Source: an uncultured virus (IMG/VR IMGVR_UViG_3300026321_000001)
Lineage: Duplodnaviria; Heunggongvirae; Uroviricota; Caudoviricetes
Length of the DNA stretch: 64,000 nucleotides
Direction: 5' to 3' (one strand)
Virus record (IMG/VR): IMGVR_UViG_3300026321_000001
Positions 1-64,000 of this stretch are shown here, in pieces. Positions within the stretch are counted from its first letter, which is position 1. Each line of letters begins with the position of its first letter. The notes under the pieces are model-generated. The model saw only the letters and a program-made list of their open reading frames with translations. It made no database searches and was not told the origin of the DNA. A program made the position numbers and the translations under genes.

Positions 1-124
1 TCTCAATGGTATAATCTAGAGCATCATCAGCTTGATCATCGGAAATATTAATTTCCAACACAGGCTTACCCAATCTACGTAGGGCGTACTCCTTGAGAGT
101 TGCTTTTGAATTTGGTTGTGCCAT
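1..124 (-). CDS. gp13: Neck protein gp13, N-terminal part (runs off the window)
   Basis: Manual translation from ATG at 124: MAQPNSKATLKEYALRRLGKPVLEINISDDQADDALDYTIE, matching the T4-like gp13 N-terminus (LRRLG.P...IN). Located after the baseplate/fibre genes as expected. Confidence 0.85.
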   Translation of the reverse strand, partial: MAQPNSKATLKEYALRRLGKPVLEINISDDQADDALDYTIE

Positions 125-128
125 TTAC

Positions 129-3100
129 TTATCTTGATAGAGCAGCGAGTGCAGCCTTAAGGTGTGCGACGGTTGTGATACTTGCGTCATTACCAATAGC
201 ATTCAATTCAGTGTAAATTGAATCAATGTCAGTATCATTGGTTCCTGCCTGTGTGCCTTGTGCAGCAGTTGCATATGCAGTAGAGGCAGTGGTAGCAGCA
301 GTGCCTAATCCAAGGGTTGTCCTTGCAGTAGCAGCATCTGCATCATCAATCAGAGTGCCACCAAATGTACTTACAGCAGACGCAGCGAGTGCGTTGTCAG
401 CAGTGGTACCTTGTGCAGCAGTAGCAAAGTCTCCTGTAGCAGCGACAGCAGCAGTGCCTAAACCAATAGTGGTTCTGACAGCAGCAGCATCTGCGTCATC
501 GATGATAGTTGCACCAAAGGCAGATACACCTGAAGCAGCGAAAGCAGCATCAGCAGTAGCACCCTGTGCAGCAGTAGCGAATGCTCCAGATGCTTCAGTA
601 GCAGCAGTGCCAAGTCCAAGTGTGGTTCTGGCAGTAGCAGCGTCTGCGTCATCTACTAGGGTTGCACCATATGCACTAACAGCAGAAGATGCAAGTTTCG
701 TTTCTACAGCAGTCTCAAGATCTTGTAATGCACCCTTAGTGGTCTCACTATCAGCGATAGTAGATCCTGTGAAGGTACCAAGATCATCAGATGCAGCAGA
801 TACACCAGTCAATGTGATGAGGTGATCTACATCTAAGGATGCCTTAGTGGACTTGGTGATACTGAATACACCAGTACTTGAGTTATAATTAAGATCTCCA
901 CTAGCAGAAACGTGTCCACGAGTTCTTGCAGCAGTGGTAAACAGATTAGTGCTTCCCTCTGTTACATTGTCTGTGTCAATATCTGCTTGTGTTACAGATA
1001 GAGCACCCGAACCATCGTGTGTAATACCTGTACCATATGTGAAGTGAGTTCTAGTTCTAGCAGCAGTTGTAAAGAGGTTAGTAGAACCTTCAGTTACATT
1101 GTCTGTGTCTATGTCTGCCTGTGTGACAGATAGTTGTCCACCACCAGACAACGCAATACCCGTTCCGTAGGTAAAGTGTGTCCTTGATCGAGCAGCAGTG
1201 GTGAACAGGTTAGTGCTACCTTCAGTTACGTTATCAGTATCAATATCTGCTTGTGTAACTGTTAGTGTATAGGTGTTAGCAGCGTCATCATAGACCTTAG
1301 TAATACCTGTACCAGCGGTAAACAAGTTATTAACCCTGTCATCTACACGTTCATCAGTGAAGTAAAGATTAGTAGAACCTTCAGTCAATGCGTCAGTATT
1401 ATGGTTACTGATGTCACCAACCTGTGACTGACCATAAGTAATGGTTCCAGTAATGTTCATATTACCTTGAACTTCAAAGTTCGTGGTAGATAGGAAGTTA
1501 CTTACAGATAGAGTGTTAGAGAATGGGTTGTAGGTAAGGTTAGCAGAGTCAGTATATACTCCAGCATTACCAGTGTTCGCACCCATAAATGCAGGGTAGA
1601 ACAGAGTGTTATTGTTAGTATTAGTAACTGCTACCTGAGTTGCAGTATCAGCGTTACCTGTTAGAGCACCAGTTACATTACCTGTGATCTGACCTGTTAC
1701 TCCAAGAGTTCCACCCAAGGTTACAGCGTCATCAACATTAAGTGTTCCTTTGATATCTGTGTTACCAGATGCAGCAAGGATAGATGCTTTAACTCCACCA
1801 GATCCACCAACAGAGAAGTTACCACCAACGAATGCTTTCTTAGCAACTGACAAACCACCATCAGTGGAGACAGATGCAAGAGCATCATTATAAGCAGAGG
1901 AATCTGTTGTATTATCTGCTTGGACTAAACCTGCGAATGTTGCAGCACCTGCTGTTACATCAATACCAGCATTGAAATCTGCATTACCATCAACGTTCAG
2001 AGTTGAATCGAAGTCAACTGCGTTAGTTACTCCTAGAGTACCTTCAGTAGTTGTGTTACCAGTTGCAGAAGCAACTTGGAACTTCGTACCGTTAACGTTA
2101 AATGAACCAGTTAGGTTCAGGGTTGATTGAAGTGCAGCAACACCAGATGCTGTGATAGCAGCAAAGTTAGATGCTTGAGTTACTCCAAGAGTACCAGAGA
2201 TCGCTGTGTTACCTGTAGGACCATCAACTGTAAATGTTCCAGCACCTACATCAAGATCATCTCCAATCCAAATTTTCTTAGTTACTGCTAAACCACCAGC
2301 GGTGTAAAGAGAAGCAGTATTATCTGTAGCACTGACAGAATCTTCAGTACTATTTGCACGAACAACTTCAACAAAGTTAGTTACACCTGCTACATCTAGA
2401 GTTCCATCTAGTTGAGAGTTGGTATAAACTCTGAGATCTCCTGAGACAGCAGCGTTCTTACCAATAGAAGCACCACCAGTTAATCTAAGAGCACCATCAC
2501 TAGCATAGCTTGAAGTAACTCCTGCTTGCTGAGTGCTTGTAGCAGTAATAATTCCAGTAACACCAAATGTGTTTGTTACATTAGTTGCACCATTTACATC
2601 CAGAGTTCCATCAACTACTGTATTACCAGAGGCAGCAGCAACTGTGAACTTAGTGGAGTTAATATCAAAATCTCCAAGGATGGTACCAGTACCACTAACT
2701 GTTAAATTAGATCCAGCTCCAGTTATATTGACTGAAGAAGATAGAGTTGAAATACCAGAGACAGCTAAAGTTCCTTCAATATTAGTATTACCACTTGAAG
2801 CGAAGACTTTAAACTTAGGTGTCCCACTATTTCTAACTGCAAAGTCTGCATCAATAACAGTTAAACCATCAATACTAACATTACCATCAATAGTAGTATT
2901 ACCTGTTACGTCTAGATTCTCTCCGACGAATAGACTTAATCCAACACCTGCACCACCACCAACGATGAGAGCACCACTTGAAGCAGTAGTTGCATTAGTT
3001 GTATCAAATAGTTTAATACTACCTGCATCAATACCTGAGCGAGTACCACCAAATACTTCAGCAGTGTTAGTAGCAGCGTGATAAACAGCGAACCTAGATG

Positions 3101-6100
3101 CTGAATCATCCCATCCGAAGAATCCAATCTTAGCAGCAGAATCATAATATCTAAATTCTATACCACGGTCTTTGTTGTCATCAGTGCTAGGAGCAGTGTC
3201 TCCACCCAGTGTCATCACAGGGTCATCTAACTGAGTAACAGTTGTATTGAATGTTGTTGTAGTACCATTAACTGTGAGGTCTCCTTCAACAGTTGCGTTA
3301 CCACCTACATTCAAATCTTGTCCAGCAGCAAGAGTTACAGGGGAATTAAATTGAGATGTTGCTTCAACGGTTAAAGCATCGCCTGTAGCGTCACCGATAG
3401 TGGTTTGAGATCCAGTGATATTAACTTCACGATTAAATGTTGCATCACCGTGAACGGTTAATGTACCAGCAGCATTAGTACCAGCACCATTACGTCCAAT
3501 AATAGTGTTACCTACATTGTTTACAGCGAACTCAATGTTATCTGTGGTTGCTTTCTTACCAACGTATAGGTTGTCACCAATATGAAGGTCAGTTGCTATA
3601 CCAGCACCACCAAATGATCTAAAGTTGGAATCATTATCCTGTGCAAATGATGGTGTCTTAGCTGATGTAACACCAGTTCTGAATTTATATCTTACTCTTA
3701 AGTAGTTCTGTGTGTTGAATGTTTCAGTAGAACCTAAGTCTTTCTCATTGATAGTACCGTTAACATACAGGTCATTAGCAAAGAGAATATCTCCAGCAAC
3801 ATAACCACCACCGTCTACTCGTAAAGCACCGTAGTCGGTAGAACCAATGATATAGTTGTTACTACCATCAGTGGTAATTGTAGGTGTGTCTGTAGATTCA
3901 AAGTGAATAAGACTTGCTACATTTAGAGTACCTTCAATATCTGTGTTACCAGATGTACTTTGTACAACAAATCTATCAGCAGATCCATTGTTTAACTTAA
4001 GTGTCTTACCAGTTGTATCAATGATAATGTCATTATGTGATGTTGTGACACCATCTATTTCAACGTTTGCGTTAAGGTCTGTCTTACCATCAACGTTGAG
4101 TGTAGTGTCAAAGTCCACCCCTTGCTTAACGTTAAGTGTCCCCTCAGTAATTGTATTACCATTATCGGAATCGACAACGAACTGAGTAGCACCAGCATTA
4201 TTCTTAACTGCAAATTCTTTAGCATCAGCTTGAACGTATAGATTATCAGTTACAGTTGATTCAAGTTGTACATCAAGAGTTCCCTCTATAACAGTGTTAC
4301 CATTGTCTGTATCAACAGTAAACTTATCTACTCCAGCAGCATTCTGTACTGCAAACTCTTTATTATCTGCCTTTACAATTACATTATTATTAACTTCTGT
4401 CTGTCCAGCGATGGTAACTGTACCACCTACGTGAGCATTTTGAGAAAGACCTAAACCACCAGTTACCACCAACGTCCCCGTCGTGGTTGAGGTTGATCCT
4501 GTGTTTGTTGTGAGTCTGAGGTTACCAGCAATGAGAGGAGCGTCAGTGCCAGTGAAAACTTCAGAGGTGTTAGTGGCGTTGAGGAGGAACCTAAACCCGC
4601 CAGTGCCAGACCATATGTTAGCGTCTGCGTAATCTTCGTCGTATCCATAGAAACCTACCCTCGCTTGTGAATCATAATAAGAGAACTCTACACCACGATC
4701 TTTATTATCGTCTGAACCTGGAGCTGTGTCTCCACCAAGTACAAATATAGGATCGTCAATTGTAACTACAGTACTATTAACTGTTGTTGTAGTACCATCA
4801 ACTTGAAGGTTACCACGAACTTGAAGTGTTCCAGATGCAGTATCATCATCACCTGGATCTAATACCATAGTAGCATTAGTGCTACTTAAAACATTATCTT
4901 GGAACTGATATCCTTCTACAAGAACTCTATTGGATACATTAGTAGCAGAGATTGTAATATCTTCGTCTGCTGTGATGTTAATCTTTGCAGTACCTGAACC
5001 TGCGTTCTCTGAGATAATATCCAGAGTCCTATCAGTAGCAGAGTTTACATTATGATGGATCTTAAGAGATCCAGCAGTCCTTTCAATAGTCTGCAATGGA
5101 CTACTGCCAGGTCTATCTAATTTAATAGACGCGCCACTAATATTAGTGTCAACATTAATGTCAACCCCACCAGCACCAGTATTATCGGTGTTATTAGCAC
5201 TGAAAAGAAGACCACCAGAGGTGTCATTAACCTTGACGTAGTTAAGGTAATCAAATCCAGTGTTACCAGTGGCAGTAGTAAGTTCATTATCTAATTCAAA
5301 ATCCTGAACGGTATTACCGTCAGTGAATGTAAGTTTATTATTTTGTAGCTGTGTATTATCAACACCAGCAAGAGCAATAGTTACGTGACCATTAGCATCA
5401 ACGTCAAAATCTTCTTGTGCAAATGATGCAAGACCTTTCTGTTCTACACCAACGTTATTAAGGAATCTCCATCCACTTACATCTCCAGTGGTATGAGCAG
5501 GTTCTCCACCACCAGCAGCAATATCTTGGATTGCCTGATATACCTTAGAATTTGCTTCTAATATGGCATAACGGCTATAGGTTGTACCAGCATTATAAGT
5601 ATCGTACTTAGAACCCTGTGTTGCTGTGGCAATAGGTACGTTCTCTGCTAAGGTAACACGACCATATCTATCAACACTAAACTTAACAGCGTTAACAGTT
5701 TCTGTACCATATGGTTCTGAGTTACTACCAGCAGAATTAACAGATGTTAATGATTCAACGTTATATGAACCAACAACAACTGCTGTGTCAGCAAGGTCAA
5801 TAAATGGGTTCTGTGAACTACCATCAGGTACTGTAAATATTAAACGTCCAGCACCACCAGTTAATGTTCTGGTCATCACGTTACCAACAGAGGTACGTGT
5901 AAGAAGACCAAGTGATGTTAAGCCAGCAATTGCTGATAACTCGTCGTCAAGAGGTTGAGCATCAGTAATACCATAATTAGCAAGAGTAGAAGCAAGCTCA
6001 GCACCAATAACACGCCCCTGACTGTTAACACGAACCCTAGTATAGAGTGCATCAGCATTAGGGTTGTTGGGATCATAATGTGGAAGAGTTGTGATTAGAG

Positions 6101-6467
6101 AGAGGTCAGTAGTAAGTTCTAAGTTCTGAGAACCATCAAAAGAACCTGATCCAGTTACTTGTCCAGAGAGTTGGATCTGACGTGCGTTAGCAAGACGTGT
6201 TGATGTTGAGGCATTACCAATTAGAGTTGCAGTGACAGCACCAGCTTGGAAGTTACCGTCAGCATCCCTTTTAACAAGTGTATTAGCAGCGTTTGATTCT
6301 GTTTCTAGTGGTCGTTCATACTTTAGTGAGTTCCACGGTGTAACTCCATCACCAATTTTGATACGCGACGTATCGATCTCAATTCCCAACTCACCTTGTG
6401 CGAGAATGGGGTTGATGTTCGCCCACTGTTGGGCACCATCACGTCGTAATTGTATTCTATTTGCCAT
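129..6467 (-). CDS. Long tail fibre / adhesin-like structural protein (2112 aa)
   Basis: N-terminus RIQLRRD...W...NPILAQGELGIEIDT.RIKIGDG resembles the Mtd-N / fibre anchor domain. Many G/T/N/D-rich beta repeats (KFxV...GNT.I.GTL.V), two DDP..LGGDTAP..DDNKDRG modules, and C-terminal tandem repeats. Late promoter upstream. Confidence 0.85.
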   Translation of the reverse strand: MANRIQLRRDGAQQWANINPILAQGELGIEIDTSRIKIGDGVTPWNSLKYERPLETESNAANTLVKRDADGNFQAGAVTATLIGNASTSTRLANARQIQLSGQVTGSGSFDGSQNLELTTDLSLITTLPHYDPNNPNADALYTRVRVNSQGRVIGAELASTLANYGITDAQPLDDELSAIAGLTSLGLLTRTSVGNVMTRTLTGGAGRLIFTVPDGSSQNPFIDLADTAVVVGSYNVESLTSVNSAGSNSEPYGTETVNAVKFSVDRYGRVTLAENVPIATATQGSKYDTYNAGTTYSRYAILEANSKVYQAIQDIAAGGGEPAHTTGDVSGWRFLNNVGVEQKGLASFAQEDFDVDANGHVTIALAGVDNTQLQNNKLTFTDGNTVQDFELDNELTTATGNTGFDYLNYVKVNDTSGGLLFSANNTDNTGAGGVDINVDTNISGASIKLDRPGSSPLQTIERTAGSLKIHHNVNSATDRTLDIISENAGSGTAKINITADEDITISATNVSNRVLVEGYQFQDNVLSSTNATMVLDPGDDDTASGTLQVRGNLQVDGTTTTVNSTVVTIDDPIFVLGGDTAPGSDDNKDRGVEFSYYDSQARVGFYGYDEDYADANIWSGTGGFRFLLNATNTSEVFTGTDAPLIAGNLRLTTNTGSTSTTTGTLVVTGGLGLSQNAHVGGTVTIAGQTEVNNNVIVKADNKEFAVQNAAGVDKFTVDTDNGNTVIEGTLDVQLESTVTDNLYVQADAKEFAVKNNAGATQFVVDSDNGNTITEGTLNVKQGVDFDTTLNVDGKTDLNANVEIDGVTTSHNDIIIDTTGKTLKLNNGSADRFVVQSTSGNTDIEGTLNVASLIHFESTDTPTITTDGSNNYIIGSTDYGALRVDGGGYVAGDILFANDLYVNGTINEKDLGSTETFNTQNYLRVRYKFRTGVTSAKTPSFAQDNDSNFRSFGGAGIATDLHIGDNLYVGKKATTDNIEFAVNNVGNTIIGRNGAGTNAAGTLTVHGDATFNREVNITGSQTTIGDATGDALTVEATSQFNSPVTLAAGQDLNVGGNATVEGDLTVNGTTTTFNTTVTQLDDPVMTLGGDTAPSTDDNKDRGIEFRYYDSAAKIGFFGWDDSASRFAVYHAATNTAEVFGGTRSGIDAGSIKLFDTTNATTASSGALIVGGGAGVGLSLFVGENLDVTGNTTIDGNVSIDGLTVIDADFAVRNSGTPKFKVFASSGNTNIEGTLAVSGISTLSSSVNITGAGSNLTVSGTGTILGDFDINSTKFTVAAASGNTVVDGTLDVNGATNVTNTFGVTGIITATSTQQAGVTSSYASDGALRLTGGASIGKNAAVSGDLRVYTNSQLDGTLDVAGVTNFVEVVRANSTEDSVSATDNTASLYTAGGLAVTKKIWIGDDLDVGAGTFTVDGPTGNTAISGTLGVTQASNFAAITASGVAALQSTLNLTGSFNVNGTKFQVASATGNTTTEGTLGVTNAVDFDSTLNVDGNADFNAGIDVTAGAATFAGLVQADNTTDSSAYNDALASVSTDGGLSVAKKAFVGGNFSVGGSGGVKASILAASGNTDIKGTLNVDDAVTLGGTLGVTGQITGNVTGALTGNADTATQVAVTNTNNNTLFYPAFMGANTGNAGVYTDSANLTYNPFSNTLSVSNFLSTTNFEVQGNMNITGTITYGQSQVGDISNHNTDALTEGSTNLYFTDERVDDRVNNLFTAGTGITKVYDDAANTYTLTVTQADIDTDNVTEGSTNLFTTAARSRTHFTYGTGIALSGGGQLSVTQADIDTDNVTEGSTNLFTTAARTRTHFTYGTGITHDGSGALSVTQADIDTDNVTEGSTNLFTTAARTRGHVSASGDLNYNSSTGVFSITKSTKASLDVDHLITLTGVSAASDDLGTFTGSTIADSETTKGALQDLETAVETKLASSAVSAYGATLVDDADAATARTTLGLGTAATEASGAFATAAQGATADAAFAASGVSAFGATIIDDADAAAVRTTIGLGTAAVAATGDFATAAQGTTADNALAASAVSTFGGTLIDDADAATARTTLGLGTAATTASTAYATAAQGTQAGTNDTDIDSIYTELNAIGNDASITTVAHLKAALAALSR
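260..700 (-). repeat. Three ~48-aa tandem repeats at the fibre C-terminus
   Basis: Three copies of S.FG.T.IDDADAA..RTT.GLGTAA..A....ATAAQG in the translation. Confidence 0.8.
915..1400 (-). repeat. Tandem TQADIDTDNVTEGSTNLFTTAAR repeats (3 near-identical copies plus 1 diverged) in the fibre
   Basis: Seen directly in the translation. Confidence 0.85.
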
Positions 6468-6509
6468 TGGTTAGGTCTCTAATCTGCACGGACAATATGC
6501 CTCTCAAGA

Positions 6510-6517
6510 TATTTATA
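6510..6517 (-). promoter_or_regulatory. T4-type late promoter TATAAATA for the tail fibre gene
   Basis: tatttata on + strand, about 45 bp upstream of the ATG at 6467. Confidence 0.75.
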
Positions 6518-6522
6518 ACCGT

Positions 6523-6546
6523 AAAAAAGGGACTCTTGCGAGTCCC
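6523..6546 (-). terminator. Rho-independent terminator
   Basis: Minus strand GGGACTC-GCAA-GAGTCCC followed by TTTTTT. Confidence 0.85.
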
Positions 6547-6552
6547 CTTCGT

Positions 6553-6765
6553 TTATTCTTCTGTGGTGACCTCGTTAACTTCCTCTCCAGGTTTGAGGAT
6601 ATACTCTAAAGTCTCGATCGCTCCTTGCAGTTTTAGTGCCTGTTGTTCATTAGATCGAATCTTTTGAGCCATTTTTTGGTTCTCTTCAACCATACTCGCT
6701 AATCGAGTCTTAAAATCGCCCAAGAGTTTTTCTTGATCGACGGTTTCAGGTTGGTCAGCAGTCAT
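6553..6765 (-). CDS. Small coiled-coil hypothetical protein
   Basis: 70-aa ORF coupled to the upstream gene by an ATGA overlap; heptad-like LKLQGAIETLE. Confidence 0.7.
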   Translation of the reverse strand: MTADQPETVDQEKLLGDFKTRLASMVEENQKMAQKIRSNEQQALKLQGAIETLEYILKPGEEVNEVTTEE

Positions 6766-6989
6766 AATTTTGTCTCCAAGTTTTTAATGAGTAAGGACTT
6801 AATCTCTGATATCTCAGATTTTAGCACATCGAGCTCTTCTTGCATAGAGTCGATCTTGCCATCCCGTTTTTTACGTGCTTTAGAAGCAGTACCAGGGGGT
6901 GTTTCCTTTGTATTTAGTACCGCACCAGAACGGGTATCCCGTACCAGTTCGGGTTTACCCTTCACGTGTAAGTATCTATTAGAGGTCAC
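6762..6989 (-). CDS. Small hypothetical protein with C-terminal coiled coil
   Basis: 75-aa ORF (VKG...LVRD..SGAVLN; LKSEISEIKSLL) filling the gap after the 2403-aa gene. The GTG start is uncertain. Confidence 0.65.
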   Translation of the reverse strand: MTSNRYLHVKGKPELVRDTRSGAVLNTKETPPGTASKARKKRDGKIDSMQEELDVLKSEISEIKSLLIKNLETKL

Positions 6990-9900
6990 TTAATGCCATT
7001 ACTCGAAGGTTCTTAATCTCAGGAACATAAGATTGGTTCTTAGAAGTCATTATAACCTTAATCTGTGCTACGTTAAATTCAGAACCACTATAAGTATATT
7101 CCAAATCTCTTAGCAGATAAGCTTCAGTCTTCTGTACCAACTTATCTTCTATACCGTTCCCATTGAAGTATGTATATCCTATCTCACTGAATGCGAGAGA
7201 TGTACCAACGGGTTGTATACGATACATAACGTAAATTTCAGTATCAGGATGTCTCCAAGCTTCAAACATAACCTTCAATGTATTAGCAGGTTGTAGAAGA
7301 TTGACGACTTTAGTAATGTAAACAGCATCATTTAGATCACCACTATTCTTCTCTGCATTAGAAGCAGTAGAAGTAAGGTTATTAATTCTATTTGATGTTG
7401 TAATGAGTGAACAACGATCTGTGTCAACAACAGGAGTAATATTCTTATTCGCTGTACTCAATAATAGTTGCATAGTAAGTGACTTGGAACCACTTAACTT
7501 AGCATCCTCATTAACTTTAGAACATACAAGTTTAGGGAATGTTAGATAGTTGTCTTCATTAGCAATACAGTCAAGATATACACCATCATTAATGAATGAT
7601 GCTTCATCAATATTATTACCATCAGTGATAGATGTTGCACTAACCGCATTCAAACGAGGAATAACATCTGTCTCTGGGAAGACATTCATCTGTAACTGAG
7701 GATAGAACTGTTCGAACTGAACGTTCTGTGTTGCAGTAATCTCAGAACCACCATTAGTAATACCATTGGTAGATACAGATGTAACTGCAACCTTATAAGA
7801 ATCTAATGTAGGTGAACCGATAGCAGTATGTAACTTATTAATTTCTACAAGAGGAATGCCATCAAGGTTATAACATTCAACAATACTTAATGAACTGTGT
7901 ATTAGAGCACTTGTTCCTGCTTTACCACGTGAACCTGAAGGTAATGTAATGATCTTACCATCAGCAGATATAGCACTATATTCAATGATCTCGTAGTGTT
8001 TTTGTCCTACTTCAGGATCACGAATTACCAGATAACCTGGGTTGCTAGTTCCTACAGCCGCACCATTTATTGTTGTATGGAATGCAGATGCATCATTAAT
8101 GTGTAATGAGAATGTACCAGAAACACCATCAGATGCTGTCAAACCATTAGTATGGTAAGCAGAGTCGATGATAGTAGGAGCAACTTCAGAAATTACACCA
8201 TCAAGTTTAACGTTGTTACCCTTATCGTGCATACAATGGTTTGCGTGCATCACTGTAATCTCAGTTGCTTGGTTATAGTATGAGATAGGAGCAGCAGGAT
8301 AATCATTAATATCATCACCAGTTATAGATACACCACCAGATGCGATAGTACCAGAACCAGTTGTAGATCCATCAGTATCCTGAGTGATAGCATCACCAAC
8401 AGCAAAGGTTCCTGTTACAGACTTAACTGAAACAACACCAGTACCAGATACCCATCCAGTAACCATAGCAGTTGCACCAGTACCATTTGTTAAGGTGTCA
8501 TCAGCATTGAATGTTCCTGTAACACCAGTTAGTGTTAGATCACCAAGTGATCTTGAAGATACTAATCTATAAATCCAGTTAGCACCAGACTGTACACCTT
8601 CTCTGAAGGTTCCATTTACATCATCAACAATTAGATAAGAGTTAGATGAACCTTGTACACCTTGTACAACCTGCCTGATAATAGCAGAAGGAACAGGTGA
8701 TGTATCTGTCTGTGTGACTTCAGCACCAATAGTATAGTTTGCTGTATGGTCTGAAAGAATAATTTTGATTTGGGGTTTTAAAGTCTTAATTGGGTTGCTT
8801 CGTAGTTCGGCGATACCACCGTTACCAATCGCTAGTTCTGAGTTATTGAATACAGCAGTACCACTTGTATTCTCAGGAAACTCTGCTTTATAAAGGTTAA
8901 ACTTAAGATCTTCGTACTGGTCAGCAGTCCACGTAGAAGCGTTCTGTGACTTGAATAGTACACCAGCATAAGGCTGTTCAGATATCGTTCTATCGTTAGT
9001 AACGTCATCCTCACCCATTCGTGAGATCCAAAGTTTGAATTCGTTAGAGTCAGAAAGAACAACTAAACAATATTCTCTGTTCTCAGTCACATATATTGGT
9101 GAGTTGAACGTGAACTTAGTTGCTACAGTTCCATTTTCAGATAAGTTTATCTGACTAGGAAGGAGAGTAACGTCACTGAAAGCAAGAACTTTAGTGGTAG
9201 GATAACCATTAGCCATCTCCCTAACTTGTACCGAGACTGGAATTCTCTGATCTTTTGTATTAAAGAATAATTCTGCACCTGTTAAAAACGCTCCTCCCTT
9301 AGATTCTACTAAGAATGACTGTGCTAGTGGGTCATACCAACCTGTGTCTCTGGTTGCAGTAGACTGGTCGTTAACAACTCTGTCTGATACAACTGTATCT
9401 CTTACAATATCTGCATTTCTAACTGCAAGGATGGTCTGTTGCTTGGTCTCGATAACTCCAGATGCAACATAATTAGCAGATGCAGCAGAGTCAACCTGTC
9501 CAGGAATCCTAGAGTCAGTATCAGAAGTTGTTAAACGAACGACACGAGTACCAGTTGCAAATCTTGGGTTAGTGGAAACACCTGGATTAGGTATCCACAT
9601 AATGCCTTCCATATCACCATTAGTGTTTGCAATCAAACGCTTCGTCTTAACAACAGCACGTGCACCAGAGGTTTGTCCTACAAGGATCTCAGTCTCTAAT
9701 GGGTTACCATAGAAAGAACCAGCAACTGTCTCAGACATTGTTTGAGTATCAATGTTGAGTAATGGTGTAGTAGATGCATAAGATGTTGGTAGTTCACTCT
9801 GATCATAAGGTGATAGTCCATCATCAAATCCTGTCTCAGGTGTAACTATCTTAAGTCTACATCCAGATGTCTGTCCAATAACAGTTTCACCAGTAACAAA

Positions 9901-12900
9901 TGGTGTGTTATTAGTACGAGTATCATCGACTGGGTTCTTAATAACCTCAATCAATCTTGGTGTAGTATAGAAGTTTACATCTACGTTATCAATGAAAGAA
10001 TAGAATCTTGTATTAGGCTTAAGACGCTGAATCTTAAATGCAACGTTTCTTGAACGAATGAATGGAACTACTGTTCTTTCAATCGTCTTATCTCCTAATG
10101 ACTGACGGTCAACACGTGGAGTAATGATAGTTCTAATACCAGATCTTGTCTGTGATCTAGTAGTATTAGTTGTGGTTGTAGTGATCCTTCTAATATATGG
10201 CCAAGAACCTCTACGCATTGTTCTGGTATCTGTTCTACTGGAGTTAGAAGTCCAGTTAGTTCTCCAAGAGTTCCATTGAGTTGGAACGAAACCTGTGTTA
10301 GTGTCTCCACCAAATCTTTGAACCTGTGCAGTGAAGTCACCTTCTAAGTTTACAACTTTGTCTGGAGCACGACGTGTATCTACCCAGTCATCAGATGATG
10401 GGAATAAATCTAATCTACCAATGTAAGCAAACACGTTGAATGGGTTTACATTCTCTACACGTGATGCATATGGTTGGATAATAAATGCTTTCTCTTCATA
10501 TGGAAGAGTCAAAGTACCAACATTATGAATTTGAACTGCACTAGATCCACTAGCACTGTATTGTAGTGCTACGTTAGTGGTATAGTGAGAAGCACGTAAC
10601 TTACCTTCTGCAAAAGATACAGCACAAGCAAAATCTTCGTGAAGTGTTTCTGCTGAATCGAACGAACTGAAGTCATCTACAAGGAAACCATTCTTAAACT
10701 TATCGAATCCATCACTATCTTTAACAGATAGAGATGCAGTTTCTAATTCAAGTAGGTTCAATGCAGTGTAGTACTCAAGATTATCAACACGTCTTTCAAT
10801 TAGACCGATGTCACGCATCGTGAAACGACGGTTGTTTTCTCTAACAATGTGTACTCCTTCTGGACCGTAACCATAAGGTTCGTGATACAGAGTAGCAAGT
10901 AACATTGCATTATCAATATTTGCAGGTATGTCATCAGACTCACCTGGAACACCCCTAACGATCTTGAATTGTTGCTGATCAGTTAAGAATAGTTTGTCAA
11001 TTCTGCTGACATAATAGTCATAGTCACAACGGAAGTCAGACTCTGGCTTAGGAATGTCAATAATAGTAGCGTTATTTGATACACCACCAGAGGAGAATCC
11101 TCTATCTTTAAAGTCAAGTGATGCACAGTTAACATAGTATGGTGATCCAACAGTACCTGAACCTGACAATACAGGAGTTACAGCAGGTCTAAAGTCAAGA
11201 ACATCTCTGAGTTCTCTAGTTTCACCATTAAATTGAATACTTGGGATGTTGGAATAATCGATACCAACATAGGACTGTGCAGCAAAGTAGTCACCCGTTG
11301 CTTCGTGGGTGAATCTGTTGAACACAATCATTAACTTACGAAGAGGTGCACTAGCAGAACTGTATCTTATTAGTTTACCAATATCATAATAGTGACCTAA
11401 CTGGTTAGGATCAAGGTAGAAGTTGTCAGTAATGTTACGTGAACCATTGTTAATAGATCCATCAGCATCATTAACTAGACCCATAAGAACATTTCCAGCA
11501 GCATCGAAACCAGTAATAGTTTCACCTAGAGCAAAGAAATTATCGTTCTCGTAAACAAAGTGGCAGACATATGAAACAGAGTTAAAGTTTACAACTCTTG
11601 CCTTTGCCTTAGATGTTGCACCTTCTATCACAGTACCTTTCTGGAAGATGGTGGCATCCTGCATCGTTAGATGAGGAATAATAGCAGCATTATCATCATT
11701 AGATTCGTAGACAGCGTGAACCCGATAGACATCAGTAGATCCCAAAGAAACTTCTTCGTCCTCAATACGTGTTCCATAAAGTGAACCGTATGTTAAACCA
11801 TATTTGATGTTGTCAGAAGAGTTAGCAGTACGCTCAACCTTCATAACTTCCATCTCAGTAGCATTCTTTAACTTCTTCTCTGCTTGGTTCTTAGAAACTG
11901 ATGTAATCAATCTTGCAGATGTAACACCAGTAAGACCTGTTACAGTCAAAGATGTTCTAGGTGTACCAGTTGTATTAAATGTATGAGAGCTCTCCATATC
12001 AATCACTGTTCCTGCTGTAGGAGCAAGTGATACTAACTGATAATGATCCTTATCATATGCAAGGAACTGTTCATCAGCAGGTAGAGAGATTGTAAAGTCA
12101 TTAGCACCAGTAACAGTTATATCATCAAAGGCACGTGCAACGATTGCTGATTCGTCAGCAATTGACTTTATAGATGCTTTAGGCATCTCAATCATAAGGT
12201 CAGCAGTCTCATTATCATAGATTTGAGGTCTACGACGAACTATGAAACCATAGTTAGCAGCAGCAATAGCGTTACCACTATATGCAGCAGATGTAGCACT
12301 AGTAATCTGATTATCAATATTAGTAGAAACAATACTGATGAGATCAATTTGCTGCTCATCAGAACCATTAACGGTTAAAACATCACCTGGTCTTATATCC
12401 AATGTGAAGTTTGACTGTGTACCAGTTAGGGTACCAGTAGCACCACTAGAACTAACGTTAAAGTTAGTACCAGCAATAACTGTTTCTTGATCTAATAAGA
12501 AGTCTCCAGCAAAGATGATAGCGTTTGTATCAGGGTCTTTACCAGTTATACCCTTAGCATCAGTGATTTCGTACTTATAGTAATCACTAAGAGTACCAAT
12601 TTCTACACCATCACGCTCAATAACTTCACCGTCTCGGAAAGTACCATAGACTTGGTATACCTTAATTAGATCTACACCGTTGTAATCGGCTTCTACAAAT
12701 GCTTTTGCTTTGGAACTACGTCCTCTAATAACGTGTCCCTGTGCAAGAGTTACAGCATTACTCAACTTCATCAGTGTTAGTGGCTGTAAGTCAAACACAT
12801 ATGCTTTAAATACGGTTGCCTGAGCATTAACAGTAGTACCATTATGATACTCAAATGATGCAACACGTCCATAACCAATGATATTACCTGAAGCGGTTAG

Positions 12901-14190
12901 GTTATAGTTTGGTTTGATATCACGAAACTCAACAACTTGATAGTTCTCTGTGATACTGTTACCATTAACAATAGGTGAACCCTTCACATTATTCATCAGC
13001 ATAAAGTTGCCGAGTTCAAATGGGATAATAGAGTTCTGTAATGCAACAGTTGTCCTTGATTTCTCTAGGTCAACATAGGTGGGAATAAGAGTTTCTGATT
13101 CATATCCTCTTACATACGCTTTACCTGGACCTACTTCAACTGAGAAGTGGGCAGTAGAAGACATTACACCGCCAGGAGATGTCTTACCAGGCAAATACAC
13201 CCCACCATTGATACCGTCGTTCCTGTGCTCTCTGACACGCACGTCAAAGTCTCTTACGGTATAGTCACCAGACTCATCAAATGTCCTACGGGCAAGTTCC
13301 CTTGCCATCTCATTATATGCAGTTCTCTCTACAAATGTTTCAATGTTAGAATTATTGATTCTTAACAGTTCAATAAAGTTCTTATCCGTATCATCGTCAA
13401 TAACTTTCTTAACAAGACTAGTTCTAATTCTAAATCTGTGTCCACCTGGAGCAGAGTAGTTAGAAGTACCAGTTGCATTGTCATTTAAACCAGGGTCATC
13501 TTCTGGAGTTACAATAGACTCGAAGATTTCTAGACCAACCCTATAAGATGGTGAGTTTGTATACTGATCAAGTATGATTGTTTGATCAACAACATCAACA
13601 AAATAACCACGAATGAAATAAACACCGTTAGTAATAGATGCAGTTGAACCTACAGCAGTAGAATTAGTAGGAAGTAACTGTGAGAATGGAGTTCCTATCT
13701 CAATCAAAGAACTACCATAAGTGATTTCAGACTCACATATTAACTGCTCATTATCTACAAAGCTTCCTGTAGAAGAATCTGCACCACCAGAAGTCAAATA
13801 CTTTACATATAATGTAATATAACCACGCTCAGAAGTATTAGCAGGGATGGAGAAAAGAATTTTTGCCTTAACACCAGTAGTCAAACCACTGATAATCTTT
13901 CCATCTAACTGTTCTCTATATTGCTCAACGTCTGCACCTAAGAATGATCCTTGAAGTATAACTGCTTTAGCATCTAGGTCATAACCTATTTGACCTGGGA
14001 TGACCATAGAGCCATCCTTAAACATATGCGAACCAAACGATTCAACCTGATTCTGCATCAGGGATTGCATAGTAGTAAGTTCTCTCGCTTGGATAGGATA
14101 TCCAGGACGGAACAGTACTCTATAAAAGTTATTCGCCTTATCGAAATCGTCGAAGTAGGGCGATATATTCAGATTGGTATTCTGTGGCAT
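6979..14190 (-). CDS. Large virion structural protein, VrlC/DUF4815-like (2403 aa)
   Basis: N-terminus NLN.SPYFDDFD...NFYRVLFRPGYPIQARELT..QS, plus FKNGFLVDDF and DPLAQSF motifs typical of this family, which lies next to gp8 in T4-like marine phages. Confidence 0.8.
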   Translation of the reverse strand: MPQNTNLNISPYFDDFDKANNFYRVLFRPGYPIQARELTTMQSLMQNQVESFGSHMFKDGSMVIPGQIGYDLDAKAVILQGSFLGADVEQYREQLDGKIISGLTTGVKAKILFSIPANTSERGYITLYVKYLTSGGADSSTGSFVDNEQLICESEITYGSSLIEIGTPFSQLLPTNSTAVGSTASITNGVYFIRGYFVDVVDQTIILDQYTNSPSYRVGLEIFESIVTPEDDPGLNDNATGTSNYSAPGGHRFRIRTSLVKKVIDDDTDKNFIELLRINNSNIETFVERTAYNEMARELARRTFDESGDYTVRDFDVRVREHRNDGINGGVYLPGKTSPGGVMSSTAHFSVEVGPGKAYVRGYESETLIPTYVDLEKSRTTVALQNSIIPFELGNFMLMNNVKGSPIVNGNSITENYQVVEFRDIKPNYNLTASGNIIGYGRVASFEYHNGTTVNAQATVFKAYVFDLQPLTLMKLSNAVTLAQGHVIRGRSSKAKAFVEADYNGVDLIKVYQVYGTFRDGEVIERDGVEIGTLSDYYKYEITDAKGITGKDPDTNAIIFAGDFLLDQETVIAGTNFNVSSSGATGTLTGTQSNFTLDIRPGDVLTVNGSDEQQIDLISIVSTNIDNQITSATSAAYSGNAIAAANYGFIVRRRPQIYDNETADLMIEMPKASIKSIADESAIVARAFDDITVTGANDFTISLPADEQFLAYDKDHYQLVSLAPTAGTVIDMESSHTFNTTGTPRTSLTVTGLTGVTSARLITSVSKNQAEKKLKNATEMEVMKVERTANSSDNIKYGLTYGSLYGTRIEDEEVSLGSTDVYRVHAVYESNDDNAAIIPHLTMQDATIFQKGTVIEGATSKAKARVVNFNSVSYVCHFVYENDNFFALGETITGFDAAGNVLMGLVNDADGSINNGSRNITDNFYLDPNQLGHYYDIGKLIRYSSASAPLRKLMIVFNRFTHEATGDYFAAQSYVGIDYSNIPSIQFNGETRELRDVLDFRPAVTPVLSGSGTVGSPYYVNCASLDFKDRGFSSGGVSNNATIIDIPKPESDFRCDYDYYVSRIDKLFLTDQQQFKIVRGVPGESDDIPANIDNAMLLATLYHEPYGYGPEGVHIVRENNRRFTMRDIGLIERRVDNLEYYTALNLLELETASLSVKDSDGFDKFKNGFLVDDFSSFDSAETLHEDFACAVSFAEGKLRASHYTTNVALQYSASGSSAVQIHNVGTLTLPYEEKAFIIQPYASRVENVNPFNVFAYIGRLDLFPSSDDWVDTRRAPDKVVNLEGDFTAQVQRFGGDTNTGFVPTQWNSWRTNWTSNSSRTDTRTMRRGSWPYIRRITTTTTNTTRSQTRSGIRTIITPRVDRQSLGDKTIERTVVPFIRSRNVAFKIQRLKPNTRFYSFIDNVDVNFYTTPRLIEVIKNPVDDTRTNNTPFVTGETVIGQTSGCRLKIVTPETGFDDGLSPYDQSELPTSYASTTPLLNIDTQTMSETVAGSFYGNPLETEILVGQTSGARAVVKTKRLIANTNGDMEGIMWIPNPGVSTNPRFATGTRVVRLTTSDTDSRIPGQVDSAASANYVASGVIETKQQTILAVRNADIVRDTVVSDRVVNDQSTATRDTGWYDPLAQSFLVESKGGAFLTGAELFFNTKDQRIPVSVQVREMANGYPTTKVLAFSDVTLLPSQINLSENGTVATKFTFNSPIYVTENREYCLVVLSDSNEFKLWISRMGEDDVTNDRTISEQPYAGVLFKSQNASTWTADQYEDLKFNLYKAEFPENTSGTAVFNNSELAIGNGGIAELRSNPIKTLKPQIKIILSDHTANYTIGAEVTQTDTSPVPSAIIRQVVQGVQGSSNSYLIVDDVNGTFREGVQSGANWIYRLVSSRSLGDLTLTGVTGTFNADDTLTNGTGATAMVTGWVSGTGVVSVKSVTGTFAVGDAITQDTDGSTTGSGTIASGGVSITGDDINDYPAAPISYYNQATEITVMHANHCMHDKGNNVKLDGVISEVAPTIIDSAYHTNGLTASDGVSGTFSLHINDASAFHTTINGAAVGTSNPGYLVIRDPEVGQKHYEIIEYSAISADGKIITLPSGSRGKAGTSALIHSSLSIVECYNLDGIPLVEINKLHTAIGSPTLDSYKVAVTSVSTNGITNGGSEITATQNVQFEQFYPQLQMNVFPETDVIPRLNAVSATSITDGNNIDEASFINDGVYLDCIANEDNYLTFPKLVCSKVNEDAKLSGSKSLTMQLLLSTANKNITPVVDTDRCSLITTSNRINNLTSTASNAEKNSGDLNDAVYITKVVNLLQPANTLKVMFEAWRHPDTEIYVMYRIQPVGTSLAFSEIGYTYFNGNGIEDKLVQKTEAYLLRDLEYTYSGSEFNVAQIKVIMTSKNQSYVPEIKNLRVMALSDL

Positions 14191-14195
14191 TGTTT

Positions 14196-15731
14196 TTAGA
14201 ACTCTACTACGATCTTAATATCCTCAATTTGGTCGCCAGCACGGGAGATTGCTCTCCTATTGTCTATGTAGATGACTTTACCTGAGTCCTTTTTCACTTC
14301 TGGTTTGGCGTAACCAGATGTAAATGACATACCAAGATCATATTCAGTGTTGTTAATAACACGTGTTGCTTCACCAGGAATAATTGGGAAGTTAATGTCT
14401 GGGTCGGCAGAGGTACCAGATCCAGATCCAACAACAGTATTACCTCCATCAAAGACAGTCTTATTACCAGAGATTTCAGGGAAGATACCATCAACTCTGT
14501 TCTGATAATATTTCAGAACCTTAGTTGTAGTATTCCAAGAAACAACTCGTCCTCTAGCAGTCACTTGCTGACCACCAATAGTACGAGTTTGAGTAATAAT
14601 TTCATCAGTGTTAAATGAACCTGTGAAATCTGGAGAGAAAATCACAGCGTTTGTAGCAGACAAGGTAATTGCGTCTGCCAATTCTTCTGTACCGTACTTA
14701 CTTGGATTAAGAGTCAATCCAATACGACGGTAATCGTTGTCAGTTGGGAAGTCACCTGATCCTTCATCATAGGTAAACTTCGTGTTAATCATTACACGAA
14801 AACCACCCAGTTCGATGGCTGGGTCTGATCCGTGTCCTCCCTTTGGAGCGATGATGACATCGATAGCACCGCCGCTACCAGTACCAGCACCAATACCATT
14901 AATCTCATCAATAATAACCTTACCAAAGGAATAATTAGAACCACCAGAGGTTACAGTAGCACTAACAATGCGACCGCCGTCCACAACGACACTGATCCTA
15001 CCGCCCGTGCCATCTCCCTTGATCGGGATATTTTCGTATGTACCATTGTTGTAACCAGAACCAGATGATTGTATAACCACTGTGTCAATCTCACCGCCAA
15101 CGGCATCAGATTGTACAGCAGTATCTTGTAACACAGGCATATAATCGCCTGAGAAGAATTTCAGTACCTGACCGACGGGAATAGTAAACATATACTTCCA
15201 GCGATAACCATCGGCGGTAGTAATAATAGAAGTACTAGTTCCAGTAGGTTCAACTGTTGAAGGCTTTCCGTTAGGGTCGGAAGGTGAGGTACCATTGTAA
15301 ATACACTTATACGCTTGATATGAAGAGTTAACAACATAGAAATCTGCGTCATAAAGTTTAGTAGCACCAGAAGAAGCAGTCTTACTGGATGAATAATCGT
15401 GACGATACATATCGTACACATAACCCAAACCACCAGTAGTTTGTTCTGGGGGTATCCAGTCGATACGACGTATAACCTGAACAGCGTCATTCGCTAGAAC
15501 ACGCTTCATCGAGATCATATCATCATAACTATCAGAAAACTCCTGAAAAGAATCTACAGGAGTAGGTGGGTTATTCTCATTATCCCATTCTTGAGGTCTG
15601 CCTATAAAAACATACAGACGATCACGATTCGCACCAGCAGCTATATCGCTCTGGTTCTTATCGGGACCTTCAAGCGATTTGATGAATTTTTCTGCGGTAA
15701 AAATCCTAAATTGATCGGTAAGTAATGCCAT
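14196..15731 (-). CDS. gp8: Baseplate wedge subunit gp8
   Basis: LYVFIGRPQEW, YDMYRHDY, FYVVNS.Y..YKC..NG, DGYRWKYMF and YIDNR..I.R..DQ.EDIKIVVEF motifs. Confidence 0.85.
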   Translation of the reverse strand: MALLTDQFRIFTAEKFIKSLEGPDKNQSDIAAGANRDRLYVFIGRPQEWDNENNPPTPVDSFQEFSDSYDDMISMKRVLANDAVQVIRRIDWIPPEQTTGGLGYVYDMYRHDYSSSKTASSGATKLYDADFYVVNSSYQAYKCIYNGTSPSDPNGKPSTVEPTGTSTSIITTADGYRWKYMFTIPVGQVLKFFSGDYMPVLQDTAVQSDAVGGEIDTVVIQSSGSGYNNGTYENIPIKGDGTGGRISVVVDGGRIVSATVTSGGSNYSFGKVIIDEINGIGAGTGSGGAIDVIIAPKGGHGSDPAIELGGFRVMINTKFTYDEGSGDFPTDNDYRRIGLTLNPSKYGTEELADAITLSATNAVIFSPDFTGSFNTDEIITQTRTIGGQQVTARGRVVSWNTTTKVLKYYQNRVDGIFPEISGNKTVFDGGNTVVGSGSGTSADPDINFPIIPGEATRVINNTEYDLGMSFTSGYAKPEVKKDSGKVIYIDNRRAISRAGDQIEDIKIVVEF

Positions 15732-15752
15732 TGGCTGCTTGTGCCTTCCTCT

Positions 15753-15760
15753 TATTTATA
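15753..15760 (-). promoter_or_regulatory. Late promoter TATAAATA for gp8
   Basis: tatttata on + strand, followed on the minus strand by GAGGAAGG SD-like sequence before the ATG at 15731. Confidence 0.75.
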
Positions 15761-15766
15761 CTGGGT

Positions 15767-17641
15767 TTAATCAGGCTCGTTTCTAACTGCTGAAGGATAC
15801 TCAATTCTTAGAGTAGTTCCTATAGCACCAGTCCCTGCACCAGTGATTAATTCATTTGAATTCCATAAGGAATTGCCATTATTTTCTACAATTGACTTAA
15901 CAGTCAATGTCTTAGTTGCTGAGTCCCAAGCTTCAACTGTTCCAGTTATACCTGTGATAGAACCTGTTACGGTTTCATCAACGTTATAATACTGAGCAGC
16001 ACCTGGATCTAGACTACGGAAGATAAATTTAACTTTTGCATAATGTAGATCTCCATCACCAAGTGATCCAGCAACGGATACTGTGGGTGATAATGGAGGA
16101 GATGAACCATCAGTCATTTGGTCACCAACTGCAAACAGAGTCGTGTTAGTACCACCAAGGGTTTCTTCAATACCATAAAGTGATACTGCTATACCACCAT
16201 CTAGATTTATCTCACCTTCAAAATCTGTACCTGTGTTTATGATGTCAGGTATACCATCTCCAGCACCATCCAGTTCAAGAATATCTTCGAATGCTTTATC
16301 TGGAATCTCATTAAGTGGTACTGTTAAAGTTACAATGTTGTTTCCAACTGAATCAACAATGTTATGTGGAGCAACACCAGTAGCAGATGCGGATGAAACA
16401 CCACCACTAAAGTCAATCACCTGTGACTTAACTTGAGAAGAACCACCATCAATGAATGCTAATTCATCAACTTCGAATACAAGATACAATGAACGAGTTT
16501 CTGCAATCCAGTCATAAACACGAGCAATCTTATTGCTAGAGCTTTCAGTAGTTCTAGTAACTCTATCTCCTACATTAAAGTTGTATCCTGAGATACCACC
16601 TTGATCTGCAAGACCATCCAATACTACTTTCTGATCATATCTAAAGTTAAGGGCACGGTCACAACCAGTAAAGGATGTGAGTGTCTTTCCTGTATAACGA
16701 ATAACCTCCCTACCGACTAGGATTTTACCTGAGCCTGGATAAGGAGCAGTTGTCTGTACATATACAGTCTGATCATTCTCATCAAGATCTTTAAGAAGAC
16801 CTGTTATATCATAGAGTGTTGAGTTGAATGACTGTCTATTTCTAGACTCTTTTGTAAGGTCAGTGTTTCTAGTGAATAGAACTTGAGGATCTGAAGAGTA
16901 ACCACCACCAGGATTAGTGATGTCTATACTAGTAATAGCACCCAGATCAACTGTTGCCTGTGCTTTACCACCAGATCCACCACCACCATTTAATAGAATA
17001 ATAGGTGGAGTTTCATAGAACTCACCTTGATTAGATACGTCAATAGATTTAACGATACCAAATTCATCAACCTCAGTAACACCAGTGGCACCTTGACCTC
17101 CACCACCAGCGATAATAATATTAACATCACCTATCTCATAATTAGAACCAGCTTGTTCTAATGACAAACCAGTTACCAAACCTGTTACAGGACGTAGTTC
17201 AGCACCAGATCCACCACCACCCTTTATCTCAGCAGTAGTTTCATCAGAGAAGTACTCGTCTCCGTTAGATAATACTTGAATATATTGTATCGCACCAGCA
17301 GGTGCAACGATATTACCTTGAGAATCTAATTGATCTTCTTCCCATAATATTGCTTTTGCCTTAGCACCTACACCATTTCCTGCTGTAGTTATATCAATTC
17401 TAAAAGGATCATATCCTTCACCAGGATCAAGAACCTTGACAGCAGCAATCTGACCGTGTTCTATTATAGGTTCTAGAACAGCGTCACGAATTGGAGTACC
17501 GCAATTGGTTATCTTTAATTCAGGTGGATCAGAGCTGTTATAGCCAGCACCACCGTCCACCACATAAACGTCTCGAACACCAAAAATAGAGTTAAAGAGT
17601 GGTTCAATTTGCGCTCCTGATCCTGGGACTGTTCTGGTCAT
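15767..17641 (-). CDS. Virion structural protein (baseplate-associated, 624 aa)
   Basis: Repeated G.GY...P.I...GGGG.GA.A.A modules also present in the gp7-type protein; located inside the baseplate cluster. Confidence 0.7.
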   Translation of the reverse strand: MTRTVPGSGAQIEPLFNSIFGVRDVYVVDGGAGYNSSDPPELKITNCGTPIRDAVLEPIIEHGQIAAVKVLDPGEGYDPFRIDITTAGNGVGAKAKAILWEEDQLDSQGNIVAPAGAIQYIQVLSNGDEYFSDETTAEIKGGGGSGAELRPVTGLVTGLSLEQAGSNYEIGDVNIIIAGGGGQGATGVTEVDEFGIVKSIDVSNQGEFYETPPIILLNGGGGSGGKAQATVDLGAITSIDITNPGGGYSSDPQVLFTRNTDLTKESRNRQSFNSTLYDITGLLKDLDENDQTVYVQTTAPYPGSGKILVGREVIRYTGKTLTSFTGCDRALNFRYDQKVVLDGLADQGGISGYNFNVGDRVTRTTESSSNKIARVYDWIAETRSLYLVFEVDELAFIDGGSSQVKSQVIDFSGGVSSASATGVAPHNIVDSVGNNIVTLTVPLNEIPDKAFEDILELDGAGDGIPDIINTGTDFEGEINLDGGIAVSLYGIEETLGGTNTTLFAVGDQMTDGSSPPLSPTVSVAGSLGDGDLHYAKVKFIFRSLDPGAAQYYNVDETVTGSITGITGTVEAWDSATKTLTVKSIVENNGNSLWNSNELITGAGTGAIGTTLRIEYPSAVRNEPD

Positions 17642-17644
17642 TTA

Positions 17645-19306
17645 TCATTTTACGGTGATTGTGCCGTTCATAGCGGAGTGCGCTGTGCACTGATAATATA
17701 AGGTATTTGGTGCATCAAGTGGAACGGTTATAATTTGCATACCTGTGTTAGATCCAGAAACACCAGTTGTATACTCTGTACCAGATAGTCCAGAAGTAGA
17801 CTGTAATCTTAATGGATGTGATCCACCTGCTTGATTGTGTAAATCGTATGTGAATCCTCTATGGAATACTAATGCTGCATTAGATACGTTAGTTCCTAAT
17901 CCAGGTCCGTTCACTGTATATGCAGACGATCCTGATGAAGTGAACCTATAGAGCAATGTTGGAGATGGCTTATAGATGGTTGCATTATCGTGACCCTTGA
18001 TAATAGATGCACCAGCAGGAGCATTACCGATCTGAGTCTGGAATCCACCACCAACTTCAGTGAAGTTAGTACCATCGTTAGCAATATCAAAGGTACCGTT
18101 AGTACCGATCTTCATTCTCTTAGTACCGATCTTGATCTCACCATCAGCAGGGAGTTCAAGGTTACCACTAGAGTCAATTTTCAATTTTCTGGTAGAACTA
18201 CCAAATCTAATTTCTCCATCAGGAACCGTTAGGTTACCAGTTGAGTCCATTGCTAATTTGTGAGTAGTACCAAACTGAATCTCAGTATCTTGATCGAGAA
18301 CTAGGTTATCATTACCATCAAACTTCAATTGCTTCTTAGAACCAGAAGCACCAAAACGTAATTCTGAACCTGTAACTTCTAGGACACCCGAACCATCAAA
18401 GAATAGTTTGTTACCACTACCAAAGTCTAAATCTTGTGCTCCAATATCAACCTTACCAGTCTCATCCTCACTTAACAGTCTATTCTTAGAAGTGATCTTA
18501 ACTGGATTTGTTACAGACAATTCTTGAGATTGGTTAGCACCAGTAGCAGCTACTTGAATGTAACCACGTGCTGCACCTGCTTCAGCAGTGAATGAAGTAA
18601 AATCAACTTCTGCTTTGGCACCAGTTGAGTCTTCAATCTCTAGTTTGGTACCAGCCTTCATAGCATTGAAACGAAGTCTGAACTTCTCTTCTTGTGTAGA
18701 ATCTTCAGATGCTAATTTAGAAGCAACGGTACGAGTAGCACCAGTGTCAATACTATTAACTGTATGAGGTTGCTGCTTCTTACGTTGCATCTCCTGTGTC
18801 ACAGGATCAGTAGAGAGTGCAGTATCACCTAGCCAAAGAGAAGCGTTGACCAAGTAAGCATCCCTGAAACGCAATGTAGAAGAACCCAAATCAAATGCGT
18901 TATCAGTATTAGGTAGAAGATGAGTATCTATAACAACGTTACCTGATCCATTATTGGATAGATTGTTGATAGTTGAACCACCGCCACCACCACCTTGTAG
19001 ATCGTCGCCTGGCTGCCAGCGAGCATTTGCAGTATTCCACTTAAGAACCTGTCCGTTAGTAACCCCGCTAACGTCCACGTCAGTAAGATTCGATGCTGCA
19101 AGTTGTCCCTCCGTAAACGTACTACCATTCCATTTAAGAACTTGGTTCGTTGAGGGTGAATTAACTGTTATTTGAAGGTTAGTGTTATCTCCAAGAGCCG
19201 CATATAACTCATCTACAACGTTGTTGAGTTTAATAGCACCATCTCGTAAGGTATCACCTGTTCCGTCATTGGCACTTACGCCAATATTGAGGTTCTGCTT
19301 AGCCAT
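17645..19306 (-). CDS. gp9/gp10-like baseplate tail-fibre connector with C-terminal cupredoxin-like domain (553 aa)
   Basis: N-terminal KQNLNIG..ANDGTGDTLRDG..KLN is the T4 gp9/gp10 N-terminal motif. Also NGQVLKWN repeats and C-terminal HPLRL...LYYQCTAHSAMNG. Confidence 0.75.
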   Translation of the reverse strand: MAKQNLNIGVSANDGTGDTLRDGAIKLNNVVDELYAALGDNTNLQITVNSPSTNQVLKWNGSTFTEGQLAASNLTDVDVSGVTNGQVLKWNTANARWQPGDDLQGGGGGGSTINNLSNNGSGNVVIDTHLLPNTDNAFDLGSSTLRFRDAYLVNASLWLGDTALSTDPVTQEMQRKKQQPHTVNSIDTGATRTVASKLASEDSTQEEKFRLRFNAMKAGTKLEIEDSTGAKAEVDFTSFTAEAGAARGYIQVAATGANQSQELSVTNPVKITSKNRLLSEDETGKVDIGAQDLDFGSGNKLFFDGSGVLEVTGSELRFGASGSKKQLKFDGNDNLVLDQDTEIQFGTTHKLAMDSTGNLTVPDGEIRFGSSTRKLKIDSSGNLELPADGEIKIGTKRMKIGTNGTFDIANDGTNFTEVGGGFQTQIGNAPAGASIIKGHDNATIYKPSPTLLYRFTSSGSSAYTVNGPGLGTNVSNAALVFHRGFTYDLHNQAGGSHPLRLQSTSGLSGTEYTTGVSGSNTGMQIITVPLDAPNTLYYQCTAHSAMNGTITVK

Positions 19307-19330
19307 AGTAGGGGGGTTATTCTACAGTTT

Positions 19331-19337
19331 TATTTAT
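19331..19337 (-). promoter_or_regulatory. Late promoter-like ATAAATA
   Basis: tatttat on + strand overlapping the upstream stop codon, about 25 bp before the ATG at 19306. Confidence 0.55.
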
Positions 19338-21067
19338 GTAAGGTCGAATTCATAATTAGTTAGGTCAAAACGTACATTATTTCTAGTAAAGTCTGGATTC
19401 TGGTTGTCCCTATCAAATGGGACTGCCGTCATATCAAATCTACCAACAATACTATCCCATTTAAGAACGTTTGAAGTATCTGTTCCACCAGTACCACCAG
19501 TGACAGTTAGGATAACAAGATTGGATGCTAAAGGTGAGTTCTGTGCTTGCACAGGTGCACCAATAGGACCAGTAACGATACATCTGTATCGATAACCAGT
19601 CATATAAGCCAATGCTATTAATGAATATGATGCTGAGTTAGCACCAGTAATATTCGCCCAGGCAAAGCCTCCATCAGTAGAAACCTGCCATTGATATGCT
19701 TTAGTACCATCTTCAGGTTCAATTACAGCAATCAAACTAAAAGTTTGAGTACCACCATTAGCAATCGTGGCATTAGTTGGCTGGTTAGTAATAAGAATAC
19801 TTGGTGCAGCAGGTGGATCTCCACCACCATCTCCACCACCAGGATCTTGTGCCTGACCAATACCTTGATTCGCTGGTATATTTAGTGTTTCTTTTGAAGA
19901 AAGACCAAATATAAATGGGAACTTAGGAGTTAAATAACGATTGGGTCTAACAGTAATTACACTAGAAGCACCCATTCCTGAGTGAGCAGTGCAATAATAA
20001 TAGAGTGTTGATGGTGCATCAGATGCAACAGTTATCTCTGTCCAAGCACCAGCATTACCAGGAACGTTATTAGTTGTAACTCCAGTGGTGTATTCAGTTC
20101 CTCCACTATGAATTCCATCAGAATCAGCGGAGAATCTAAATGGATGTGTTAAATTAGTTGTATCGTGTTGAGTAAATCTATATGTGCTTCCCTTAATTAA
20201 TTCTAAATTAGGTGTTTCCACACCATCAATGAAGAACTTACCATTTGATGTGGTGACATTGTATGTCTTACTCTCCGTTTCATCGTTCCAAATTGTTACA
20301 AAGTAAGCAAAAGTACCGTTTGGATACTCAGGAGTATGACAATAGCGACCATTATAAACATCTAAATGCCTCCCAGGTTTGTCAACGTTGTATTCATAGT
20401 CCTCCATCAACGCACCCTTGGGTGGATTTGCTGTTGTAGTACCATATGCAGGTCTATTTACAGCAATTGATGCATTCATTTGATACCCTGTCTCCATTAT
20501 TACAACTGGAGATGTATTATCTTGAGGTAAATTGTATCCGTATGGACCATATACAGGATACCCATCAAATGATAAACCTAAAATCTTTGAGTGACCGTCA
20601 GGGTGACGCATATTGTCGCCAACGTACTGACTTAAACCATAGTAATCATTATAAGCACCCATCACCTGATTGGCTTTCCAGCAACTTATAAACTCACCAT
20701 CGTGATAATGGTATTGATCATTCTCATTAGGATGACCTCCACAACTATCTTCACCGAAATTAACCATCCCAAAGTTAGCAGTCGCTACCCAATGGAACCC
20801 TACAGGAGGACTACCAAGATCTCCAGCAGAAGGATTGAAGAGTGCAACACCATTTGCTGCTATACCAACAATACCTAATGGATAACTTTGACTTGTTTGT
20901 GTATTATCTCCACCCCTATATGTAAAAGCGTGACTGAAAGTGTAAGTCGCTATTTCATTAGGGTTGTTTGCATTAGGAAATGTCCCACTAGTAACGGGAT
21001 GAGGTAACCCATCACCCGTTACTGTGAGAATGTCATTACTTGGATTGTAACTACCGTTAGCTGCCAT
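19334..21067 (-). CDS. YHYH-domain structural protein with cupredoxin-like and Ig-like domains (577 aa)
   Basis: GIAANGV, D.CGGH....QYHYH, HSKILG..FDGYPVYGPYGY, LD.YNGR...TPEYP.G..AYF. Followed by YYYCTAHSGM and an ITNQP...YQWQ Ig-like domain. Confidence 0.8.
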   Translation of the reverse strand: MAANGSYNPSNDILTVTGDGLPHPVTSGTFPNANNPNEIATYTFSHAFTYRGGDNTQTSQSYPLGIVGIAANGVALFNPSAGDLGSPPVGFHWVATANFGMVNFGEDSCGGHPNENDQYHYHDGEFISCWKANQVMGAYNDYYGLSQYVGDNMRHPDGHSKILGLSFDGYPVYGPYGYNLPQDNTSPVVIMETGYQMNASIAVNRPAYGTTTANPPKGALMEDYEYNVDKPGRHLDVYNGRYCHTPEYPNGTFAYFVTIWNDETESKTYNVTTSNGKFFIDGVETPNLELIKGSTYRFTQHDTTNLTHPFRFSADSDGIHSGGTEYTTGVTTNNVPGNAGAWTEITVASDAPSTLYYYCTAHSGMGASSVITVRPNRYLTPKFPFIFGLSSKETLNIPANQGIGQAQDPGGGDGGGDPPAAPSILITNQPTNATIANGGTQTFSLIAVIEPEDGTKAYQWQVSTDGGFAWANITGANSASYSLIALAYMTGYRYRCIVTGPIGAPVQAQNSPLASNLVILTVTGGTGGTDTSNVLKWDSIVGRFDMTAVPFDRDNQNPDFTRNNVRFDLTNYEFDLT

Positions 21068-24000
21068 TAGTTATCATCGAATATTTGATCTGGGGTGAAG
21101 TTATCAACGGTGGTAGAACCGATGTTGATAGTCAGTATGGCAGATTGAGAGAGTGTTGGAGTTGCACCCGTAGATGTTAGTCCGACTCTAAATTCATCTC
21201 CACCGTCACCCTGGCTAGTAGCAGGTGTAGTGTAAGTAGGTGATGTAGCACCATCAATATTTATCCAAGAGTTAGTTCCGTAATCCTTCTTCTGCCACTG
21301 ATAGTTAATCACTCCACCAGCAGGTGTAGTGGATGCTATTACAGTGAAGGAAGCAGTCTGACCTTGGTTAACGGTTGTGTTAACAGGCTGTGACTCGATA
21401 GTGATGAATGCTTCACCAACAGGAGTTGATTCGCCAGGAGGTACGTACTCAGGGTGGTAAATGTCAATTCCACCATTAACTCCTGCACCTGTAGGTCCTA
21501 AGAAGTCGTCTGCGACAGTAGTATTAACTCCCACAGATGGTTGTACATAACCTTGACCAGCGTTCTTAACGTCAATACGTGCGAGACCAACTAGTGCCTT
21601 GATCTTACCACCGAAACCAGAGGAGGAAATTACATCAACGTTTGGACGTGAAGTGAAACCATCACCAGAGTTGGTGAGGATTGCTTCAGTAATACGACCT
21701 CTTTCAATGTTTGCAAGTGCTTGTGCGTTACGTCCACGAACAGATCCAGTGTATTCGAAGGTAATTAGTGAGTTAGAAGACTCAATTAGAGCAACAGTTC
21801 TTTCAAATTCTTCACCTTCAATTGCTAGTTTGTCACCAGTTTCGATAGGTGGTACGACTGTAGCAGCGATAACGTCAACATCAGAACCAATGTAGGAGAA
21901 TGCAACGAATGTTGAACCCGCACGAGGGACTTCAGAGAAGATTATACGTGAACCAACCAATTCAAAACCGATACCTGGTTCCTGAATAACACCATTTAAC
22001 TGACAAACGATGTTGTTCTCAGGTCTAATCGTGTTGGACTGTACACCTTCAGTCAATGTTAGTGAGTAGAATACTCCACCCAACTTCAAGTTGAAGGAAT
22101 TCCTCAAGGAGTCGAAGTCGAATGAGATGTCATCTAACTGTCTCAACTTACCTACGTAAACACCGTGGAATGTTGAGTTAATTGCAGGTGCTTCAGTGAA
22201 CTGAATGTTATCAGAGAATGCAGTGAACGCTAATGCACCGCCTGGAGGCTGTAGGATTCCGTTCACGAAGATCATCATATGACCTGCGGGATCTGGGAAG
22301 TAAGCAGTACCGTTGTCTTTGGTTAACTTGAAGTTTGTAGTCTCACCATCAAATCCTCTAAAGTATCTTCTTACGCGACCACGTAGTGTCTTAGCAACGG
22401 AGCAAGCACCTCTAAATCCGTAGTCACCAATGATTTGTGCATTCTTAACAAAATCTCCAGCAGTATCACCTAAGTGAATGATCGCACGTAAACCAACCTG
22501 TTCAATCTTCTCGATTCTACCGTAAGCAGTTGTTGGAGTAATTACAACAGCAACAATTGCAGATGTGTATACACTTGGGAAGTTAGATCCAGGAGGGATC
22601 TTAGCAAGTTGATAAGCAACATCACCACCGATTACAGTTAGATCATCACCAATAGCACTAAATCTACCGACCTCATTTGCGAGGTAAACATACTTGTTAG
22701 TAGTATCGTGCTCAGTAACAACGAATGTGTGTCCAACACTCTGACCTGCGTTCTGAAGTTGTATAACATCACCAACCTTGAATGTATCATCTACACCAAA
22801 GTCAGTAATAATATCTGCATATTGGAACCTAGTGATCTCTGTTGAGTGTAAGTATTCACCAAATCCAGGTAGGACGTTGAATGCTTCAACCTCAATAATC
22901 TGATCTGTGACAGAACCGTAGATAACGTCATTAGCATTGAAGTTACCAGTAACAGTCTCAATATCAAATGTTACACGACCTGACTGGTTATCAAGTAGAG
23001 CACCATCATTATTTCGTACGATAAGTGCATTTGCTCTACCAGAATCTTCCTTGGAGTACAAGATATCAGTAGCAATGAACTCACCCATTCTAAAGTTAAC
23101 CAACATTAGTTTGTGCGTAGAAGCACCAACAGTTGCAGTAGCACCAGATGTAGTGCCTTCGATAAGATCAGCAGGAGATAAAGTACCACCTGTGATAATA
23201 ACCTTCATATAAGTTGCATTATCTGTTGCGAGAATGGTTCCCTTGTTAGCGGTAGCACCAGTCTTAACAACTTCCTCACCTTGTACAAAGATCTCTGGAT
23301 CACTAGTAACAGTTATTGGTAAGTATGTTGTATTATAAAGAACTTCAGCGTGGTTATCCTGAACTCTGATTACTTCAGCATATGCTCCAGAGGTAGCACC
23401 AAAGAATATATCAGCAGGTTGTATACCACCAGCAATAGGTGTTGGTACATTACGCTCACCAAATGTTGATGTTGTACGTACAATACCTGTCTCATCATTT
23501 ACAGAGAAACTATGAACTTGCCCTTGAGTACCTGGAGTTAGTGATTCAATCTTGTCTCCATCAATATACTCTGAAATCCATATTAGATTTTCAGTAGTAT
23601 CAGGGTGGATATAGTAAATTGTCCTATCTAATTCATTAATAGCAGCACCTAGAACTGTGTAAGTAATACGATCATATGGTTCGAATATATGTCCTAATGG
23701 TGCATCAATAGAACCATCAGTATTAACATCTGTACCAACGTCTATACTATGCTTAAGGTATAATGTGGGTAGAGTAGAACGATTTAATGCAATATCAATT
23801 AAATGATATAGTTGATTAATCTTATGTACAGCAGTTGCTGTAGGACGATATTCTATATTCTCATATGGCACCTCTTGGTTATAAGCACCAGGATTAACAC
23901 AATCCTGTTCGATTGTATTAACAATAAACTCTTTAGCAGCTTCAGCGTGGAAGATGATATATGTTCTGAATATATTCTGGAACGCTACGAAGTTACCCTC

Positions 24001-27000
24001 GGAATCAAACCAGCTATTAACTAATTCAAGAGTCTTGATGTTACCATCAGTAATTAAATCATATATGAATGCCTTACGGATATCTGCACCGAAGGACTCA
24101 TCACCTGTATAACCTGTATAATTCTGTTTTGTCTTGAAGTATGCTTCACGATCAACATACTGATCATTAAACATCAGAAGTCTCGCTGCCTGACGATACA
24201 TCTCAGGAGCACGACCTAATGTAGACTCAATCAATTCACCTAGAACACGAGCAGCAGATGTCACGTTGTAACAAATACCACCACCAGACTGCAATGCATT
24301 ATTTGTTGCTGGAGCGTTCCTAGTGACAGATTGGTTGGTAAAGTAATTACCACTTCCTGCAGCCGCAGTCTTAATAACGTTAATTGGATAATCAAATAAT
24401 TGAGTAACAGAAGATGCTGTTGCATTACACTGACCACTACCAGCCATATCATAAGTTATTGTTGTATCACGAATTGCAGCACGTTCACCCGTTAACGGCC
24501 ATTCGCCTGGTAGAGTTCTTGCAATACCAGCAATGTATGCATCAGGGTTACCTGCACCAGAACCAAATAGATTGATAGGAATACCCATCAATGTAGTGAT
24601 AGAAGATGCTTGGTTAGAACAACGTGCAGCACCACTACCTGTGTAAGTGGTTATAGAGTTAGATCCAGCAGATATAAATGTGTGAGCATAAGCACCACCA
24701 GTATGTACTGCTGCTCTTCTTATTCCTTTAGTAGTAGCACTTACAAATGTGTGAGTTGTGGTGTTAGTTGATGGAGCAGAGTTTAATACCTGTACATCAA
24801 ATGTATCTGTAGCAACATTGCTAATAGTCATAACCCTATCAGCAAATGGGTCAGTTGCTCTTGGATATGGGTGCTCAGTATTATTACTGTCTTGTGTACA
24901 AGTAAAGACTAAAGACTCTCTATCAAGGATAATACCATCACCATTTTCCCAACCGTGATCAGGTACTGTTAACTGCATAACACCTGTTGTTGGGTTGTAA
25001 GAAGCGTTAGTTACAGTTGTCCTAGTAGGACCTTCAAATTTATGAGCATAAAGACCACCACTACGTACTGCCATTCCAGTAGAACTTACATACTTATGAT
25101 CGTAGGTTCCACCACCGATGATTTGAGGTTTGCTGATTGAATTAGCAACAGCAGACTGGAATACGTGTGTTGTAGTGTTGGTAGAAGGTGTTACATCTAG
25201 GATCTTAACATCAAATGTATTAGTAGTTACATTAGAAATCTTAAGCATTCTTCCAGATGCAGGGTCAGTAGCACGTGGATATGCGTGATCTGACGCTTGA
25301 CCATCTTGATCGCAACGGAATACCAATGCACTATCAGCAATCTTGATGTACTCACCGTTATGGAAGTTATGACCATTAATAGTAAGAGTCATAACACCCG
25401 TTGTTGGGTTGTATGCAGCACCAGTTGGTGTCCAAGTTGTAGTACTACTTACGAAGTTATGAGTTGTAGTGTTAGAAGAAATACCAACGTTGACTGTAAT
25501 TGTTCCATCTGGACGTGTAACTCCACTAGTTGTAGCAGATACGAACTGATGAACAGTCTTATCAAGGTTAGCGTGTCCTACATAAACATCAAATTCATCT
25601 GTAGTTACGTCAGAAATTGGTAGATACTCATCATATGAAGGATCATTCGCTCTAGGATATGAATGATTTGTTGTATTATCATCCTTAGCACAACTGAATG
25701 TGATGGAATTTTCAGCCATCTTGATCTTATCTCTTGAAAGTTCAAGTCCACCAGTAGTTGCAGATACAAATGTATGAGCAGTCTGGTTAGAAATTGGACC
25801 TCTACCGAAGAAATTACCAACGTTAACTTCAAATGTATTGGTACTTGCGTTAGTAACAACTAAGAAACGTTGAGATGCAGGATCACTTGGTCTTGGATAA
25901 GAATGGTTTGTAGCATTACTATCTTGAGCACAAGTGAATGTCAATGAATTATCAGCAATTCTAACTCTGTCACCTTCAACAAATCCGTGACCACCACTTG
26001 TTATCTTCAACATACTGCTTGTTACATCGTAAACAGCACCAGTTGCAGTCTTAGTAACAGAGGTAGTAAACCCGTGATTCGGTATGGTGAGTCTCATCAC
26101 ACCAGTGTTGGGGTTGTATAGAGCACCAGTTACTGTATGAGAGGTATAACCAATAGTATCAATGTTAAGACCACGCTGATAGAATGGATCCCTCTTATGG
26201 ATCATTCCATTAGAAGCAATACCAGTATTTGCGTGTGTGTAAATACCACCACCTCTTATAGCAGATCTAGTAACACAGTTAGCAACAGCACTTATAAATG
26301 TGTGAGCAGAGATGTTAGTAGAAGGTGTAACATCAAGTATCTTAACGTTGAATGTGTCAGCAGTTACGGTACTAATTGGCATCCACTTATCCCAGAATGG
26401 GTCTGTCTTACGTGGATATGTGTGGTTAGTAGCGTGACTATCCTTATCACAAGTAAATGTGAGTGACTCTTCAGCAAACTTAACCATATCACCATCGTTA
26501 TAACCGTGACCAGTTATAGTCACTGTCATTACACCTGAGACAGGATTGTAGTTAATCGCAGTAGGTGTCTTACCTACCTGTTGAATAAACTGGTGAACTG
26601 TAGTATTTGTAGAGGGTTGTGAAGCAAGAACTTGTACAGAAATTTTAGTATCAGTTACAGCAGTAATAGGTACAGCATTCTGATAGGTTGGATCTCCTAA
26701 ACGTGGGTAAGTATGATTAGTCTGGTTACTATCCTGAGCACAAGTGAATGTTAATGAGTTAGCAGCAATACGAATACTCTGTCCAACAGTAAATTCGTGA
26801 TGACCAATCTCCATCTCCATAACACCTGAAGTTGGATTGTAACTTACAGAGTATGGTTCAAATCCTACAGATGGTGTTGTTCCAACATTAACTTGGAATG
26901 TATTAGCTTGAACATTCTCAACAGGAATCCACCGATCGAAAGTAGGATCAGTTGTTCTAGGATATGTGTGGCTAGAACCATTGTTATCCATTGAACAAGT

Positions 27001-30000
27001 GAACGTAAATGCATTCTCCTTGAACTTAACGAAGTCTCCATTAGAGAATCCGTGATTGTTCTGAGTCAATGTCATCAATCCAGTTAGAGGATCATAAGCA
27101 GCACCAGTAGGAGTTGACTCAATCATCGCACCTCTTGGATACGTATGAATTGACTGGTTGCTATCTAATCCACAAGTAAATGATAATGAATTAGGAGCGA
27201 TTCTAATATTGTCGTGTCTGTTAAAGTAATGGTTACCTATTCCAAGTACCATTGAACCTGTAATTGCGTTGAATGTAGCACTAGAAACTGTATGTCCAGT
27301 TGTAGGAGTAGCACCAACGTTAACGGTAACCCATCCAGTCTGTTTCTTCAATCCACCAGTAGTAGCACCAACATAAGTGTGAGCGAAGTTACCACCAGCA
27401 GAAATACCAACATTACAGGTGAATGTATTAGCATCAGGAGTAGAAAGAACTTCTATCCAATGTCCTGCTTCTGGATCATCTGCTCTTGGATATGTGTGGT
27501 TAGTAGCGTTGCTATCCTTAGTACAATTGAATGTAATTGAATTAAGATCAAACTTAACTAGATCAGGTGCAACAGTAATTGTATTTGGATTAGATGCCTG
27601 GAATCTATGCTCTGATGTATCAGATACAGCACCATTAGTTTCACCAGTTCCAACATTAACAGTAAATCTATTTCTATTTGCCTTGCTAACAATCAACCAT
27701 TGATCATAAGCAGGGTCAGTTTTTCTTGGATATGAGTGATTAGAACTGTATTGATCTCTTGCACATCTGAATGTAATAGCACCTTCAGCAAGTTTAATGC
27801 TATCACCAACTACAATATTATGATTTGCACTATAGATCTCCATATCACCTGTTGTTGGATCAAACTTGGCGAAAGTTGGAGATGCTGTACGTGCAGCTCT
27901 GAATCCGTGGTTAGCAATAGTACAAGATAAAATACCACTTGTAGGAGTATAAGATGCACCAGTAATAGTATGAGATGTAGAACCTGCTTCCTTCATCTGT
28001 AAAGCAGTGTTTCTAGCAGGATCAGACATACGTGGATACACGTGCTCTGAAGCGTGACTGTCCATATCACAAGTGAACTTCAATGACTCATCGTGAATCT
28101 TAATGGTTGTTCCTTCCATTAAGTTATGAGCACCAACTTTCAGTTGCATATCACCAGTCTCACCATCATAAATGGCATCACCAACGCTATAGAATATAGC
28201 AGGAGATTTACCAACATTGACAGTAACAGAACCAGACTCTAATTCAACACCATCATCAACAGCAGAGATGAACTTATGACTGTAATTACCACCTGTTGTT
28301 ACACAATTGTTAGTAGCAGATACAAATGTATGCTGTGTTACGTTGGTAGATGGAAGTATTGGAAGAACGTTAACTGTTATAGAAGTTGCAGTTGTACCAG
28401 TAATAGTCAAAGGATTACCATATACAGGATCAGAAGACTTAGTAATGCAGTTAACAGCAGCAGACTTGAATAGGTGAGTGTAGTTACCACCAGTTGTTAT
28501 ACAAGCAGGTTCTGCACTCTTGAAGATATGAGCAGTTGTGTTAGAAGAAATACCAACATTAACAGTGATTGTATCATCCTTCTTAATAATTCCATTACTC
28601 AATCCACTAACGAATGTGTGGTTAGTTGTATTAGTAGATGGAATAGTATCCAATACTTGAACAGTAAATGTAGTTGAACTACCAACAGACTGAACTTGAA
28701 TCCACTTATCACTAATTGGGTCAGTTGCTCTTGGATATGCGTGGTTAGTAGCACCACCATCTTCAGCACAATTAAATGTTACTGCACCATCTCTTAACTT
28801 GACATAATCACCAACAACTAATCCGTGAGCAGCAGATGTTGTGATATTAATAATACCAGTAGCTCCACTGTAAGTAGTACCAGATGCAGCAGTCAAAGGA
28901 GTACCTTCGTACTTGATTTCGACTGAAGAATCAAATGCTTGGTCTTTCTTAGCAGTTAGAGAACCAGCAGTAGAGGAAACATAAGCGTGTGTGTAAATAC
29001 CACCAGCTCTAAATACTGCTCTTGAAATACTATTAGCAACAGCACTTACAAAGTTATGAGTTGTAGTATTGGTTGAAGGTGTATTCTCTAGAACTTGAAT
29101 ACTAAAGGTATTAGCATCGATGTATGTAATAGGTACAAACTTATTAGATACAGGGTCAGAAGCACGAGGATAAGCGTGATTGGTTTGATCACTATCTTGA
29201 CCACAAGTAAAGGTTACTGCACCATCATCAATCTTGATATATTCACCATTAACAACACCGTGGTTAGTAACACTAAGAGTCATAACACCCGTTGTTGGGT
29301 TGTATGCTGCTGATGTTGGGGTTAACTTAGTAGGAGCAACCCAAGTATGTGGAGTTGTGTTAGTTGAAGGAACAGTGCTTAGAACCTGAACTGTAATTGT
29401 AGTATCAGTAACAGCAGTGATGTTACAAGCAGTATCATAGAATGGGTCATCTTGAGTAGCACCACCTTGACCTGAAGCACGAGGGTATGTATGATCTGTA
29501 GCGTAGTTGTCAAATCCACACTTGAATTTCAGTGAATTTTGAGCTATTCTTACAGATGTACCAACGGTTAAGTCGTGAGTACCAATGGTCATAACCATCA
29601 ATCCTGTTGCAGGATCGTAAGTTACAAGTGAAGGATCATAACCAACAGAAGGTGTCTTACCTACGTTACAAGTAAATGTTGTGTTACCAGTTACATCAAT
29701 CTCCAACCACTTACCAGATACAGGGTCAGTTGAACGTGGATATGGGTGGTTAGAACCATTACCGTCCATAGAACAAGTAAATGTAATAGCACCATCAGCA
29801 AACTTAATCTTATCTCCATCCTGGAGACCGTGGTTAGCAGCAGTTGTAATAGTGATTATTCCTGTAGCAGGATCATAAGCACCGTTATTAATGTCAGATA
29901 CTGTATAGGTTGTATTTCTTGGATATGGGTGAAGAGTTTGATGACTATCTTGTGCACAAGTGAAGGTTATGCCACCTTCAGCAATCTTAAGTGCAGTTCC

Positions 30001-33000
30001 AGCAGTAAGGCTGTGATCACCAATGGTTAGAACCATATCACCAGTAGAAGGGGTGTAAACCACATCTTTTGGTGTGAAACTTACAGCAGGAGATATACCT
30101 ACATTAAAGGTGAATGTATTTGTAGAAACTGCTTCAATCTTCATCCAAGAATTGTTAGCAGGATCATCTTGTCTAGGATAAGAGTGCTCAGAAGCGTGTC
30201 CATCCATAGAACAAGTCATTACTAATCCATCCTTCTCAACTTGAACCATCTCACCAACCTTGAATCCGTGGTTAGCAACAGTAACAGTTAAGTGACCATT
30301 TACAGGATTATATGAAGCATCAGTTGGAGTTGCATTAACAGTTGTAATTCTTGGATATGTGTGGTTAGTAGCATCATCGTCTTCCTTACAAGTAAATGTT
30401 AAGGAGTTAGGTGCTAACTTAATATGAGTACCAGTTGTTAAACCGTGCACACCAAGTACAAGTTCTAAACCACCTGTAGTTGGGTCATAGTTTGCTTGAG
30501 ATGGAGTAAATGTCTTAAGTGGTGTCTTACCAATATTCATCTCAAAGGTGTTCTTAGTTACACTTGAAATGGGTAAGAAACGTCCACTAGCAGGGTCAGA
30601 AAGTCTTGGATATGTCTTCTTGCTATAATGCTCATCCATATCACAACTGAATGTCATAGAGTCATTAACAAGTCTAATCTTGTCACCATTTTTGAATCCG
30701 TGACTAGGAACTGTAACATTCAGGAATCCAGTAACAGGGTTAAAGTTAGCCCAAGTAGCAGTATGGAATGTAGTTCCGATAGCTTCAATATCAATTGCTT
30801 TATCGACTACTGGATCAGTAGAACGAGGATACTTATGAATAGATCTATAATTATCCTGAGCACAACGATAATTTAACTCACCCTCAAGAATCTTAAGTGT
30901 TTGACCAGTCCTTAGACTATGTGATCCAATATCAAGAGTTAATAAACCTGTCTCTGGATCATAGGTAGAATCCTTAGCATCAAAGTTAACTCTCTGAGTT
31001 ATACCAACATTAACTGTGACATCATTACCACTTACATTAGTAACTGGTAGTAATGAGATGGCAGCAGGGTCGGATGTTCTTGGATAAGAGTGTTGAGTTT
31101 GATGATCGTCTTGATCACAAGTGAAAACAAGTGAATTTGTGTTAATTCTAAGTGTATCGTTGGTAGTTACACCGTGTGATGCAGCTAAGGTTAAGACTAA
31201 AAGACCAGTTGCAGGATCATAAGTTGCTGCTGTTGGAGTATGTTGACCAGAAGCAGTCTGTTGATCGATAGTAATTGTCTGATCATATACTGGATCACCT
31301 TCTGTATAACCGTTAGTGGTTACCAATTGCTGTCTCATTACCTGAATAGCAATGTCACGTGCCTGTTCAAAGACGTACTTAACTTCAGTAGACTGAGAAT
31401 TAATATGCTGAATAGCATTAGCATCAGTAATATAGAACTCAGTTGCATACCATAGTTTGTTGTTACCACCGTGCTTAAGGTTGAATACAGTTGCTTCTAA
31501 GATGTCAACAACGTCATCAACACAACTCTGATAACCATATCCACCGAAACCTAATGTTGGATACTGAGAAACAGCACGACCAACAGCAGTAGAAGCAATG
31601 AATCTTATATTTTTCTCTATTTCATTACCAGCATCATAGAACTTGTTACCAGCTGCTCCATCTCCTGCGGCATTAAAATCATAATTGTTCCGTGGAGGAT
31701 TAGATGCTTCATCAGGGAAGGGATTAAACCCTAACTTGTTCTGGATGGCGAGTGCTGACATATCTCTAGCCATCTTCATAGCAAAGAGAGTTTCTTCTGT
31801 CTCGTCAGTAACGTGCTTCAATCCATTCTCAGTATTGAGATATAACATAGAAGCATCATATACAGCAGAGTTAGAACTAAATCTAAGGTCGTGAATAACA
31901 CCTTGAATTACATCAACGATATCATCTTCACAATGGTTCTTACCACCTTTAACACTGAAGTTTTTGTGCTTGAATGCAGAACACTTAAGCATAAGAGCAA
32001 CTGCTTCACCAGCAATAGCACGCTTGTTAGTTTCAAGCATATCAGCAGCATCTAATTGACGCTGAGAACCTGCATAGATCTGATTGTCGTGTGTGAATGT
32101 TGGTTCAGTTGCTTGATCCTTACGATATGCAGCAATATCTGTATACTGGAACTGGAATAAGTCATCAATAGTCTGAGCATTCATTCCTGCAATATTAGCA
32201 AGGTTCTCAGAACGTGAGACAAGAGCATTTTGCAATGCTTTCTCCATCAACATCTTAGAATAACCAATTGCATCAAGCATTGGTAGCAATTCTTTCTCAA
32301 CTTCAATGATCTTCTTCTGAGGATCTAAGTATCGATCGATTATGCCTTGTACATTAGAGTTACCACCAGTTAATAGGTCACCAGCAATAGCAGGTATGAT
32401 GTGATCTCTAAGGTCACGAACACACTTTTCACGACCTGGAGTACCACCAGGAATGTCAAACTTATCTTCTTGAACGAAGTTAATAGTTACGTTATACTGT
32501 TCTTCTAACCAGAAAGCTACTTCATCAGCGATACACTTACGGTTGAAGTATAGTAAATCAGCACCGTCTCTAAATCTATTACCTGTAGGACCAAGAACTA
32601 GTAGTAAATTATCTACTATATCAGTGATAAAGGTCTGTATACCAGCAGCCGCAGGAGATGAGAAGTAGTTAGGAATACGAATACGTGTTGTATGCTCACC
32701 AGTTAGGTCATCAGCATTAGCAGTAATAACATCATTACAGAGTTTACCAACTTCTCTCCAAGCATAGATCGACTGAAGTAGTTCTCCATTAACGTGTGCT
32801 AATTGACCAGCCTGGTTAGCAAGATATCCTCTACCTGCAACGATGGTATTATAGTTACCACCATATCTAAGGTCAGCAACAATAGCAGGAATGATATACT
32901 CGTAAGTATCTCTCAAGCAAAGTCTAGTACCTTCTGAAGATGTACCAGTATCACCAGGTATCACAAAGTCAGGATACTGAGCCTTCATCCTACCAACTGC

Positions 33001-36000
33001 TTCCTCAGCAATCCAGTACTTGTTCTTATCAATCATATCTGCACATTCTCTATACTCATCACGAGCAAGATCAACCCCCTCAGTCATAATCTCATCACGC
33101 CATAGTTCTACACCATCAGCAGTACAGGTAGAAACAATTGATTGCTCATACTTAGCATATATCTCACCTTTAATAATAGGAATAGGTGCTTCACCATCAA
33201 ATCCAAACTTAAGATTGATATCTGTATCATCATAAGTTGAACTAGGAGTAAAGTCACCAGTATAATCTATTGCTGTGATACCTAATTTAATCATTAGGTT
33301 CTCCATATTACCTGTCAATCCCTGAGCATTAGAAGCGTTAGCACCAATCTTGATTGGTAAATTACCGTAGTTAGTATTATCAGTATATGTTGTAGTTACC
33401 TTAGTACCACCAACGAATAGACTAGTAACACCACTATTACGTACAACAGCGATATGTGTCCAAGTATTTGCTGTTAGTCCAGTAGAAGTTATCCTATCAA
33501 CATTACCAACGTTCCAACGAACACTGTTGTTAACAATCATCAAATATGCTGAACCTGTATCCGAAGTTGAAGTACGGAAGTCAAGAATCATCTGGTTAGT
33601 ATTAACAGCAGTTACCTTAACCCACAATTCTATAGTGAAGTTACCATCAGGGATTCCACCATTACCAAATGCAAGTTTCTCAGTTGCAGGATGTGTAAGG
33701 TATGCACTACCATTAAATTCTAATGACCCAGTACCAACAGCATAATCTAAATTATCAACTGTGACACCAGTATTAGTTAAGAGACTATTAGTAATGTATT
33801 CTCCAGCTTGGAATGGTGCACTAGGATCCTTAGTATAGATCCACTTGTTACCAGCATTAGAACCAATAATCTCAGCAGTTGAACCAGATGTTATACCTTT
33901 AACAGTTTCACCGAAGACGAAGAATCCACCAGAAGACTTATCTTTATAAGCCATCTTGACAGACTTAAGTGTCTCAGCGTCATTAAATGAATATGCAGGT
34001 TCAACTCTTGTTAGATTACTAATAGACCACTGATAGGTAGCAGGTGTTGCTCCAGTAGGATCCTGAATAGAATCAGTAATAATAGCAAAGAAGTTTGTAA
34101 GAGTAGATGTTATGCTTACACAAGCAGTTGTAGATGGATTAGCCAGTACAGCACCAGTTGGAATTGTCTTAGTAGTTCCAGCAGCAAATGCTGTATGAGT
34201 TCCAGGAGAAGCAGTAGTACCTAGGGCATTAATCACTAAATCCATCAGGGTGGTTATTGTTGAACCAACTGCATTACATACAGGTGATCCAGTATCAACA
34301 GTGATTCCACTATCAGTAAACTGTGTCCAACCGTGTGAACTATCTTGTTTAGCAACTACAACGTTCTTCATAACGTCAAGTGCCATAGTCTTCACTTTGG
34401 TATAAGCGTGAACCATCGTATCGATGTCACCAGTTACAGTACCGTACTGTAATGTTCTATAGGTTGATTCGTAGATATGATCATTACCACCAAGAGCAGT
34501 GTTATATGATAATGCTTCAACAAAGTCAACAATATCACTTAAGCAATGAACATCTCCACCAGTTACTGTATAACCAGGATTCTGTTGCTTGGCATAATAT
34601 AATGCTTCGTGAGCAATGTACCACTTGTTAGCAAGTAATAAAGTTCTAGCATCAGCGTGACTATTATCAGTTGCAGTATACTCACCAGTAATTGTAAGGT
34701 CTCTCCACTGCTGCTTAGTAGTATGTGTCGTATTAATATTCTCCATCCTGACACACTGAATAGCAAGATCTCTTGCTTTGTTCATTGCATAGACTGTTTG
34801 AGCAACAGCACCATCAACGTGATATACAACGTTTCCTTGTACGTAAGTATTAGCAATATCCCAAACTTCAGAGTTACCGTCAAACTCTAACTGCCAAGCC
34901 ATCATATTAATGGCATCTACAATATCATCAATACAATCTTGATTTCTACCTGTATTGATTTGGAAAGAGGGGTAGAAAGCCAACATTATCCCTACGGCTT
35001 CTTCAGCAATAAAGTCTGCATTACGTCTTAAAGTGTTAGAAGCATCACCACGTCTGTTATCGTGTTGCCTTCTTAGAGAAGAGTTACCAAAGTATAACTT
35101 CTTAAGACGAAGGTTACTACCAGCAGCAAAATCAGTACCAGTTAAGTTATCATAACGAATCTCTTGGTTACGAACTCTTTCAAAATCTAGGAAGTCTTGG
35201 TTGTTTGCAGTCTCAGGATCATATAGTTCAACAGGGTTAATAACTGTCTCAGAAATATTATCAAGAATAATATTCGGGAATGTAATTGAAGGAACCCTCT
35301 GGAATACAAGACCAAAGAAAGAAGAACTAGGTGATAGGTCTACCTGATCAATAATCTGGTTGGATATATCATCCTGATAAGGAGCAATGCTAGTAATAGT
35401 TGCACATATCTTAGAACGTGTAGAATAGATGATATCATTGAACTTAAGATTAAATTCTCCAGTTTCAAACTCAGCAGTACCAGATGTACGTGAAACAACT
35501 AGTTCAGTAGTGATAACACCATCTGTTAAGTTGTTTTCCTCAATAATAGCGAACTTACCTTGTAAATTAGTAATCCTTTCACTTTGTTCAAAGATAGTCT
35601 TAGAAGTAAGACCACTTACATCAGATAGGACGGAATTAAACCCAGTAGCTGATCCAAGGATATTTTCATTGATTTGGAAGGTACCACCAGTGATATCAAT
35701 AACATCAATGTAATCAACACCAGAATCTATAACCGTAGCAGTAGTTTCAGAAACTAAACCCCTAACAGTGTTACCTAAGAGTGGGAAGATACCACCAAGT
35801 TGACTAAATGTCATTCTAGTGATCAACTTCTGTGCATAAACCAGCTCACGGAACTTAATCCTAGAAGGTGCTTTAGGTGCTTCAGTAAAGACTACAGAAG
35901 GACCAGAAGTAGAGAATGCAGTACCAGGAGACTGTGCAACACCATTGAGCAGAATAAACATCTGATCTTCAGTTGCTGTGATGGAACTACCCTCAACATT

Positions 36001-39000
36001 GAGAGGGAACTGGGTTTTAATCCCATTAAAGTCATCAGAAATATTATCAATCTTCTTAACAATAGAGGTTAGAATTTCCTCTGAGTTAGTTAATCTCTTC
36101 TGTCTGAACAGTACCTCAGTGTTATTGAACTGGGTATATATGGGTTGTGCGTTAGCAAAAGATGTAATTTGGTTGATATTAGTGAAGGAGTTGATATTAA
36201 CCTCTTTAATGAGGTCAGATACAACCTTTCTTCCAGAAATATCCTTACCACCAGTAATTGCTAGTTCACCGAACAGGTTAAATCCAACAGGGTGGTTTGT
36301 TTCTAGTACAGGCTTTCTCCACTGGTTAATAGGTGTTTGAGACTTAATAACGTAAGAGAAGTTCTGATAGAAGTAAGAGTCTTGTATTTTCTGAACAATT
36401 TCAGATGGTTTACCAACGTCATCGATAAATTGACCAGGTGTATTGGTTAGAGATGCAATATTCAGTGTACCAGTAGCGATTGATAGGTTATCAATCAAAC
36501 CAGATGCACGAGAAACCTCACCAGTTACACGTTCACCCTTTGTCCAAACACCGTCATAGTTCTCAAGTTTAAGGATTCTAGGTCCAATCTGCCAACCTTC
36601 GTTAGTAGAAACGTAACCAATTGCAGATGATAGTGCTAATGATGTACCCTGATAGACCTTTTCACCTTCTAAGAACCTAGAAGTTTCAACGATAGCAGTT
36701 GCTTTACCACCAAATACCTCGGTGAGTAATACTTGTCTACCTTCACCTTGAGTCAAGAATGTGATATAAGAACCAGATTCAGCATCTAATTTAGTAAGTG
36801 ATATACGTAATTGGTCAGATTCAAGTGAATTTGCCTCACCAGCGATAGCATAGTAGATCTGAGTCTCAACCAAGCTAGTTAAACCAGCAGAACTTGGTTT
36901 TGGTAGGATACCTACAGTAGATCCGAGATCCTCTGCACGTAAAGAGACTTCAGCACCAGTTGTGATGCCGTGTGGGAAGTTGAACTGTAAATAACCTAAG
37001 TCAACGTTAACAACGTAGTTAAATTCTGATTTAAGTGTAACCGAAGGTTCAGAACTGTATCCTGAGCCTGGATCCTTAATAATAACCTCAGATAGACGAT
37101 TGTTCTTAACAATTGCCTCTGCTTTAGCACCAGAACCACCACCACCTTCAATTACAACAGCGGGAGTTGAAGTATATCCAGAACCTGGGTCAGTTATCTT
37201 GATCTGTGCGAGTAAAGCGGTATTAAACAGCTGAAGGTTCACAGGGAAAGTTATTTCAGGTCTCAACGTATAATCGTGAGAGTAACCGAAACCAAACTCA
37301 TTATTCTTAAGTTTCTTGATCTTACCGATTGATTTACCTTGTAAGAACACAGAAGCACCTGATCCTTCATCAGGAATCACAACTTGTAAGTCTCCACCAG
37401 AACCAGCAAGTAGAGAACCAAGGATACCTGGAATTGCATCAATATCAATAGTTGCAGACTTATATCCCTTACCAGCAGAAGTTAGGGTAACATCAGTGAT
37501 AACTCCTTCAAAATCACCGTCATCTTGAACAGTGATGTTACAAGTAGCACCTTCACCGTCTCCATCGATAGGAACGTTGTAGTAAACACCATTTACATAC
37601 TCAGTACCACCGTTAAGGATACGAACCTTCTCAATCTCTCTATTAGAAGCGATATCAGTAACAATTGGTAGTCTCTGATAGAATCCACCTGGGTTTACCA
37701 GTTTAATAGCAGATATTGGACCAATTGCCTTGGCAGAAGTCGTTGAGTAGGAAGAACGAGGTAATTGGAACTCATTGTTACCAACAGGAGCATTAGTCTT
37801 CTCTGGCTCATTTAACAGTTTAAAGTCAAATGTTTTACCAGCATTACTTGTTGCAGTTACCCTAAACGTTCCTTTATAAGGAGTTGATATAACGTCAATG
37901 AAAGATCCTTCACCTACAGGAGAAGTTGCACCTGTCCTTGAAGGGTCAAAATAGTATGAAATATTAGTAACATCTTCATTAATGACAAATTTAACCAACG
38001 GAGTTGGTGAATCATCATCAGTAAATCCTGGTGTACCCTCTCTAATAATGTTAATAAACGGATATTCCAGCTTAAACTGGTTATCCCTAGAGAATGATAA
38101 GTAATATCCTAAGTTTGAATTGTCATCAAGGTCAAATATGTACTGATGACCTCTAACAAAGAGGAATTTAGGATGTTTAGCGTATATATTGACATTAGTT
38201 ACTGAGGAACCACTACCAGAGAAGGTTGGCTCTTGTACAGCAGTAGATCTCATACGGAAGGAGAAGTCTCTTGAATTAAAGACCTCTTCTACGAAGAATG
38301 AACCGTTATAATCGTTTGTAGCAAAGTTTTCAGTGAATATGATATCACTCACTTCAAAGTTATGTCTACTAGAAGCAGAACAATAAACTAGATCAGTATT
38401 AGCAAGTGCTCCACTAGGAATAACATCCTTATTCAGTTTTGCAATCAAGGATATCTTCTTAACACCAGTCAAACCAGTGAATGTTGCAATCTTACCAGTA
38501 GCATCAACAGCAAACTGAAGGTTTACAGCATCAGCATCAATAGTATCTCCTTTAATAAATGAGGAATCGCTATAGATCTCTTCAATCTTTATAGTATAAT
38601 CAACTGCTGCAAAAGGCTTCCAAGAAGCGAAGGTTGCTAAAGTAGATCCACTATATGAAGTATCTGCAAGGTCTACCTCATATATACCAGATGCAGACAG
38701 ATATGCCCAAGAAACAGCACCATCAGACACAATACCAGTTGTATGTGTAGGTGCAATAGTACCAGATGTACCAGCAGAAGTACACTGATATAGCTTCTTA
38801 TCGTTGTAAACGATGTCTTCTACAGCATATACAAAGTTAGTTGCCCAAATTGGGTCAGTCTTTTCCTCTGTAAAGTTCCATTCTAGCTCGTTTACATCAC
38901 CGTGAGTCGATTTTAGTAGTTTTGTTTGGTCAAATGTACCAATAATCTTACCAATCTTACAAGAATTGACTCCAGTCTCAACAACTACACCATATGCAGA

Positions 39001-42000
39001 TATTACATCGTTGCCACCAATGACTGAATACTGTTGTAAAGTGGTTCCTTTAGTGAATGATGCGTTCTGATTGAACGTAATTGTCTTAACTAGGTCAATT
39101 TGGGAATATTTTGCGTCTCTAAAGTAGAATTTCGGTACAACAGTAGTTGTAAGAAGTAGTTTTTTACCACCAGGAGTCGGAATAGTAGCAGTTCTGTTAC
39201 CAAATGATTGATCTGTCGATGTATGAGTGAATACACCAGGTACGTGAGTTGAAATAACATCACCATAATCAAGTATTTGAATACCAGCAGGACCAATCTG
39301 CCAAGGATTCATCGCTACGTTCTGGGTATTAAACGTATAACTGCTTGTGGCGGCGACGTTTAGGGTATGTCCTGTCTCAACATCGTTAAGAGCAAAGGAT
39401 CCAAGTATTGTTTTCTCCTTATCAATCTTGTAGATAAAACCTTGAGCAATATGACTAGTACCTTCTACAACATCAGGAGCAGTAAATGCTTCAGTGTACT
39501 TAGCACTAGGTGAAATAACTGCATTATCAATCCATCCAATCCAATTATTAACTGAATTAGGAGTACCATCAGGACCAATACTAACGTCCTTCATTGAAAC
39601 ATCAACAGTTGTACTGGTAAGAACCTGTGCTTCAATACCATTAACATATAAGCGATACTTGTAATCACCAACTCCAACACGTTCCTTACTAAAAGCAACG
39701 TGAATAAATGCTTCGTTATTAAAGATAGCAAAGTAGTTAGCAGCAGTAGAGAATGTAGTAGTACTGGTTAGATCAATAAATGTCTTACCAAAATTAGGAC
39801 TTGTTGAATCTGCATCAAGACCAATCTTAACTGTATTACCAGTATTATCAAGTACACTGAAGAATATTGGTTTTGTATTAGAACCACTATACTGAGCAGT
39901 TCCCATTGCCCAGAATGCTTCACAAGTCCAACTAGTAGCTACATCAGCACCATACTGAAGAGCAAGAGAGTTAGATGCGTCTAACTTAACAGAAGATGCT
40001 CCAACGTGCTTCTTAGTATCATCAATTACAGCGTTACCAACTGCATACCAAGCTTTGTTAGTAGCAGTAGCAAGAGTATCATTATATGTGTCATCAAAGA
40101 GATTATCAGCAGTATCCCAGTTAAAGATTGCTAACTGATCTGCTTCCATCTTATTACCAACAACAACTGTATCACCAGAACTGTCGTTAGCAACTGCAAC
40201 TGCCTTAAATCCAATACCATCAGTTTCACTTGCAGTAGCAGCAGATATTACTGTACCTGTGTTCCAACCGACTTTGATAGTTGTTGATTCAATAGCATTG
40301 AAATCTCTCTGTACAGAAGCAGATACGTCAACATTACCAAAGATATCAAATTGAACACCAGCGTTCTCAACACTCTCGTATGTACCAGTAGGAATAAAGA
40401 GTCTACTTTGATCAGTACTACTAAAGTCAGACCCCTCATCAAACTTAGAGTATAATACACCATAATTCTTACCATTTACATCAATAGCAGTTGCAGTTAC
40501 ATAAACTGCACCATATTCATCAATGGTGAATGTTGGGTTTGCAAACTTATATGAAGCATTGGTAATCTTCTTAGACCACACAACTTCAACAGTTGCACTA
40601 TCATAATAAGTCTGACCGATAATAATGTCACCAGTATTATCAGGTTCTGAGATACCACAGAAAAGGAACGTATCCTTAGATTGCCATTCAATCTGATGTA
40701 AATGCTCACTAACTGAACTAGAAGCGATCTTACGCTTCTCCATCATAGAACCATCAATATCTAAAAGTGCAACCCACATATCATCTGGTTGCAGGGAGTT
40801 AGCATCGGTATAACCACCGATCATAACTCTACCATCTTGATCTAGACTAACAGTAGTGGCGTAATCGCGTCTGGTGGAACCAGATATACCAGCAATATCA
40901 CGCTGCCATTGAATAATACCATCGGGGTTATTAGCGTTATCGAAACCTGAAGTATACTTGGCAACAACAATATCAGGGTTGTGTGTCAAGTTTATTGTGT
41001 TAGTAACTGTCTCACCAACAACATAGATGTTATGAGGATTACTATTCTCAATATGAAGTGACTTCCACTTCAGTGATTTTGCACCAGAAGGTACTGTAGG
41101 TACAAGAGTTCTCGTCCAAAGAACCCTACCATCACTGTTAAACTTAGAAAGAACACCACAAGTATCTCCACCAGTAAGATTTCTCTCACCAACTACGTAG
41201 ATAGTACGATCATCCGCAACTTGAACATCATTTATAGAAACAATACCAGTAGCTTCCTTCAAGAATGATAAGAAGTAAGTTGCTTTCTTATATCTCTGTG
41301 GATGTGATACACGAATCTTAGGTGGATTCACTGTACCATATGCAGAACCAGAGTTGATTATATTTGCTTCCTTAACAGCACCAGCTTCAGTTCTCACCAA
41401 TTCCAGTTTAAAATCTTGTCCAACAGTTGAAATTAGTTCATATGTTGGAGGAAGTTCTGAAGAATAACCAATACCATCCTGAGTGATAGTTAATTGCTCA
41501 ACACCAGATATAACTTTAACTCTAAGTGTTTTGTTAGTGTCATCAAGGACAGGTGTGCTATCAACAATGATTTCATCACCAGCACGCAATTCGTGCTCTT
41601 CTGGAGTTGTTATACGTCCATATGGCTCATCATTGAGCATATAAGATGAATATCCAGCAATAGCAAGACCTGCAACAGAATTGACCTTAGCAGATGCACC
41701 AAAACCTTCTGTACCTTCATTATCAAAGTATAGTTTGTCACCAACCTTATAAGAGATACCTGGGTTCTCAACGACGAATCCATCAACTTGAGCATCCTCA
41801 AACTTGGTAGTAGTCTCAATATCGATATCAACCTCAGAACGAGTAGATACTCTAGGGTAGTAATCAAATAATTGTAATACGGGTTCTTCTGAGATATTAA
41901 TTGGTGTAGTATCTTCAAGATTGTTTATTACACCATCTCTGTTAGTATCTTCAATTTCAAAGATAAGTTCTTCACCAAGTTCAGTTACAAGGATATCTGT

Positions 42001-45000
42001 CTCAGCATTAGGCTGACGATCGATATCAATGTCAACATCCTCGTAAGGATCACGATAACGGACAACATCATCAGGGATATTAGTCTGTACAGCATCCTGA
42101 CTGTAGTTCCACTCATCTGCCTTAGAATATAACTGAGGACCAGCAATATATGGGAATACTGGGTTACCTGCGTCAGATGCGTCAATAGAGATGAAATATG
42201 CGTATACACCTTCAGGGAACTGAGGTGTCTTACAGAAACGACCATTATACTGGTCTAAATCACCATACTGGAAGGTATACTCAAAGTCTTCAATGAATGA
42301 ACCAGCAGGATATGAATTAAGTACAGGACCATCTAGACGGACTGGATTTGGGTTAGTCGCAGCATCATAAAGTAGAATTGGCTTTATTCTGTAAGAAGAT
42401 CTTATACGACGTACACCAGAAGACTGGTCAGTAGCATCTATGTAACCGTAAGGACCATAAATGGGGTTACCATCAAATGCCCATCCAAGAATAGGTGAGT
42501 GTGCCCATCCTGTAGATAATTCTTGTAATTCTTGTGTTGATTGGTTTTTGAATACATTATCTCCAAGAACATACCTTAATTGCTTAGGATCTGATACGTG
42601 AGCGTATTCACCACCATATTGAGTGTTATATCCCGCAAATACGTAACCACGTGCTGTATCGAAAGATAGACCTAACTCATCCTGTAGGTTTCTTGTCCAC
42701 TCGAATACATTAGCGGTAAATGTTGCCATTTCACCGACTGCTTCTAATCTAACGGATGTTAACCCAGTTGTATAACCTATACCTCTGTTAACAACAGAAA
42801 CACCAATAACTTTACCTCTATCCTCTCCAACAGTACCAATAGATGCTTTTGCAACAGCACCATAACCATCACCATTGATTACAATCTCAGGAGCAGTGGT
42901 ATATCCCTTACCAGCAGCAATAATAGCGATTGAAACGATACGACCGTTAATGATAATTGGTTGTGCAACAGCACCTTCACCAGAGTTTAATTTGATTGTA
43001 GGTGATGTAGTGTAGGAAGAACCTGCACTAGTTACACTTACAGACTTAATTGGACCTCTAACAGCCGCAGTTGCGGTTGCACCAGTACCACGTCCACCAG
43101 ATATCGAAACATCGGGTTGTGAAGTGTATCCTTGACCTGGGTTTTCAACCAAAATCTTACTTACTACACCGTTAGTAATAACAGCGGTAGCAGTAGCACC
43201 GAATCCATTACCGCCCACGATACTAACAAGAGGACTGCTAAAGTAACCAGAACCCCCTGCGGTGACATCAATTTCACTTAATTGTCCATCTACAACAACA
43301 CTTGCTGATGCACCAGTTCCACCACCACCTGTAATTTCAATGAGAGGAGGGAATGCAGCATCATATCCTTTACCAACATTAGTGATGTTTAAACCAGTTA
43401 CACCACCAAACTTAATTTTACTCTCTGATCTATAAGACCAAGCAGATACACCATTAACCCACGCACCAATAGGTCCAAACGTAGTGTCTTCACGTTTGGA
43501 TATGGTGTTGATTACTCTAGGAATACGAATTAATTTACGCTGGTTACCTGGAAGCAGTGCAGATCCTACAAAAGGACCAACTTCATAGTTTGGTATACCA
43601 GATGATGCAATGTATGAATACGTATTATTGAAGAAAGTATTCTGTACGTTTGTAGTAAAATCTCTAATTGCAATGCTAATTCCTTCTTCTGGGGACTTAC
43701 CTTTGTTCAGATCAACTGATAGAAGGATATTTCCAGCAGGTGCAGCGTCAGCAGGTGCAGGAATACTATACTCAAAGATGAAATCGCTGATACGAGATGT
43801 TACTAAGAACGTACCATTGAACACAGTTGGGTTTGCACCATAGATTGTAACGGTATCTCCAACCAAAAGCCCGTGCTTATTATCACAAGTTACGGTTGCT
43901 GTCTGATTATTAAGACCACCAGGTACAACACCACTGATCTGAATCAGTTTCTTAACGTTATACAGCCAAGATGTGACACGCTGATCTATAGATGTAGAAC
44001 CAAGAGATGCAACATTTAGTTTGTCACCAGGTAAGTAGTATGATCCTGTGTCGGTCAGTACAGTGGATTTTGCGTCTGCAATACCCAAAACACGCATTTT
44101 GATCTCATTACTAAGACCCTGATTGACATATACGTAAATTTCTGAGTAAATTGCAGTACCAGAATCCCAATCTTCTACAACACCATTCTTAGAACGTGTA
44201 CATTCAATGAACTGGTTAAGAGTTTTCTCTTTGTATTGAACCTTCTCATTGTCATTAATGAGGATTGTTCCGTTTCTTTCAGGCCAACCAATAGTAGAGT
44301 CAACCGTAATAATCGAATCTGTAGTGCTAAGTTGCTCTACCAGAGTAGTTTTGTAAGGTATAGTGAACTTACCTTGTAGTGTTTCTTCAGATATTGCAAG
44401 TTCATACACAATACCTACACCAGTATTGATCGCAATAACGTTCTCAATAAGTGCAGATGCCGCTTGTACATTGATATCTACTGCATCTACGTACTGAATT
44501 AACTGTGCATCTAGAAGATCAGCTGGATCTCCACTCAAAAGTTCTGCACGAAGGACTGTATCTACGTTCCAAGATGCAGCAGAAGGCTTGATAACCTCAT
44601 CTTTTGGATAGGATACATCAACATTCTCCGAGAACAGCATCTTAAACAGGTACTGTGTAGAGATCTTTGTACCTTTAGATGCGTAGAAATCACTAATAGT
44701 CTTGATAATTTGCGGAGCATTTACCTTTTCATAGTCAATTTCCGCATTAGGAAGGTACTGGTTTACGTATCTTCTGTATAATTCCTTAGCAAAGAGTGTA
44801 TCTAAGTTAGAAATAATAGATCCAACTGCGTGGGAAGATTGAACTGTATCTGATTCTTTCTCAAATACTTGGTTGCCTTTTTGGTCAAAACTGGATACAC
44901 CAGAAACACCACGCTTACAATTTACGAATGCAGATGGTTCATATCCAGAACCTGCATTATGAATGGTAAATCCAGTGATCTCACCAAATCCAACGTCACA

Positions 45001-46791
45001 AGACGCTTCTGGAGCAGGAGGAGCAGCAATAAAGACTTTAGGTGGTTCTGTATCAGAATATCCACTTCCAAAACTGGTTATGTTGATATCAGTGATTTCA
45101 CCGTTGAAAATAGTTGCAACAGCCTTAGCACCTGTTCCACCTATAGGTTGGTCAGCAACATCCTTCCTATTATCAACAATATACACAGATGGAGCATCAG
45201 TATAACCTGCACCACCAGTTAATAGTTCAATATTTGTTACTCTACCACCAGTACAACTAACATCAAGTATTTGAGCACCTACAGGGTCAATAATCTTTGC
45301 CCTAGGTACTGTTTCATATCCTTGTCCACCTGAAACAACGTTTATACCATTAACACGTCCATCTACATCAAGAGTAGCAACAACGTTTGCTTTTATAGCA
45401 TTATCACCAGTTGGAAGATCCAAATACACTAATGGAGGTGTTGTATACCCTGATCCTCTATCAATTACTGTAATTGATCCAGATGCTATTTCATCCCCAT
45501 CAAGAGTAGGATTACTGATGGTTGCACCACCAGGATTAACAAATGAGATGGATGGGATCTTATCGTATCCACTTCCAGAACTGTCTACAATGAGTTGTGA
45601 GACCCCTTCGATGGAATCATCAACAATTGCACGGATTTGAGCAGTTTTGCCTTCAGGGTCAGCAGGAGGGTCAACTACAACTATTGGAGGGTTAGCAGAT
45701 GTATAACCTTGTCCAGAAAAGAGTAATCTATCCTGTTTAATACCATTTACCAATGCCTCAGCAGTAGCATTTTGACCTGGACCTTTAGTAGACGCAATAC
45801 TGATCTTTGGAGCAAAACTTAAGCGATATCCAGTACCACCATTCTTAACAATAACCTTATCAATCTTTCCTTGTTCAATATCTGCAATAGCACTAGCACC
45901 ACTACCAAATTCAGGTGCAATCATCTCGATTGATCTGACTTGTATGACTGAATTCTCTGCAACATCATTCTTGAAGATCAACTTATCTTGGAAAATAGTA
46001 AAATCTTCATATGGACGCTTCTCAACTCTATCGACTACAACGATACTCGATACAGTGGATAGAGGAGTATAAGCAACTCCATTGTTAGTCAGTTTAAATT
46101 CTTTGGCATCAACTGCAACTGTAATAGGGTCTATATTACGGACAGGGATGCTTGTATAACCAATAAGGTAACGAACATTGTTAATAGCACCTGTAAGACC
46201 GCCTGTAGGGGCAACAGGAGGGTTCTGAAGCCTTATTTTATCTCCCTCGATGAAATAATCAACATCTGGATATAAAAATTCGTTATTAACAACAACTAAC
46301 AGATGATTTGCAGATTGAGGTGATACTGGCTTACCTAAAAGTCGTAGATTGAATAAAGTCTGACTACCATCGAACTGAGTAGCGATTGGTTCAAATTCTT
46401 GGATTTTACGATCAAATTCAGCCTTATTAACACCTGGAGTGAATACTATATCTGGTGAATGAGTAACCTTCTCATAATATATTACTTCATTATCAACTTT
46501 TATTGTTCCGTCTTGTTCTAAGAAATAATTAACGTTCTCAGCGATGATTTTGTTCTGAGTAGGATCAACTTTCTCCAGCACAGCAGAAGCTGAAGATAAA
46601 AAGTTAGGATCAAACTCACCAGAACCTACATCGGTATAATTCAAGATATTATTCAGGATGTCATAGGGACGACCTGCTTTCTCTTGAGATTTGTAGTATT
46701 CGGTAAGAAGATTTACAAATTGTTCGTTATCTTCTCGAATGAATGCAGGAATCTGATCCTGCACCCTATTTGATACGGTAATAGCCTTCAT
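21067..46791 (-). CDS. gp7: Giant gp7-type baseplate wedge initiator / multidomain virion protein (8574 aa)
   Basis: Uninterrupted 25.7-kb ORF directly after gp6. QIPAFIRE...FV.LL.EYYKSQE, DFYASKGT....YLFK.LF and IQDSYFYQNFSY.IKS......W........HP.G motifs. Also a YHYH-like segment, a propeller-like region, two LamG-like domains, helical repeats and beta repeats. Confidence 0.8.
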   Translation of the reverse strand: MKAITVSNRVQDQIPAFIREDNEQFVNLLTEYYKSQEKAGRPYDILNNILNYTDVGSGEFDPNFLSSASAVLEKVDPTQNKIIAENVNYFLEQDGTIKVDNEVIYYEKVTHSPDIVFTPGVNKAEFDRKIQEFEPIATQFDGSQTLFNLRLLGKPVSPQSANHLLVVVNNEFLYPDVDYFIEGDKIRLQNPPVAPTGGLTGAINNVRYLIGYTSIPVRNIDPITVAVDAKEFKLTNNGVAYTPLSTVSSIVVVDRVEKRPYEDFTIFQDKLIFKNDVAENSVIQVRSIEMIAPEFGSGASAIADIEQGKIDKVIVKNGGTGYRLSFAPKISIASTKGPGQNATAEALVNGIKQDRLLFSGQGYTSANPPIVVVDPPADPEGKTAQIRAIVDDSIEGVSQLIVDSSGSGYDKIPSISFVNPGGATISNPTLDGDEIASGSITVIDRGSGYTTPPLVYLDLPTGDNAIKANVVATLDVDGRVNGINVVSGGQGYETVPRAKIIDPVGAQILDVSCTGGRVTNIELLTGGAGYTDAPSVYIVDNRKDVADQPIGGTGAKAVATIFNGEITDINITSFGSGYSDTEPPKVFIAAPPAPEASCDVGFGEITGFTIHNAGSGYEPSAFVNCKRGVSGVSSFDQKGNQVFEKESDTVQSSHAVGSIISNLDTLFAKELYRRYVNQYLPNAEIDYEKVNAPQIIKTISDFYASKGTKISTQYLFKMLFSENVDVSYPKDEVIKPSAASWNVDTVLRAELLSGDPADLLDAQLIQYVDAVDINVQAASALIENVIAINTGVGIVYELAISEETLQGKFTIPYKTTLVEQLSTTDSIITVDSTIGWPERNGTILINDNEKVQYKEKTLNQFIECTRSKNGVVEDWDSGTAIYSEIYVYVNQGLSNEIKMRVLGIADAKSTVLTDTGSYYLPGDKLNVASLGSTSIDQRVTSWLYNVKKLIQISGVVPGGLNNQTATVTCDNKHGLLVGDTVTIYGANPTVFNGTFLVTSRISDFIFEYSIPAPADAAPAGNILLSVDLNKGKSPEEGISIAIRDFTTNVQNTFFNNTYSYIASSGIPNYEVGPFVGSALLPGNQRKLIRIPRVINTISKREDTTFGPIGAWVNGVSAWSYRSESKIKFGGVTGLNITNVGKGYDAAFPPLIEITGGGGTGASASVVVDGQLSEIDVTAGGSGYFSSPLVSIVGGNGFGATATAVITNGVVSKILVENPGQGYTSQPDVSISGGRGTGATATAAVRGPIKSVSVTSAGSSYTTSPTIKLNSGEGAVAQPIIINGRIVSIAIIAAGKGYTTAPEIVINGDGYGAVAKASIGTVGEDRGKVIGVSVVNRGIGYTTGLTSVRLEAVGEMATFTANVFEWTRNLQDELGLSFDTARGYVFAGYNTQYGGEYAHVSDPKQLRYVLGDNVFKNQSTQELQELSTGWAHSPILGWAFDGNPIYGPYGYIDATDQSSGVRRIRSSYRIKPILLYDAATNPNPVRLDGPVLNSYPAGSFIEDFEYTFQYGDLDQYNGRFCKTPQFPEGVYAYFISIDASDAGNPVFPYIAGPQLYSKADEWNYSQDAVQTNIPDDVVRYRDPYEDVDIDIDRQPNAETDILVTELGEELIFEIEDTNRDGVINNLEDTTPINISEEPVLQLFDYYPRVSTRSEVDIDIETTTKFEDAQVDGFVVENPGISYKVGDKLYFDNEGTEGFGASAKVNSVAGLAIAGYSSYMLNDEPYGRITTPEEHELRAGDEIIVDSTPVLDDTNKTLRVKVISGVEQLTITQDGIGYSSELPPTYELISTVGQDFKLELVRTEAGAVKEANIINSGSAYGTVNPPKIRVSHPQRYKKATYFLSFLKEATGIVSINDVQVADDRTIYVVGERNLTGGDTCGVLSKFNSDGRVLWTRTLVPTVPSGAKSLKWKSLHIENSNPHNIYVVGETVTNTINLTHNPDIVVAKYTSGFDNANNPDGIIQWQRDIAGISGSTRRDYATTVSLDQDGRVMIGGYTDANSLQPDDMWVALLDIDGSMMEKRKIASSSVSEHLHQIEWQSKDTFLFCGISEPDNTGDIIIGQTYYDSATVEVVWSKKITNASYKFANPTFTIDEYGAVYVTATAIDVNGKNYGVLYSKFDEGSDFSSTDQSRLFIPTGTYESVENAGVQFDIFGNVDVSASVQRDFNAIESTTIKVGWNTGTVISAATASETDGIGFKAVAVANDSSGDTVVVGNKMEADQLAIFNWDTADNLFDDTYNDTLATATNKAWYAVGNAVIDDTKKHVGASSVKLDASNSLALQYGADVATSWTCEAFWAMGTAQYSGSNTKPIFFSVLDNTGNTVKIGLDADSTSPNFGKTFIDLTSTTTFSTAANYFAIFNNEAFIHVAFSKERVGVGDYKYRLYVNGIEAQVLTSTTVDVSMKDVSIGPDGTPNSVNNWIGWIDNAVISPSAKYTEAFTAPDVVEGTSHIAQGFIYKIDKEKTILGSFALNDVETGHTLNVAATSSYTFNTQNVAMNPWQIGPAGIQILDYGDVISTHVPGVFTHTSTDQSFGNRTATIPTPGGKKLLLTTTVVPKFYFRDAKYSQIDLVKTITFNQNASFTKGTTLQQYSVIGGNDVISAYGVVVETGVNSCKIGKIIGTFDQTKLLKSTHGDVNELEWNFTEEKTDPIWATNFVYAVEDIVYNDKKLYQCTSAGTSGTIAPTHTTGIVSDGAVSWAYLSASGIYEVDLADTSYSGSTLATFASWKPFAAVDYTIKIEEIYSDSSFIKGDTIDADAVNLQFAVDATGKIATFTGLTGVKKISLIAKLNKDVIPSGALANTDLVYCSASSRHNFEVSDIIFTENFATNDYNGSFFVEEVFNSRDFSFRMRSTAVQEPTFSGSGSSVTNVNIYAKHPKFLFVRGHQYIFDLDDNSNLGYYLSFSRDNQFKLEYPFINIIREGTPGFTDDDSPTPLVKFVINEDVTNISYYFDPSRTGATSPVGEGSFIDVISTPYKGTFRVTATSNAGKTFDFKLLNEPEKTNAPVGNNEFQLPRSSYSTTSAKAIGPISAIKLVNPGGFYQRLPIVTDIASNREIEKVRILNGGTEYVNGVYYNVPIDGDGEGATCNITVQDDGDFEGVITDVTLTSAGKGYKSATIDIDAIPGILGSLLAGSGGDLQVVIPDEGSGASVFLQGKSIGKIKKLKNNEFGFGYSHDYTLRPEITFPVNLQLFNTALLAQIKITDPGSGYTSTPAVVIEGGGGSGAKAEAIVKNNRLSEVIIKDPGSGYSSEPSVTLKSEFNYVVNVDLGYLQFNFPHGITTGAEVSLRAEDLGSTVGILPKPSSAGLTSLVETQIYYAIAGEANSLESDQLRISLTKLDAESGSYITFLTQGEGRQVLLTEVFGGKATAIVETSRFLEGEKVYQGTSLALSSAIGYVSTNEGWQIGPRILKLENYDGVWTKGERVTGEVSRASGLIDNLSIATGTLNIASLTNTPGQFIDDVGKPSEIVQKIQDSYFYQNFSYVIKSQTPINQWRKPVLETNHPVGFNLFGELAITGGKDISGRKVVSDLIKEVNINSFTNINQITSFANAQPIYTQFNNTEVLFRQKRLTNSEEILTSIVKKIDNISDDFNGIKTQFPLNVEGSSITATEDQMFILLNGVAQSPGTAFSTSGPSVVFTEAPKAPSRIKFRELVYAQKLITRMTFSQLGGIFPLLGNTVRGLVSETTATVIDSGVDYIDVIDITGGTFQINENILGSATGFNSVLSDVSGLTSKTIFEQSERITNLQGKFAIIEENNLTDGVITTELVVSRTSGTAEFETGEFNLKFNDIIYSTRSKICATITSIAPYQDDISNQIIDQVDLSPSSSFFGLVFQRVPSITFPNIILDNISETVINPVELYDPETANNQDFLDFERVRNQEIRYDNLTGTDFAAGSNLRLKKLYFGNSSLRRQHDNRRGDASNTLRRNADFIAEEAVGIMLAFYPSFQINTGRNQDCIDDIVDAINMMAWQLEFDGNSEVWDIANTYVQGNVVYHVDGAVAQTVYAMNKARDLAIQCVRMENINTTHTTKQQWRDLTITGEYTATDNSHADARTLLLANKWYIAHEALYYAKQQNPGYTVTGGDVHCLSDIVDFVEALSYNTALGGNDHIYESTYRTLQYGTVTGDIDTMVHAYTKVKTMALDVMKNVVVAKQDSSHGWTQFTDSGITVDTGSPVCNAVGSTITTLMDLVINALGTTASPGTHTAFAAGTTKTIPTGAVLANPSTTACVSITSTLTNFFAIITDSIQDPTGATPATYQWSISNLTRVEPAYSFNDAETLKSVKMAYKDKSSGGFFVFGETVKGITSGSTAEIIGSNAGNKWIYTKDPSAPFQAGEYITNSLLTNTGVTVDNLDYAVGTGSLEFNGSAYLTHPATEKLAFGNGGIPDGNFTIELWVKVTAVNTNQMILDFRTSTSDTGSAYLMIVNNSVRWNVGNVDRITSTGLTANTWTHIAVVRNSGVTSLFVGGTKVTTTYTDNTNYGNLPIKIGANASNAQGLTGNMENLMIKLGITAIDYTGDFTPSSTYDDTDINLKFGFDGEAPIPIIKGEIYAKYEQSIVSTCTADGVELWRDEIMTEGVDLARDEYRECADMIDKNKYWIAEEAVGRMKAQYPDFVIPGDTGTSSEGTRLCLRDTYEYIIPAIVADLRYGGNYNTIVAGRGYLANQAGQLAHVNGELLQSIYAWREVGKLCNDVITANADDLTGEHTTRIRIPNYFSSPAAAGIQTFITDIVDNLLLVLGPTGNRFRDGADLLYFNRKCIADEVAFWLEEQYNVTINFVQEDKFDIPGGTPGREKCVRDLRDHIIPAIAGDLLTGGNSNVQGIIDRYLDPQKKIIEVEKELLPMLDAIGYSKMLMEKALQNALVSRSENLANIAGMNAQTIDDLFQFQYTDIAAYRKDQATEPTFTHDNQIYAGSQRQLDAADMLETNKRAIAGEAVALMLKCSAFKHKNFSVKGGKNHCEDDIVDVIQGVIHDLRFSSNSAVYDASMLYLNTENGLKHVTDETEETLFAMKMARDMSALAIQNKLGFNPFPDEASNPPRNNYDFNAAGDGAAGNKFYDAGNEIEKNIRFIASTAVGRAVSQYPTLGFGGYGYQSCVDDVVDILEATVFNLKHGGNNKLWYATEFYITDANAIQHINSQSTEVKYVFEQARDIAIQVMRQQLVTTNGYTEGDPVYDQTITIDQQTASGQHTPTAATYDPATGLLVLTLAASHGVTTNDTLRINTNSLVFTCDQDDHQTQHSYPRTSDPAAISLLPVTNVSGNDVTVNVGITQRVNFDAKDSTYDPETGLLTLDIGSHSLRTGQTLKILEGELNYRCAQDNYRSIHKYPRSTDPVVDKAIDIEAIGTTFHTATWANFNPVTGFLNVTVPSHGFKNGDKIRLVNDSMTFSCDMDEHYSKKTYPRLSDPASGRFLPISSVTKNTFEMNIGKTPLKTFTPSQANYDPTTGGLELVLGVHGLTTGTHIKLAPNSLTFTCKEDDDATNHTYPRITTVNATPTDASYNPVNGHLTVTVANHGFKVGEMVQVEKDGLVMTCSMDGHASEHSYPRQDDPANNSWMKIEAVSTNTFTFNVGISPAVSFTPKDVVYTPSTGDMVLTIGDHSLTAGTALKIAEGGITFTCAQDSHQTLHPYPRNTTYTVSDINNGAYDPATGIITITTAANHGLQDGDKIKFADGAITFTCSMDGNGSNHPYPRSTDPVSGKWLEIDVTGNTTFTCNVGKTPSVGYDPSLVTYDPATGLMVMTIGTHDLTVGTSVRIAQNSLKFKCGFDNYATDHTYPRASGQGGATQDDPFYDTACNITAVTDTTITVQVLSTVPSTNTTPHTWVAPTKLTPTSAAYNPTTGVMTLSVTNHGVVNGEYIKIDDGAVTFTCGQDSDQTNHAYPRASDPVSNKFVPITYIDANTFSIQVLENTPSTNTTTHNFVSAVANSISRAVFRAGGIYTHAYVSSTAGSLTAKKDQAFDSSVEIKYEGTPLTAASGTTYSGATGIINITTSAAHGLVVGDYVKLRDGAVTFNCAEDGGATNHAYPRATDPISDKWIQVQSVGSSTTFTVQVLDTIPSTNTTNHTFVSGLSNGIIKKDDTITVNVGISSNTTAHIFKSAEPACITTGGNYTHLFKSAAVNCITKSSDPVYGNPLTITGTTATSITVNVLPILPSTNVTQHTFVSATNNCVTTGGNYSHKFISAVDDGVELESGSVTVNVGKSPAIFYSVGDAIYDGETGDMQLKVGAHNLMEGTTIKIHDESLKFTCDMDSHASEHVYPRMSDPARNTALQMKEAGSTSHTITGASYTPTSGILSCTIANHGFRAARTASPTFAKFDPTTGDMEIYSANHNIVVGDSIKLAEGAITFRCARDQYSSNHSYPRKTDPAYDQWLIVSKANRNRFTVNVGTGETNGAVSDTSEHRFQASNPNTITVAPDLVKFDLNSITFNCTKDSNATNHTYPRADDPEAGHWIEVLSTPDANTFTCNVGISAGGNFAHTYVGATTGGLKKQTGWVTVNVGATPTTGHTVSSATFNAITGSMVLGIGNHYFNRHDNIRIAPNSLSFTCGLDSNQSIHTYPRGAMIESTPTGAAYDPLTGLMTLTQNNHGFSNGDFVKFKENAFTFTCSMDNNGSSHTYPRTTDPTFDRWIPVENVQANTFQVNVGTTPSVGFEPYSVSYNPTSGVMEMEIGHHEFTVGQSIRIAANSLTFTCAQDSNQTNHTYPRLGDPTYQNAVPITAVTDTKISVQVLASQPSTNTTVHQFIQQVGKTPTAINYNPVSGVMTVTITGHGYNDGDMVKFAEESLTFTCDKDSHATNHTYPRKTDPFWDKWMPISTVTADTFNVKILDVTPSTNISAHTFISAVANCVTRSAIRGGGIYTHANTGIASNGMIHKRDPFYQRGLNIDTIGYTSHTVTGALYNPNTGVMRLTIPNHGFTTSVTKTATGAVYDVTSSMLKITSGGHGFVEGDRVRIADNSLTFTCAQDSNATNHSYPRPSDPASQRFLVVTNASTNTFEVNVGNFFGRGPISNQTAHTFVSATTGGLELSRDKIKMAENSITFSCAKDDNTTNHSYPRANDPSYDEYLPISDVTTDEFDVYVGHANLDKTVHQFVSATTSGVTRPDGTITVNVGISSNTTTHNFVSSTTTWTPTGAAYNPTTGVMTLTINGHNFHNGEYIKIADSALVFRCDQDGQASDHAYPRATDPASGRMLKISNVTTNTFDVKILDVTPSTNTTTHVFQSAVANSISKPQIIGGGTYDHKYVSSTGMAVRSGGLYAHKFEGPTRTTVTNASYNPTTGVMQLTVPDHGWENGDGIILDRESLVFTCTQDSNNTEHPYPRATDPFADRVMTISNVATDTFDVQVLNSAPSTNTTTHTFVSATTKGIRRAAVHTGGAYAHTFISAGSNSITTYTGSGAARCSNQASSITTLMGIPINLFGSGAGNPDAYIAGIARTLPGEWPLTGERAAIRDTTITYDMAGSGQCNATASSVTQLFDYPINVIKTAAAGSGNYFTNQSVTRNAPATNNALQSGGGICYNVTSAARVLGELIESTLGRAPEMYRQAARLLMFNDQYVDREAYFKTKQNYTGYTGDESFGADIRKAFIYDLITDGNIKTLELVNSWFDSEGNFVAFQNIFRTYIIFHAEAAKEFIVNTIEQDCVNPGAYNQEVPYENIEYRPTATAVHKINQLYHLIDIALNRSTLPTLYLKHSIDVGTDVNTDGSIDAPLGHIFEPYDRITYTVLGAAINELDRTIYYIHPDTTENLIWISEYIDGDKIESLTPGTQGQVHSFSVNDETGIVRTTSTFGERNVPTPIAGGIQPADIFFGATSGAYAEVIRVQDNHAEVLYNTTYLPITVTSDPEIFVQGEEVVKTGATANKGTILATDNATYMKVIITGGTLSPADLIEGTTSGATATVGASTHKLMLVNFRMGEFIATDILYSKEDSGRANALIVRNNDGALLDNQSGRVTFDIETVTGNFNANDVIYGSVTDQIIEVEAFNVLPGFGEYLHSTEITRFQYADIITDFGVDDTFKVGDVIQLQNAGQSVGHTFVVTEHDTTNKYVYLANEVGRFSAIGDDLTVIGGDVAYQLAKIPPGSNFPSVYTSAIVAVVITPTTAYGRIEKIEQVGLRAIIHLGDTAGDFVKNAQIIGDYGFRGACSVAKTLRGRVRRYFRGFDGETTNFKLTKDNGTAYFPDPAGHMMIFVNGILQPPGGALAFTAFSDNIQFTEAPAINSTFHGVYVGKLRQLDDISFDFDSLRNSFNLKLGGVFYSLTLTEGVQSNTIRPENNIVCQLNGVIQEPGIGFELVGSRIIFSEVPRAGSTFVAFSYIGSDVDVIAATVVPPIETGDKLAIEGEEFERTVALIESSNSLITFEYTGSVRGRNAQALANIERGRITEAILTNSGDGFTSRPNVDVISSSGFGGKIKALVGLARIDVKNAGQGYVQPSVGVNTTVADDFLGPTGAGVNGGIDIYHPEYVPPGESTPVGEAFITIESQPVNTTVNQGQTASFTVIASTTPAGGVINYQWQKKDYGTNSWINIDGATSPTYTTPATSQGDGGDEFRVGLTSTGATPTLSQSAILTINIGSTTVDNFTPDQIFDDN
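24640..31250 (-). repeat. 21 copies of a ~105-aa beta-rich repeat inside the giant protein
   Basis: Manual count of 21 Y.P.TG-type openers and 21 YPR motifs. Consensus A.Y.P.TG.M.LT...H....GD.I.....SLTFTC..D.....H.YPR..DP......I......TF.VNVG.....H.FVSA. Confidence 0.85.
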
Positions 46792-46819
46792 CTGCTGTTA
46801 TTTTGCTATTTTTAGATGC

Positions 46820-48904
46820 TTAGAAGCAAGAGTTAAACTCTGGCAACTCAAACACGGTGGTTGGGTAATCAATGATATTTATTGAGCTTCCATCGAAGTT
46901 AATAGCGTTAAAGTCGAACGGATCGAAGGTTGGAACGTTAGTTCCATCAATTGTGTAGTCGATGGTTTGTACAGTTGGGTTAAAGATCGTAGGATCTAGA
47001 CCTGTACCTATGTTGACATTACCAGATGCAGGGATGATTGTAACTGGGATGCGTGAGGTACCATCAGGGGTACTGGCAACATCTACTGGTCCAACACAGA
47101 CCTGTCCACTCTTATAATCAACGGTTCCTACGTTCTTTTTAAGAACAACTTCGGTTTCATCAACCTTAGTTATCATTATCAGTGTTCCGTAACCGTCATC
47201 ACGAATATTTACTGGAAGTAACGCAGTAGTATCATCAGTGAGTAGACTTGCTGATGAAATCTGATTAGCATTAACTCCACCTTGAATATTCAGAAGACCT
47301 TCTGTATATCCAGTTGCATAAAATGTTCCAGTTTTTACTGAAGAGTATTTTGGTACGCAAGTTCCTTCGGTAGCCGCACTAGATCCTTTATTTCCACCTG
47401 AAAGATCATTAGGGTTAGCGATTTCATTGTTAAAATCAATACACTTAGTAAATGTCTGACCAAAATTGAAGTTTTCAATGTTCATACCCAAAGACATATG
47501 GGTAATATTGCCACTGATCGCAGGATCAGAGGAATCGATCATCGATTGATAAGCACTGAGGTCAATGCGACCATTGAATCTAGTAGATTCCGCCTGAGTA
47601 TTGTATTGATCGACAGCTGATAAAACTTTAGACGCAACTTCGTTATTTGATAGTGTAGTTTTATTACCGTCGAAGAATGCCCAAGTTTTTGGTCTAATGT
47701 ATAGGGTAATGGGATCGACGATGACAGGTTCAATCGCCGCAATCGAATATTTAAGAAGATCAGTCTTGATTCTCTTTTTGGTTGTTGTGTTAAGTAGGGC
47801 ACCTGATTTCGTACGAATGGATATGTAGACTTTGCCGTAAACTGGTGGTGCTAAACGCTCCCCACCATAAGCAGTAACTGATTTTGCCTGTGGATATACC
47901 TTTTTAGTGATAAATTCATAATCAGACTCAGTTACTGCTCTGTTCTGACTGTTAAATGCTCTAGGAGCGTTAAATTTGATACTTAAGGTAGATTCTACAT
48001 CTTCACCATCCTGAGCACCATCTACGGTCGCTAAGGAGATCTGAGAGGATGCTATGTAACGTTGTTCCGAATCAATTATACGTCCAATGAAACTAAAGGA
48101 CTTACATCCATTAGCAGCAGTACCTTCAGTACGTACATACTTTAATTTAATAATTTCACCAGCAATTAACTGACGACAAATAACACCATCACCAAATACC
48201 ACATTATAACGTTGATCATCAGTCTCCTCAAGGAAATAACCACGAGTAGTACCATCAACATCAACAATATTCTTAACTAAGTTGTATGTGTCAATCTCTT
48301 CAGACTGTGCATTAGGTGAAATTGAGACTGTTAGAAGGTCTGTATCTATCTGATCAGCAGGAATTTCATAAGATCTCTTCTTAACATCATCTACAGTGTA
48401 CTGATACTCTAAAGTGTTACCTTGATTGATAACCACCTTATTGAAAGTAGCAATTCCAGTAGATTGATCCACTGCTGCATTAAGTGTAGTTGGTAAAGTG
48501 AATGTATATCCTGATCCACTTACCGCAGAAACGAAAACATCACCAGCAAGCATACTTACTGTGCTAGGATATGCTGTACCAGAACCAATAGTTTCTGTTT
48601 GCACCGCAAATTGAATACAAGCTTTTGGTGCTTTAACCGATCTTGGTGTATAATTTAACTGCTTCGCAATTTTAACTACGTTATCTCTAATAGTTGCAGA
48701 TTCAAGAAACGCCTCATTCATCGCCATATTAGCGTTGAAAGAAGCATAGTATGTGTTATATGATAAAACATCAAGCAAATAAGACGCAGCAGATCCGTCA
48801 AAATCGTAATCTGTGAACTCATCTCTTGTTCGAAGATAAGATCTAATAGATTCACGTATCTCAGAAAAATCTAATGATGTTAAATTGGATGGTATTGCTG
48901 CCAT
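46820..48904 (-). CDS. gp6: Baseplate wedge subunit gp6
   Basis: LDF..I...I..YLR...EFTDYDFDGS....LLDVL.YNTYY..FNANM..NEAFL.SA..R; QNRAVT..DY. Confidence 0.92.
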   Translation of the reverse strand: MAAIPSNLTSLDFSEIRESIRSYLRTRDEFTDYDFDGSAASYLLDVLSYNTYYASFNANMAMNEAFLESATIRDNVVKIAKQLNYTPRSVKAPKACIQFAVQTETIGSGTAYPSTVSMLAGDVFVSAVSGSGYTFTLPTTLNAAVDQSTGIATFNKVVINQGNTLEYQYTVDDVKKRSYEIPADQIDTDLLTVSISPNAQSEEIDTYNLVKNIVDVDGTTRGYFLEETDDQRYNVVFGDGVICRQLIAGEIIKLKYVRTEGTAANGCKSFSFIGRIIDSEQRYIASSQISLATVDGAQDGEDVESTLSIKFNAPRAFNSQNRAVTESDYEFITKKVYPQAKSVTAYGGERLAPPVYGKVYISIRTKSGALLNTTTKKRIKTDLLKYSIAAIEPVIVDPITLYIRPKTWAFFDGNKTTLSNNEVASKVLSAVDQYNTQAESTRFNGRIDLSAYQSMIDSSDPAISGNITHMSLGMNIENFNFGQTFTKCIDFNNEIANPNDLSGGNKGSSAATEGTCVPKYSSVKTGTFYATGYTEGLLNIQGGVNANQISSASLLTDDTTALLPVNIRDDGYGTLIMITKVDETEVVLKKNVGTVDYKSGQVCVGPVDVASTPDGTSRIPVTIIPASGNVNIGTGLDPTIFNPTVQTIDYTIDGTNVPTFDPFDFNAINFDGSSINIIDYPTTVFELPEFNSCF

Positions 48905-49311
48905 TATGCTCTCTCCAGCAAGAAGTCTACGGTTTGTGTAAGTGTTTCACCGATAATAGTGTAATCGAGTTCAACTTCTAGATTGTTGGTATCATCTGCC
49001 TTCAATCTAACTTCATTTACCACCACACGTGGTTCAAATCTTTGACACACGTTCATAATTTCCTCTTTGAGTTCTTCTGCCATAAAGATGTCAAAAGGTT
49101 CAAAAAGCATCTGACGTAACCTAGACCCCTTAGTAGGTTGAAAAGGTCTCTCACCAAACCCAGTAAGAACTAGGTTTCTGATTGATTGTTTAATGGCATT
49201 CTCATTCTTAACCATAGAAAAATCCTCAGTATTGGGGTTTGATTTCATCCCTATACTGAGGTCACGGAAAGCTCGTGATAGATTTCTATCTGCTTTAAAG
49301 CGATAAGCCAT
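48904..49311 (-). CDS. gp25: Baseplate wedge subunit gp25
   Basis: NENAIKQSIRNLVLT..GERPFQP..GS.L...LFE and FEPRV motifs. Confidence 0.92.
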   Translation of the reverse strand: MAYRFKADRNLSRAFRDLSIGMKSNPNTEDFSMVKNENAIKQSIRNLVLTGFGERPFQPTKGSRLRQMLFEPFDIFMAEELKEEIMNVCQRFEPRVVVNEVRLKADDTNNLEVELDYTIIGETLTQTVDFLLERA

Positions 49312-49466
49312 TAGGTTTCAGACTCTTCCTTTTTACGGATTCGTTCTAGGTATTTATCCGAACGGGGATCCGTTATTAGATACATACCAGATTCGTGGAA
49401 GCTGTCTCCTATATCGACAGGTCTCCTGACAGGACCTTTGGTCCATTCTGGGGGTGCTTCTTCCAT
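49311..49466 (-). CDS. Small hypothetical protein (51 aa)
   Basis: Manual translation MEEAPPEWTKGPVRRPVDIGDSFHESGMYLITDPRSDKYLERIRKKEESET. TAATG overlap with gp25. Confidence 0.65.
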   Translation of the reverse strand: MEEAPPEWTKGPVRRPVDIGDSFHESGMYLITDPRSDKYLERIRKKEESET

Positions 49467-49489
49467 TTTTATAATCCACTAGGTATTAT

Positions 49490-49642
49490 TTAGCCTCCTT
49501 GTCCCCGTGAGGGTTTTTTGGCGTGATTCCTGGAAGTTGCTGCATACTTTGTATGCTTTCCACTTCCCTGGCGTGTCTTCTTTGGAGTTGCTTCCACATA
49601 ATCAGAGGCACCCCAAGAACCTTGTTTAGTCTTTACAGCCAT
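49490..49642 (-). CDS. Small basic hypothetical protein (50 aa)
   Basis: Manual translation MAVKTKQGSWGASDYVEATPKKTRQGSGKHTKYAATSRNHAKKPSRGQGG. I recall similar PKKTRQG proteins beside gp25 in cyanophages. Confidence 0.7.
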   Translation of the reverse strand: MAVKTKQGSWGASDYVEATPKKTRQGSGKHTKYAATSRNHAKKPSRGQGG

Positions 49643-49663
49643 AACAGCGGTATTCGAACGTCT

Positions 49664-50197
49664 CTATGATGCTAACACATTTGGACTACCAAAAGCAACC
49701 ACTGATGAACAAGGCCAACTTTTACCTGGTTTCCCTATGCCTAATGGATCCATAATGCGTCCAATAGGTATCTTAAATGCCAAAACTTGCTTAGTAGTTG
49801 ATTCTAAGACACGAGTATGACCTAATCCCTTCATATCTTCCGTAGTTAGAACACTACAGTTGAAAGGAGTGGGAATAATACACATCGCTTTACCACAAGG
49901 ACACGAAAAATTCACAATATTGGTTGTAATCGATCTATGAGGTGTAAATACATCCCCAAAGATCATAACAGGTAATCCATTAACAAGAACTGTTGCTCTC
50001 ATAGGGTTAAGAGCAGTTAAAGGTGTAAGTGGATTTGGTGGCCACATACAAGTCTTTTCCTTAACAACAACAGGAAGTTCAATAGGTGGTGTACTACAAG
50101 CCTGGTTACTATGAATAGTCGCAGGAATAGGTACACCGTGTCCAGAACACGGCAATCCGTTATGATGTGCTACTGGTCTTAAAAGTCCTAATGCCAT
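49664..50197 (-). CDS. PAAR-like baseplate spike-tip protein (gp5.4-like) with insertions
   Basis: C.GHG, TVLVNGLPV...GD....H, GH.R.....V......IGR..D.L....C...VA.GSPNV pattern. Located next to gp25. Confidence 0.7.
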   Translation of the reverse strand: MALGLLRPVAHHNGLPCSGHGVPIPATIHSNQACSTPPIELPVVVKEKTCMWPPNPLTPLTALNPMRATVLVNGLPVMIFGDVFTPHRSITTNIVNFSCPCGKAMCIIPTPFNCSVLTTEDMKGLGHTRVLESTTKQVLAFKIPIGRIMDPLGIGKPGKSWPCSSVVAFGSPNVLAS

Positions 50198-53100
50198 TAT
50201 TGATCCTGATTAGTTAAATCACATTCATCGAAATATGGGTTACCCCATCGTTTAATCGATTGATCTAATAAGTGTGTTGCCCCAGGCAAGTAGTTTGCCC
50301 AATGCATTTTTCCGTTAAACGGTCCCAACTCTATGTATGGGTTGTCTTCTGATGTTTTACCTGTGTCAAATGCCACTGTAGAGTGCACAACCTGACTAAG
50401 AGCAGAACAACTACCATATTGATTGGGTGTACTACTCTGAACCCACGTAGCAGGAGGTGTGAAAGGTTGTCCAGTACAGATATCATCTGATGCTAAACCA
50501 TTACCATTCTCATCATAACCACTGTATACGTTCAACACACCGTCAGCAATGAAGTTATGCCAGCAAGGATTAGGGAATTTATTATTAGAACAAGATGCTA
50601 ATTGTATTGTATTGTAATTATGTGTAGTTGACTGACCAGTTTGAGTGTCAGTAACACTTACTGATCCACTTCCATACGCTGAATAATTGTTTGGACCTAC
50701 CCAAGTAGCAAGTTTCTCCAATTCTGACCCATAAAAATCGAACGTAGTTTCATCACCAGCAGTAGGAACGAACGTATAGCTACCACCACCTGACGAGAAA
50801 CAACGTCCTTTAACGCTACTACCACGTACACAAGTGTGAGATTTGTTGTTTGGACCAGCTGGGCGAGGCTTTGTGTAAGAAGGCTTGGGTAAAGACTCCA
50901 ACCAATCAAGGAATTGTTGGTTAATAGTTTCACCTTTAAGGGAAACATCCCCCTCAACTCGCATAGAAACACGAACTTGAGCAAATTCTTCCTTACTTCC
51001 ACAGTATTTGTATGGCAAATACCCGTATGTCGTCTCTTCCCCGTACTGATTATACGCAACAGTAGGACAAGGTATGTCAAAAAAGCGTCTAACCTGATAA
51101 AGATTAGCCTGAAATGTCTCTAAACACTCTCCACCAAACATTCCAGGCATTCCAGATGCCATTTTACCCTCAACATACTGTGCATCTGATGCAGATTGAG
51201 ATACAGCACCCGAAATCATCGCATCATTTTGTCCCCACGTGGGTTCTGCGTTTAAAATTTCACTCTGATAATCATCAGGATCCAAATATGTGCTTAAATT
51301 TGTCCATTTTGTACCTACAGATGGATCTAAACACTTAACAGGTACCTGATCACAGAATCTTGTCTTCTCGCTATCGTTAAAATCTTTAGTTTTTAAGTAT
51401 CCATCAACGTATTCTGACTGAATTGGTGTATTAAAACTCTTAAATGACTCTTTAGCATACCCTAAACCTTCACCCCAAGCATTTCTAGCATCTTCAGATG
51501 GTATCTTTTCATCCTCATCTTCAGAATTAAGTGATCTTTCTAATCCTCCAGAGATATCATCCGCACCTTCTCCAACATAAGTATCAGCTCTAGTCTTTCT
51601 ATCGATCTCAACAACACTAATTTGAACTTCTTCTCCAGCCTGGTACCCTGCTCCAGGGTCAATTATAGTGACTGCTTTGACACATCCTAGTGAATCTAAC
51701 ACAATTGATGCTTCTGCTTGCCTCAAAGACCCAGAATAACCCGCTTCTGTCATATATTGTTGAGTCTGAACGTTAGCAGCGGCTTTCTCAGCATCATAAC
51801 TTGCTGCTTTAAAGTCATCTTTCCTTTGATATTGTACCTGAACATTACCACTTACGTTATCTTCGAAAGTTTCTGGTATATTTGAGGCAGTATCAGAGTA
51901 TCCTTCCTGTCTTAATAGGTCAGGAATAGAGATAACACAGGTTGGTTTAACATAATCTCTACCTGCATTGATAATTTCAATAGATCCTATACCACCAGCA
52001 TCATTAATTGTTGCTTCTAATATCGCTTCATCAAAGTTTCTCTTAGGTATAAGAGCTCTATTATCAATTTCTGCCTTATAATATGCTAATTTCTTAGGAA
52101 ATTCATATACTCCAAAGAATGCTGCCTTATCTTTTATCCCAAAACCAGCTAAAATCTCAGCAGTTCCGTTGTTTGCAGAGCTAAAAGTCTGCTGATATGA
52201 GAAATCACTACCTTGTACACCAGAAATAGTCTGTAAATTCATATAACCACAACGTAGCTCATCACCAAAGTAACGAACATTCTGTATCAACCATCCATTG
52301 ATCTGTTCACCTATCGCAAAAAAGCCAGTAACACTCGTATAACGGAAGAAAACCATATGATCATCTGTTCCAACAGTCCAAAATGACTCCTGGAGACCTA
52401 CAGTGTTGGGTGCATCGACTGAAATATGCGTTTTTTGGGTCTTCCAAGCATCTTGACGCATCTCATAGAAGTATGAATGGTAATTTAACGTTGGTTGGAT
52501 GTTAGATCCTTGTGTTGGTAAGCAAGGAGCATCCGTAGTGATCAAATTGATGCCATATATCGGTCCAGAGTAAGGAAATGACGTATCATAGAGATAATAG
52601 ACGAATTGACCCTCAAAAGCGTCGTGAAAACCTAAAAATCGGGGTAAACACGCCTTTACAGCACCATTTTTGCCATAAAACCACTCAAAATTGGCTTTAT
52701 CGTCCAATAAATCAACATTATCGGGGTTTCCCCACCCCATAGTGCTTGCTGGCTCCCCTTGAGCGTTATAATCGGGTTCTTCATACCCTCCAGACTGCCA
52801 ATCGTACCACCCAGAGCGTGAAACCTCTCCAGTGTTGATCGGTTTACCTGCTTCAACGATCTGCTTCTTAATTCTAGGTGCAGTTGCTGAGAACACATAT
52901 CCTAGGATGCCTTGATACTTGTATGCCTGGTCTAGTGGTTTGGCACAATCAGGTACACCAGCAATGCCAGTTTCTAAATTGACTTCTGTGGCAGGTGTAG
53001 TAGTATAGAAGTCATCGTTGTTTGTAAGTTCCTTATAATGGTATAAAGGTATCGCAGACTCAGCAGGATGAGTTACACCTGCTGCTGTTGCAGCGGCTGC

Positions 53101-53952
53101 CGTGGTCCAGATATATCCTAAACTACAAATTGCATTTCCTTGATCCTGATTGATTGCAGTAGTAAGTAAAGCATTACAATCACTACCACTACCGTCTTTA
53201 AAACATATTTCTGTATTACCATTCTGAAGATTGAATCCAGCTGCATTACCATTAGTAATAGTGCAGTTGTATGTGTTACCAGCCGTAACAGTAGCAGATT
53301 GCTGAGGAGATTGTCCTGCTTGTCCAGTCTGAGTAAATGATATACCCAGAGTGGGAATAGCATATGTTCCTAATGCAGTACCAGCAGTATTAGGGTTATC
53401 GTTCCAACTAAAGTTAAAAACTATAGTAGCAGTACCTGATCCTGTACAAACTAAATTACCACTACCATCAAACTGTATTGATACAGTACTTGCACCACTG
53501 GTAGTAGAGAGATAACTGTTAAAGTTTGCAGCATCATATAATAAGAATATCTCTGTATTACCTGTAAGATTTTTCTCTGATGTATAAAAGACTTCCTTCC
53601 TATTTCTTGGTTCCGCATTATACCTTTTAGGATTTAAAGGCATACTATCAGGAAGATCATTTAAGTAATGATAAGTATGATCTACTCTTCTAGCAGAATA
53701 CCATCTGTATATTGCTCTTCTCTCTGCATCACAATTAGCTACACAAGTTTCCGTCTGCTGTCCAATGTAATAGACCTCATCCTTTCCAAACTCGAAAGAA
53801 CCAGGTCCACTACCTTCTACAGTTATTTGATATCCACCAGGACCAAATTGGGCAAAGTCTGGATGATCGTCAGTTGTATATGAACGTGAGTATTCATAAG
53901 AATCTACTGGATTCTCATAACTCCTTCCCGTCTCTATCAGATATGCTGGCAT
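50197..53952 (-). CDS. Large hypothetical, probably virion-associated protein (1251 aa)
   Basis: Long ORF with IYRWY...DH.Y and PLYHY....DDFYTT...Y..QGILGYV repeats and I.I.N.G..Y modules. cTAAATA upstream near 53974. Confidence 0.7.
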   Translation of the reverse strand: MPAYLIETGRSYENPVDSYEYSRSYTTDDHPDFAQFGPGGYQITVEGSGPGSFEFGKDEVYYIGQQTETCVANCDAERRAIYRWYSARRVDHTYHYLNDLPDSMPLNPKRYNAEPRNRKEVFYTSEKNLTGNTEIFLLYDAANFNSYLSTTSGASTVSIQFDGSGNLVCTGSGTATIVFNFSWNDNPNTAGTALGTYAIPTLGISFTQTGQAGQSPQQSATVTAGNTYNCTITNGNAAGFNLQNGNTEICFKDGSGSDCNALLTTAINQDQGNAICSLGYIWTTAAAATAAGVTHPAESAIPLYHYKELTNNDDFYTTTPATEVNLETGIAGVPDCAKPLDQAYKYQGILGYVFSATAPRIKKQIVEAGKPINTGEVSRSGWYDWQSGGYEEPDYNAQGEPASTMGWGNPDNVDLLDDKANFEWFYGKNGAVKACLPRFLGFHDAFEGQFVYYLYDTSFPYSGPIYGINLITTDAPCLPTQGSNIQPTLNYHSYFYEMRQDAWKTQKTHISVDAPNTVGLQESFWTVGTDDHMVFFRYTSVTGFFAIGEQINGWLIQNVRYFGDELRCGYMNLQTISGVQGSDFSYQQTFSSANNGTAEILAGFGIKDKAAFFGVYEFPKKLAYYKAEIDNRALIPKRNFDEAILEATINDAGGIGSIEIINAGRDYVKPTCVISIPDLLRQEGYSDTASNIPETFEDNVSGNVQVQYQRKDDFKAASYDAEKAAANVQTQQYMTEAGYSGSLRQAEASIVLDSLGCVKAVTIIDPGAGYQAGEEVQISVVEIDRKTRADTYVGEGADDISGGLERSLNSEDEDEKIPSEDARNAWGEGLGYAKESFKSFNTPIQSEYVDGYLKTKDFNDSEKTRFCDQVPVKCLDPSVGTKWTNLSTYLDPDDYQSEILNAEPTWGQNDAMISGAVSQSASDAQYVEGKMASGMPGMFGGECLETFQANLYQVRRFFDIPCPTVAYNQYGEETTYGYLPYKYCGSKEEFAQVRVSMRVEGDVSLKGETINQQFLDWLESLPKPSYTKPRPAGPNNKSHTCVRGSSVKGRCFSSGGGSYTFVPTAGDETTFDFYGSELEKLATWVGPNNYSAYGSGSVSVTDTQTGQSTTHNYNTIQLASCSNNKFPNPCWHNFIADGVLNVYSGYDENGNGLASDDICTGQPFTPPATWVQSSTPNQYGSCSALSQVVHSTVAFDTGKTSEDNPYIELGPFNGKMHWANYLPGATHLLDQSIKRWGNPYFDECDLTNQDQ

Positions 53953-54185
53953 TTAGGTACGCTACCTCCAGCTTATTTAGTCTCTTATAAAGATCGTCAA
54001 ATACTTGTTTGAGGTTAGAATAGTCGTCAGTACCTGGGATCTTGTACATAATCATCTCAGCACCACGCTTTAAAAACTGTTCGTGTGACTGAGACTTCTG
54101 TGCTAAAGTTTTAATAGAATCAGCAATCCTTTCAAATCGCCACTCTAACTCTTGCTCGTATGATTCAAATTCAGGGATGTCCATA
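53915..54185 (-). CDS. Hypothetical protein (likely start MDIPEFES)
   Basis: ORF track gives 53915..54211; the ATG at ~54185 directly follows the HNH gene stop. Confidence 0.65.
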
Positions 54186-54713
54186 TTAAGATAGAAGGGG
54201 CATATCACCAAAATCTCTTTTGATCTTGGGTTTGGATAAACGTTCTCTTTCAGATTCTATCCACTTATCTGCTTTACCGTCCCAGTAGTTTGGGTTATAC
54301 TTTCTTTTATTACGTTTCAGTATTCTTCCACTAGCGTGTAGACACTTAGATATTGTACTTGCAGCACAACCAGTTACTTCGTGTATTTCATCCCACTTAG
54401 CACCTCTGTCATACATCTCATATATTTTATCACGTTTCCATTCTTCCATCTTCGGTCTACCTGGAAATCTTCCTTCTGCTATTCCCTTTGCTTGACCATC
54501 CTTTACTAACTTACTAAAATTAGCGTTCCTCATTGTATGTCGTAGACCGTGTATCATATTGTGGTGTACCTGACATACTGTTATAAGGTTGAACTCACTC
54601 TCAATAAATTCGTTTGAAACTCCACAAGCTCTTGCTTCTTCTGATCCTCTAGGTACTACGTGGTGGTGATGTATATCAGTGCTACCACAAAACACACATT
54701 TGTCTAGTTTCAT
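54186..54713 (-). CDS. HNH endonuclease fused to a resolvase-type HTH
   Basis: C..CG....HHHHVVP ... NLITVCQVHHNMIH (Zn-binding HNH), then G...GRPK and an HTH (EIHEVTGCAASTISKCL). Confidence 0.75.
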   Translation of the reverse strand: MKLDKCVFCGSTDIHHHHVVPRGSEEARACGVSNEFIESEFNLITVCQVHHNMIHGLRHTMRNANFSKLVKDGQAKGIAEGRFPGRPKMEEWKRDKIYEMYDRGAKWDEIHEVTGCAASTISKCLHASGRILKRNKRKYNPNYWDGKADKWIESERERLSKPKIKRDFGDMPLLS

Positions 54714-54718
54714 TTTAG

Positions 54719-55234
54719 TTAAAAGTAATTAAGATTCAGTACTATACGTCTTTCATCAGTCGAAGTAGAACCGCAGTGTAGCACATTCTCTTGGAAGGTC
54801 ACTAATCTGTTTGCGACAGACTCTACTTTAAGCCCTTCTTCGAATAAAGAAAATCCGTTATTATCATTTATATAGTAGATTGATGTCTTTGATTCCCCTT
54901 TACCATCATCATTTATATCGTTATGTAACTCAAACGTCCGTATCTCATCCGCAATAGGGGTTAGGTTCGCCTTTACTCTTATAATGGCACGTGGGTTGAT
55001 CTTATTAATTAAACCTAGCACAAGGTCATACTCAGGGGTTAGAGGAGTCCCATTAGAGTACATTAGATTGAATAGATGCCAGTTATGTTTTTCCTTCTCT
55101 ATCAAGTCAGGTTCGAACATCTGGGCAATATGATTAGTCTTTCGACCAAAGTACCACGGGAACACATCTGACGAGAATTGTTCCTGCAATAGTAGCCACT
55201 CTTCCGTTGGTAAAAAGTTGTCAATAATTTCCAT
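54719..55234 (-). CDS. 2OG-Fe(II) oxygenase
   Basis: HND (HxD), SIYYIN.NNG, VESVANRLV.F, LH.GST...RIVLN.NY. Confidence 0.8.
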   Translation of the reverse strand: MEIIDNFLPTEEWLLLQEQFSSDVFPWYFGRKTNHIAQMFEPDLIEKEKHNWHLFNLMYSNGTPLTPEYDLVLGLINKINPRAIIRVKANLTPIADEIRTFELHNDINDDGKGESKTSIYYINDNNGFSLFEEGLKVESVANRLVTFQENVLHCGSTSTDERRIVLNLNYF

Positions 55235-55280
55235 AGTAATACGCGAAGCGTCGCGGGGTTGGGGGTATCTGAGGGGTTTA

Positions 55281-55481
55281 CTACTCTAAGAAGTCATCCC
55301 CTGCTTCTAATTTTGCCCTTATACTTCTCCAAGTCGTTTGCACTCTTTCAAGGGGTTTGCCACCACAGACCTCAGCCTTGTATAACAAACACCACTTGCC
55401 AGAGTTGCATATTAATTGACGTTCCTCCTTCGTGAACGTAGCAGTCCATTCAGTCTGCCGTTCCGACTGAGGTTTGTCCAT
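55281..55481 (-). CDS. Hypothetical protein (likely start MDKPQSERQ)
   Basis: ORF track frame; start trimmed to reduce overlap with the upstream ORF. Confidence 0.55.
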   Translation of the reverse strand: MDKPQSERQTEWTATFTKEERQLICNSGKWCLLYKAEVCGGKPLERVQTTWRSIRAKLEAGDDFLE

Positions 55482-55623
55482 AATGTTGAGTGTGGTTAAG
55501 TTTTCGTAGGATTTCATCGCACATAGCATATTGTGCGTGCTTAAAAGGACCAACGTGATTCATTTGGTAATACCTAACAGCATCATAGCACAGTTTTTCC
55601 TCTGTGCTAGTCATTTTAGTCAT
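55450..55623 (-). CDS. Small hypothetical protein (57 aa)
   Basis: Manual translation MTKMTSTEEKLCYDAVRYYQMNHVGPFKHAQYAMCDEILRKLNHTQHYGQTSVGTAD. Confidence 0.55.
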   Translation of the reverse strand: MTKMTSTEEKLCYDAVRYYQMNHVGPFKHAQYAMCDEILRKLNHTQHYGQTSVGTAD

Positions 55624-55780
55624 TTGTTGACTTCTCCAAGAGTACGGTTTCGTTATCTACACTATATTCTACCTCATCACCGACCATTAAGTCTGCTTCA
55701 GATAATACTGAGTCTGGTAGAACAACGTATAACTCACCCGTATGATCATCCTCTCGGATAATTGTAGTGAATCTATGCAT
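55616..55780 (-). CDS. AbrB/MazE-like small DNA-binding protein (54 aa)
   Basis: Manual translation MHRFTTIIREDDHTGELYVVLPDSVLSEADLMVGDEVEYSVDNETVLLEKSTND. G.L.V.LP..V....L..GD.VE..V....V.L is the swapped-hairpin pattern. Confidence 0.7.
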   Translation of the reverse strand: MHRFTTIIREDDHTGELYVVLPDSVLSEADLMVGDEVEYSVDNETVLLEKSTND

Positions 55781-56189
55781 TTTTTCTTATAACATACAGT
55801 GTCTTTGGTATATATTGTTCTACAGACTCTATCCTTGACTGATCGAAAGCTTTATGATGAAGTAAGTAGCCTTCCCCAAGATATACAGCGCAGTGATTTA
55901 AACGTTTATCTAATTTCATCACCAAAATATCAAATTTATTCAGATCGTCTAGGTCAAACACTTCCCCCATCTCTGATGTTTTCAGCACAGACCAGTCTTC
56001 TGCTTCCCACAGATCCTTCAGGAACTCTCTGGCAGTGAATGAGTAGTCTTCTTTGCAGGTGTGGTATCCGATGTCCTTCCCCATATCATAAAGAAGGGTG
56101 AAGCAACCTCCACCCTTCGTACGGGACCACTCTCTGCCAAGCCATTGGGAGTATTCTCCTTCCAATCTCTGACGAACCTTTTTGGTCAT
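55773..56189 (-). CDS. NlpC/P60-family peptidase-like protein
   Basis: WLG..W......CF.L and NHCAVYLGEG.LLHH give a Cys-His-His triad. Confidence 0.8.
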   Translation of the reverse strand: MTKKVRQRLEGEYSQWLGREWSRTKGGGCFTLLYDMGKDIGYHTCKEDYSFTAREFLKDLWEAEDWSVLKTSEMGEVFDLDDLNKFDILVMKLDKRLNHCAVYLGEGYLLHHKAFDQSRIESVEQYIPKTLYVIRKNA

Positions 56190-56364
56190 TTTTTTCTCAG
56201 CGAATTTTTTCTATATCTAGGTACCATTTTATGCGATTTCGATAATATATGCCGTCCTATACTGTTGTAGGTTAACAACGAAGGACTTTTTTATATAAGT
56301 CGATATCATTTAGTGGGTGCAATCGTGATTACATTTGTGTTACTTAGTGGGTACACAGTTGTTG

Positions 56365-56616
56365 TTACTTATCCTCTGCAATTCCTACCTCATAACATAA
56401 CCCTTCGGCGATGCAATAGTCGCAGAATTGTTGATACTGAAGGAGTTCATTGTGTAGGTCACAATCTATTAAGAACTGTGCCATCTCTATTTGTTCATCA
56501 GGGGGCAAATTACCCTCATCAAATAGATCACAATAAATTGCAATCTTACTGGGAATGTGTGTAGTCAAGGTCCAAATCTCCAAAGGAAGTGTCATCAATC
56601 TCGACGTAATCGTCAC
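56365..56616 (-). CDS. Hypothetical protein (start uncertain, probably downstream of the one shown)
   Basis: ORF track. Region DLFDEGNLPPDEQIEMAQFLID...CDYCIAEGLCY looks protein-like. Confidence 0.55.
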   Translation of the reverse strand: MTITSRLMTLPLEIWTLTTHIPSKIAIYCDLFDEGNLPPDEQIEMAQFLIDCDLHNELLQYQQFCDYCIAEGLCYEVGIAEDK

Positions 56617-56689
56617 CTTCGGTGTTATCTTCGTCGAGTAATTGGTCTATCCAATCTTTACTATTAAACGGTTTAATCTCAGGGTCCAT
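56546..56689 (-). CDS. Small acidic hypothetical protein (MDPEIKPF...)
   Basis: In-frame ATG overlapping the end of the upstream ORF. Confidence 0.5.
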   Translation of the reverse strand: MDPEIKPFNSKDWIDQLLDEDNTEGDDYVEIDDTSFGDLDLDYTHSQ

Positions 56690-56867
56690 TGTTGTTACCT
56701 TGGTGAGTACGATTAGCGTTTGATTGTTGATACTCAGAGTACTCATAATGCTCGGAGTTGTTGTTAGAAACTCGACCCTTATTACGGTTCGATTTGTTTC
56801 TCTTTTCTCTTAAAGATTTTGGTCTATTTGAACTATACGTGTCATTACGTTTGTAAGTCCTTCCCAT
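56679..56867 (-). CDS. Small basic hypothetical protein (MGRTYKRND...)
   Basis: 62-aa ORF directly downstream of a near-consensus sigma70 promoter. Confidence 0.65.
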   Translation of the reverse strand: MGRTYKRNDTYSSNRPKSLREKRNKSNRNKGRVSNNNSEHYEYSEYQQSNANRTHQGNNNGP

Positions 56868-56909
56868 TGGTAATAGTACCGCTATGTGTTAGTTAGTGTT
56901 TGCCCCTTA

Positions 56910-56938
56910 ATTATAAACGAATCTGTGGAAAACGTCAA
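56910..56938 (-). promoter_or_regulatory. Sigma70-type promoter
   Basis: Minus strand TTGACG-17 bp-TATAAT. Confidence 0.8.
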
Positions 56939-56974
56939 GGGGTTTGTAACAGTTTCTGTAGTGTCTCCTAAGTG

Positions 56975-57003
56975 TTGACAACTGTTCTGTTCTTATATAG
57001 TCT
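56975..57003 (+). promoter_or_regulatory. Divergent sigma70-like promoter
   Basis: TTGACA-17 bp-TAGTCT on + strand; no plus-strand ORF follows. Confidence 0.45.
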
Positions 57004-57142
57004 ATTAAGGTCGCTATTCCTCCGTAGGTTTATAACACTTATGACTCTAAAGATAGAACGCTTAAGTATGTTTATTTAACCATTTATTTATCCACAGAAA
57101 ATATACTTAACTGTGGAAATCTTGTGGAAAACTAACACTAAC

Positions 57143-57472
57143 TCATACCCATTTTAGGTTATTACTTTGGTCATTCAATTTGTCTTTGTCAATGTGAATA
57201 ACGTTCTGCGAATCTGTTCCGCCTGGATGATAAGCAAGGGCACACAATCGTGCACAACGTCTAACAACTGTTTTACCATTTTGTCTTAATGTAACACGTC
57301 TATAACCATTTTCATTTAAATGTATCTTTAATTTCTTCCATTTACCCCACTTAGTTGAATATATCTGTCCTTCGTTAGATACAAAATAGTCCTCGTAATT
57401 AGGGATAGGTTTGTATAAAATACCTGCATCATCTTGATAGGTATTATCATTAATCTTTTTGAATGGGTTCAT
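57143..57472 (-). CDS. NUMOD4 / HNH-like protein
   Basis: KPIPNYEDY.VSNEG.I.S, NGYRRVTL, RL.A.AY and V.HID.DKLN...NNL.W. Confidence 0.75.
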   Translation of the reverse strand: MNPFKKINDNTYQDDAGILYKPIPNYEDYFVSNEGQIYSTKWGKWKKLKIHLNENGYRRVTLRQNGKTVVRRCARLCALAYHPGGTDSQNVIHIDKDKLNDQSNNLKWV

Positions 57473-57487
57473 AATACTTAAGGGGGG

Positions 57488-58135
57488 TCAAAGTGCAACG
57501 TTAAATGTTATCGTGATTCTATTACCTTTGGTGTTTGGTTCATACCCACGAGTCAAATTAGCAGGATATAAACATATCTCACCTTCTGTAATTGGTACGA
57601 TTCCATCTAACATATTGAAGGGTGTAATCTGTGTTTGATTGTATTGAATAACGGGGTAATGAGTTGATGATACATCCCTTTTAAATTTCAGGGGAGAATG
57701 TTCATTAGCGTTCCAATTTACAAAATAAGTTCCACTATAGAGGCAATTACTTTGCTCGTGTGGTGCATACAAACTCCCTTCATTTCCTAGTTCTATTGTT
57801 GAATCAATTAGGTTAGGATTGTCACCCAATTCATAACATAGTGCTTTACTATTGATGTCTACAATGCCCTGTAATATGTCTGATTTAAGTGATACGAACT
57901 GTTCGAGGTTAAGTACATTTAAGGCACCTAATTGCAGCACGCCACTATTAATATCTTTTCGGGGTGATTGTTTAACATCATCAGGAGATAAGGCGGCAAT
58001 ATAGTCAAGAATTGTTTGCTTATGTTGTTTATGATTAGTGAGACGATTAACTCCCACAGGTGTCATAAACATCCCATACACGTTAGTGTTAGCAACTGAC
58101 TCTAAATTGTCGGATAAAATGTTATCTTCAGGCAT
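57488..58135 (-). CDS. 2OG-Fe(II) oxygenase-like protein (TIGR02466-like), metal ligands apparently degenerate
   Basis: PH...N...SGTYFV, EG....YP..L......N....RITITFN. Confidence 0.7.
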   Translation of the reverse strand: MPEDNILSDNLESVANTNVYGMFMTPVGVNRLTNHKQHKQTILDYIAALSPDDVKQSPRKDINSGVLQLGALNVLNLEQFVSLKSDILQGIVDINSKALCYELGDNPNLIDSTIELGNEGSLYAPHEQSNCLYSGTYFVNWNANEHSPLKFKRDVSSTHYPVIQYNQTQITPFNMLDGIVPITEGEICLYPANLTRGYEPNTKGNRITITFNVAL

Positions 58136-58149
58136 AACGAGTTAGTAAT

Positions 58150-58176
58150 AAAAAAGAGGGGTTATTTACTCCCCTC
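58150..58176 (-). terminator. Rho-independent terminator overlapping the start site of the next promoter
   Basis: Minus strand GAGGGG-agtaaataa-CCCCTC-TTTTTT. Confidence 0.7.
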
Positions 58177-58206
58177 ATTATATAGCAAGGATTGATACCT
58201 TGTCAA
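58177..58206 (-). promoter_or_regulatory. Sigma70-type promoter
   Basis: Minus strand TTGACA-18 bp-TATAAT. Confidence 0.75.
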
Positions 58207-58319
58207 GTTGTTTTCTTCCTAGGTTGCCAATTAGTAAGGAAATAATACTTAATAACTGGAGTAGGATTGCAGAGTTGTTTGTAAACTTCTTGTGACATTT
58301 TGTAAGTTTTGGATGACAT
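58203..58319 (-). CDS. Small hypothetical protein (38 aa)
   Basis: Manual translation MSSKTYKMSQEVYKQLCNPTPVIKYYFLTNWQPRKKTT. Confidence 0.45.
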   Translation of the reverse strand: MSSKTYKMSQEVYKQLCNPTPVIKYYFLTNWQPRKKTT

Positions 58320-58334
58320 TTTAGGATGGATGAT

Positions 58335-58478
58335 TCAGTCAATGATGATGTTAGTTACGATTTCAAATACTTCAGGTGGTTGTAATCGTCTCCTTGATAA
58401 TGCTTCAAGGAAAATGTTAGTAACTGTTTGCAATTCATCATTTGTTAGTGAATCGTAGATGTCGATAGTTTGTGACAT
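58335..58478 (-). CDS. Small hypothetical protein (47 aa)
   Basis: Manual translation MSQTIDIYDSLTNDELQTVTNIFLEALSRRRLQPPEVFEIVTNIIID. Confidence 0.55.
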   Translation of the reverse strand: MSQTIDIYDSLTNDELQTVTNIFLEALSRRRLQPPEVFEIVTNIIID

Positions 58479-58502
58479 TTGGTTGATAATTAGGGTGAAC
58501 GA

Positions 58503-58835
58503 TTAGTGGTTTAATTCTATACCTGAATAGAATGGTAATTGTCCGCCTATTTGTAAACCAACGAACCAATTAAAATCTCTTTGAAATACTCTAGATCCAT
58601 AATGGAACTCATCTAATAGAGCATTAAGGCGTGATTTTGTGGTCACTGATTGCCATCCGCCGTCAAATAGTCTTACAAATCTATCACTTATCTTAGCAAT
58701 AAAATTGCCGTGAAGATAAACAAGAGCGTCATTTTGGTCATCAATAACAACGCTAGTGTTCCCAGATGACCAGTTACGGCGTGCTCTGATTGCAGAGTTC
58801 ATTTGGGATTCAATCTTTCTCATTTGGTGAAGCAT
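58503..58835 (-). CDS. Cyanophage early-type hypothetical protein (MRKIE.QM..AI type)
   Basis: VYLHGN.IA, DGGWQS.TTKSRLNA and VFQ.DF.WF motifs. Directly behind a motif promoter. Confidence 0.75.
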   Translation of the reverse strand: MLHQMRKIESQMNSAIRARRNWSSGNTSVVIDDQNDALVYLHGNFIAKISDRFVRLFDGGWQSVTTKSRLNALLDEFHYGSRVFQRDFNWFVGLQIGGQLPFYSGIELNH

Positions 58836-58850
58836 TTGTTTGACTCTTTA

Positions 58851-58908
58851 ATAATAACAGAAAACGCCCCTCGTGGGGGCGTTAGTGGACACTCTCTAGA
58901 GTGGCATA
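58851..58908 (-). promoter_or_regulatory. Early-type promoter: palindromic motif + hairpin + -10
   Basis: + strand gtggacac-N8-gtggcata (58885-58908), 28-bp spacer containing a GC hairpin, -10 TATTAT (58851-58856). Confidence 0.7.
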
Positions 58909-59051
58909 TGAAGTAGTCTGAAGTCGTCCTGAATCTGGGAGAAGTAGGTCCAGATCACGTCACGATAGGTCGTGGTCTTGCGTAGGTAGTAACGCTCTGA
59001 AGGGGTAAGGGGTGCACGCTTGATGCGTACAGGTGAAACTGATGTTGTCAT
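58896..59051 (-). CDS. Small hypothetical protein (51 aa)
   Basis: Manual translation MTTSVSPVRIKRAPLTPSERYYLRKTTTYRDVIWTYFSQIQDDFRLLHMPL; lies behind a motif promoter. Confidence 0.55.
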   Translation of the reverse strand: MTTSVSPVRIKRAPLTPSERYYLRKTTTYRDVIWTYFSQIQDDFRLLHMPL

Positions 59052-59074
59052 AGGGTGTCTGTGTTGACCCTATT

Positions 59075-59132
59075 AATATAGACCAAAATGCCCCTAAATG
59101 GGGCATTGGTGGACACCTCACACAGTGTCATA
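59075..59132 (-). promoter_or_regulatory. Early-type promoter: palindromic motif + hairpin + -10
   Basis: gtggacac-N8-gtgtcata (59109-59132), 28-bp spacer with atgcccc/ggggcat stem, -10 TATATT. Confidence 0.7.
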
Positions 59133-59145
59133 CTAATTGTTTACA

Positions 59146-59268
59146 TTAACCTATGAGTACATTATCATCAAAAAGTTCATCTAACAATGAAAGAATTTCA
59201 TTGCCATTAACACACTCTTCGAATGCTTCTACTAGGTAGGAGTTGTTCTCAAGGATGGATTCTGCCAT
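59146..59268 (-). CDS. Small acidic hypothetical protein (40 aa)
   Basis: Manual translation MAESILENNSYLVEAFEECVNGNEILSLLDELFDDNVLIG. Confidence 0.55.
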   Translation of the reverse strand: MAESILENNSYLVEAFEECVNGNEILSLLDELFDDNVLIG

Positions 59269-59328
59269 TTGATTGTTAGTTAGGGGGACAAGATTAAGCA
59301 GTTTAAAGTCATACTCAAGGACTGTAAT

Positions 59329-59538
59329 CTACTCCTCTAATTGAGTTAAATCATTGAGGAATAACCACTCGTAACCACCATCTTCAGGGTCAATTCCGTC
59401 TACAATGTATTCATTACAAATACATTCTGCATTTTCAGGTGAACCAAAGTCCACGTGAATTGACATCTTATCATAATAGTTATTGGTGAGAAGTTCAATG
59501 GATTTCTCTCTATCAGGGGATAAAGTGTTGTTGCTCAT
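59329..59538 (-). CDS. Hypothetical protein (69 aa)
   Basis: ORF track; acidic, operon-like packing. Confidence 0.6.
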   Translation of the reverse strand: MSNNTLSPDREKSIELLTNNYYDKMSIHVDFGSPENAECICNEYIVDGIDPEDGGYEWLFLNDLTQLEE

Positions 59539-59540
59539 TG

Positions 59541-59672
59541 TTAGTAGTTACGAAGAGTTCTGAAGGGTGGATATACAAAGGGTTTGGATATTGCCTTTTG
59601 TTTGTGATAGTTAGCAAGGAACACTTTCTGCTCCTCAGTAAACTTAATCACGATCTTTGTGTCCTCTTTCAT
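59541..59672 (-). CDS. Small hypothetical protein (43 aa)
   Basis: Manual translation MKEDTKIVIKFTEEQKVFLANYHKQKAISKPFVYPPFRTLRNY; ATGA overlap with the upstream gene. Confidence 0.55.
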   Translation of the reverse strand: MKEDTKIVIKFTEEQKVFLANYHKQKAISKPFVYPPFRTLRNY

Positions 59673-60178
59673 AATACCTTCTCCCCTAATTGTGTGATGA
59701 GTTTGTTAGAAATAGTGTACCCAAGTCTAGGATCTTTCTTAACATTTTTGCTGAAGAATTGTCTCTTCAGGTTAGGAATTAAGATTGCAAGTACGTCATC
59801 TGATGACATTTTGTAGACCTCAACTACCTTGCCTAAGTGATAACGAGCAAAGAAGTGATCTTTATACTTACCGATCTTATCTTCCTTCAAATATGTTAAT
59901 TGCTCTTCCCAAGAGTTCTGTACACTTATGCCATTGTATGTTGCAGTGAGTTTCTTACCAATAGTGGACTTATATTCCACTGGGTTGTTATCACTGTCGT
60001 AGGCATCTGCACCTGATAAAGTATCACTAACTTGGTGCCCAAGTATCCCTGCTAAATGTATCTCACGTGAACGAGCATAACTAAAAGGATCACCCCAGTT
60101 ATTGTCGTCACAAAGTTGATACATTGCTTCGAACAGTTGTTGATACTTTTGCTCAGGTGTGGTCACTGTGTCAAGCAT
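59669..60178 (-). CDS. PD-(D/E)xK endonuclease resembling type II restriction enzyme PvuII
   Basis: GADAYDSDNNPVEYKS parallels PvuII GNDAVDNAGQEYELKS (recalled), with co-linear similarity along the rest of the protein. Confidence 0.65.
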   Translation of the reverse strand: MLDTVTTPEQKYQQLFEAMYQLCDDNNWGDPFSYARSREIHLAGILGHQVSDTLSGADAYDSDNNPVEYKSTIGKKLTATYNGISVQNSWEEQLTYLKEDKIGKYKDHFFARYHLGKVVEVYKMSSDDVLAILIPNLKRQFFSKNVKKDPRLGYTISNKLITQLGEKVL

Positions 60179-60204
60179 CTGAAACTGTGTTGTTTTGGAC
60201 TCTC

Positions 60205-60390
60205 TTAATATACATCAGATTTAAGGTCAGTGGGGGAATTGTGGACACTTTCAGTAGTGGCACAATAGGACTTGTCAACCTCACACCATTGTTGTAACTT
60301 ACGTTCTTGTACTTCATATTGAGTTTGTATTACATTGTGTCCAAGATTGACACCAATTAATACAACAATGGAGACTAATATCAATCTCAT
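60205..60390 (-). CDS. Small protein with N-terminal hydrophobic segment
   Basis: MRLILVSIVVLIGVNLG...WCEVDKSYC. Confidence 0.6.
   Translation of the reverse strand: MRLILVSIVVLIGVNLGHNVIQTQYEVQERKLQQWCEVDKSYCATTESVHNSPTDLKSDVY
60207..60264 (-). promoter_or_regulatory. Early-type promoter in front of the endonuclease
   Basis: gtggacac-N8-gtggcaca (60241-60264), 28-bp spacer, -10 TATATT (60207-60212). Confidence 0.7.
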
Positions 60391-60647
60391 TGTTTCACCT
60401 TCTGTTCATAAGGTACATATCCTAACAAGTCATCAAGTAATTTACCTGCTAAAGTGTTAACAATCGGAATACCTCTTCCATTGTTAAGTGAGTTTGTATA
60501 ATAATTAATTGATTCACTAATTAATTGATACTCACTAGAACTTATTGTTGGAGATCCTTCCAAAATTCCTATCTCTACACCTTTATGATATGAATCAATG
60601 CACTTAACTTGCTTGCTTCTGTGTGGATCAAATGGTCTTTTAGTCAT
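60387..60647 (-). CDS. Hypothetical protein (likely start MTKRPFDP)
   Basis: TAATG coupling with the upstream ORF. Confidence 0.55.
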   Translation of the reverse strand: MTKRPFDPHRSKQVKCIDSYHKGVEIGILEGSPTISSSEYQLISESINYYTNSLNNGRGIPIVNTLAGKLLDDLLGYVPYEQKVKQ

Positions 60648-60814
60648 TACACAACCTCCACAGATTGTATGTCCCAATCTGATACTAACTCTTGAACTAA
60701 CTCGTATTTGTTAACATCTTCGTTAACAAGTTCACGTGCTTCGTTCTCATCTTCTGCTTCAACTTCCACGATGAAAGTTCTAATCTCTTCGCAAGATACG
60801 AGATAGGTTTTCAT
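60647..60814 (-). CDS. Small acidic hypothetical protein (55 aa)
   Basis: Manual translation MKTYLVSCEEIRTFIVEVEAEDENEARELVNEDVNKYELVQELVSDWDIQSVEVV; AAGGAGG SD upstream. Confidence 0.65.
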   Translation of the reverse strand: MKTYLVSCEEIRTFIVEVEAEDENEARELVNEDVNKYELVQELVSDWDIQSVEVV

Positions 60815-61045
60815 TTAAGCGACCTCCTTGAATGATAGTGAACCACCGTAATTTAATTTGTTATGTATTTCAGACTTGTAAATGTTGAGTAGGTAACTAA
60901 CATCAACATCAGTGTAATCATCCCAGTCTGATACATAATCAGCATTGTCAAAATCACCTGTATTATCTACAAATGATGGGCAACTTCTGAGTTCATATTC
61001 ATCATCAACCCAAAAGTGTCTGCCTAGTTTGTTACTTAGGAACAT
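60815..61045 (-). CDS. Hypothetical protein (76 aa)
   Basis: ORF track; AGGAG SD upstream. Confidence 0.65.
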   Translation of the reverse strand: MFLSNKLGRHFWVDDEYELRSCPSFVDNTGDFDNADYVSDWDDYTDVDVSYLLNIYKSEIHNKLNYGGSLSFKEVA

Positions 61046-61048
61046 AAT

Positions 61049-61264
61049 TTAATACTCCTCCTGAGCAAAGAATGCGAGTTGTTTATCAGTTTCGCAACTG
61101 TAACTTATGACCTTAGCATTAATATAAGACTCATCAGTTTCGTTCGGATAATTGTCAACTAAGTGATGATTAGAATTCAAATAGCATTGAATTTCTTCAC
61201 ATAAATGAAGAGGATTTACCCCTTCATCATCACAAACAATTCGACAGGAAAAGTTTAAAATCAT
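61049..61264 (-). CDS. Hypothetical protein (71 aa)
   Basis: ORF track; TAATG coupling. Confidence 0.6.
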   Translation of the reverse strand: MILNFSCRIVCDDEGVNPLHLCEEIQCYLNSNHHLVDNYPNETDESYINAKVISYSCETDKQLAFFAQEEY

Positions 61265-61389
61265 TAGGATAAATCCTCAAAGCGTTGATAACAGATTTTC
61301 TCTCTCGCTTCAGGAGAGAGTGTTGGATACTCCTCACAGACCTCTTCCCAGAGTGTCTCAAGGATCATTTCATTTCGAAGGCAACTCAT
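61264..61389 (-). CDS. Small hypothetical protein (41 aa)
   Basis: Manual translation MSCLRNEMILETLWEEVCEEYPTLSPEAREKICYQRFEDLS; AAGGAGG SD upstream. Confidence 0.65.
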   Translation of the reverse strand: MSCLRNEMILETLWEEVCEEYPTLSPEAREKICYQRFEDLS

Positions 61390-61545
61390 TTAAGCGACCT
61401 CCTTTGCTTCAATAACTGCATCCCATAGGGTGTCGAATTCTGAAGCGTCCTCGCAGTGCTCCTGCAAGTCTAGATCAGCGATTGAAGAGAACAGGTCACA
61501 TAGGAGTGAATGTTGCTGATCGGAAAGAGTGATTGTTTTGTTCAT
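61390..61545 (-). CDS. Small acidic hypothetical protein (51 aa), probably leaderless
   Basis: Manual translation MNKTITLSDQQHSLLCDLFSSIADLDLQEHCEDASEFDTLWDAVIEAKEVA. The ATG sits at the predicted +1. Confidence 0.6.
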   Translation of the reverse strand: MNKTITLSDQQHSLLCDLFSSIADLDLQEHCEDASEFDTLWDAVIEAKEVA

Positions 61546-61551
61546 ACTGTT

Positions 61552-61609
61552 ATTATAGTCGATTGGGGTCAGGTTTCAATAAAAAATGGACAGTTTGCTC
61601 ACTGTCCAT
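61552..61609 (-). promoter_or_regulatory. Early-type promoter with perfect palindrome
   Basis: atggacag-N8-ctgtccat (61586-61609), 28-bp spacer, -10 TATAAT (61552-61557). Confidence 0.7.
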
Positions 61610-61760
61610 TGGTGTATGATCCCATCACGCAAGCACCATATCTTACCTCAGCATATCCGTACTCTTCGGATAGGTCTAGGCATAAACCCCAACACTCGTC
61701 AAGTGTTACAAATGATGAATTTTCATAGGGTGCGGATGGACAGTGGACAGAATATCTCAT
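61599..61760 (-). CDS. Small Cys-containing hypothetical protein (53 aa)
   Basis: Manual translation MRYSVHCPSAPYENSSFVTLDECWGLCLDLSEEYGYAEVRYGACVMGSYTNGQ. Confidence 0.65.
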   Translation of the reverse strand: MRYSVHCPSAPYENSSFVTLDECWGLCLDLSEEYGYAEVRYGACVMGSYTNGQ

Positions 61761-61786
61761 AATTGTTGAATTCGTTTGATAGTATT

Positions 61787-61845
61787 ATTATACACAAAAA
61801 AACCGCCCCGAAGGGCGGTTGTGTGACACTTCCTCAAGTGGTTTG
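61787..61845 (-). promoter_or_regulatory. Early-type promoter with embedded terminator
   Basis: tgtgacac-N8-gtggtttg (61822-61845), 29-bp spacer, -10 TATAAT (61787-61792). Confidence 0.65.
61796..61820 (-). terminator. Rho-independent terminator with UUCG loop
   Basis: Minus strand AACCGCCC-TTCG-GGGCGGTT-TTTTT. Confidence 0.85.
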
Positions 61846-62139
61846 ATTGAATGCTCGGTCGTATGATTTCTTGGAATACTCGTAGGCAGTCTTGGAGTGT
61901 GTGACAATCCATTTACCGACTACTTGGAGATCTTTCCAGAGTTCCTGTACCTCATACTGGTGAATGCTCCATCTTGCCTTTGCATCAGCAATATATTGTT
62001 CACGTGAGATCAAATCAACTTTTGGTTGTGCCACTTTCACATCCTCCACAGGTGCTTTTGGTGAGTATTTAGCAACTGTAGCGGTCGCTTTTGGTTTACG
62101 AGTGCGAGTCTTACGAGGTGTAGAAGTCGCTGCTGGCAT
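61834..62139 (-). CDS. Hypothetical protein with basic N-terminus (likely start MPAATSTPRK)
   Basis: Start moved to the ATG at 62139 because the track start lies within the promoter. LISREQYI.D...RW.IHQYE segment. Confidence 0.65.
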   Translation of the reverse strand: MPAATSTPRKTRTRKPKATATVAKYSPKAPVEDVKVAQPKVDLISREQYIADAKARWSIHQYEVQELWKDLQVVGKWIVTHSKTAYEYSKKSYDRAFNQTT

Positions 62140-62247
62140 AGTGTGACAGTTAGTAAAGTGAATAAGTGTGGAAGAGGTTCGACTTAAACTCGCTGCTCTT
62201 AGTAGGTTGGAACCCACAATGGCGAGACCCTTGCCTTCCACTCTTAT

Positions 62248-62305
62248 AATATACACGAGATTTCAACCAAATGGGGAAAATGTGTGCACTTTGTCAACTG
62301 TCACA
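62248..62305 (-). promoter_or_regulatory. Early-type promoter
   Basis: gtgtgcac-N8-ctgtcaca (62282-62305), 28-bp spacer, -10 TATATT (62248-62253). Confidence 0.7.
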
Positions 62306-63214
62306 GTAATTCATTACACCTAAGCGTTTATGCACTAAGTTACTATAATCCTCGTGCAATTCACACCCTATGTAATGTCTATCTAATGATTTTGCAACCA
62401 TTGCAGTTGTACCTGATCCCATAAATGGGTCAAGAATAGTATCACTAACTCGTGACCCTGCTAATATACAAGGACTGACTAAATCAGGTGGGAAAGTAGC
62501 AAAGTGTGCTCCTTTATATGGTTTATTTGTTATACTCCAAACTGAACGTTTGTTCTTCTTTGGATATGATTTAGTGAGACCAGAATGAGGTTGCAATCCT
62601 GTACCTTTGTTGTGATATTTGCCTTTTGATCTATCACGTGTACCCCAATCTTTAGCAGGTTCCTTGATACTTTCATTATCATAATAGTATCGCTTGTTCT
62701 TACTTAAGAGGAACAAATACTCGTGTGATTTAGTACATCTATCTTTGACACTTTCAGGCATAGGATTAGGTTTATGCCAAATTATATCTTGTCGTAGATA
62801 CCAACCATCAGATCTTAGTGCAAATGCTAACATCCAAGGGATGCCAATTAGATCCTTTTCTTTATATCCAACAAGTTTATTTGCACGCTTTGATGTATAC
62901 TCAGGCAGGTCTTGATTAGTCTTACTAAGTGTTTGTTTAGGATATGATTTACCTGGTCTATAGTTATAGTAACTATCACCAATATTCAACCACAAAGTAC
63001 CATCATCAGTAAGACAATCTCTCACTAATCTAAACACTTTAACCATTTCCTGAATATATTCTTCAGGTGTTGATTCTTGCCCTATTTGTGACAATTCCCC
63101 ACCATAGTCTCTTAGACCATAGTAGGGTGGACTTGTCACACACATTTGACATTTAGTGGTGATATTTGCTAGTGATTCTCTACAATCACCATAAAGGATT
63201 GTATCCTTAGTCAT
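62294..63214 (-). CDS. Beta-class N4-cytosine/N6-adenine DNA methyltransferase
   Basis: Catalytic TSPPY precedes the SAM-binding ILDPFMGSGTT; also HFATFP. Likely start MTKDTILYGD. Confidence 0.92.
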   Translation of the reverse strand: MTKDTILYGDCRESLANITTKCQMCVTSPPYYGLRDYGGELSQIGQESTPEEYIQEMVKVFRLVRDCLTDDGTLWLNIGDSYYNYRPGKSYPKQTLSKTNQDLPEYTSKRANKLVGYKEKDLIGIPWMLAFALRSDGWYLRQDIIWHKPNPMPESVKDRCTKSHEYLFLLSKNKRYYYDNESIKEPAKDWGTRDRSKGKYHNKGTGLQPHSGLTKSYPKKNKRSVWSITNKPYKGAHFATFPPDLVSPCILAGSRVSDTILDPFMGSGTTAMVAKSLDRHYIGCELHEDYSNLVHKRLGVMNYCDS

Positions 63215-63395
63215 TGTTAGCAGCAACCAATAATTTGCCTAGTAGTTTAGAATAAAACCGACAAGTTTCATCATCAGAATATTCTTTCTTGATTTTATCG
63301 TGAACCATTGTGATTAGTTCCTCATACTCTTCTGTTGTGAAGTTGTTATCATCACCCCAAGCATATTGTTGTGGGATGCTATCAACATTACTCAT
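63207..63395 (-). CDS. Hypothetical protein (62 aa)
   Basis: ORF track; first gene behind a motif promoter. Confidence 0.6.
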   Translation of the reverse strand: MSNVDSIPQQYAWGDDNNFTTEEYEELITMVHDKIKKEYSDDETCRFYSKLLGKLLVAANND

Positions 63396-63420
63396 AATAG
63401 TCTAAATTTGGTTCATTGTC

Positions 63421-63479
63421 AATATACACGAAAAAAGTGCCCAACGGTTCAAACCGTGGACACTTCCTAACGTGGCACA
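63421..63479 (-). promoter_or_regulatory. Early-type promoter for the methyltransferase operon
   Basis: gtggacac-N8-gtggcaca (63456-63479), 29-bp spacer, -10 TATATT (63421-63426). Confidence 0.7.
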
Positions 63480-63491
63480 TATTATACTATT

Positions 63492-63908
63492 CTACCATCC
63501 GAATTGATTAACCTTATCAAAGAATGCTGCTCTGTATGTGTCACCTAGTGAATTGGCATCAACATACGGATCACTCGTTGACTTCCTGACGTATCCTTCA
63601 TTAGCACCAGCACTACCCTCAATGATTCCCCATACTTTCGTATGTCCTCCTCTATCAACTGGTGCTACTGCTGATATTACTACATCATCACCACTAGCAG
63701 CATTTGCTTTGGTGAATGTCCAAGTGACTGACGAGTGGTCTGCTTCAATCTTTGCTTTCTTTCCTGTAAAGCGATACTCTGCTGCTCCTGCCTGACTGCT
63801 GACTCTTGCAATATTATCATCAACTGCCTTGAGTCTATATGCTTTGGCGTTTGCTGTTAATTGAGCAAGCAACAAGTCTGCCCAGTTATTTACTTGAGTG
63901 GTTGCCAT
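63492..63908 (-). CDS. Hypothetical protein (138 aa), probably late-expressed
   Basis: ORF track; TATAAATA upstream. Confidence 0.7.
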   Translation of the reverse strand: MATTQVNNWADLLLAQLTANAKAYRLKAVDDNIARVSSQAGAAEYRFTGKKAKIEADHSSVTWTFTKANAASGDDVVISAVAPVDRGGHTKVWGIIEGSAGANEGYVRKSTSDPYVDANSLGDTYRAAFFDKVNQFGW

Positions 63909-63939
63909 TTTAAAATTCCATTTAATACTGTGCCTGTTT

Positions 63940-63947
63940 TATTTATA
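63940..63947 (-). promoter_or_regulatory. Late promoter TATAAATA
   Basis: tatttata on + strand, 32 bp before the ATG at 63908. Confidence 0.7.
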
Positions 63948-64000
63948 AGCAAGAGGAAGTGGTGGTATACCCTTAACAAAGATATCATCAACCACTCTCT

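Follow-up and report, generated by a model that had tools for sequence, protein, structure and literature searches.

The locus described here raises the question of why a virus should carry no copy at all of certain four-base words in its DNA. It is a stretch of 64,000 bases from an uncultured T4-like cyanomyovirus (hereafter the window, by which we mean the whole stretch analysed). A first-pass annotation made by eye had put its GC content at roughly 38 % (39.4 % when computed) and had reported that CATG, and probably CCGG, appeared to be missing through strong selection, imposed either by a host restriction system or by a phage nuclease linked to the gene at 59669–60178.

CATG and CCGG are absent from the window

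In order to compare 4-mer counts with Markov and codon-shuffled expectations, as the first-pass annotation had suggested, we counted all 256 4-mers, and both absences were borne out. CATG occurs 0 times in the 64,000 bases, against 228 expected from base composition, 326 from a first-order and 205 from a second-order Markov model, and CCGG likewise occurs 0 times against 96, 45 and 25, respectively, making these the two lowest 4-mers of all. GATC, TGCA and GTAC, which had been described as common, occur 304, 319 and 273 times. As a codon-aware control, synonymous codons were shuffled 200 times within each of the 21 CDS (57,921 of the 64,000 bases), a procedure that preserves protein and codon usage gene by gene. 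These shuffles gave 90.8 ± 7.0 CATG (minimum 73) and 49.6 ± 6.0 CCGG (minimum 36), against none of either in the CDS themselves. Counts and shuffles over positions 1–64,000 also revealed strong depletion of AGCT (60 in the CDS vs 258 in the shuffles), GCGC (4 vs 27.1), CGCG (4 vs 20.8) and CTGCAG (1 vs 32.6).

GGCC, the purge of which had been missed by the first-pass annotation, is found 5 times in the CDS against 24.9 in the shuffles. The surviving sites lie at 10199–10202 (minus strand), 24497, 44282, 49713 and 50040, and each is a Trp-Pro pair (TGG-CCN) on the coding strand; all five are unavoidable, because no synonymous change can remove such a pair.

The missing words are also visible in codon choice. 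His is encoded by CAC in 83 of 83 cases before a codon starting with G, while elsewhere CAT is used 137 times and CAC 74 times, and none of 207 Met codons is preceded by a codon ending in C; both patterns had been remarked on by eye, and the His/Met stretch then quoted was located as the reverse complement of 8226–8252. Moreover, none of the 84 NCN codons that stand ahead of a TGN codon ends in A. CATG and CCGG thus both lie far below codon-aware expectation, as restriction-site avoidance implies, and selection by DNA-cutting enzymes is the most likely cause of their absence.

CATG and CCGG are distributed differently

Of 78 related IMG/VR loci (relatives defined by gp6), 75 contain no CATG, and the purge extends to relatives that share just 70 % identity in gp6, so that the earlier claim of strong selection on the site is sustained both by the codon-preserving shuffles and by this conservation. 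In two whole or near-whole relatives of 172–182 kb, G008 and G009, CATG and CCGG are the only absent words among the 256 4-mers, with 0 CATG against 662 and 629 expected. Another complete relative, G007, contains 12 CATG, all within its last 2.4 kb; the first ∼560 bases of this end stretch repeat the first 565 bases of the contig at 77.8 % identity, and the stretch is therefore an assembly run-on. Contigs carrying the same purge came from dozens of separate metagenomes.

Cultured phages were found to differ. CATG occurs 86–188 times per 50 kb in eight cultured cyanomyoviruses, and observed and expected counts in those free of the nuclease gene were 154/173, 185/178, 188/189, 142/177 and 176/171, with S-SZBM1 at 100/189. 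This set includes the two cultured phages closest to the window, P-RSM6 and P-TIM40, which were both obtained on Prochlorococcus NATL2A. The comparison of relatives with and without the gene thus came out for CATG as had been predicted (observed/expected 0.53–1.04 in the six cultured phages without it). CATG avoidance is conserved in the window's clade and absent elsewhere, and hence is not a general composition effect.

CCGG has a different history, and the treatment of the two words as a single phenomenon in the first-pass annotation does not hold. CCGG is missing from all eight cultured cyanomyoviruses sampled, whether or not the nuclease gene is present, and is not missing from two cyanopodoviruses, one cyanosiphovirus and one pelagimyophage. 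The erased words also differ between sister lineages, being CATG here, GTAC in P-TIM40 and TCGA in the pelagimyophage HTVC008M.

A PvuII-fold endonuclease without an adjoining methylase

The gene at 59669–60178 (minus strand) encodes a protein of 169 aa, P0003, which structure and profiles identify as a homologue of PvuII-fold type II restriction endonucleases, and which is our candidate CATG cutter. Against Pfam PF09225, P0003 scores 15.3 bits (E-value 0.02), under the cut-off of 25, while its homologue P0042 reaches 26.8 bits; a profile of the nuclease family (51 sequences) matches PvuII chains over their whole length with E-values of 1.6e-7 to 6.7e-15. The AlphaFold model of P0003 (pLDDT 96.5) retrieved PvuII at each of Foldseek PDB ranks 1–11 (E-values 1.3e-6 to 1e-5, TM 0.60–0.74), and the modelled protein has the PvuII fold. 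R.PvuII of Proteus vulgaris (type IIP, CAG^CTG; PF09225; PDB 1pvi, 3pvi and 1f0o) is 157 aa long, and the homology spans its whole length at a sequence identity of only 17–20 %. The catalytic residues D58, E68 and K70 (motif GADAY..VEYK) carry the same numbers in both proteins and are nearly invariant among the 51 diverse relatives. Across all 33 orphan loci, amounting to 21 distinct proteins at 59–93 % identity, the nuclease is intact and its catalytic motif preserved. A search of 185,579 species genomes brought up no close homologue beyond two short MAG contigs.

The His83–85 residues of PvuII take part in DNA recognition, and this stretch is not conserved in the nuclease family, where it aligns with Q-x-T. 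Asp34, which the title of PDB entry 3pvi names as a DNA-recognition residue of PvuII, corresponds to an invariant Tyr34 here. By this alignment the DNA-recognition residues of PvuII are not kept, and with them probably not its CAGCTG specificity; the target that we infer for the phage nuclease is CATG.

A second difference from PvuII is the partner, which in sister phages is not an N4-cytosine enzyme but a small adenine methylase (176–197 aa, motif NPPF). Its gene begins 1–35 bases past the nuclease stop codon, an arrangement seen in P-TIM68 and dozens of IMG/VR loci. The window's nuclease has no such partner: directly downstream (58836–59668, minus strand) the ORF list contains only small ORFs of 34–69 aa, and tblastn searches with the small methylases of P-TIM68 and P-SSM2 found neither a methylase nor a remnant next to the nuclease (best E-value 0.33). 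Side-by-side endonuclease and methyltransferase genes are thus a feature of sister phages but not of the window. The small methylase is likewise absent from the complete nuclease-bearing genomes G007, G008 and G009 (positive control G012, E-value 1.3e-101). Among the 120 relatives of this methylase listed, of 4132, none bears an informative name that would show its specificity.

CATG follows the methylase in nuclease-bearing phages

Of 84 nuclease-bearing stretches, the 53 that were 10 kb or longer and covered the downstream side of the gene qualified for comparison. CATG was present in 19 of 19 loci that pair the nuclease with the small methylase and absent from 33 of 34 that do not (Fisher p 1.7e-13, a figure that ignores relatedness), while no association between AGCT and the methylase was found in the same 53 stretches (p 0.76). 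When pooled, orphan-nuclease loci contain 0 CATG against 2078 expected in 594.5 kb, compared with 1009 against 1186 in the nuclease-free set and 729 against 1165 in the CATG-bearing loci with both genes. A further 17 loci possess the methylase and yet show only 46 CATG against 592 expected; a purge is therefore possible while the antidote is present. Palindromic 4- and 6-mers that are at 0 in the orphan set and near expectation in the nuclease-free set are exclusively words containing CATG; GGCGCC (0 vs 32) is the only further word at 0 that occurs at all in the nuclease-free set (4 vs 23). The association extends to a separate, CCGG-rich lineage (G010, 146 CCGG vs 107 expected), where an orphan nuclease goes with 0 CATG against 183 expected in 48.6 kb.

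On the nuclease tree, methylase state changes four times and CATG presence three times. This provides two independent pairs on well-supported branches, or four on all branches, and CATG differs in the predicted direction in 1.5 pairs on average and never in the opposite one; with only two to four independent contrasts, a sign test is unable to reach significance. Exceptions were also encountered. An L147-type nuclease subfamily, 53–59 % identical to the window's nuclease, shares its catalytic residues and, apart from R38K and G83A, its signature, and resides in genomes with abundant CATG. One of these, G018 (138.7 kb, 86 % complete), has 226 evenly spread CATG against 481 expected, and searches of it found no small methylase, PF02086, PF01555 or ORF with both amino-methylase motifs. 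In addition, locus L143 combines the nuclease with 27 CATG against 55 expected and has no adjoining small methylase; 1.6 kb downstream there is an ORF resembling a methylase of another kind.

Taken together, these comparative data lead us to favour, at somewhat better than even chances, the reading that the phage nuclease cuts CATG and that the phage genome is safe through having no such sites. The CATG cutter would then probably be a restriction-type enzyme that the virus itself encodes and retains although the methylase that normally gives protection is missing. The earlier suggestion of a phage nuclease thus gains a PvuII-fold endonuclease and a co-distribution with CATG, and is tempered by the link being comparative, by the few independent events and by one counterexample lineage, the L147 type.

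Other explanations for the missing CATG

A less probable alternative is that an outside enzyme, from the host or from co-infecting phages, drives the purge, with the nuclease having some other absent or protected target and methylase loss being a side effect of there being no remaining sites, or an accident of shared ancestry. Site avoidance is conventionally ascribed to host restriction (PMC6286503), and an outside cutter directly explains the 17 methylase-keeping loci with CATG nearly purged; the coexistence of the L147-type nuclease with CATG where no methylase was detected, and the small number of independent contrasts, also fit. Relatives of the small methylase outnumber those of the nuclease (4132 vs 1022, at different E-value cut-offs), as might be expected if methylase-only phages defend against another's cutter. 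Against this, CATG is near normal in nuclease-free cyanomyoviruses, including P-RSM6 and P-TIM40 (lower in S-SZBM1), and restriction-modification systems are reported (PMC6708340) to be uncommon in the marine cyanobacterial hosts. Moreover, a restriction enzyme that stays intact as an orphan in every such locus must have a target missing from its own genome; its usual partner is an adenine methylase, and CATG is the sole A/T-containing palindromic 4-mer missing from all orphan-nuclease loci.

It is improbable that the nuclease instead keeps PvuII specificity (CAGCTG or its core AGCT) and forms a restriction-modification pair with P0004, the CATG purge being unrelated. P0004, encoded at 62294–63226 (minus strand), 2.1 kb upstream of the nuclease, is by Pfam and motifs a beta-class DNA methyltransferase (PF01555, 310 aa), with motif IV SPPY near the N-terminus and motif I DPFMGSGTT near the C-terminus. 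M.PvuII, an N4-cytosine enzyme, is likewise of the beta class, which, with the PvuII homology of the nuclease from Foldseek and the family profile, speaks for such a pairing, and in P-TIM68 and L100 the gene directly upstream of the nuclease encodes a P0004-like methylase. Nevertheless, the gene found constantly beside the nuclease is that of the NPPF methylase. P0004 has relatives in the nuclease-free phages P-TIM40 (78 % identity) and MED4-213 (74 %), and no member of its family occurs in G007 or G008, two complete genomes that bear the nuclease (G013 and G014 served as positive controls); a search of G009 with the P0004 protein only, run with no positive control, found no match. By these sequence comparisons, P0004 is not a consistent partner of the nuclease. 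The AGCT counts point both ways: orphan-nuclease loci with a P0004-like methylase retain 3–64 sites (observed/expected 0.06–0.28) and those without it 0–4, and CAGCTG is at 0 in the methylase-free complete genomes G007, G008 and G009, yet AGCT persists in these three at 13, 16 and 11 sites, two of them being the genomes free of PF01555. Every phage checked shows a three- to fourfold enrichment of CAGCTG among its AGCT sites, whether or not it has a P0004-type methylase, and this enrichment is therefore uninformative about the methylase. L142-like loci, which keep the small methylase, have 0 AGCT against 69 expected and 70 CATG against 69. Finally, PvuII specificity sits poorly with the altered Asp34 and His83–85 positions, and leaves the co-distribution of CATG with the small methylase unexplained.

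An origin without selection, whether through biased mutation, codon usage or dinucleotide composition or through an error of sequencing or assembly, has negligible probability: CG and GC dinucleotides are under-represented (observed/expected 0.55 and 0.81), lowering the expectation for CCGG, GCGC and CGCG, and the second-order expectation for CCGG is only 25, but this reading is refuted by the 205 CATG expected from the same model, by shuffles that never fell below 73 CATG or 36 CCGG, by the recurrence in 75 of 78 relatives and dozens of separate metagenomes, and by normal CATG in sister phages of similar composition.

Restriction without modification as a possible phage strategy

A classic case of site avoidance is staphylococcal phage K, which is without GATC. 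As in the virulent dsDNA phages treated by Rusinov et al. (2018; PMC6286503), type II-like palindromes have been lost synonymously, and here too the removal of 4-base words is complete in a large genome and conserved in the lineage; the main text of that survey mentions neither CATG nor the terms cyanophage, Synechococcus or Prochlorococcus. The window's clade differs in that several 4-mers are erased together, in a set that varies between sister lineages, that its hosts are reported (PMC6708340) to be poor in restriction systems, and that the best candidate for cutting CATG is a product of the phage's own genome.

Two viral systems provide parallels. Chlorovirus PBCV-1 encodes R.CviAII/M.CviAII, which has CATG specificity and a role in host DNA breakdown. 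There too the host is a phototroph and its lytic virus specifies an enzyme that cuts at a 4-base site, possibly the identical word, by which host DNA can be degraded while viral DNA is spared; chloroviruses achieve this by methylation, whereas the window's clade apparently does so by site absence, the methylase having been dropped. T4 degrades host DNA with endonucleases II and IV and protects itself with hydroxymethylcytosine. In both cases a T4-like phage would distinguish its DNA from that of the host and confine the action of its nucleases to the host chromosome, but T4 discriminates by a modified base and the proposal here is the absence of a sequence word.

The window's clade of uncultured T4-like marine cyanomyoviruses has thus cleared, by synonymous codon choice, short palindromes of the kind cut by restriction-type endonucleases, in two distinguishable layers. 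An old, family-wide layer, common to all cyanomyoviruses sampled, comprises the loss of CCGG and every avoidable GGCC and the partial loss of AGCT, GCGC, CGCG and CTGCAG; CATG forms a clade-specific layer in carriers of the PvuII-fold endonuclease. The sister-phage cassette, with nuclease first and then the small methylase, may be a CATG-specific restriction-modification unit that cyanomyoviruses turned against unmethylated host or rival-phage DNA. On the favoured reading, loss of the methylase in the window's clade would have followed the removal of its ∼650 CATG sites, and the orphan nuclease would be harmless to its own genome because no CATG is left to cut. All stages of this proposed path are visible in living relatives, which show the cassette with normal CATG, the cassette with CATG nearly gone, and the orphan nuclease with none. 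Slightly short of even chances, we would see here an abundant clade of ocean cyanomyoviruses that practises restriction without modification, holding a CATG cutter as a weapon against host and rival-phage DNA, with its antidote discarded and its immunity due solely to the erasure of ∼650 words from a 180-kb genome. A virus-encoded cutter may also underlie other absolute purges in T4-like marine phages, such as those of CCGG and GGCC in all cyanomyoviruses and of TCGA in pelagimyophage HTVC008M.

Genomic context and relatives of the window

All long ORFs of the window lie on the minus strand. The window encodes baseplate and fibre proteins of T4 type (gp6, gp25, gp8, gp9/10-like and PAAR proteins), together with three giant proteins of 2112, 2403 and 8574 aa, followed by a series of small genes. 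Kyano_Gp96 is the Pfam family matched by one of the products. The 8574-aa ORF (21067–46791, minus strand), a giant virion or baseplate protein, has counterparts annotated as putative fibre in P-RSM6 (103907–129628), P-TIM40, S-WAM1, S-SZBM1 and Syn9. A DNA-level search identified no close cultured phage, and by gp6 identity the nearest cultured phages, all cyanomyoviruses, were P-RSM6 (56.6 %), S-SZBM1 (56.2 %), S-WAM1 (53.1 %) and P-TIM40 (52.9 %). Among uncultured viruses in IMG/VR, gp6 gave 276 confirmed matches, the best 78 loci of which (55–100 % identity) form the gp6 set used here.

Loss of CATG, CCGG and other words

The first-pass annotation had proposed, from reading by eye, that CATG and probably CCGG are missing from the window, and counting confirmed this more strongly than had been supposed: CATG occurs 0 times against 228 expected from composition and 205 from a second-order Markov model, and CCGG 0 times against 96 and 25, respectively. 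The codon choices it had described were likewise borne out exactly, with His before G encoded by CAC in 83 of 83 cases, a C-ending codon before none of 207 Met codons and NCA before TGN in 0 of 84 cases. In 200 rounds of shuffling synonymous codons inside each of 21 genes, CATG arose 90.8 ± 7.0 times (minimum 73) and CCGG 49.6 ± 6.0 times (minimum 36), against 0 observed for both; as the shuffles always yield the two words, the same proteins could be encoded with them, yet are not. GGCC has also been purged, and each of its five remaining sites is TGG-CCN, persisting because this Trp-Pro pair cannot be recoded. Further words depleted relative to the shuffles (observed/expected) were AGCT (60/258), GCGC (4/27), CGCG (4/21) and CTGCAG (1/33). 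Selection by restriction-type cutting is almost certainly behind this loss of words. GATC (304 against 228 expected from composition) and TGCA (319 against 228) are in excess in the window, as they are in all sampled cyanomyoviruses.

Distribution of the word loss among relatives

CATG is absent from 75 of the 78 gp6 loci; one locus has a single site, and 18 and 46 sites occur in the two whose gp6 identity is as low as 55 %. CCGG is absent from all 78. In two complete or nearly complete relatives, G008 (181,945 bp, with terminal repeats) and G009 (171,756 bp), exactly two of the 256 possible 4-mers are missing, namely CATG and CCGG. A third, G007 (187,493 bp; the record behind loci L054 and L091), contains 12 CATG sites, all in its last 2.4 kb (185063–187347); the first ∼560 bases of this stretch repeat the first 565 bases of the contig at 77.8 % identity, and the end looks like a chimera, the assembler evidently having run on into another, CATG-bearing strain.

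In 50-kb stretches of eight cultured cyanomyoviruses, CCGG was absent from all eight (38–113 expected) and GGCC occurred 1–10 times, whilst CATG occurred 86–188 times (observed/expected 0.53–1.04). Outside the cyanomyoviruses, phages of the same hosts contain CCGG (observed/expected 27/63 in P-SSP7, 186/260 in Syn5 and 99/225 in P-SS2), as does the related pelagimyophage HTVC008M (22/43), in which TCGA is missing instead (0/157). As CCGG is absent from all sampled cyanomyoviruses and present in other families, the loss of CCGG and GGCC is an old cyanomyovirus trait; the loss of CATG is the mark of the window's clade, with a separate history. Other lineage-specific, near-absolute purges were seen (observed/expected): TCGA (2/151) and ACGT (13/151) in P-TIM68, and GTAC (17/178) in P-TIM40. 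TACGTA was absent from G008, G009, a further relative (G018), P-RSM6, P-TIM40, S-WAM1 and Syn9, and occurred 16 times in the window and 13 times in MED4-213. A literature search, with subscription journals outside its coverage, did not turn up any paper on the avoidance of CATG or CCGG in cyanophages, or on a PvuII-like enzyme in these phages.

A PvuII-fold nuclease and its methylase partner

A 169-aa protein encoded at 59669–60178 (minus strand), the gene to which the first-pass annotation had drawn attention, had no match in a single-sequence search of the PDB. Some of its 1022 relatives carry PF09225, the PvuII endonuclease family, and a profile built from 51 diverse relatives matched PvuII over its whole length (E-value 1.6 × 10−7 for the natural chain and 6.7 × 10−15 for a single-chain dimer). 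The structure model of the nuclease (pLDDT 96.5) had PvuII as all 11 of its best Foldseek matches. Asp58, Glu68 and Lys70 are conserved in the family, and the catalytic motif and an intact gene were found in 33 of 33 loci carrying the nuclease as an orphan, that is, without the small methylase described below. The position of the PvuII recognition residue Asp34 is an invariant Tyr, and the target therefore need not be CAGCTG. Amongst cultured phages the gene occurs only in P-SSM2, P-SSM5 and P-TIM68 (6 of 50,697 records), and a profile search of the contigs of 185,579 species genomes returned only two short MAG contigs (one Flavobacteriales, one Nitrososphaerales). No nuclease was seen in five partial records of the 70–72 % gp6 subclades, which carry little weight as they are only 8–40 % complete; the gene is present in G011, which is related to one of these records. 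A more distant paralogue, 45 % identical, lies at 10001–10501 in the IMG/VR loci L218–L220; it keeps D58, E68 and K70, has other residues at the family signature positions and sits in phages with normal CATG. ACGT is absent from L218 (67 expected) and GCGC from the L218–L220 phages (21 expected), and this paralogue may have another specificity.

In P-TIM68 the nuclease is flanked on one side by a PF01555 methylase and on the other by a small methylase of 176 aa. The latter begins 1–35 bases past the nuclease stop codon in most IMG/VR loci outside the clade (from the best 80 of 424 nuclease matches) and contains NPPF, an adenine-methylase motif. Its specificity could not be read from domain searches, which gave only weak EcoRI-methylase and Eco57I matches in Pfam and none in NCBIfam, and no informative name was found among 120 relatives listed of 4132. 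Neither the small methylase nor a remnant of it was found beside the nuclease in the window.

To compare distributions we used 53 of 84 nuclease-bearing stretches (each of 10 kb or more and extending over the downstream side of the gene), the other 31 being dropped. CATG was present in 19 of 19 stretches with the small methylase and absent from 33 of 34 without it, counts that are inflated by shared descent among the nuclease-bearing loci; the locus L143 is a lesser exception to the link. The presence of AGCT was unrelated to the small methylase (p 0.76). In the pooled orphan set, in which overlapping and near-identical phages were kept, CATG occurred 0 times in 594.5 kb against 2078 expected. 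The palindromic 4- and 6-mers that are missing from this set but near expectation in nuclease-free phages all contain CATG; GGCGCC is the only further word missing from it that occurs at all in the nuclease-free set (observed/expected 0/32 in the orphan set, 4/23 in the nuclease-free set). Some of the loci bearing both nuclease and small methylase, the cassette, are nearly without CATG (46 against 592 expected). With positive controls run, G007, G008 and G009 were found to have the nuclease and not the small methylase, and no PF01555 methylase was found in G007 or G008. A Pfam scan of 205 of the 214 ORFs of G008 (seven others crossing piece boundaries and two being giant) detected a single DNA methylase, of the D12 class; this Dam-like gene sits between clamp-loader genes. 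G010, from a separate lineage rich in CCGG (146 against 107 expected), also has an orphan nuclease, and CATG is absent from its 48.6 kb (183 expected).

CATG as the probable target of the nuclease

An intact restriction enzyme that has no methylase can be tolerated only by a genome free of its word; as the usual partner of the nuclease is an adenine methylase, an A is to be expected in that word. Among 4-base palindromes containing A, only CATG is gone from every orphan genome. With CATG as the sole fitting word, we read the cassette as a putative CATG-specific restriction–modification unit. Its bearers with almost no CATG would represent an intermediate stage, and the window's clade the end state, in which the sites have gone and the small methylase has been lost. 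On these sequence comparisons, the best-supported reading, which we hold to be somewhat likelier than its negation, is that CATG is cut by the phage's own orphan PvuII-fold enzyme.

Against this stands a subfamily recovered with L147 as query (an L156 query added one further locus, and P0130 none). In its members the catalytic residues are retained, as are almost all of the signature ones, yet their genomes contain CATG: G018 (138.7 kb, 86 % complete) has 226 evenly spread sites, and no small methylase, D12 enzyme, PF01555 enzyme or ORF with both amino-methylase motifs was found in it. Either the specificity of the L147-type proteins is different (R38K and G83A lie close to the regions presumed to read DNA), or their DNA has an unseen protection, or the CATG reading is wrong. 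TACGTA was considered as their target (0 against 65 expected) and rejected, as it is also absent from the nuclease-free P-RSM6, P-TIM40, S-WAM1 and Syn9. Moreover, on a nuclease tree built by a quick method, methylase state changes four times and CATG presence three times, leaving two to four independent pairs, in which CATG behaved as predicted in 1.5 on average and never in the opposite way; with so few pairs, no test can reach significance.

Alternative cutters and targets

A rival reading, in which the PF01555 methylase is the partner of the nuclease and CAGCTG or AGCT the word that is cut, is improbable: it needs more assumptions, and CAGCTG enrichment proved general and hence is not telling for the target. 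Clade loci with a PF01555 methylase like P0004 of the window (310 aa, 62294–63226, minus strand; L088–L128) retain some AGCT (observed/expected 0.06–0.28); without such a gene AGCT occurs 0–4 times per locus and 11–16 times per complete genome, and in cultured phages the link is not clean. Either protection of words containing AGCT or common ancestry alone could account for this retention.

Two other genes were rejected as CATG cutters. A 109-aa NUMOD4/HNH protein (57143–57472, minus strand) is syntenic and 53–100 % identical across the CATG-free clade, often above its neighbours, and absent from the outside phages checked; it matches only residues 3–91 of the homing endonuclease I-HmuI, stops short of the final portion of the HNH motif, and occurs in a pattern that cannot be separated from clade membership. 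The other, a gene for 175 aa at 54186–54713 (minus strand) whose HNH_2 domain match is weak and whose tail resembles a helix-turn-helix, diverges fast (48–100 % identity, against 73–100 % for its neighbours) and, being confined to the nearest relatives, cannot explain a clade-wide purge.

Biological significance

Cyanophages are known to break down the DNA of their hosts (PMC6708340), and such degradation is a possible job of the nuclease; rival phages are another possible target. If the phage enzyme does cut CATG, deletion of the target word would be a third route to distinguishing self from non-self, beside base modification and methylation. The CATG reading is directly testable, as the enzyme is small and has cultured relatives in P-TIM68 and P-SSM2, and profiles of word absence could serve to predict which words orphan viral nucleases recognise and to sort metagenomic cyanophage contigs by lineage. 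If true, it would provide a concrete mechanism for host-DNA breakdown in cyanophage infections, account for extreme site avoidance in phages of restriction-poor hosts, and point to warfare among co-infecting phages in the ocean's most abundant phototrophs.

Follow-up and report, generated by a model that had tools for sequence, protein, structure and literature searches.

The giant open reading frame on the minus strand (21067..46791; 8574 aa) of the window, by which we mean the whole stretch of 64,000 nucleotides that was analysed, raises the question how a protein is to be read in which copies of a repeat break off and resume only after further copies have intervened. By gene order, this frame occupies the slot of gp7, a baseplate wedge protein: it is directly preceded, in the order gp25-gp6-gp7, by a gp6-like gene (46820-48904) and its gp25-like neighbour (48904-49311), and a gp8-like gene (14196-15731) lies further on past it. 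PHROG matches follow the order phrog_261/43, phrog_219, giant frame and, further on, phrog_438; 'baseplate wedge subunit' families match in the comparison of the gp7 slot; and the gp6-gp7 gene order of P-HM2 and S-RIM8 is the order found here. A tblastn search with the repeat block matched the genes annotated as gp7 in these two phages, and the Pfam family Baseplate_wedge reached 16.1 bits, which is under its cut-off of 27. By position and by likeness to genes annotated as gp7, we therefore assign the frame to a T4-like marine cyanomyovirus, as its putative baseplate wedge protein in the gp7 slot. The likeness to T4 gp7 and to the cyanophage genes named 'gp7 baseplate wedge initiator' consists in the position after gp25 and gp6, whereas the size differs (8574 aa compared to 4454 aa for P-HM2 gp7 and 6395 aa for S-RIM8 gp7).

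The initial annotation had described a block of 21 beta-rich repeats at 24640..31250, and this block could be recovered almost to the letter. When a 98-position HMM built from nine contiguous copies was run over the whole 8574-aa protein, all 26 matches fell within aa 5183-7352, namely nine full copies and 17 partial ones with complementary profile ranges (e.g., 1-59/57-98, 2-28/30-85 and 3-75/74-98). Together with 11 short pieces that were assigned by eye, 37 pieces are obtained that make up 21 units over 2,193 residues (24667..31245, minus strand, aa 5183-7375). Summed per unit, the piece lengths come to 97-115 residues, compared to 97-105 for the contiguous units. The strict motif [FY].C..D(3-6)H.YPR is matched 19 times, and a looser form finds the Cys/Asp/His loop in 20 of the 21 units, with Lys at the His position in unit 3. 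The family itself is narrow as judged by sequence searches: 1.84 billion proteins yielded 701 cluster representatives, and the phage records hit by tblastn, 328 in number, were all of cyanophages or marine viruses.

It had further been claimed that the copies are not simply tandem and that missing parts return in last-opened-first-closed order. The complementary ranges and the parse bear this out: the 37 pieces form a perfectly balanced sequence of openings and closings, in which the stack is empty at aa 7375 and the maximum depth is 8. Not a single legal order arose in 200,000 shuffles of all pieces, nor in 200,000 shuffles in which only the 16 continuation pieces were exchanged among their slots. 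Twelve of the 21 units are interrupted, each in one or two inter-strand loops, and every interruption contains at least one complete copy or complete nest, after which the interrupted copy resumes. Four insertion sites are used, after profile positions 28, 59, 75 and 84; the first of these, directly after the HGF motif, is employed by units 12 and 18 and had been missing from the initial annotation. As units 1, 2, 6, 7, 11, 14 and 15 host two or three children each, the parse yields a branched tree, as had been proposed. Scanned alone against the HMM, 11 of 14 short segments fell in the expected profile range with scores of -1.3 to 13.2 bits; aa 6178-6195 and 6477-6494 aligned elsewhere in it, and for aa 6836-6857 no match was reported.

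The nests can be followed on the minus strand. Unit 1 opens the block with profile positions 1-84 (30997..31245, aa 5183-5265), and 2,087 residues further on its last strand follows as a GG.Y.H.F closer (positions 85-98; 24667..24735, aa 7353-7375; HMM 91-98, 1.3 bits), at which the stack empties. Unit 2 opens with positions 1-75 (30769..30987, aa 5269-5341) and continues at 28207-28260 (76-84, a piece that the HMM does not place correctly) and at 25030-25080 (85-98). The example given earlier for unit 4 is exact: its opener (positions 1-59; 30343..30513, aa 5427-5483) stops at ...HTYPR, and the remainder (profile 57-98, 26.6 bits; 28315-28440, aa 6118-6159) returns once units 7, 6 and 5 have been closed. 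The closed nest so formed (28315..30525, aa 5423-6159) holds units 5-10, including units 8 and 9 at the deepest level. Within it lies the closed nest of unit 6 (28513..30093, aa 5567-6093), in the order opener, unit 7 with units 8 and 9 and its closer, first half of part B, unit 10, and second half of part B with the last strand. Further along, unit 12 is split after HGF by the complete unit 13 (27364..27978, aa 6272-6476), and the closed nest of unit 14 (25444..27309, aa 6495-7116) contains units 15-19 and makes use of all four insertion sites. The nests of units 6 and 14 are paralogues that align collinearly over 527 aa with 47-48% identity, which at the level of sequence points to the duplication of whole closed nests.

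Related proteins, whose nesting trees the initial annotation had proposed to compare, follow the same grammar. In orthologues at 68-100% identity the types of the pieces are unchanged, and the key closer residues are invariant over 13 rows of orthologues and paralogues, including Gly-Gly, Tyr and His of the unit 15 closer. A relative at 48% identity, L012, has 25 units, and its extras sit inside units 16 (26581..26868, minus strand) and 20 (25150..25440, minus strand), both of which are contiguous here: the orthologue of unit 16 carries a nested pair at profile 28|29 and one unit at 59|60, and that of unit 20 is interrupted by a whole extra unit. Judged from these alignments, relatives differ by the presence or absence of whole inserted units. 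Split, full and remainder patterns at position 28 and at about 75-79 also occur in P-HM2 gp7 and in Syn1 ORF 101, and the unrelated cluster representative P0002 contains six copies of a 4-unit nest, in every one of which the closers match exactly (three openers, one full unit, one B2 piece and three His-strand closers in 6/6 modules). When 150 cluster representatives were parsed automatically in a crude way, only 67 continuation pieces were matched and 112 were left unmatched, in a set that includes many fragments and in which short closers go undetected.

How the pieces may come together in space is suggested by AF2 models. In the 205-aa nest of units 12 and 13 (model m01bcd0d03687; pLDDT 88.4, pTM 0.79), the 27-residue N-terminal piece reaches 90-94, and the split unit 12 and the contiguous unit 13 share the order of eight strands and a 3-10 turn. 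The 622-aa nest of unit 14 (model mc802e785123b; pLDDT 81.7, pTM 0.49) places the closer segments in strands with values of 66-92, those of the unit 15 closer having 69-92. In the predicted structure of unit 13, insertion positions 28, 59, 75 and 84 lie between strands 2/3, 5/6, 6/7 and 7/8, respectively, and a two-chain complementation test with the pieces of unit 4 was weakly supportive. From these models we infer that the split pieces would reassemble in cis into one barrel. The earlier proposal of recursive insertion of domains into loops hence stands strongly at the sequence level, through the parse, the duplicated nests and the relatives, whereas its three-dimensional part is backed indirectly, by AF2 confidence and the full strand set.

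The near-invariance of the C, D, H and H residues, which had already been pointed out, is confirmed: Cys and Asp are present in 21/21 units, His in 20/21 (Lys in unit 3) and the last-strand His in 21/21, the latter only if the GG.Y.H.F closers are counted; in the nine contiguous units all four are invariant. Two inserted units of L012 likewise carry another residue in place of the His at position 55, and in relative L013 unit 20 is degenerate, having lost all four residues together. This pattern suggests that Cys, Asp, His and the last-strand His may form one site, possibly a metal site, which would fasten the last strand onto the loop that follows strand 4.

The weight given to these closers matters for the depth of the tree. 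One could imagine that units ending at position 84 are complete and that the GG.Y.H.F segments represent linkers or extra edge strands of neighbouring units, so that real insertions would be confined to positions 28, 59 and 75 and the depth would be about four. The closers are single strands that score just -1.3 to 1.6 bits on their own, with one of them unreported, and many representatives show runs of 1-84/87 matches in which the HMM detects no closers. However, exactly seven units are open after position 84 and exactly seven closers of this type exist, which stand, interspersed with larger closers, where a stack demands them, and in unit 12 the closer directly follows the ..NVG strand. The equal numbers of openers and His-strand closers in all six P0002 modules, the invariant residues and modelled strands of the unit 15 closer, and the complete set of last-strand His residues also speak against a shallow tree, which we consider improbable.

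Even with all closers accepted, a half-domain might be completed by the closer of a neighbouring protein copy, i.e., by domain swapping. In T4, each virion contains several copies of the baseplate wedge proteins, which would supply such partners, and our computed data fit closure in cis and in trans alike. Strict last-opened-first-closed order is nevertheless required for closure in cis and unneeded in trans, and the monomer AF2 models are confident; we regard completion in trans as very unlikely. Decay of a tandem array, with the partial pieces being non-complementary remnants of deletions, is conceivable since the DNA copies of the repeat are old (60-86% identical). Yet remnants would hardly sum to the length of one unit, parse in an order that none of the shuffles reproduced, be retained, with key residues unchanged, in orthologues as distant as 68% identity, show high pLDDT, or recur with the same grammar in P0002, P-HM2 gp7 and Syn1, and this reading is close to refuted and has the smallest share of our belief.

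From our point of view, it is thus highly probable that the gp7-slot protein contains recursively nested barrels, with 21 copies set into one another's loops to a depth of eight. The repeated domain would be a beta-barrel of eight strands and about 98 residues, and the chain would descend eight domains deep and then return, so that the first and last residues of the block would belong to the same barrel, that of unit 1. The outcome would be a branched tree of barrels, in which each child is tied to its parent by two chain crossings. Such an array may have grown as closed, foldable modules were inserted or duplicated, time and again, into loops that tolerate them. Each intermediate on this path would still be able to fold, and the flanking baseplate fold would keep its place, since each insert brings the chain back to its starting point. 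One could further speculate that the tree represents an outward-facing appendage of the baseplate, probably for contact with or spacing from the host surface, although both this function and the binding of metal are pure conjecture.

The surroundings of the block leave room for a wider reading. Directly upstream lie the helical modules H4, H5 and H6 (31327..32580, minus strand, aa 4738-5155), each of which covers, of the 161 profile positions, just the first 66-98 or so and consequently lacks the last helix, and the block is followed by three candidate closing helices (24205..24666, minus strand, aa 7376-7529). For two of these, a weak alignment with the last helix of the profile of the helical modules was obtained (3.3 and 5.8 bits, compared to 2.2 bits for one control); the third did not align at this place. 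Tentatively, and with more doubt than confidence in the whole, the block could be the innermost insert of H6 in H5 in H4, with the last helices returning in reverse. This would bring the nesting to 11 levels or more, and aa 4738-7529, some 2,800 residues, would represent one excursion that leaves and re-enters the baseplate protein at one point. As part of the same doubtful picture, the barrel would be a dedicated 'self-inserting' block with which cyanomyoviruses build up host-binding trees, branched, metal-clamped and multivalent, on a baseplate under structural constraint, a growth mode that, if true, would be unlike the tandem-repeat fibres of other phages.

If the nested reading holds, the huge gp7-slot proteins of marine cyanomyoviruses would be branched domain trees and not fibres, which bears on the interpretation of baseplate density in cryo-EM and tomography and on the location of host-recognition surfaces. 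It would also pose a folding question, as more than 2,000 residues can be synthesised between the first and the last strand of a barrel, and natural variants that have or lack whole inserted units would provide a rare system for growth by self-insertion without unfoldable intermediates. For annotation it serves as a warning that tandem-repeat tools and domain callers will mis-segment nested gp7-slot proteins. Our literature search found no publication on a nested barrel architecture of a gp7-slot protein.

Among known folds, the barrel resembles, at a borderline level and as modelled, the FCCH (first catalytic cysteine half) domain of the ubiquitin-activating enzyme E1, which is itself an inserted domain in that enzyme. 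For unit 13, the best VIA-align match was the FCCH of UBA1 (9mc4_A; Z 8.0, rmsd 2.5 A, 79 residues), followed by 4p22_B (Z 7.7), at values within the range of 7-8 that is typical of best hits without a true match; the top rows comprised FCCH, phage barrels, EF-Tu domain-2-like and FAD-binding barrels. Foldseek likewise ranked UBA1 and UBA6 at the top, with a probability of 0.98 for UBA1 but an E-value of 0.015. The Pfam family E1_FCCH (PF16190) reached 34.7 bits over the whole sequence against a cut-off of 29.5, although no stretch passes alone, and the likeness is confined to an HG..GD.V.. stretch (the best one covers profile positions 3-25 of 70). To our knowledge, neither the Cys/Asp/His/His set nor the YPR motif is a feature of FCCH domains.

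A similar small inserted barrel occurs in a host-recognition protein, the endosialidase tailspike of phages phi92 and K1F, where it binds sialic acid. VIA-align matched residues 255-340 of 4hiz_A (Z 7.3, rmsd 2.5 A, 84 residues), and endoNF and K1F appeared among the Foldseek rows; a sequence search of the PDB gave no match. In contrast to the barrels described here, that of the endosialidases is a single, non-recursive insertion without detectable sequence similarity to the repeat.

The closest analogue is Si3 of the cyanobacterial RNA polymerase beta' subunit (RpoC2). The crystal structure of Si3 from T. elongatus comprises eight sandwich-barrel hybrid motifs (SBHMs), with SBHM-2 to -5 formed from distant regions (PMC10895346). 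In both cases one small beta domain is inserted repeatedly into its own copies, several domains are composed, in our case by prediction, of parts far apart in the chain, and the array as a whole is itself inserted, with the chain ending up where it set out. The fold may differ: the best matches of our barrel are FCCH-like, and no SBHM or hybrid-motif entry is among the best 50 VIA-align matches listed. Si3 is part of an enzyme and known from a crystal structure, whereas the present array belongs to a putative virion baseplate protein and its nesting is read from sequence and predicted models. Recursive domain insertion as such is already known, and a survey of 2.7 million ECOD domains gives Si3 as its deepest nested example, with six levels and eight domains (PMC13114784). 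The 21 copies of one family at eight levels in one chain (11 if the helical modules count), with four insertion sites per domain, exceed this case.

The beta-barrel repeats that occupy aa 5183-7375 of the 8574-residue open reading frame (window 24667-31245, minus strand) are organized as brackets within brackets, and the nested arrangement described in the initial annotation is hereby confirmed as a real observation. A 98-position profile made from nine contiguous copies gave 26 matches when compared with all 8574 residues, every one of them within aa 5183-7352; nine were full-length and 17 partial, with profile ranges that include 3-84, 3-75, 3-59, 2-28, 30-85, 31-98, 57-98 and 74-98. Eleven short segments between these matches were assigned by motif, namely seven last strands of the type GG.Y.H.F and four half hairpins from part B (DP...I...T.TVNVG), two of them first halves and two second halves. 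The order of the resulting 37 pieces was subjected to a balanced-bracket check, which yielded a legal pushdown parse with 21 units, the number counted previously, a maximum depth of eight and an empty stack at aa 7375. Not a single legal order was found among 200,000 shuffles of all pieces, nor among 200,000 shuffles in which only the 16 continuation pieces were exchanged within their own slots. The summed length of the pieces is 97-115 residues per unit, compared with 97-105 in contiguous units. A fourth insertion site lies after HGF (profile position 28) and is used in units 12 and 18.

In the resulting tree, units 2 and 21 are inserted into unit 1, whose own last strand comes 2,087 residues behind the remainder of the unit. 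Unit 2 accommodates unit 3 within its B hairpin and unit 11 ahead of its last strand. Units 3, 4, 5 and 6 form a single chain of successive hosts. Unit 4 is indeed interrupted and completed only later, as had been proposed; unit 6 in turn hosts units 7 and 10, and unit 7 hosts units 8 and 9. On the other branch, unit 11 contains units 12, 14 and 20, with unit 13 inside unit 12, units 15 and 18 inside unit 14, units 16 and 17 inside unit 15, and unit 19 inside unit 18.

Structure prediction of fragments with AF2 was run on two nests, and the split units are predicted to possess the full set of eight strands. The model of the unit-14 nest (aa 6495-7116, 622 aa, 13 alignment rows), in which all four insertion sites are included, reached a mean pLDDT of 81.7 and a pTM of 0.49, with the closers, i.e. 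the returning pieces, modeled as strands at block pLDDT values of 66-92. For unit 12 with unit 13 inside (aa 6272-6476, 205 aa, 12 alignment rows), the mean pLDDT was 88.4 and the pTM 0.79, and the 27-residue N-terminal piece was predicted at a pLDDT of 90-94. Read in parse order, split and whole units alike show eight strands in identical order throughout both models, with a 3-10 turn behind strand 4, and the four insertion sites fall between predicted strands 2/3, 5/6, 6/7 and 7/8. When the opener (aa 5423-5483) and the closer (aa 6112-6159) of unit 4 were supplied as two chains, a score of 0.36 was obtained (best control 0.00); scores of up to 0.60 prove wrong more frequently than right unless the pairing had been likely from the outset. 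With a contact agreement of at least 69% and a partner pLDDT of about 50, this test lends weak support to the pairing. Of 157 solved complexes, 116 attained its mark, as did two of 215 mismatches; these counts are a rough guide here as our own alignments were used.

The block has counterparts in 14 viral-contig loci (48-100% identity), and in those at 68-100% identity full and partial matches follow one another as they do in the window. In L012 (48% identity), additional units are found inside units. A complete extra unit interrupts its unit-20 orthologue near position 22 (L012:12260-12961), unit 20 being contiguous both in the window and in the related locus L004; its unit-16 orthologue carries a nested pair between positions 28 and 29 and another unit between positions 59 and 60 (L012:9830-11152), unit 16 likewise being contiguous in the window. 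With 25 units by count in L012 versus 21 in the window, the comparison amounts to a natural presence/absence series of insertion events. Within the block itself, the nests of unit 6 (527 aa) and unit 14 (622 aa) are collinear at 47-48% identity and differ by one extra unit nested at the inner position; entire closed nests have thus undergone duplication. In line with this, the best-conserved DNA repeat of the block (57 nt, 82% identity, window 25453-25509 and 28522-28578) spans the closers of units 14 and 6 that consist of the second half of B and the last strand. The remaining DNA copies are 60-86% identical, and the duplications are hence old.

The pattern extends beyond these loci. When 1.84 billion cluster representatives were searched with the profile, only 701 proteins were found at E <= 0.001. 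Partial and full matches also occur side by side in gp7 of Prochlorococcus phage P-HM2 (4-28, 3-98 and 32-96; aa 3287-3492) and in ORF 101 of Syn1 (3-79, 2-98 and 72-97). A crude automatic stack parse of the 150 representatives listed of the 701 found at least one matched continuation in 50 of them, but the outcome was far less clean, with 67 continuation pieces matched versus 112 unmatched, and its "depth" values are artefacts, since short closers go undetected and many of the sequences are fragments. Among the 67 matched pieces, the breakpoint lay near position 28 in 43 and near 55-59 in 15. In a divergent relative of 4057 aa (P0105), ..GITTT.FPDGT.. replaces ..H.YPR.., the opener runs stop near profile position 44-46, directly behind the Cys, and runs of stacked ..V.VG.S.I.H.Y..GG closers follow them, which in sequence looks like nesting at another loop.

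From our point of view, recursive insertion of domains into loops of their own kind is, at the sequence level and by a wide margin, the best explanation, as the initial annotation had suggested. The alternative of greatest weight is a shallower nesting, which would apply if the last-strand closers were not real. It draws on the low scores of the short segments, which ranged from -1.3 to 13.2 bits when 14 of them were scanned alone against the profile; 11 fell in the expected range, two elsewhere, both of them second halves of B, and one was not reported. However, P0002 (4764 aa), the top match of the 701 proteins, speaks against this alternative. It contains six modules in which a four-unit nest is repeated over aa 279-4090, interleaved with helical modules resembling those of the window's protein, and each module comprises three open units (two ending near position 84-87, one near 75) and one full unit. 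In all six modules, exactly one second-half-of-B piece and exactly three His-strand closers are present, the latter equaling the open units in number, and these counts provide independent support for the short His strands as the missing last strands. Trans complementation between subunits, in place of closure in cis, carries less weight, and a decayed tandem array the least.

The present analysis demonstrates the grammar of the array, the conservation of this grammar and the acquisition of whole units within other units. Building on recursive self-insertion, each split barrel would close in cis, and the array would grow as closed modules are inserted at four permissive loops, which would keep every intermediate foldable. 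Since each insert would bring the chain back to its starting point, a structurally constrained baseplate protein could gain about 2,200 residues while its flanks remain unmoved. The product would be a branching assembly of barrels in which two chain crossings connect each barrel to its parent, and it would probably lie exposed on the baseplate, serving for contact with the host surface or for spacing.

The near-invariance of a Cys, an Asp and two His residues noted earlier holds across the block, with Cys, Asp and the last-strand His present in 21/21 units and the His ahead of YPR in 20/21, unit 3 having a Lys instead; the nine contiguous units show no exception at any of the four positions. 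In the unit-20 orthologue of the related locus L013 (L013:12800-13093; the same in L014), the Cys..Asp..His.YPR loop is lost (eight residues shorter) and a Trp occupies the position of the last-strand His. All four residues are thus gone together, which would be expected of residues that make up one site. A metal site is plausible. Two inserted units of L012 lack the His ahead of YPR only.

Seven helical modules (H1-H7) flank the block (window 31327-35046 and 24205-24666; aa 3916-5155 and 7376-7529). With a 161-position profile made from just three modules, openers are clear and closers weak: H2, H3 and H7 are complete, whereas H1, H4, H5 and H6 match the first 66-116 positions only and miss the last helix. 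Candidate closing helices are stacked behind H2 (two) and behind the barrel block (three), and two of the latter three fall on the last-helix part of the profile, with 3.3 and 5.8 bits against 2.2 bits for one control; the third does not align there. This suggests, as a lead, that nesting may go on outward through the helical modules to about 11 levels. The modules also show a sub-threshold similarity to the Pfam family "Phycobilisome protein" (PF00502; 20.5 and 18.2 bits versus a cut-off of 22.2) at window 34210-34665 (aa about 4035-4190) and at aa about 4582-4632, which is probably a mere helical-bundle resemblance, though curious for a cyanophage.

The block resides in a single giant open reading frame (window 21067..46791, minus strand, 8574 residues), and the plus-strand ORFs around it are small and all embedded within this frame. 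Its upstream neighbors encode a gp6-like (46820-48904, phrog_219) and a gp25-like protein (48904-49311, phrog_261/43), and farther downstream a gp8-like protein (14196-15731, phrog_438) and a 2403-aa protein (phrog_358) are found. The order gp25-gp6-gp7-gp8 is that of P-HM2, S-RIM8 agrees for gp6-gp7, and the giant gene of both phages carries the gp7 annotation. A tblastn search with the block returned 328 phage records, none of which reaches 60% identity (by name Synechococcus 248, Cyanophage 49, Prochlorococcus 22, Marine 9), and megablast detected no near-identical DNA to the region among phage records. Accordingly, the window derives from a T4-like marine cyanomyovirus. The giant protein further matches PHROG families 701, 18802, 2885, 5342 and 1276, which comprise virion structural, baseplate wedge and tail-fibre families, and its Pfam matches are YHYH and two Laminin_G_3 domains. 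Two downstream ORFs (window 19334-21067 and 15767-17641; 577 and 624 aa) have phrog_701, 2885, 708 and 4406 in common with parts of the giant protein, and pieces of its N-terminal region hence also exist as separate genes.

By sequence, no relative of the block was found in the PDB at E up to 1. Foldseek against the PDB returned no row at E 0.001 for the 205-aa model and only generic beta-rich multi-domain rows (TM about 0.1) for the 622-aa model, which are uninformative. The fold of the unit resembles the UBA1 FCCH barrel (Z 8.0, rmsd 2.5 A over 79 residues) and, with lower scores, a head-to-tail protein of phage FCWL1 (Z 7.5) and the barrel inserted into the phi92 endosialidase (Z 7.3), at Z values of 7-8 that are common as best scores without a true relationship. 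Foldseek also gives UBA1/UBA6 for this fold at E 0.015, and the Pfam E1_FCCH match is marginal. In BFVD, the hits are cyanophage proteins annotated as "baseplate wedge initiator", tail-fibre or structural, the best at E 1.6e-18. The SBHM fold did not appear among the best 50 structure-comparison rows listed, an absence that says nothing against it.

A full-text search of the openly accessible literature found no description of this architecture in cyanophage proteins. The closest known system is Si3 of the cyanobacterial RNA polymerase, which has eight SBHM domains; in the crystal structure, four of these are assembled from parts of the chain that lie far apart (PMC10895346). A survey published in 2026 and covering 2.7 million domains describes Si3 as a six-level recursive insertion and as the most complex case there (PMC13114784). 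The architecture of the window's block is of the same kind; in contrast to Si3, however, it belongs to another protein class, probably employs a different fold, and comprises more copies at more levels.
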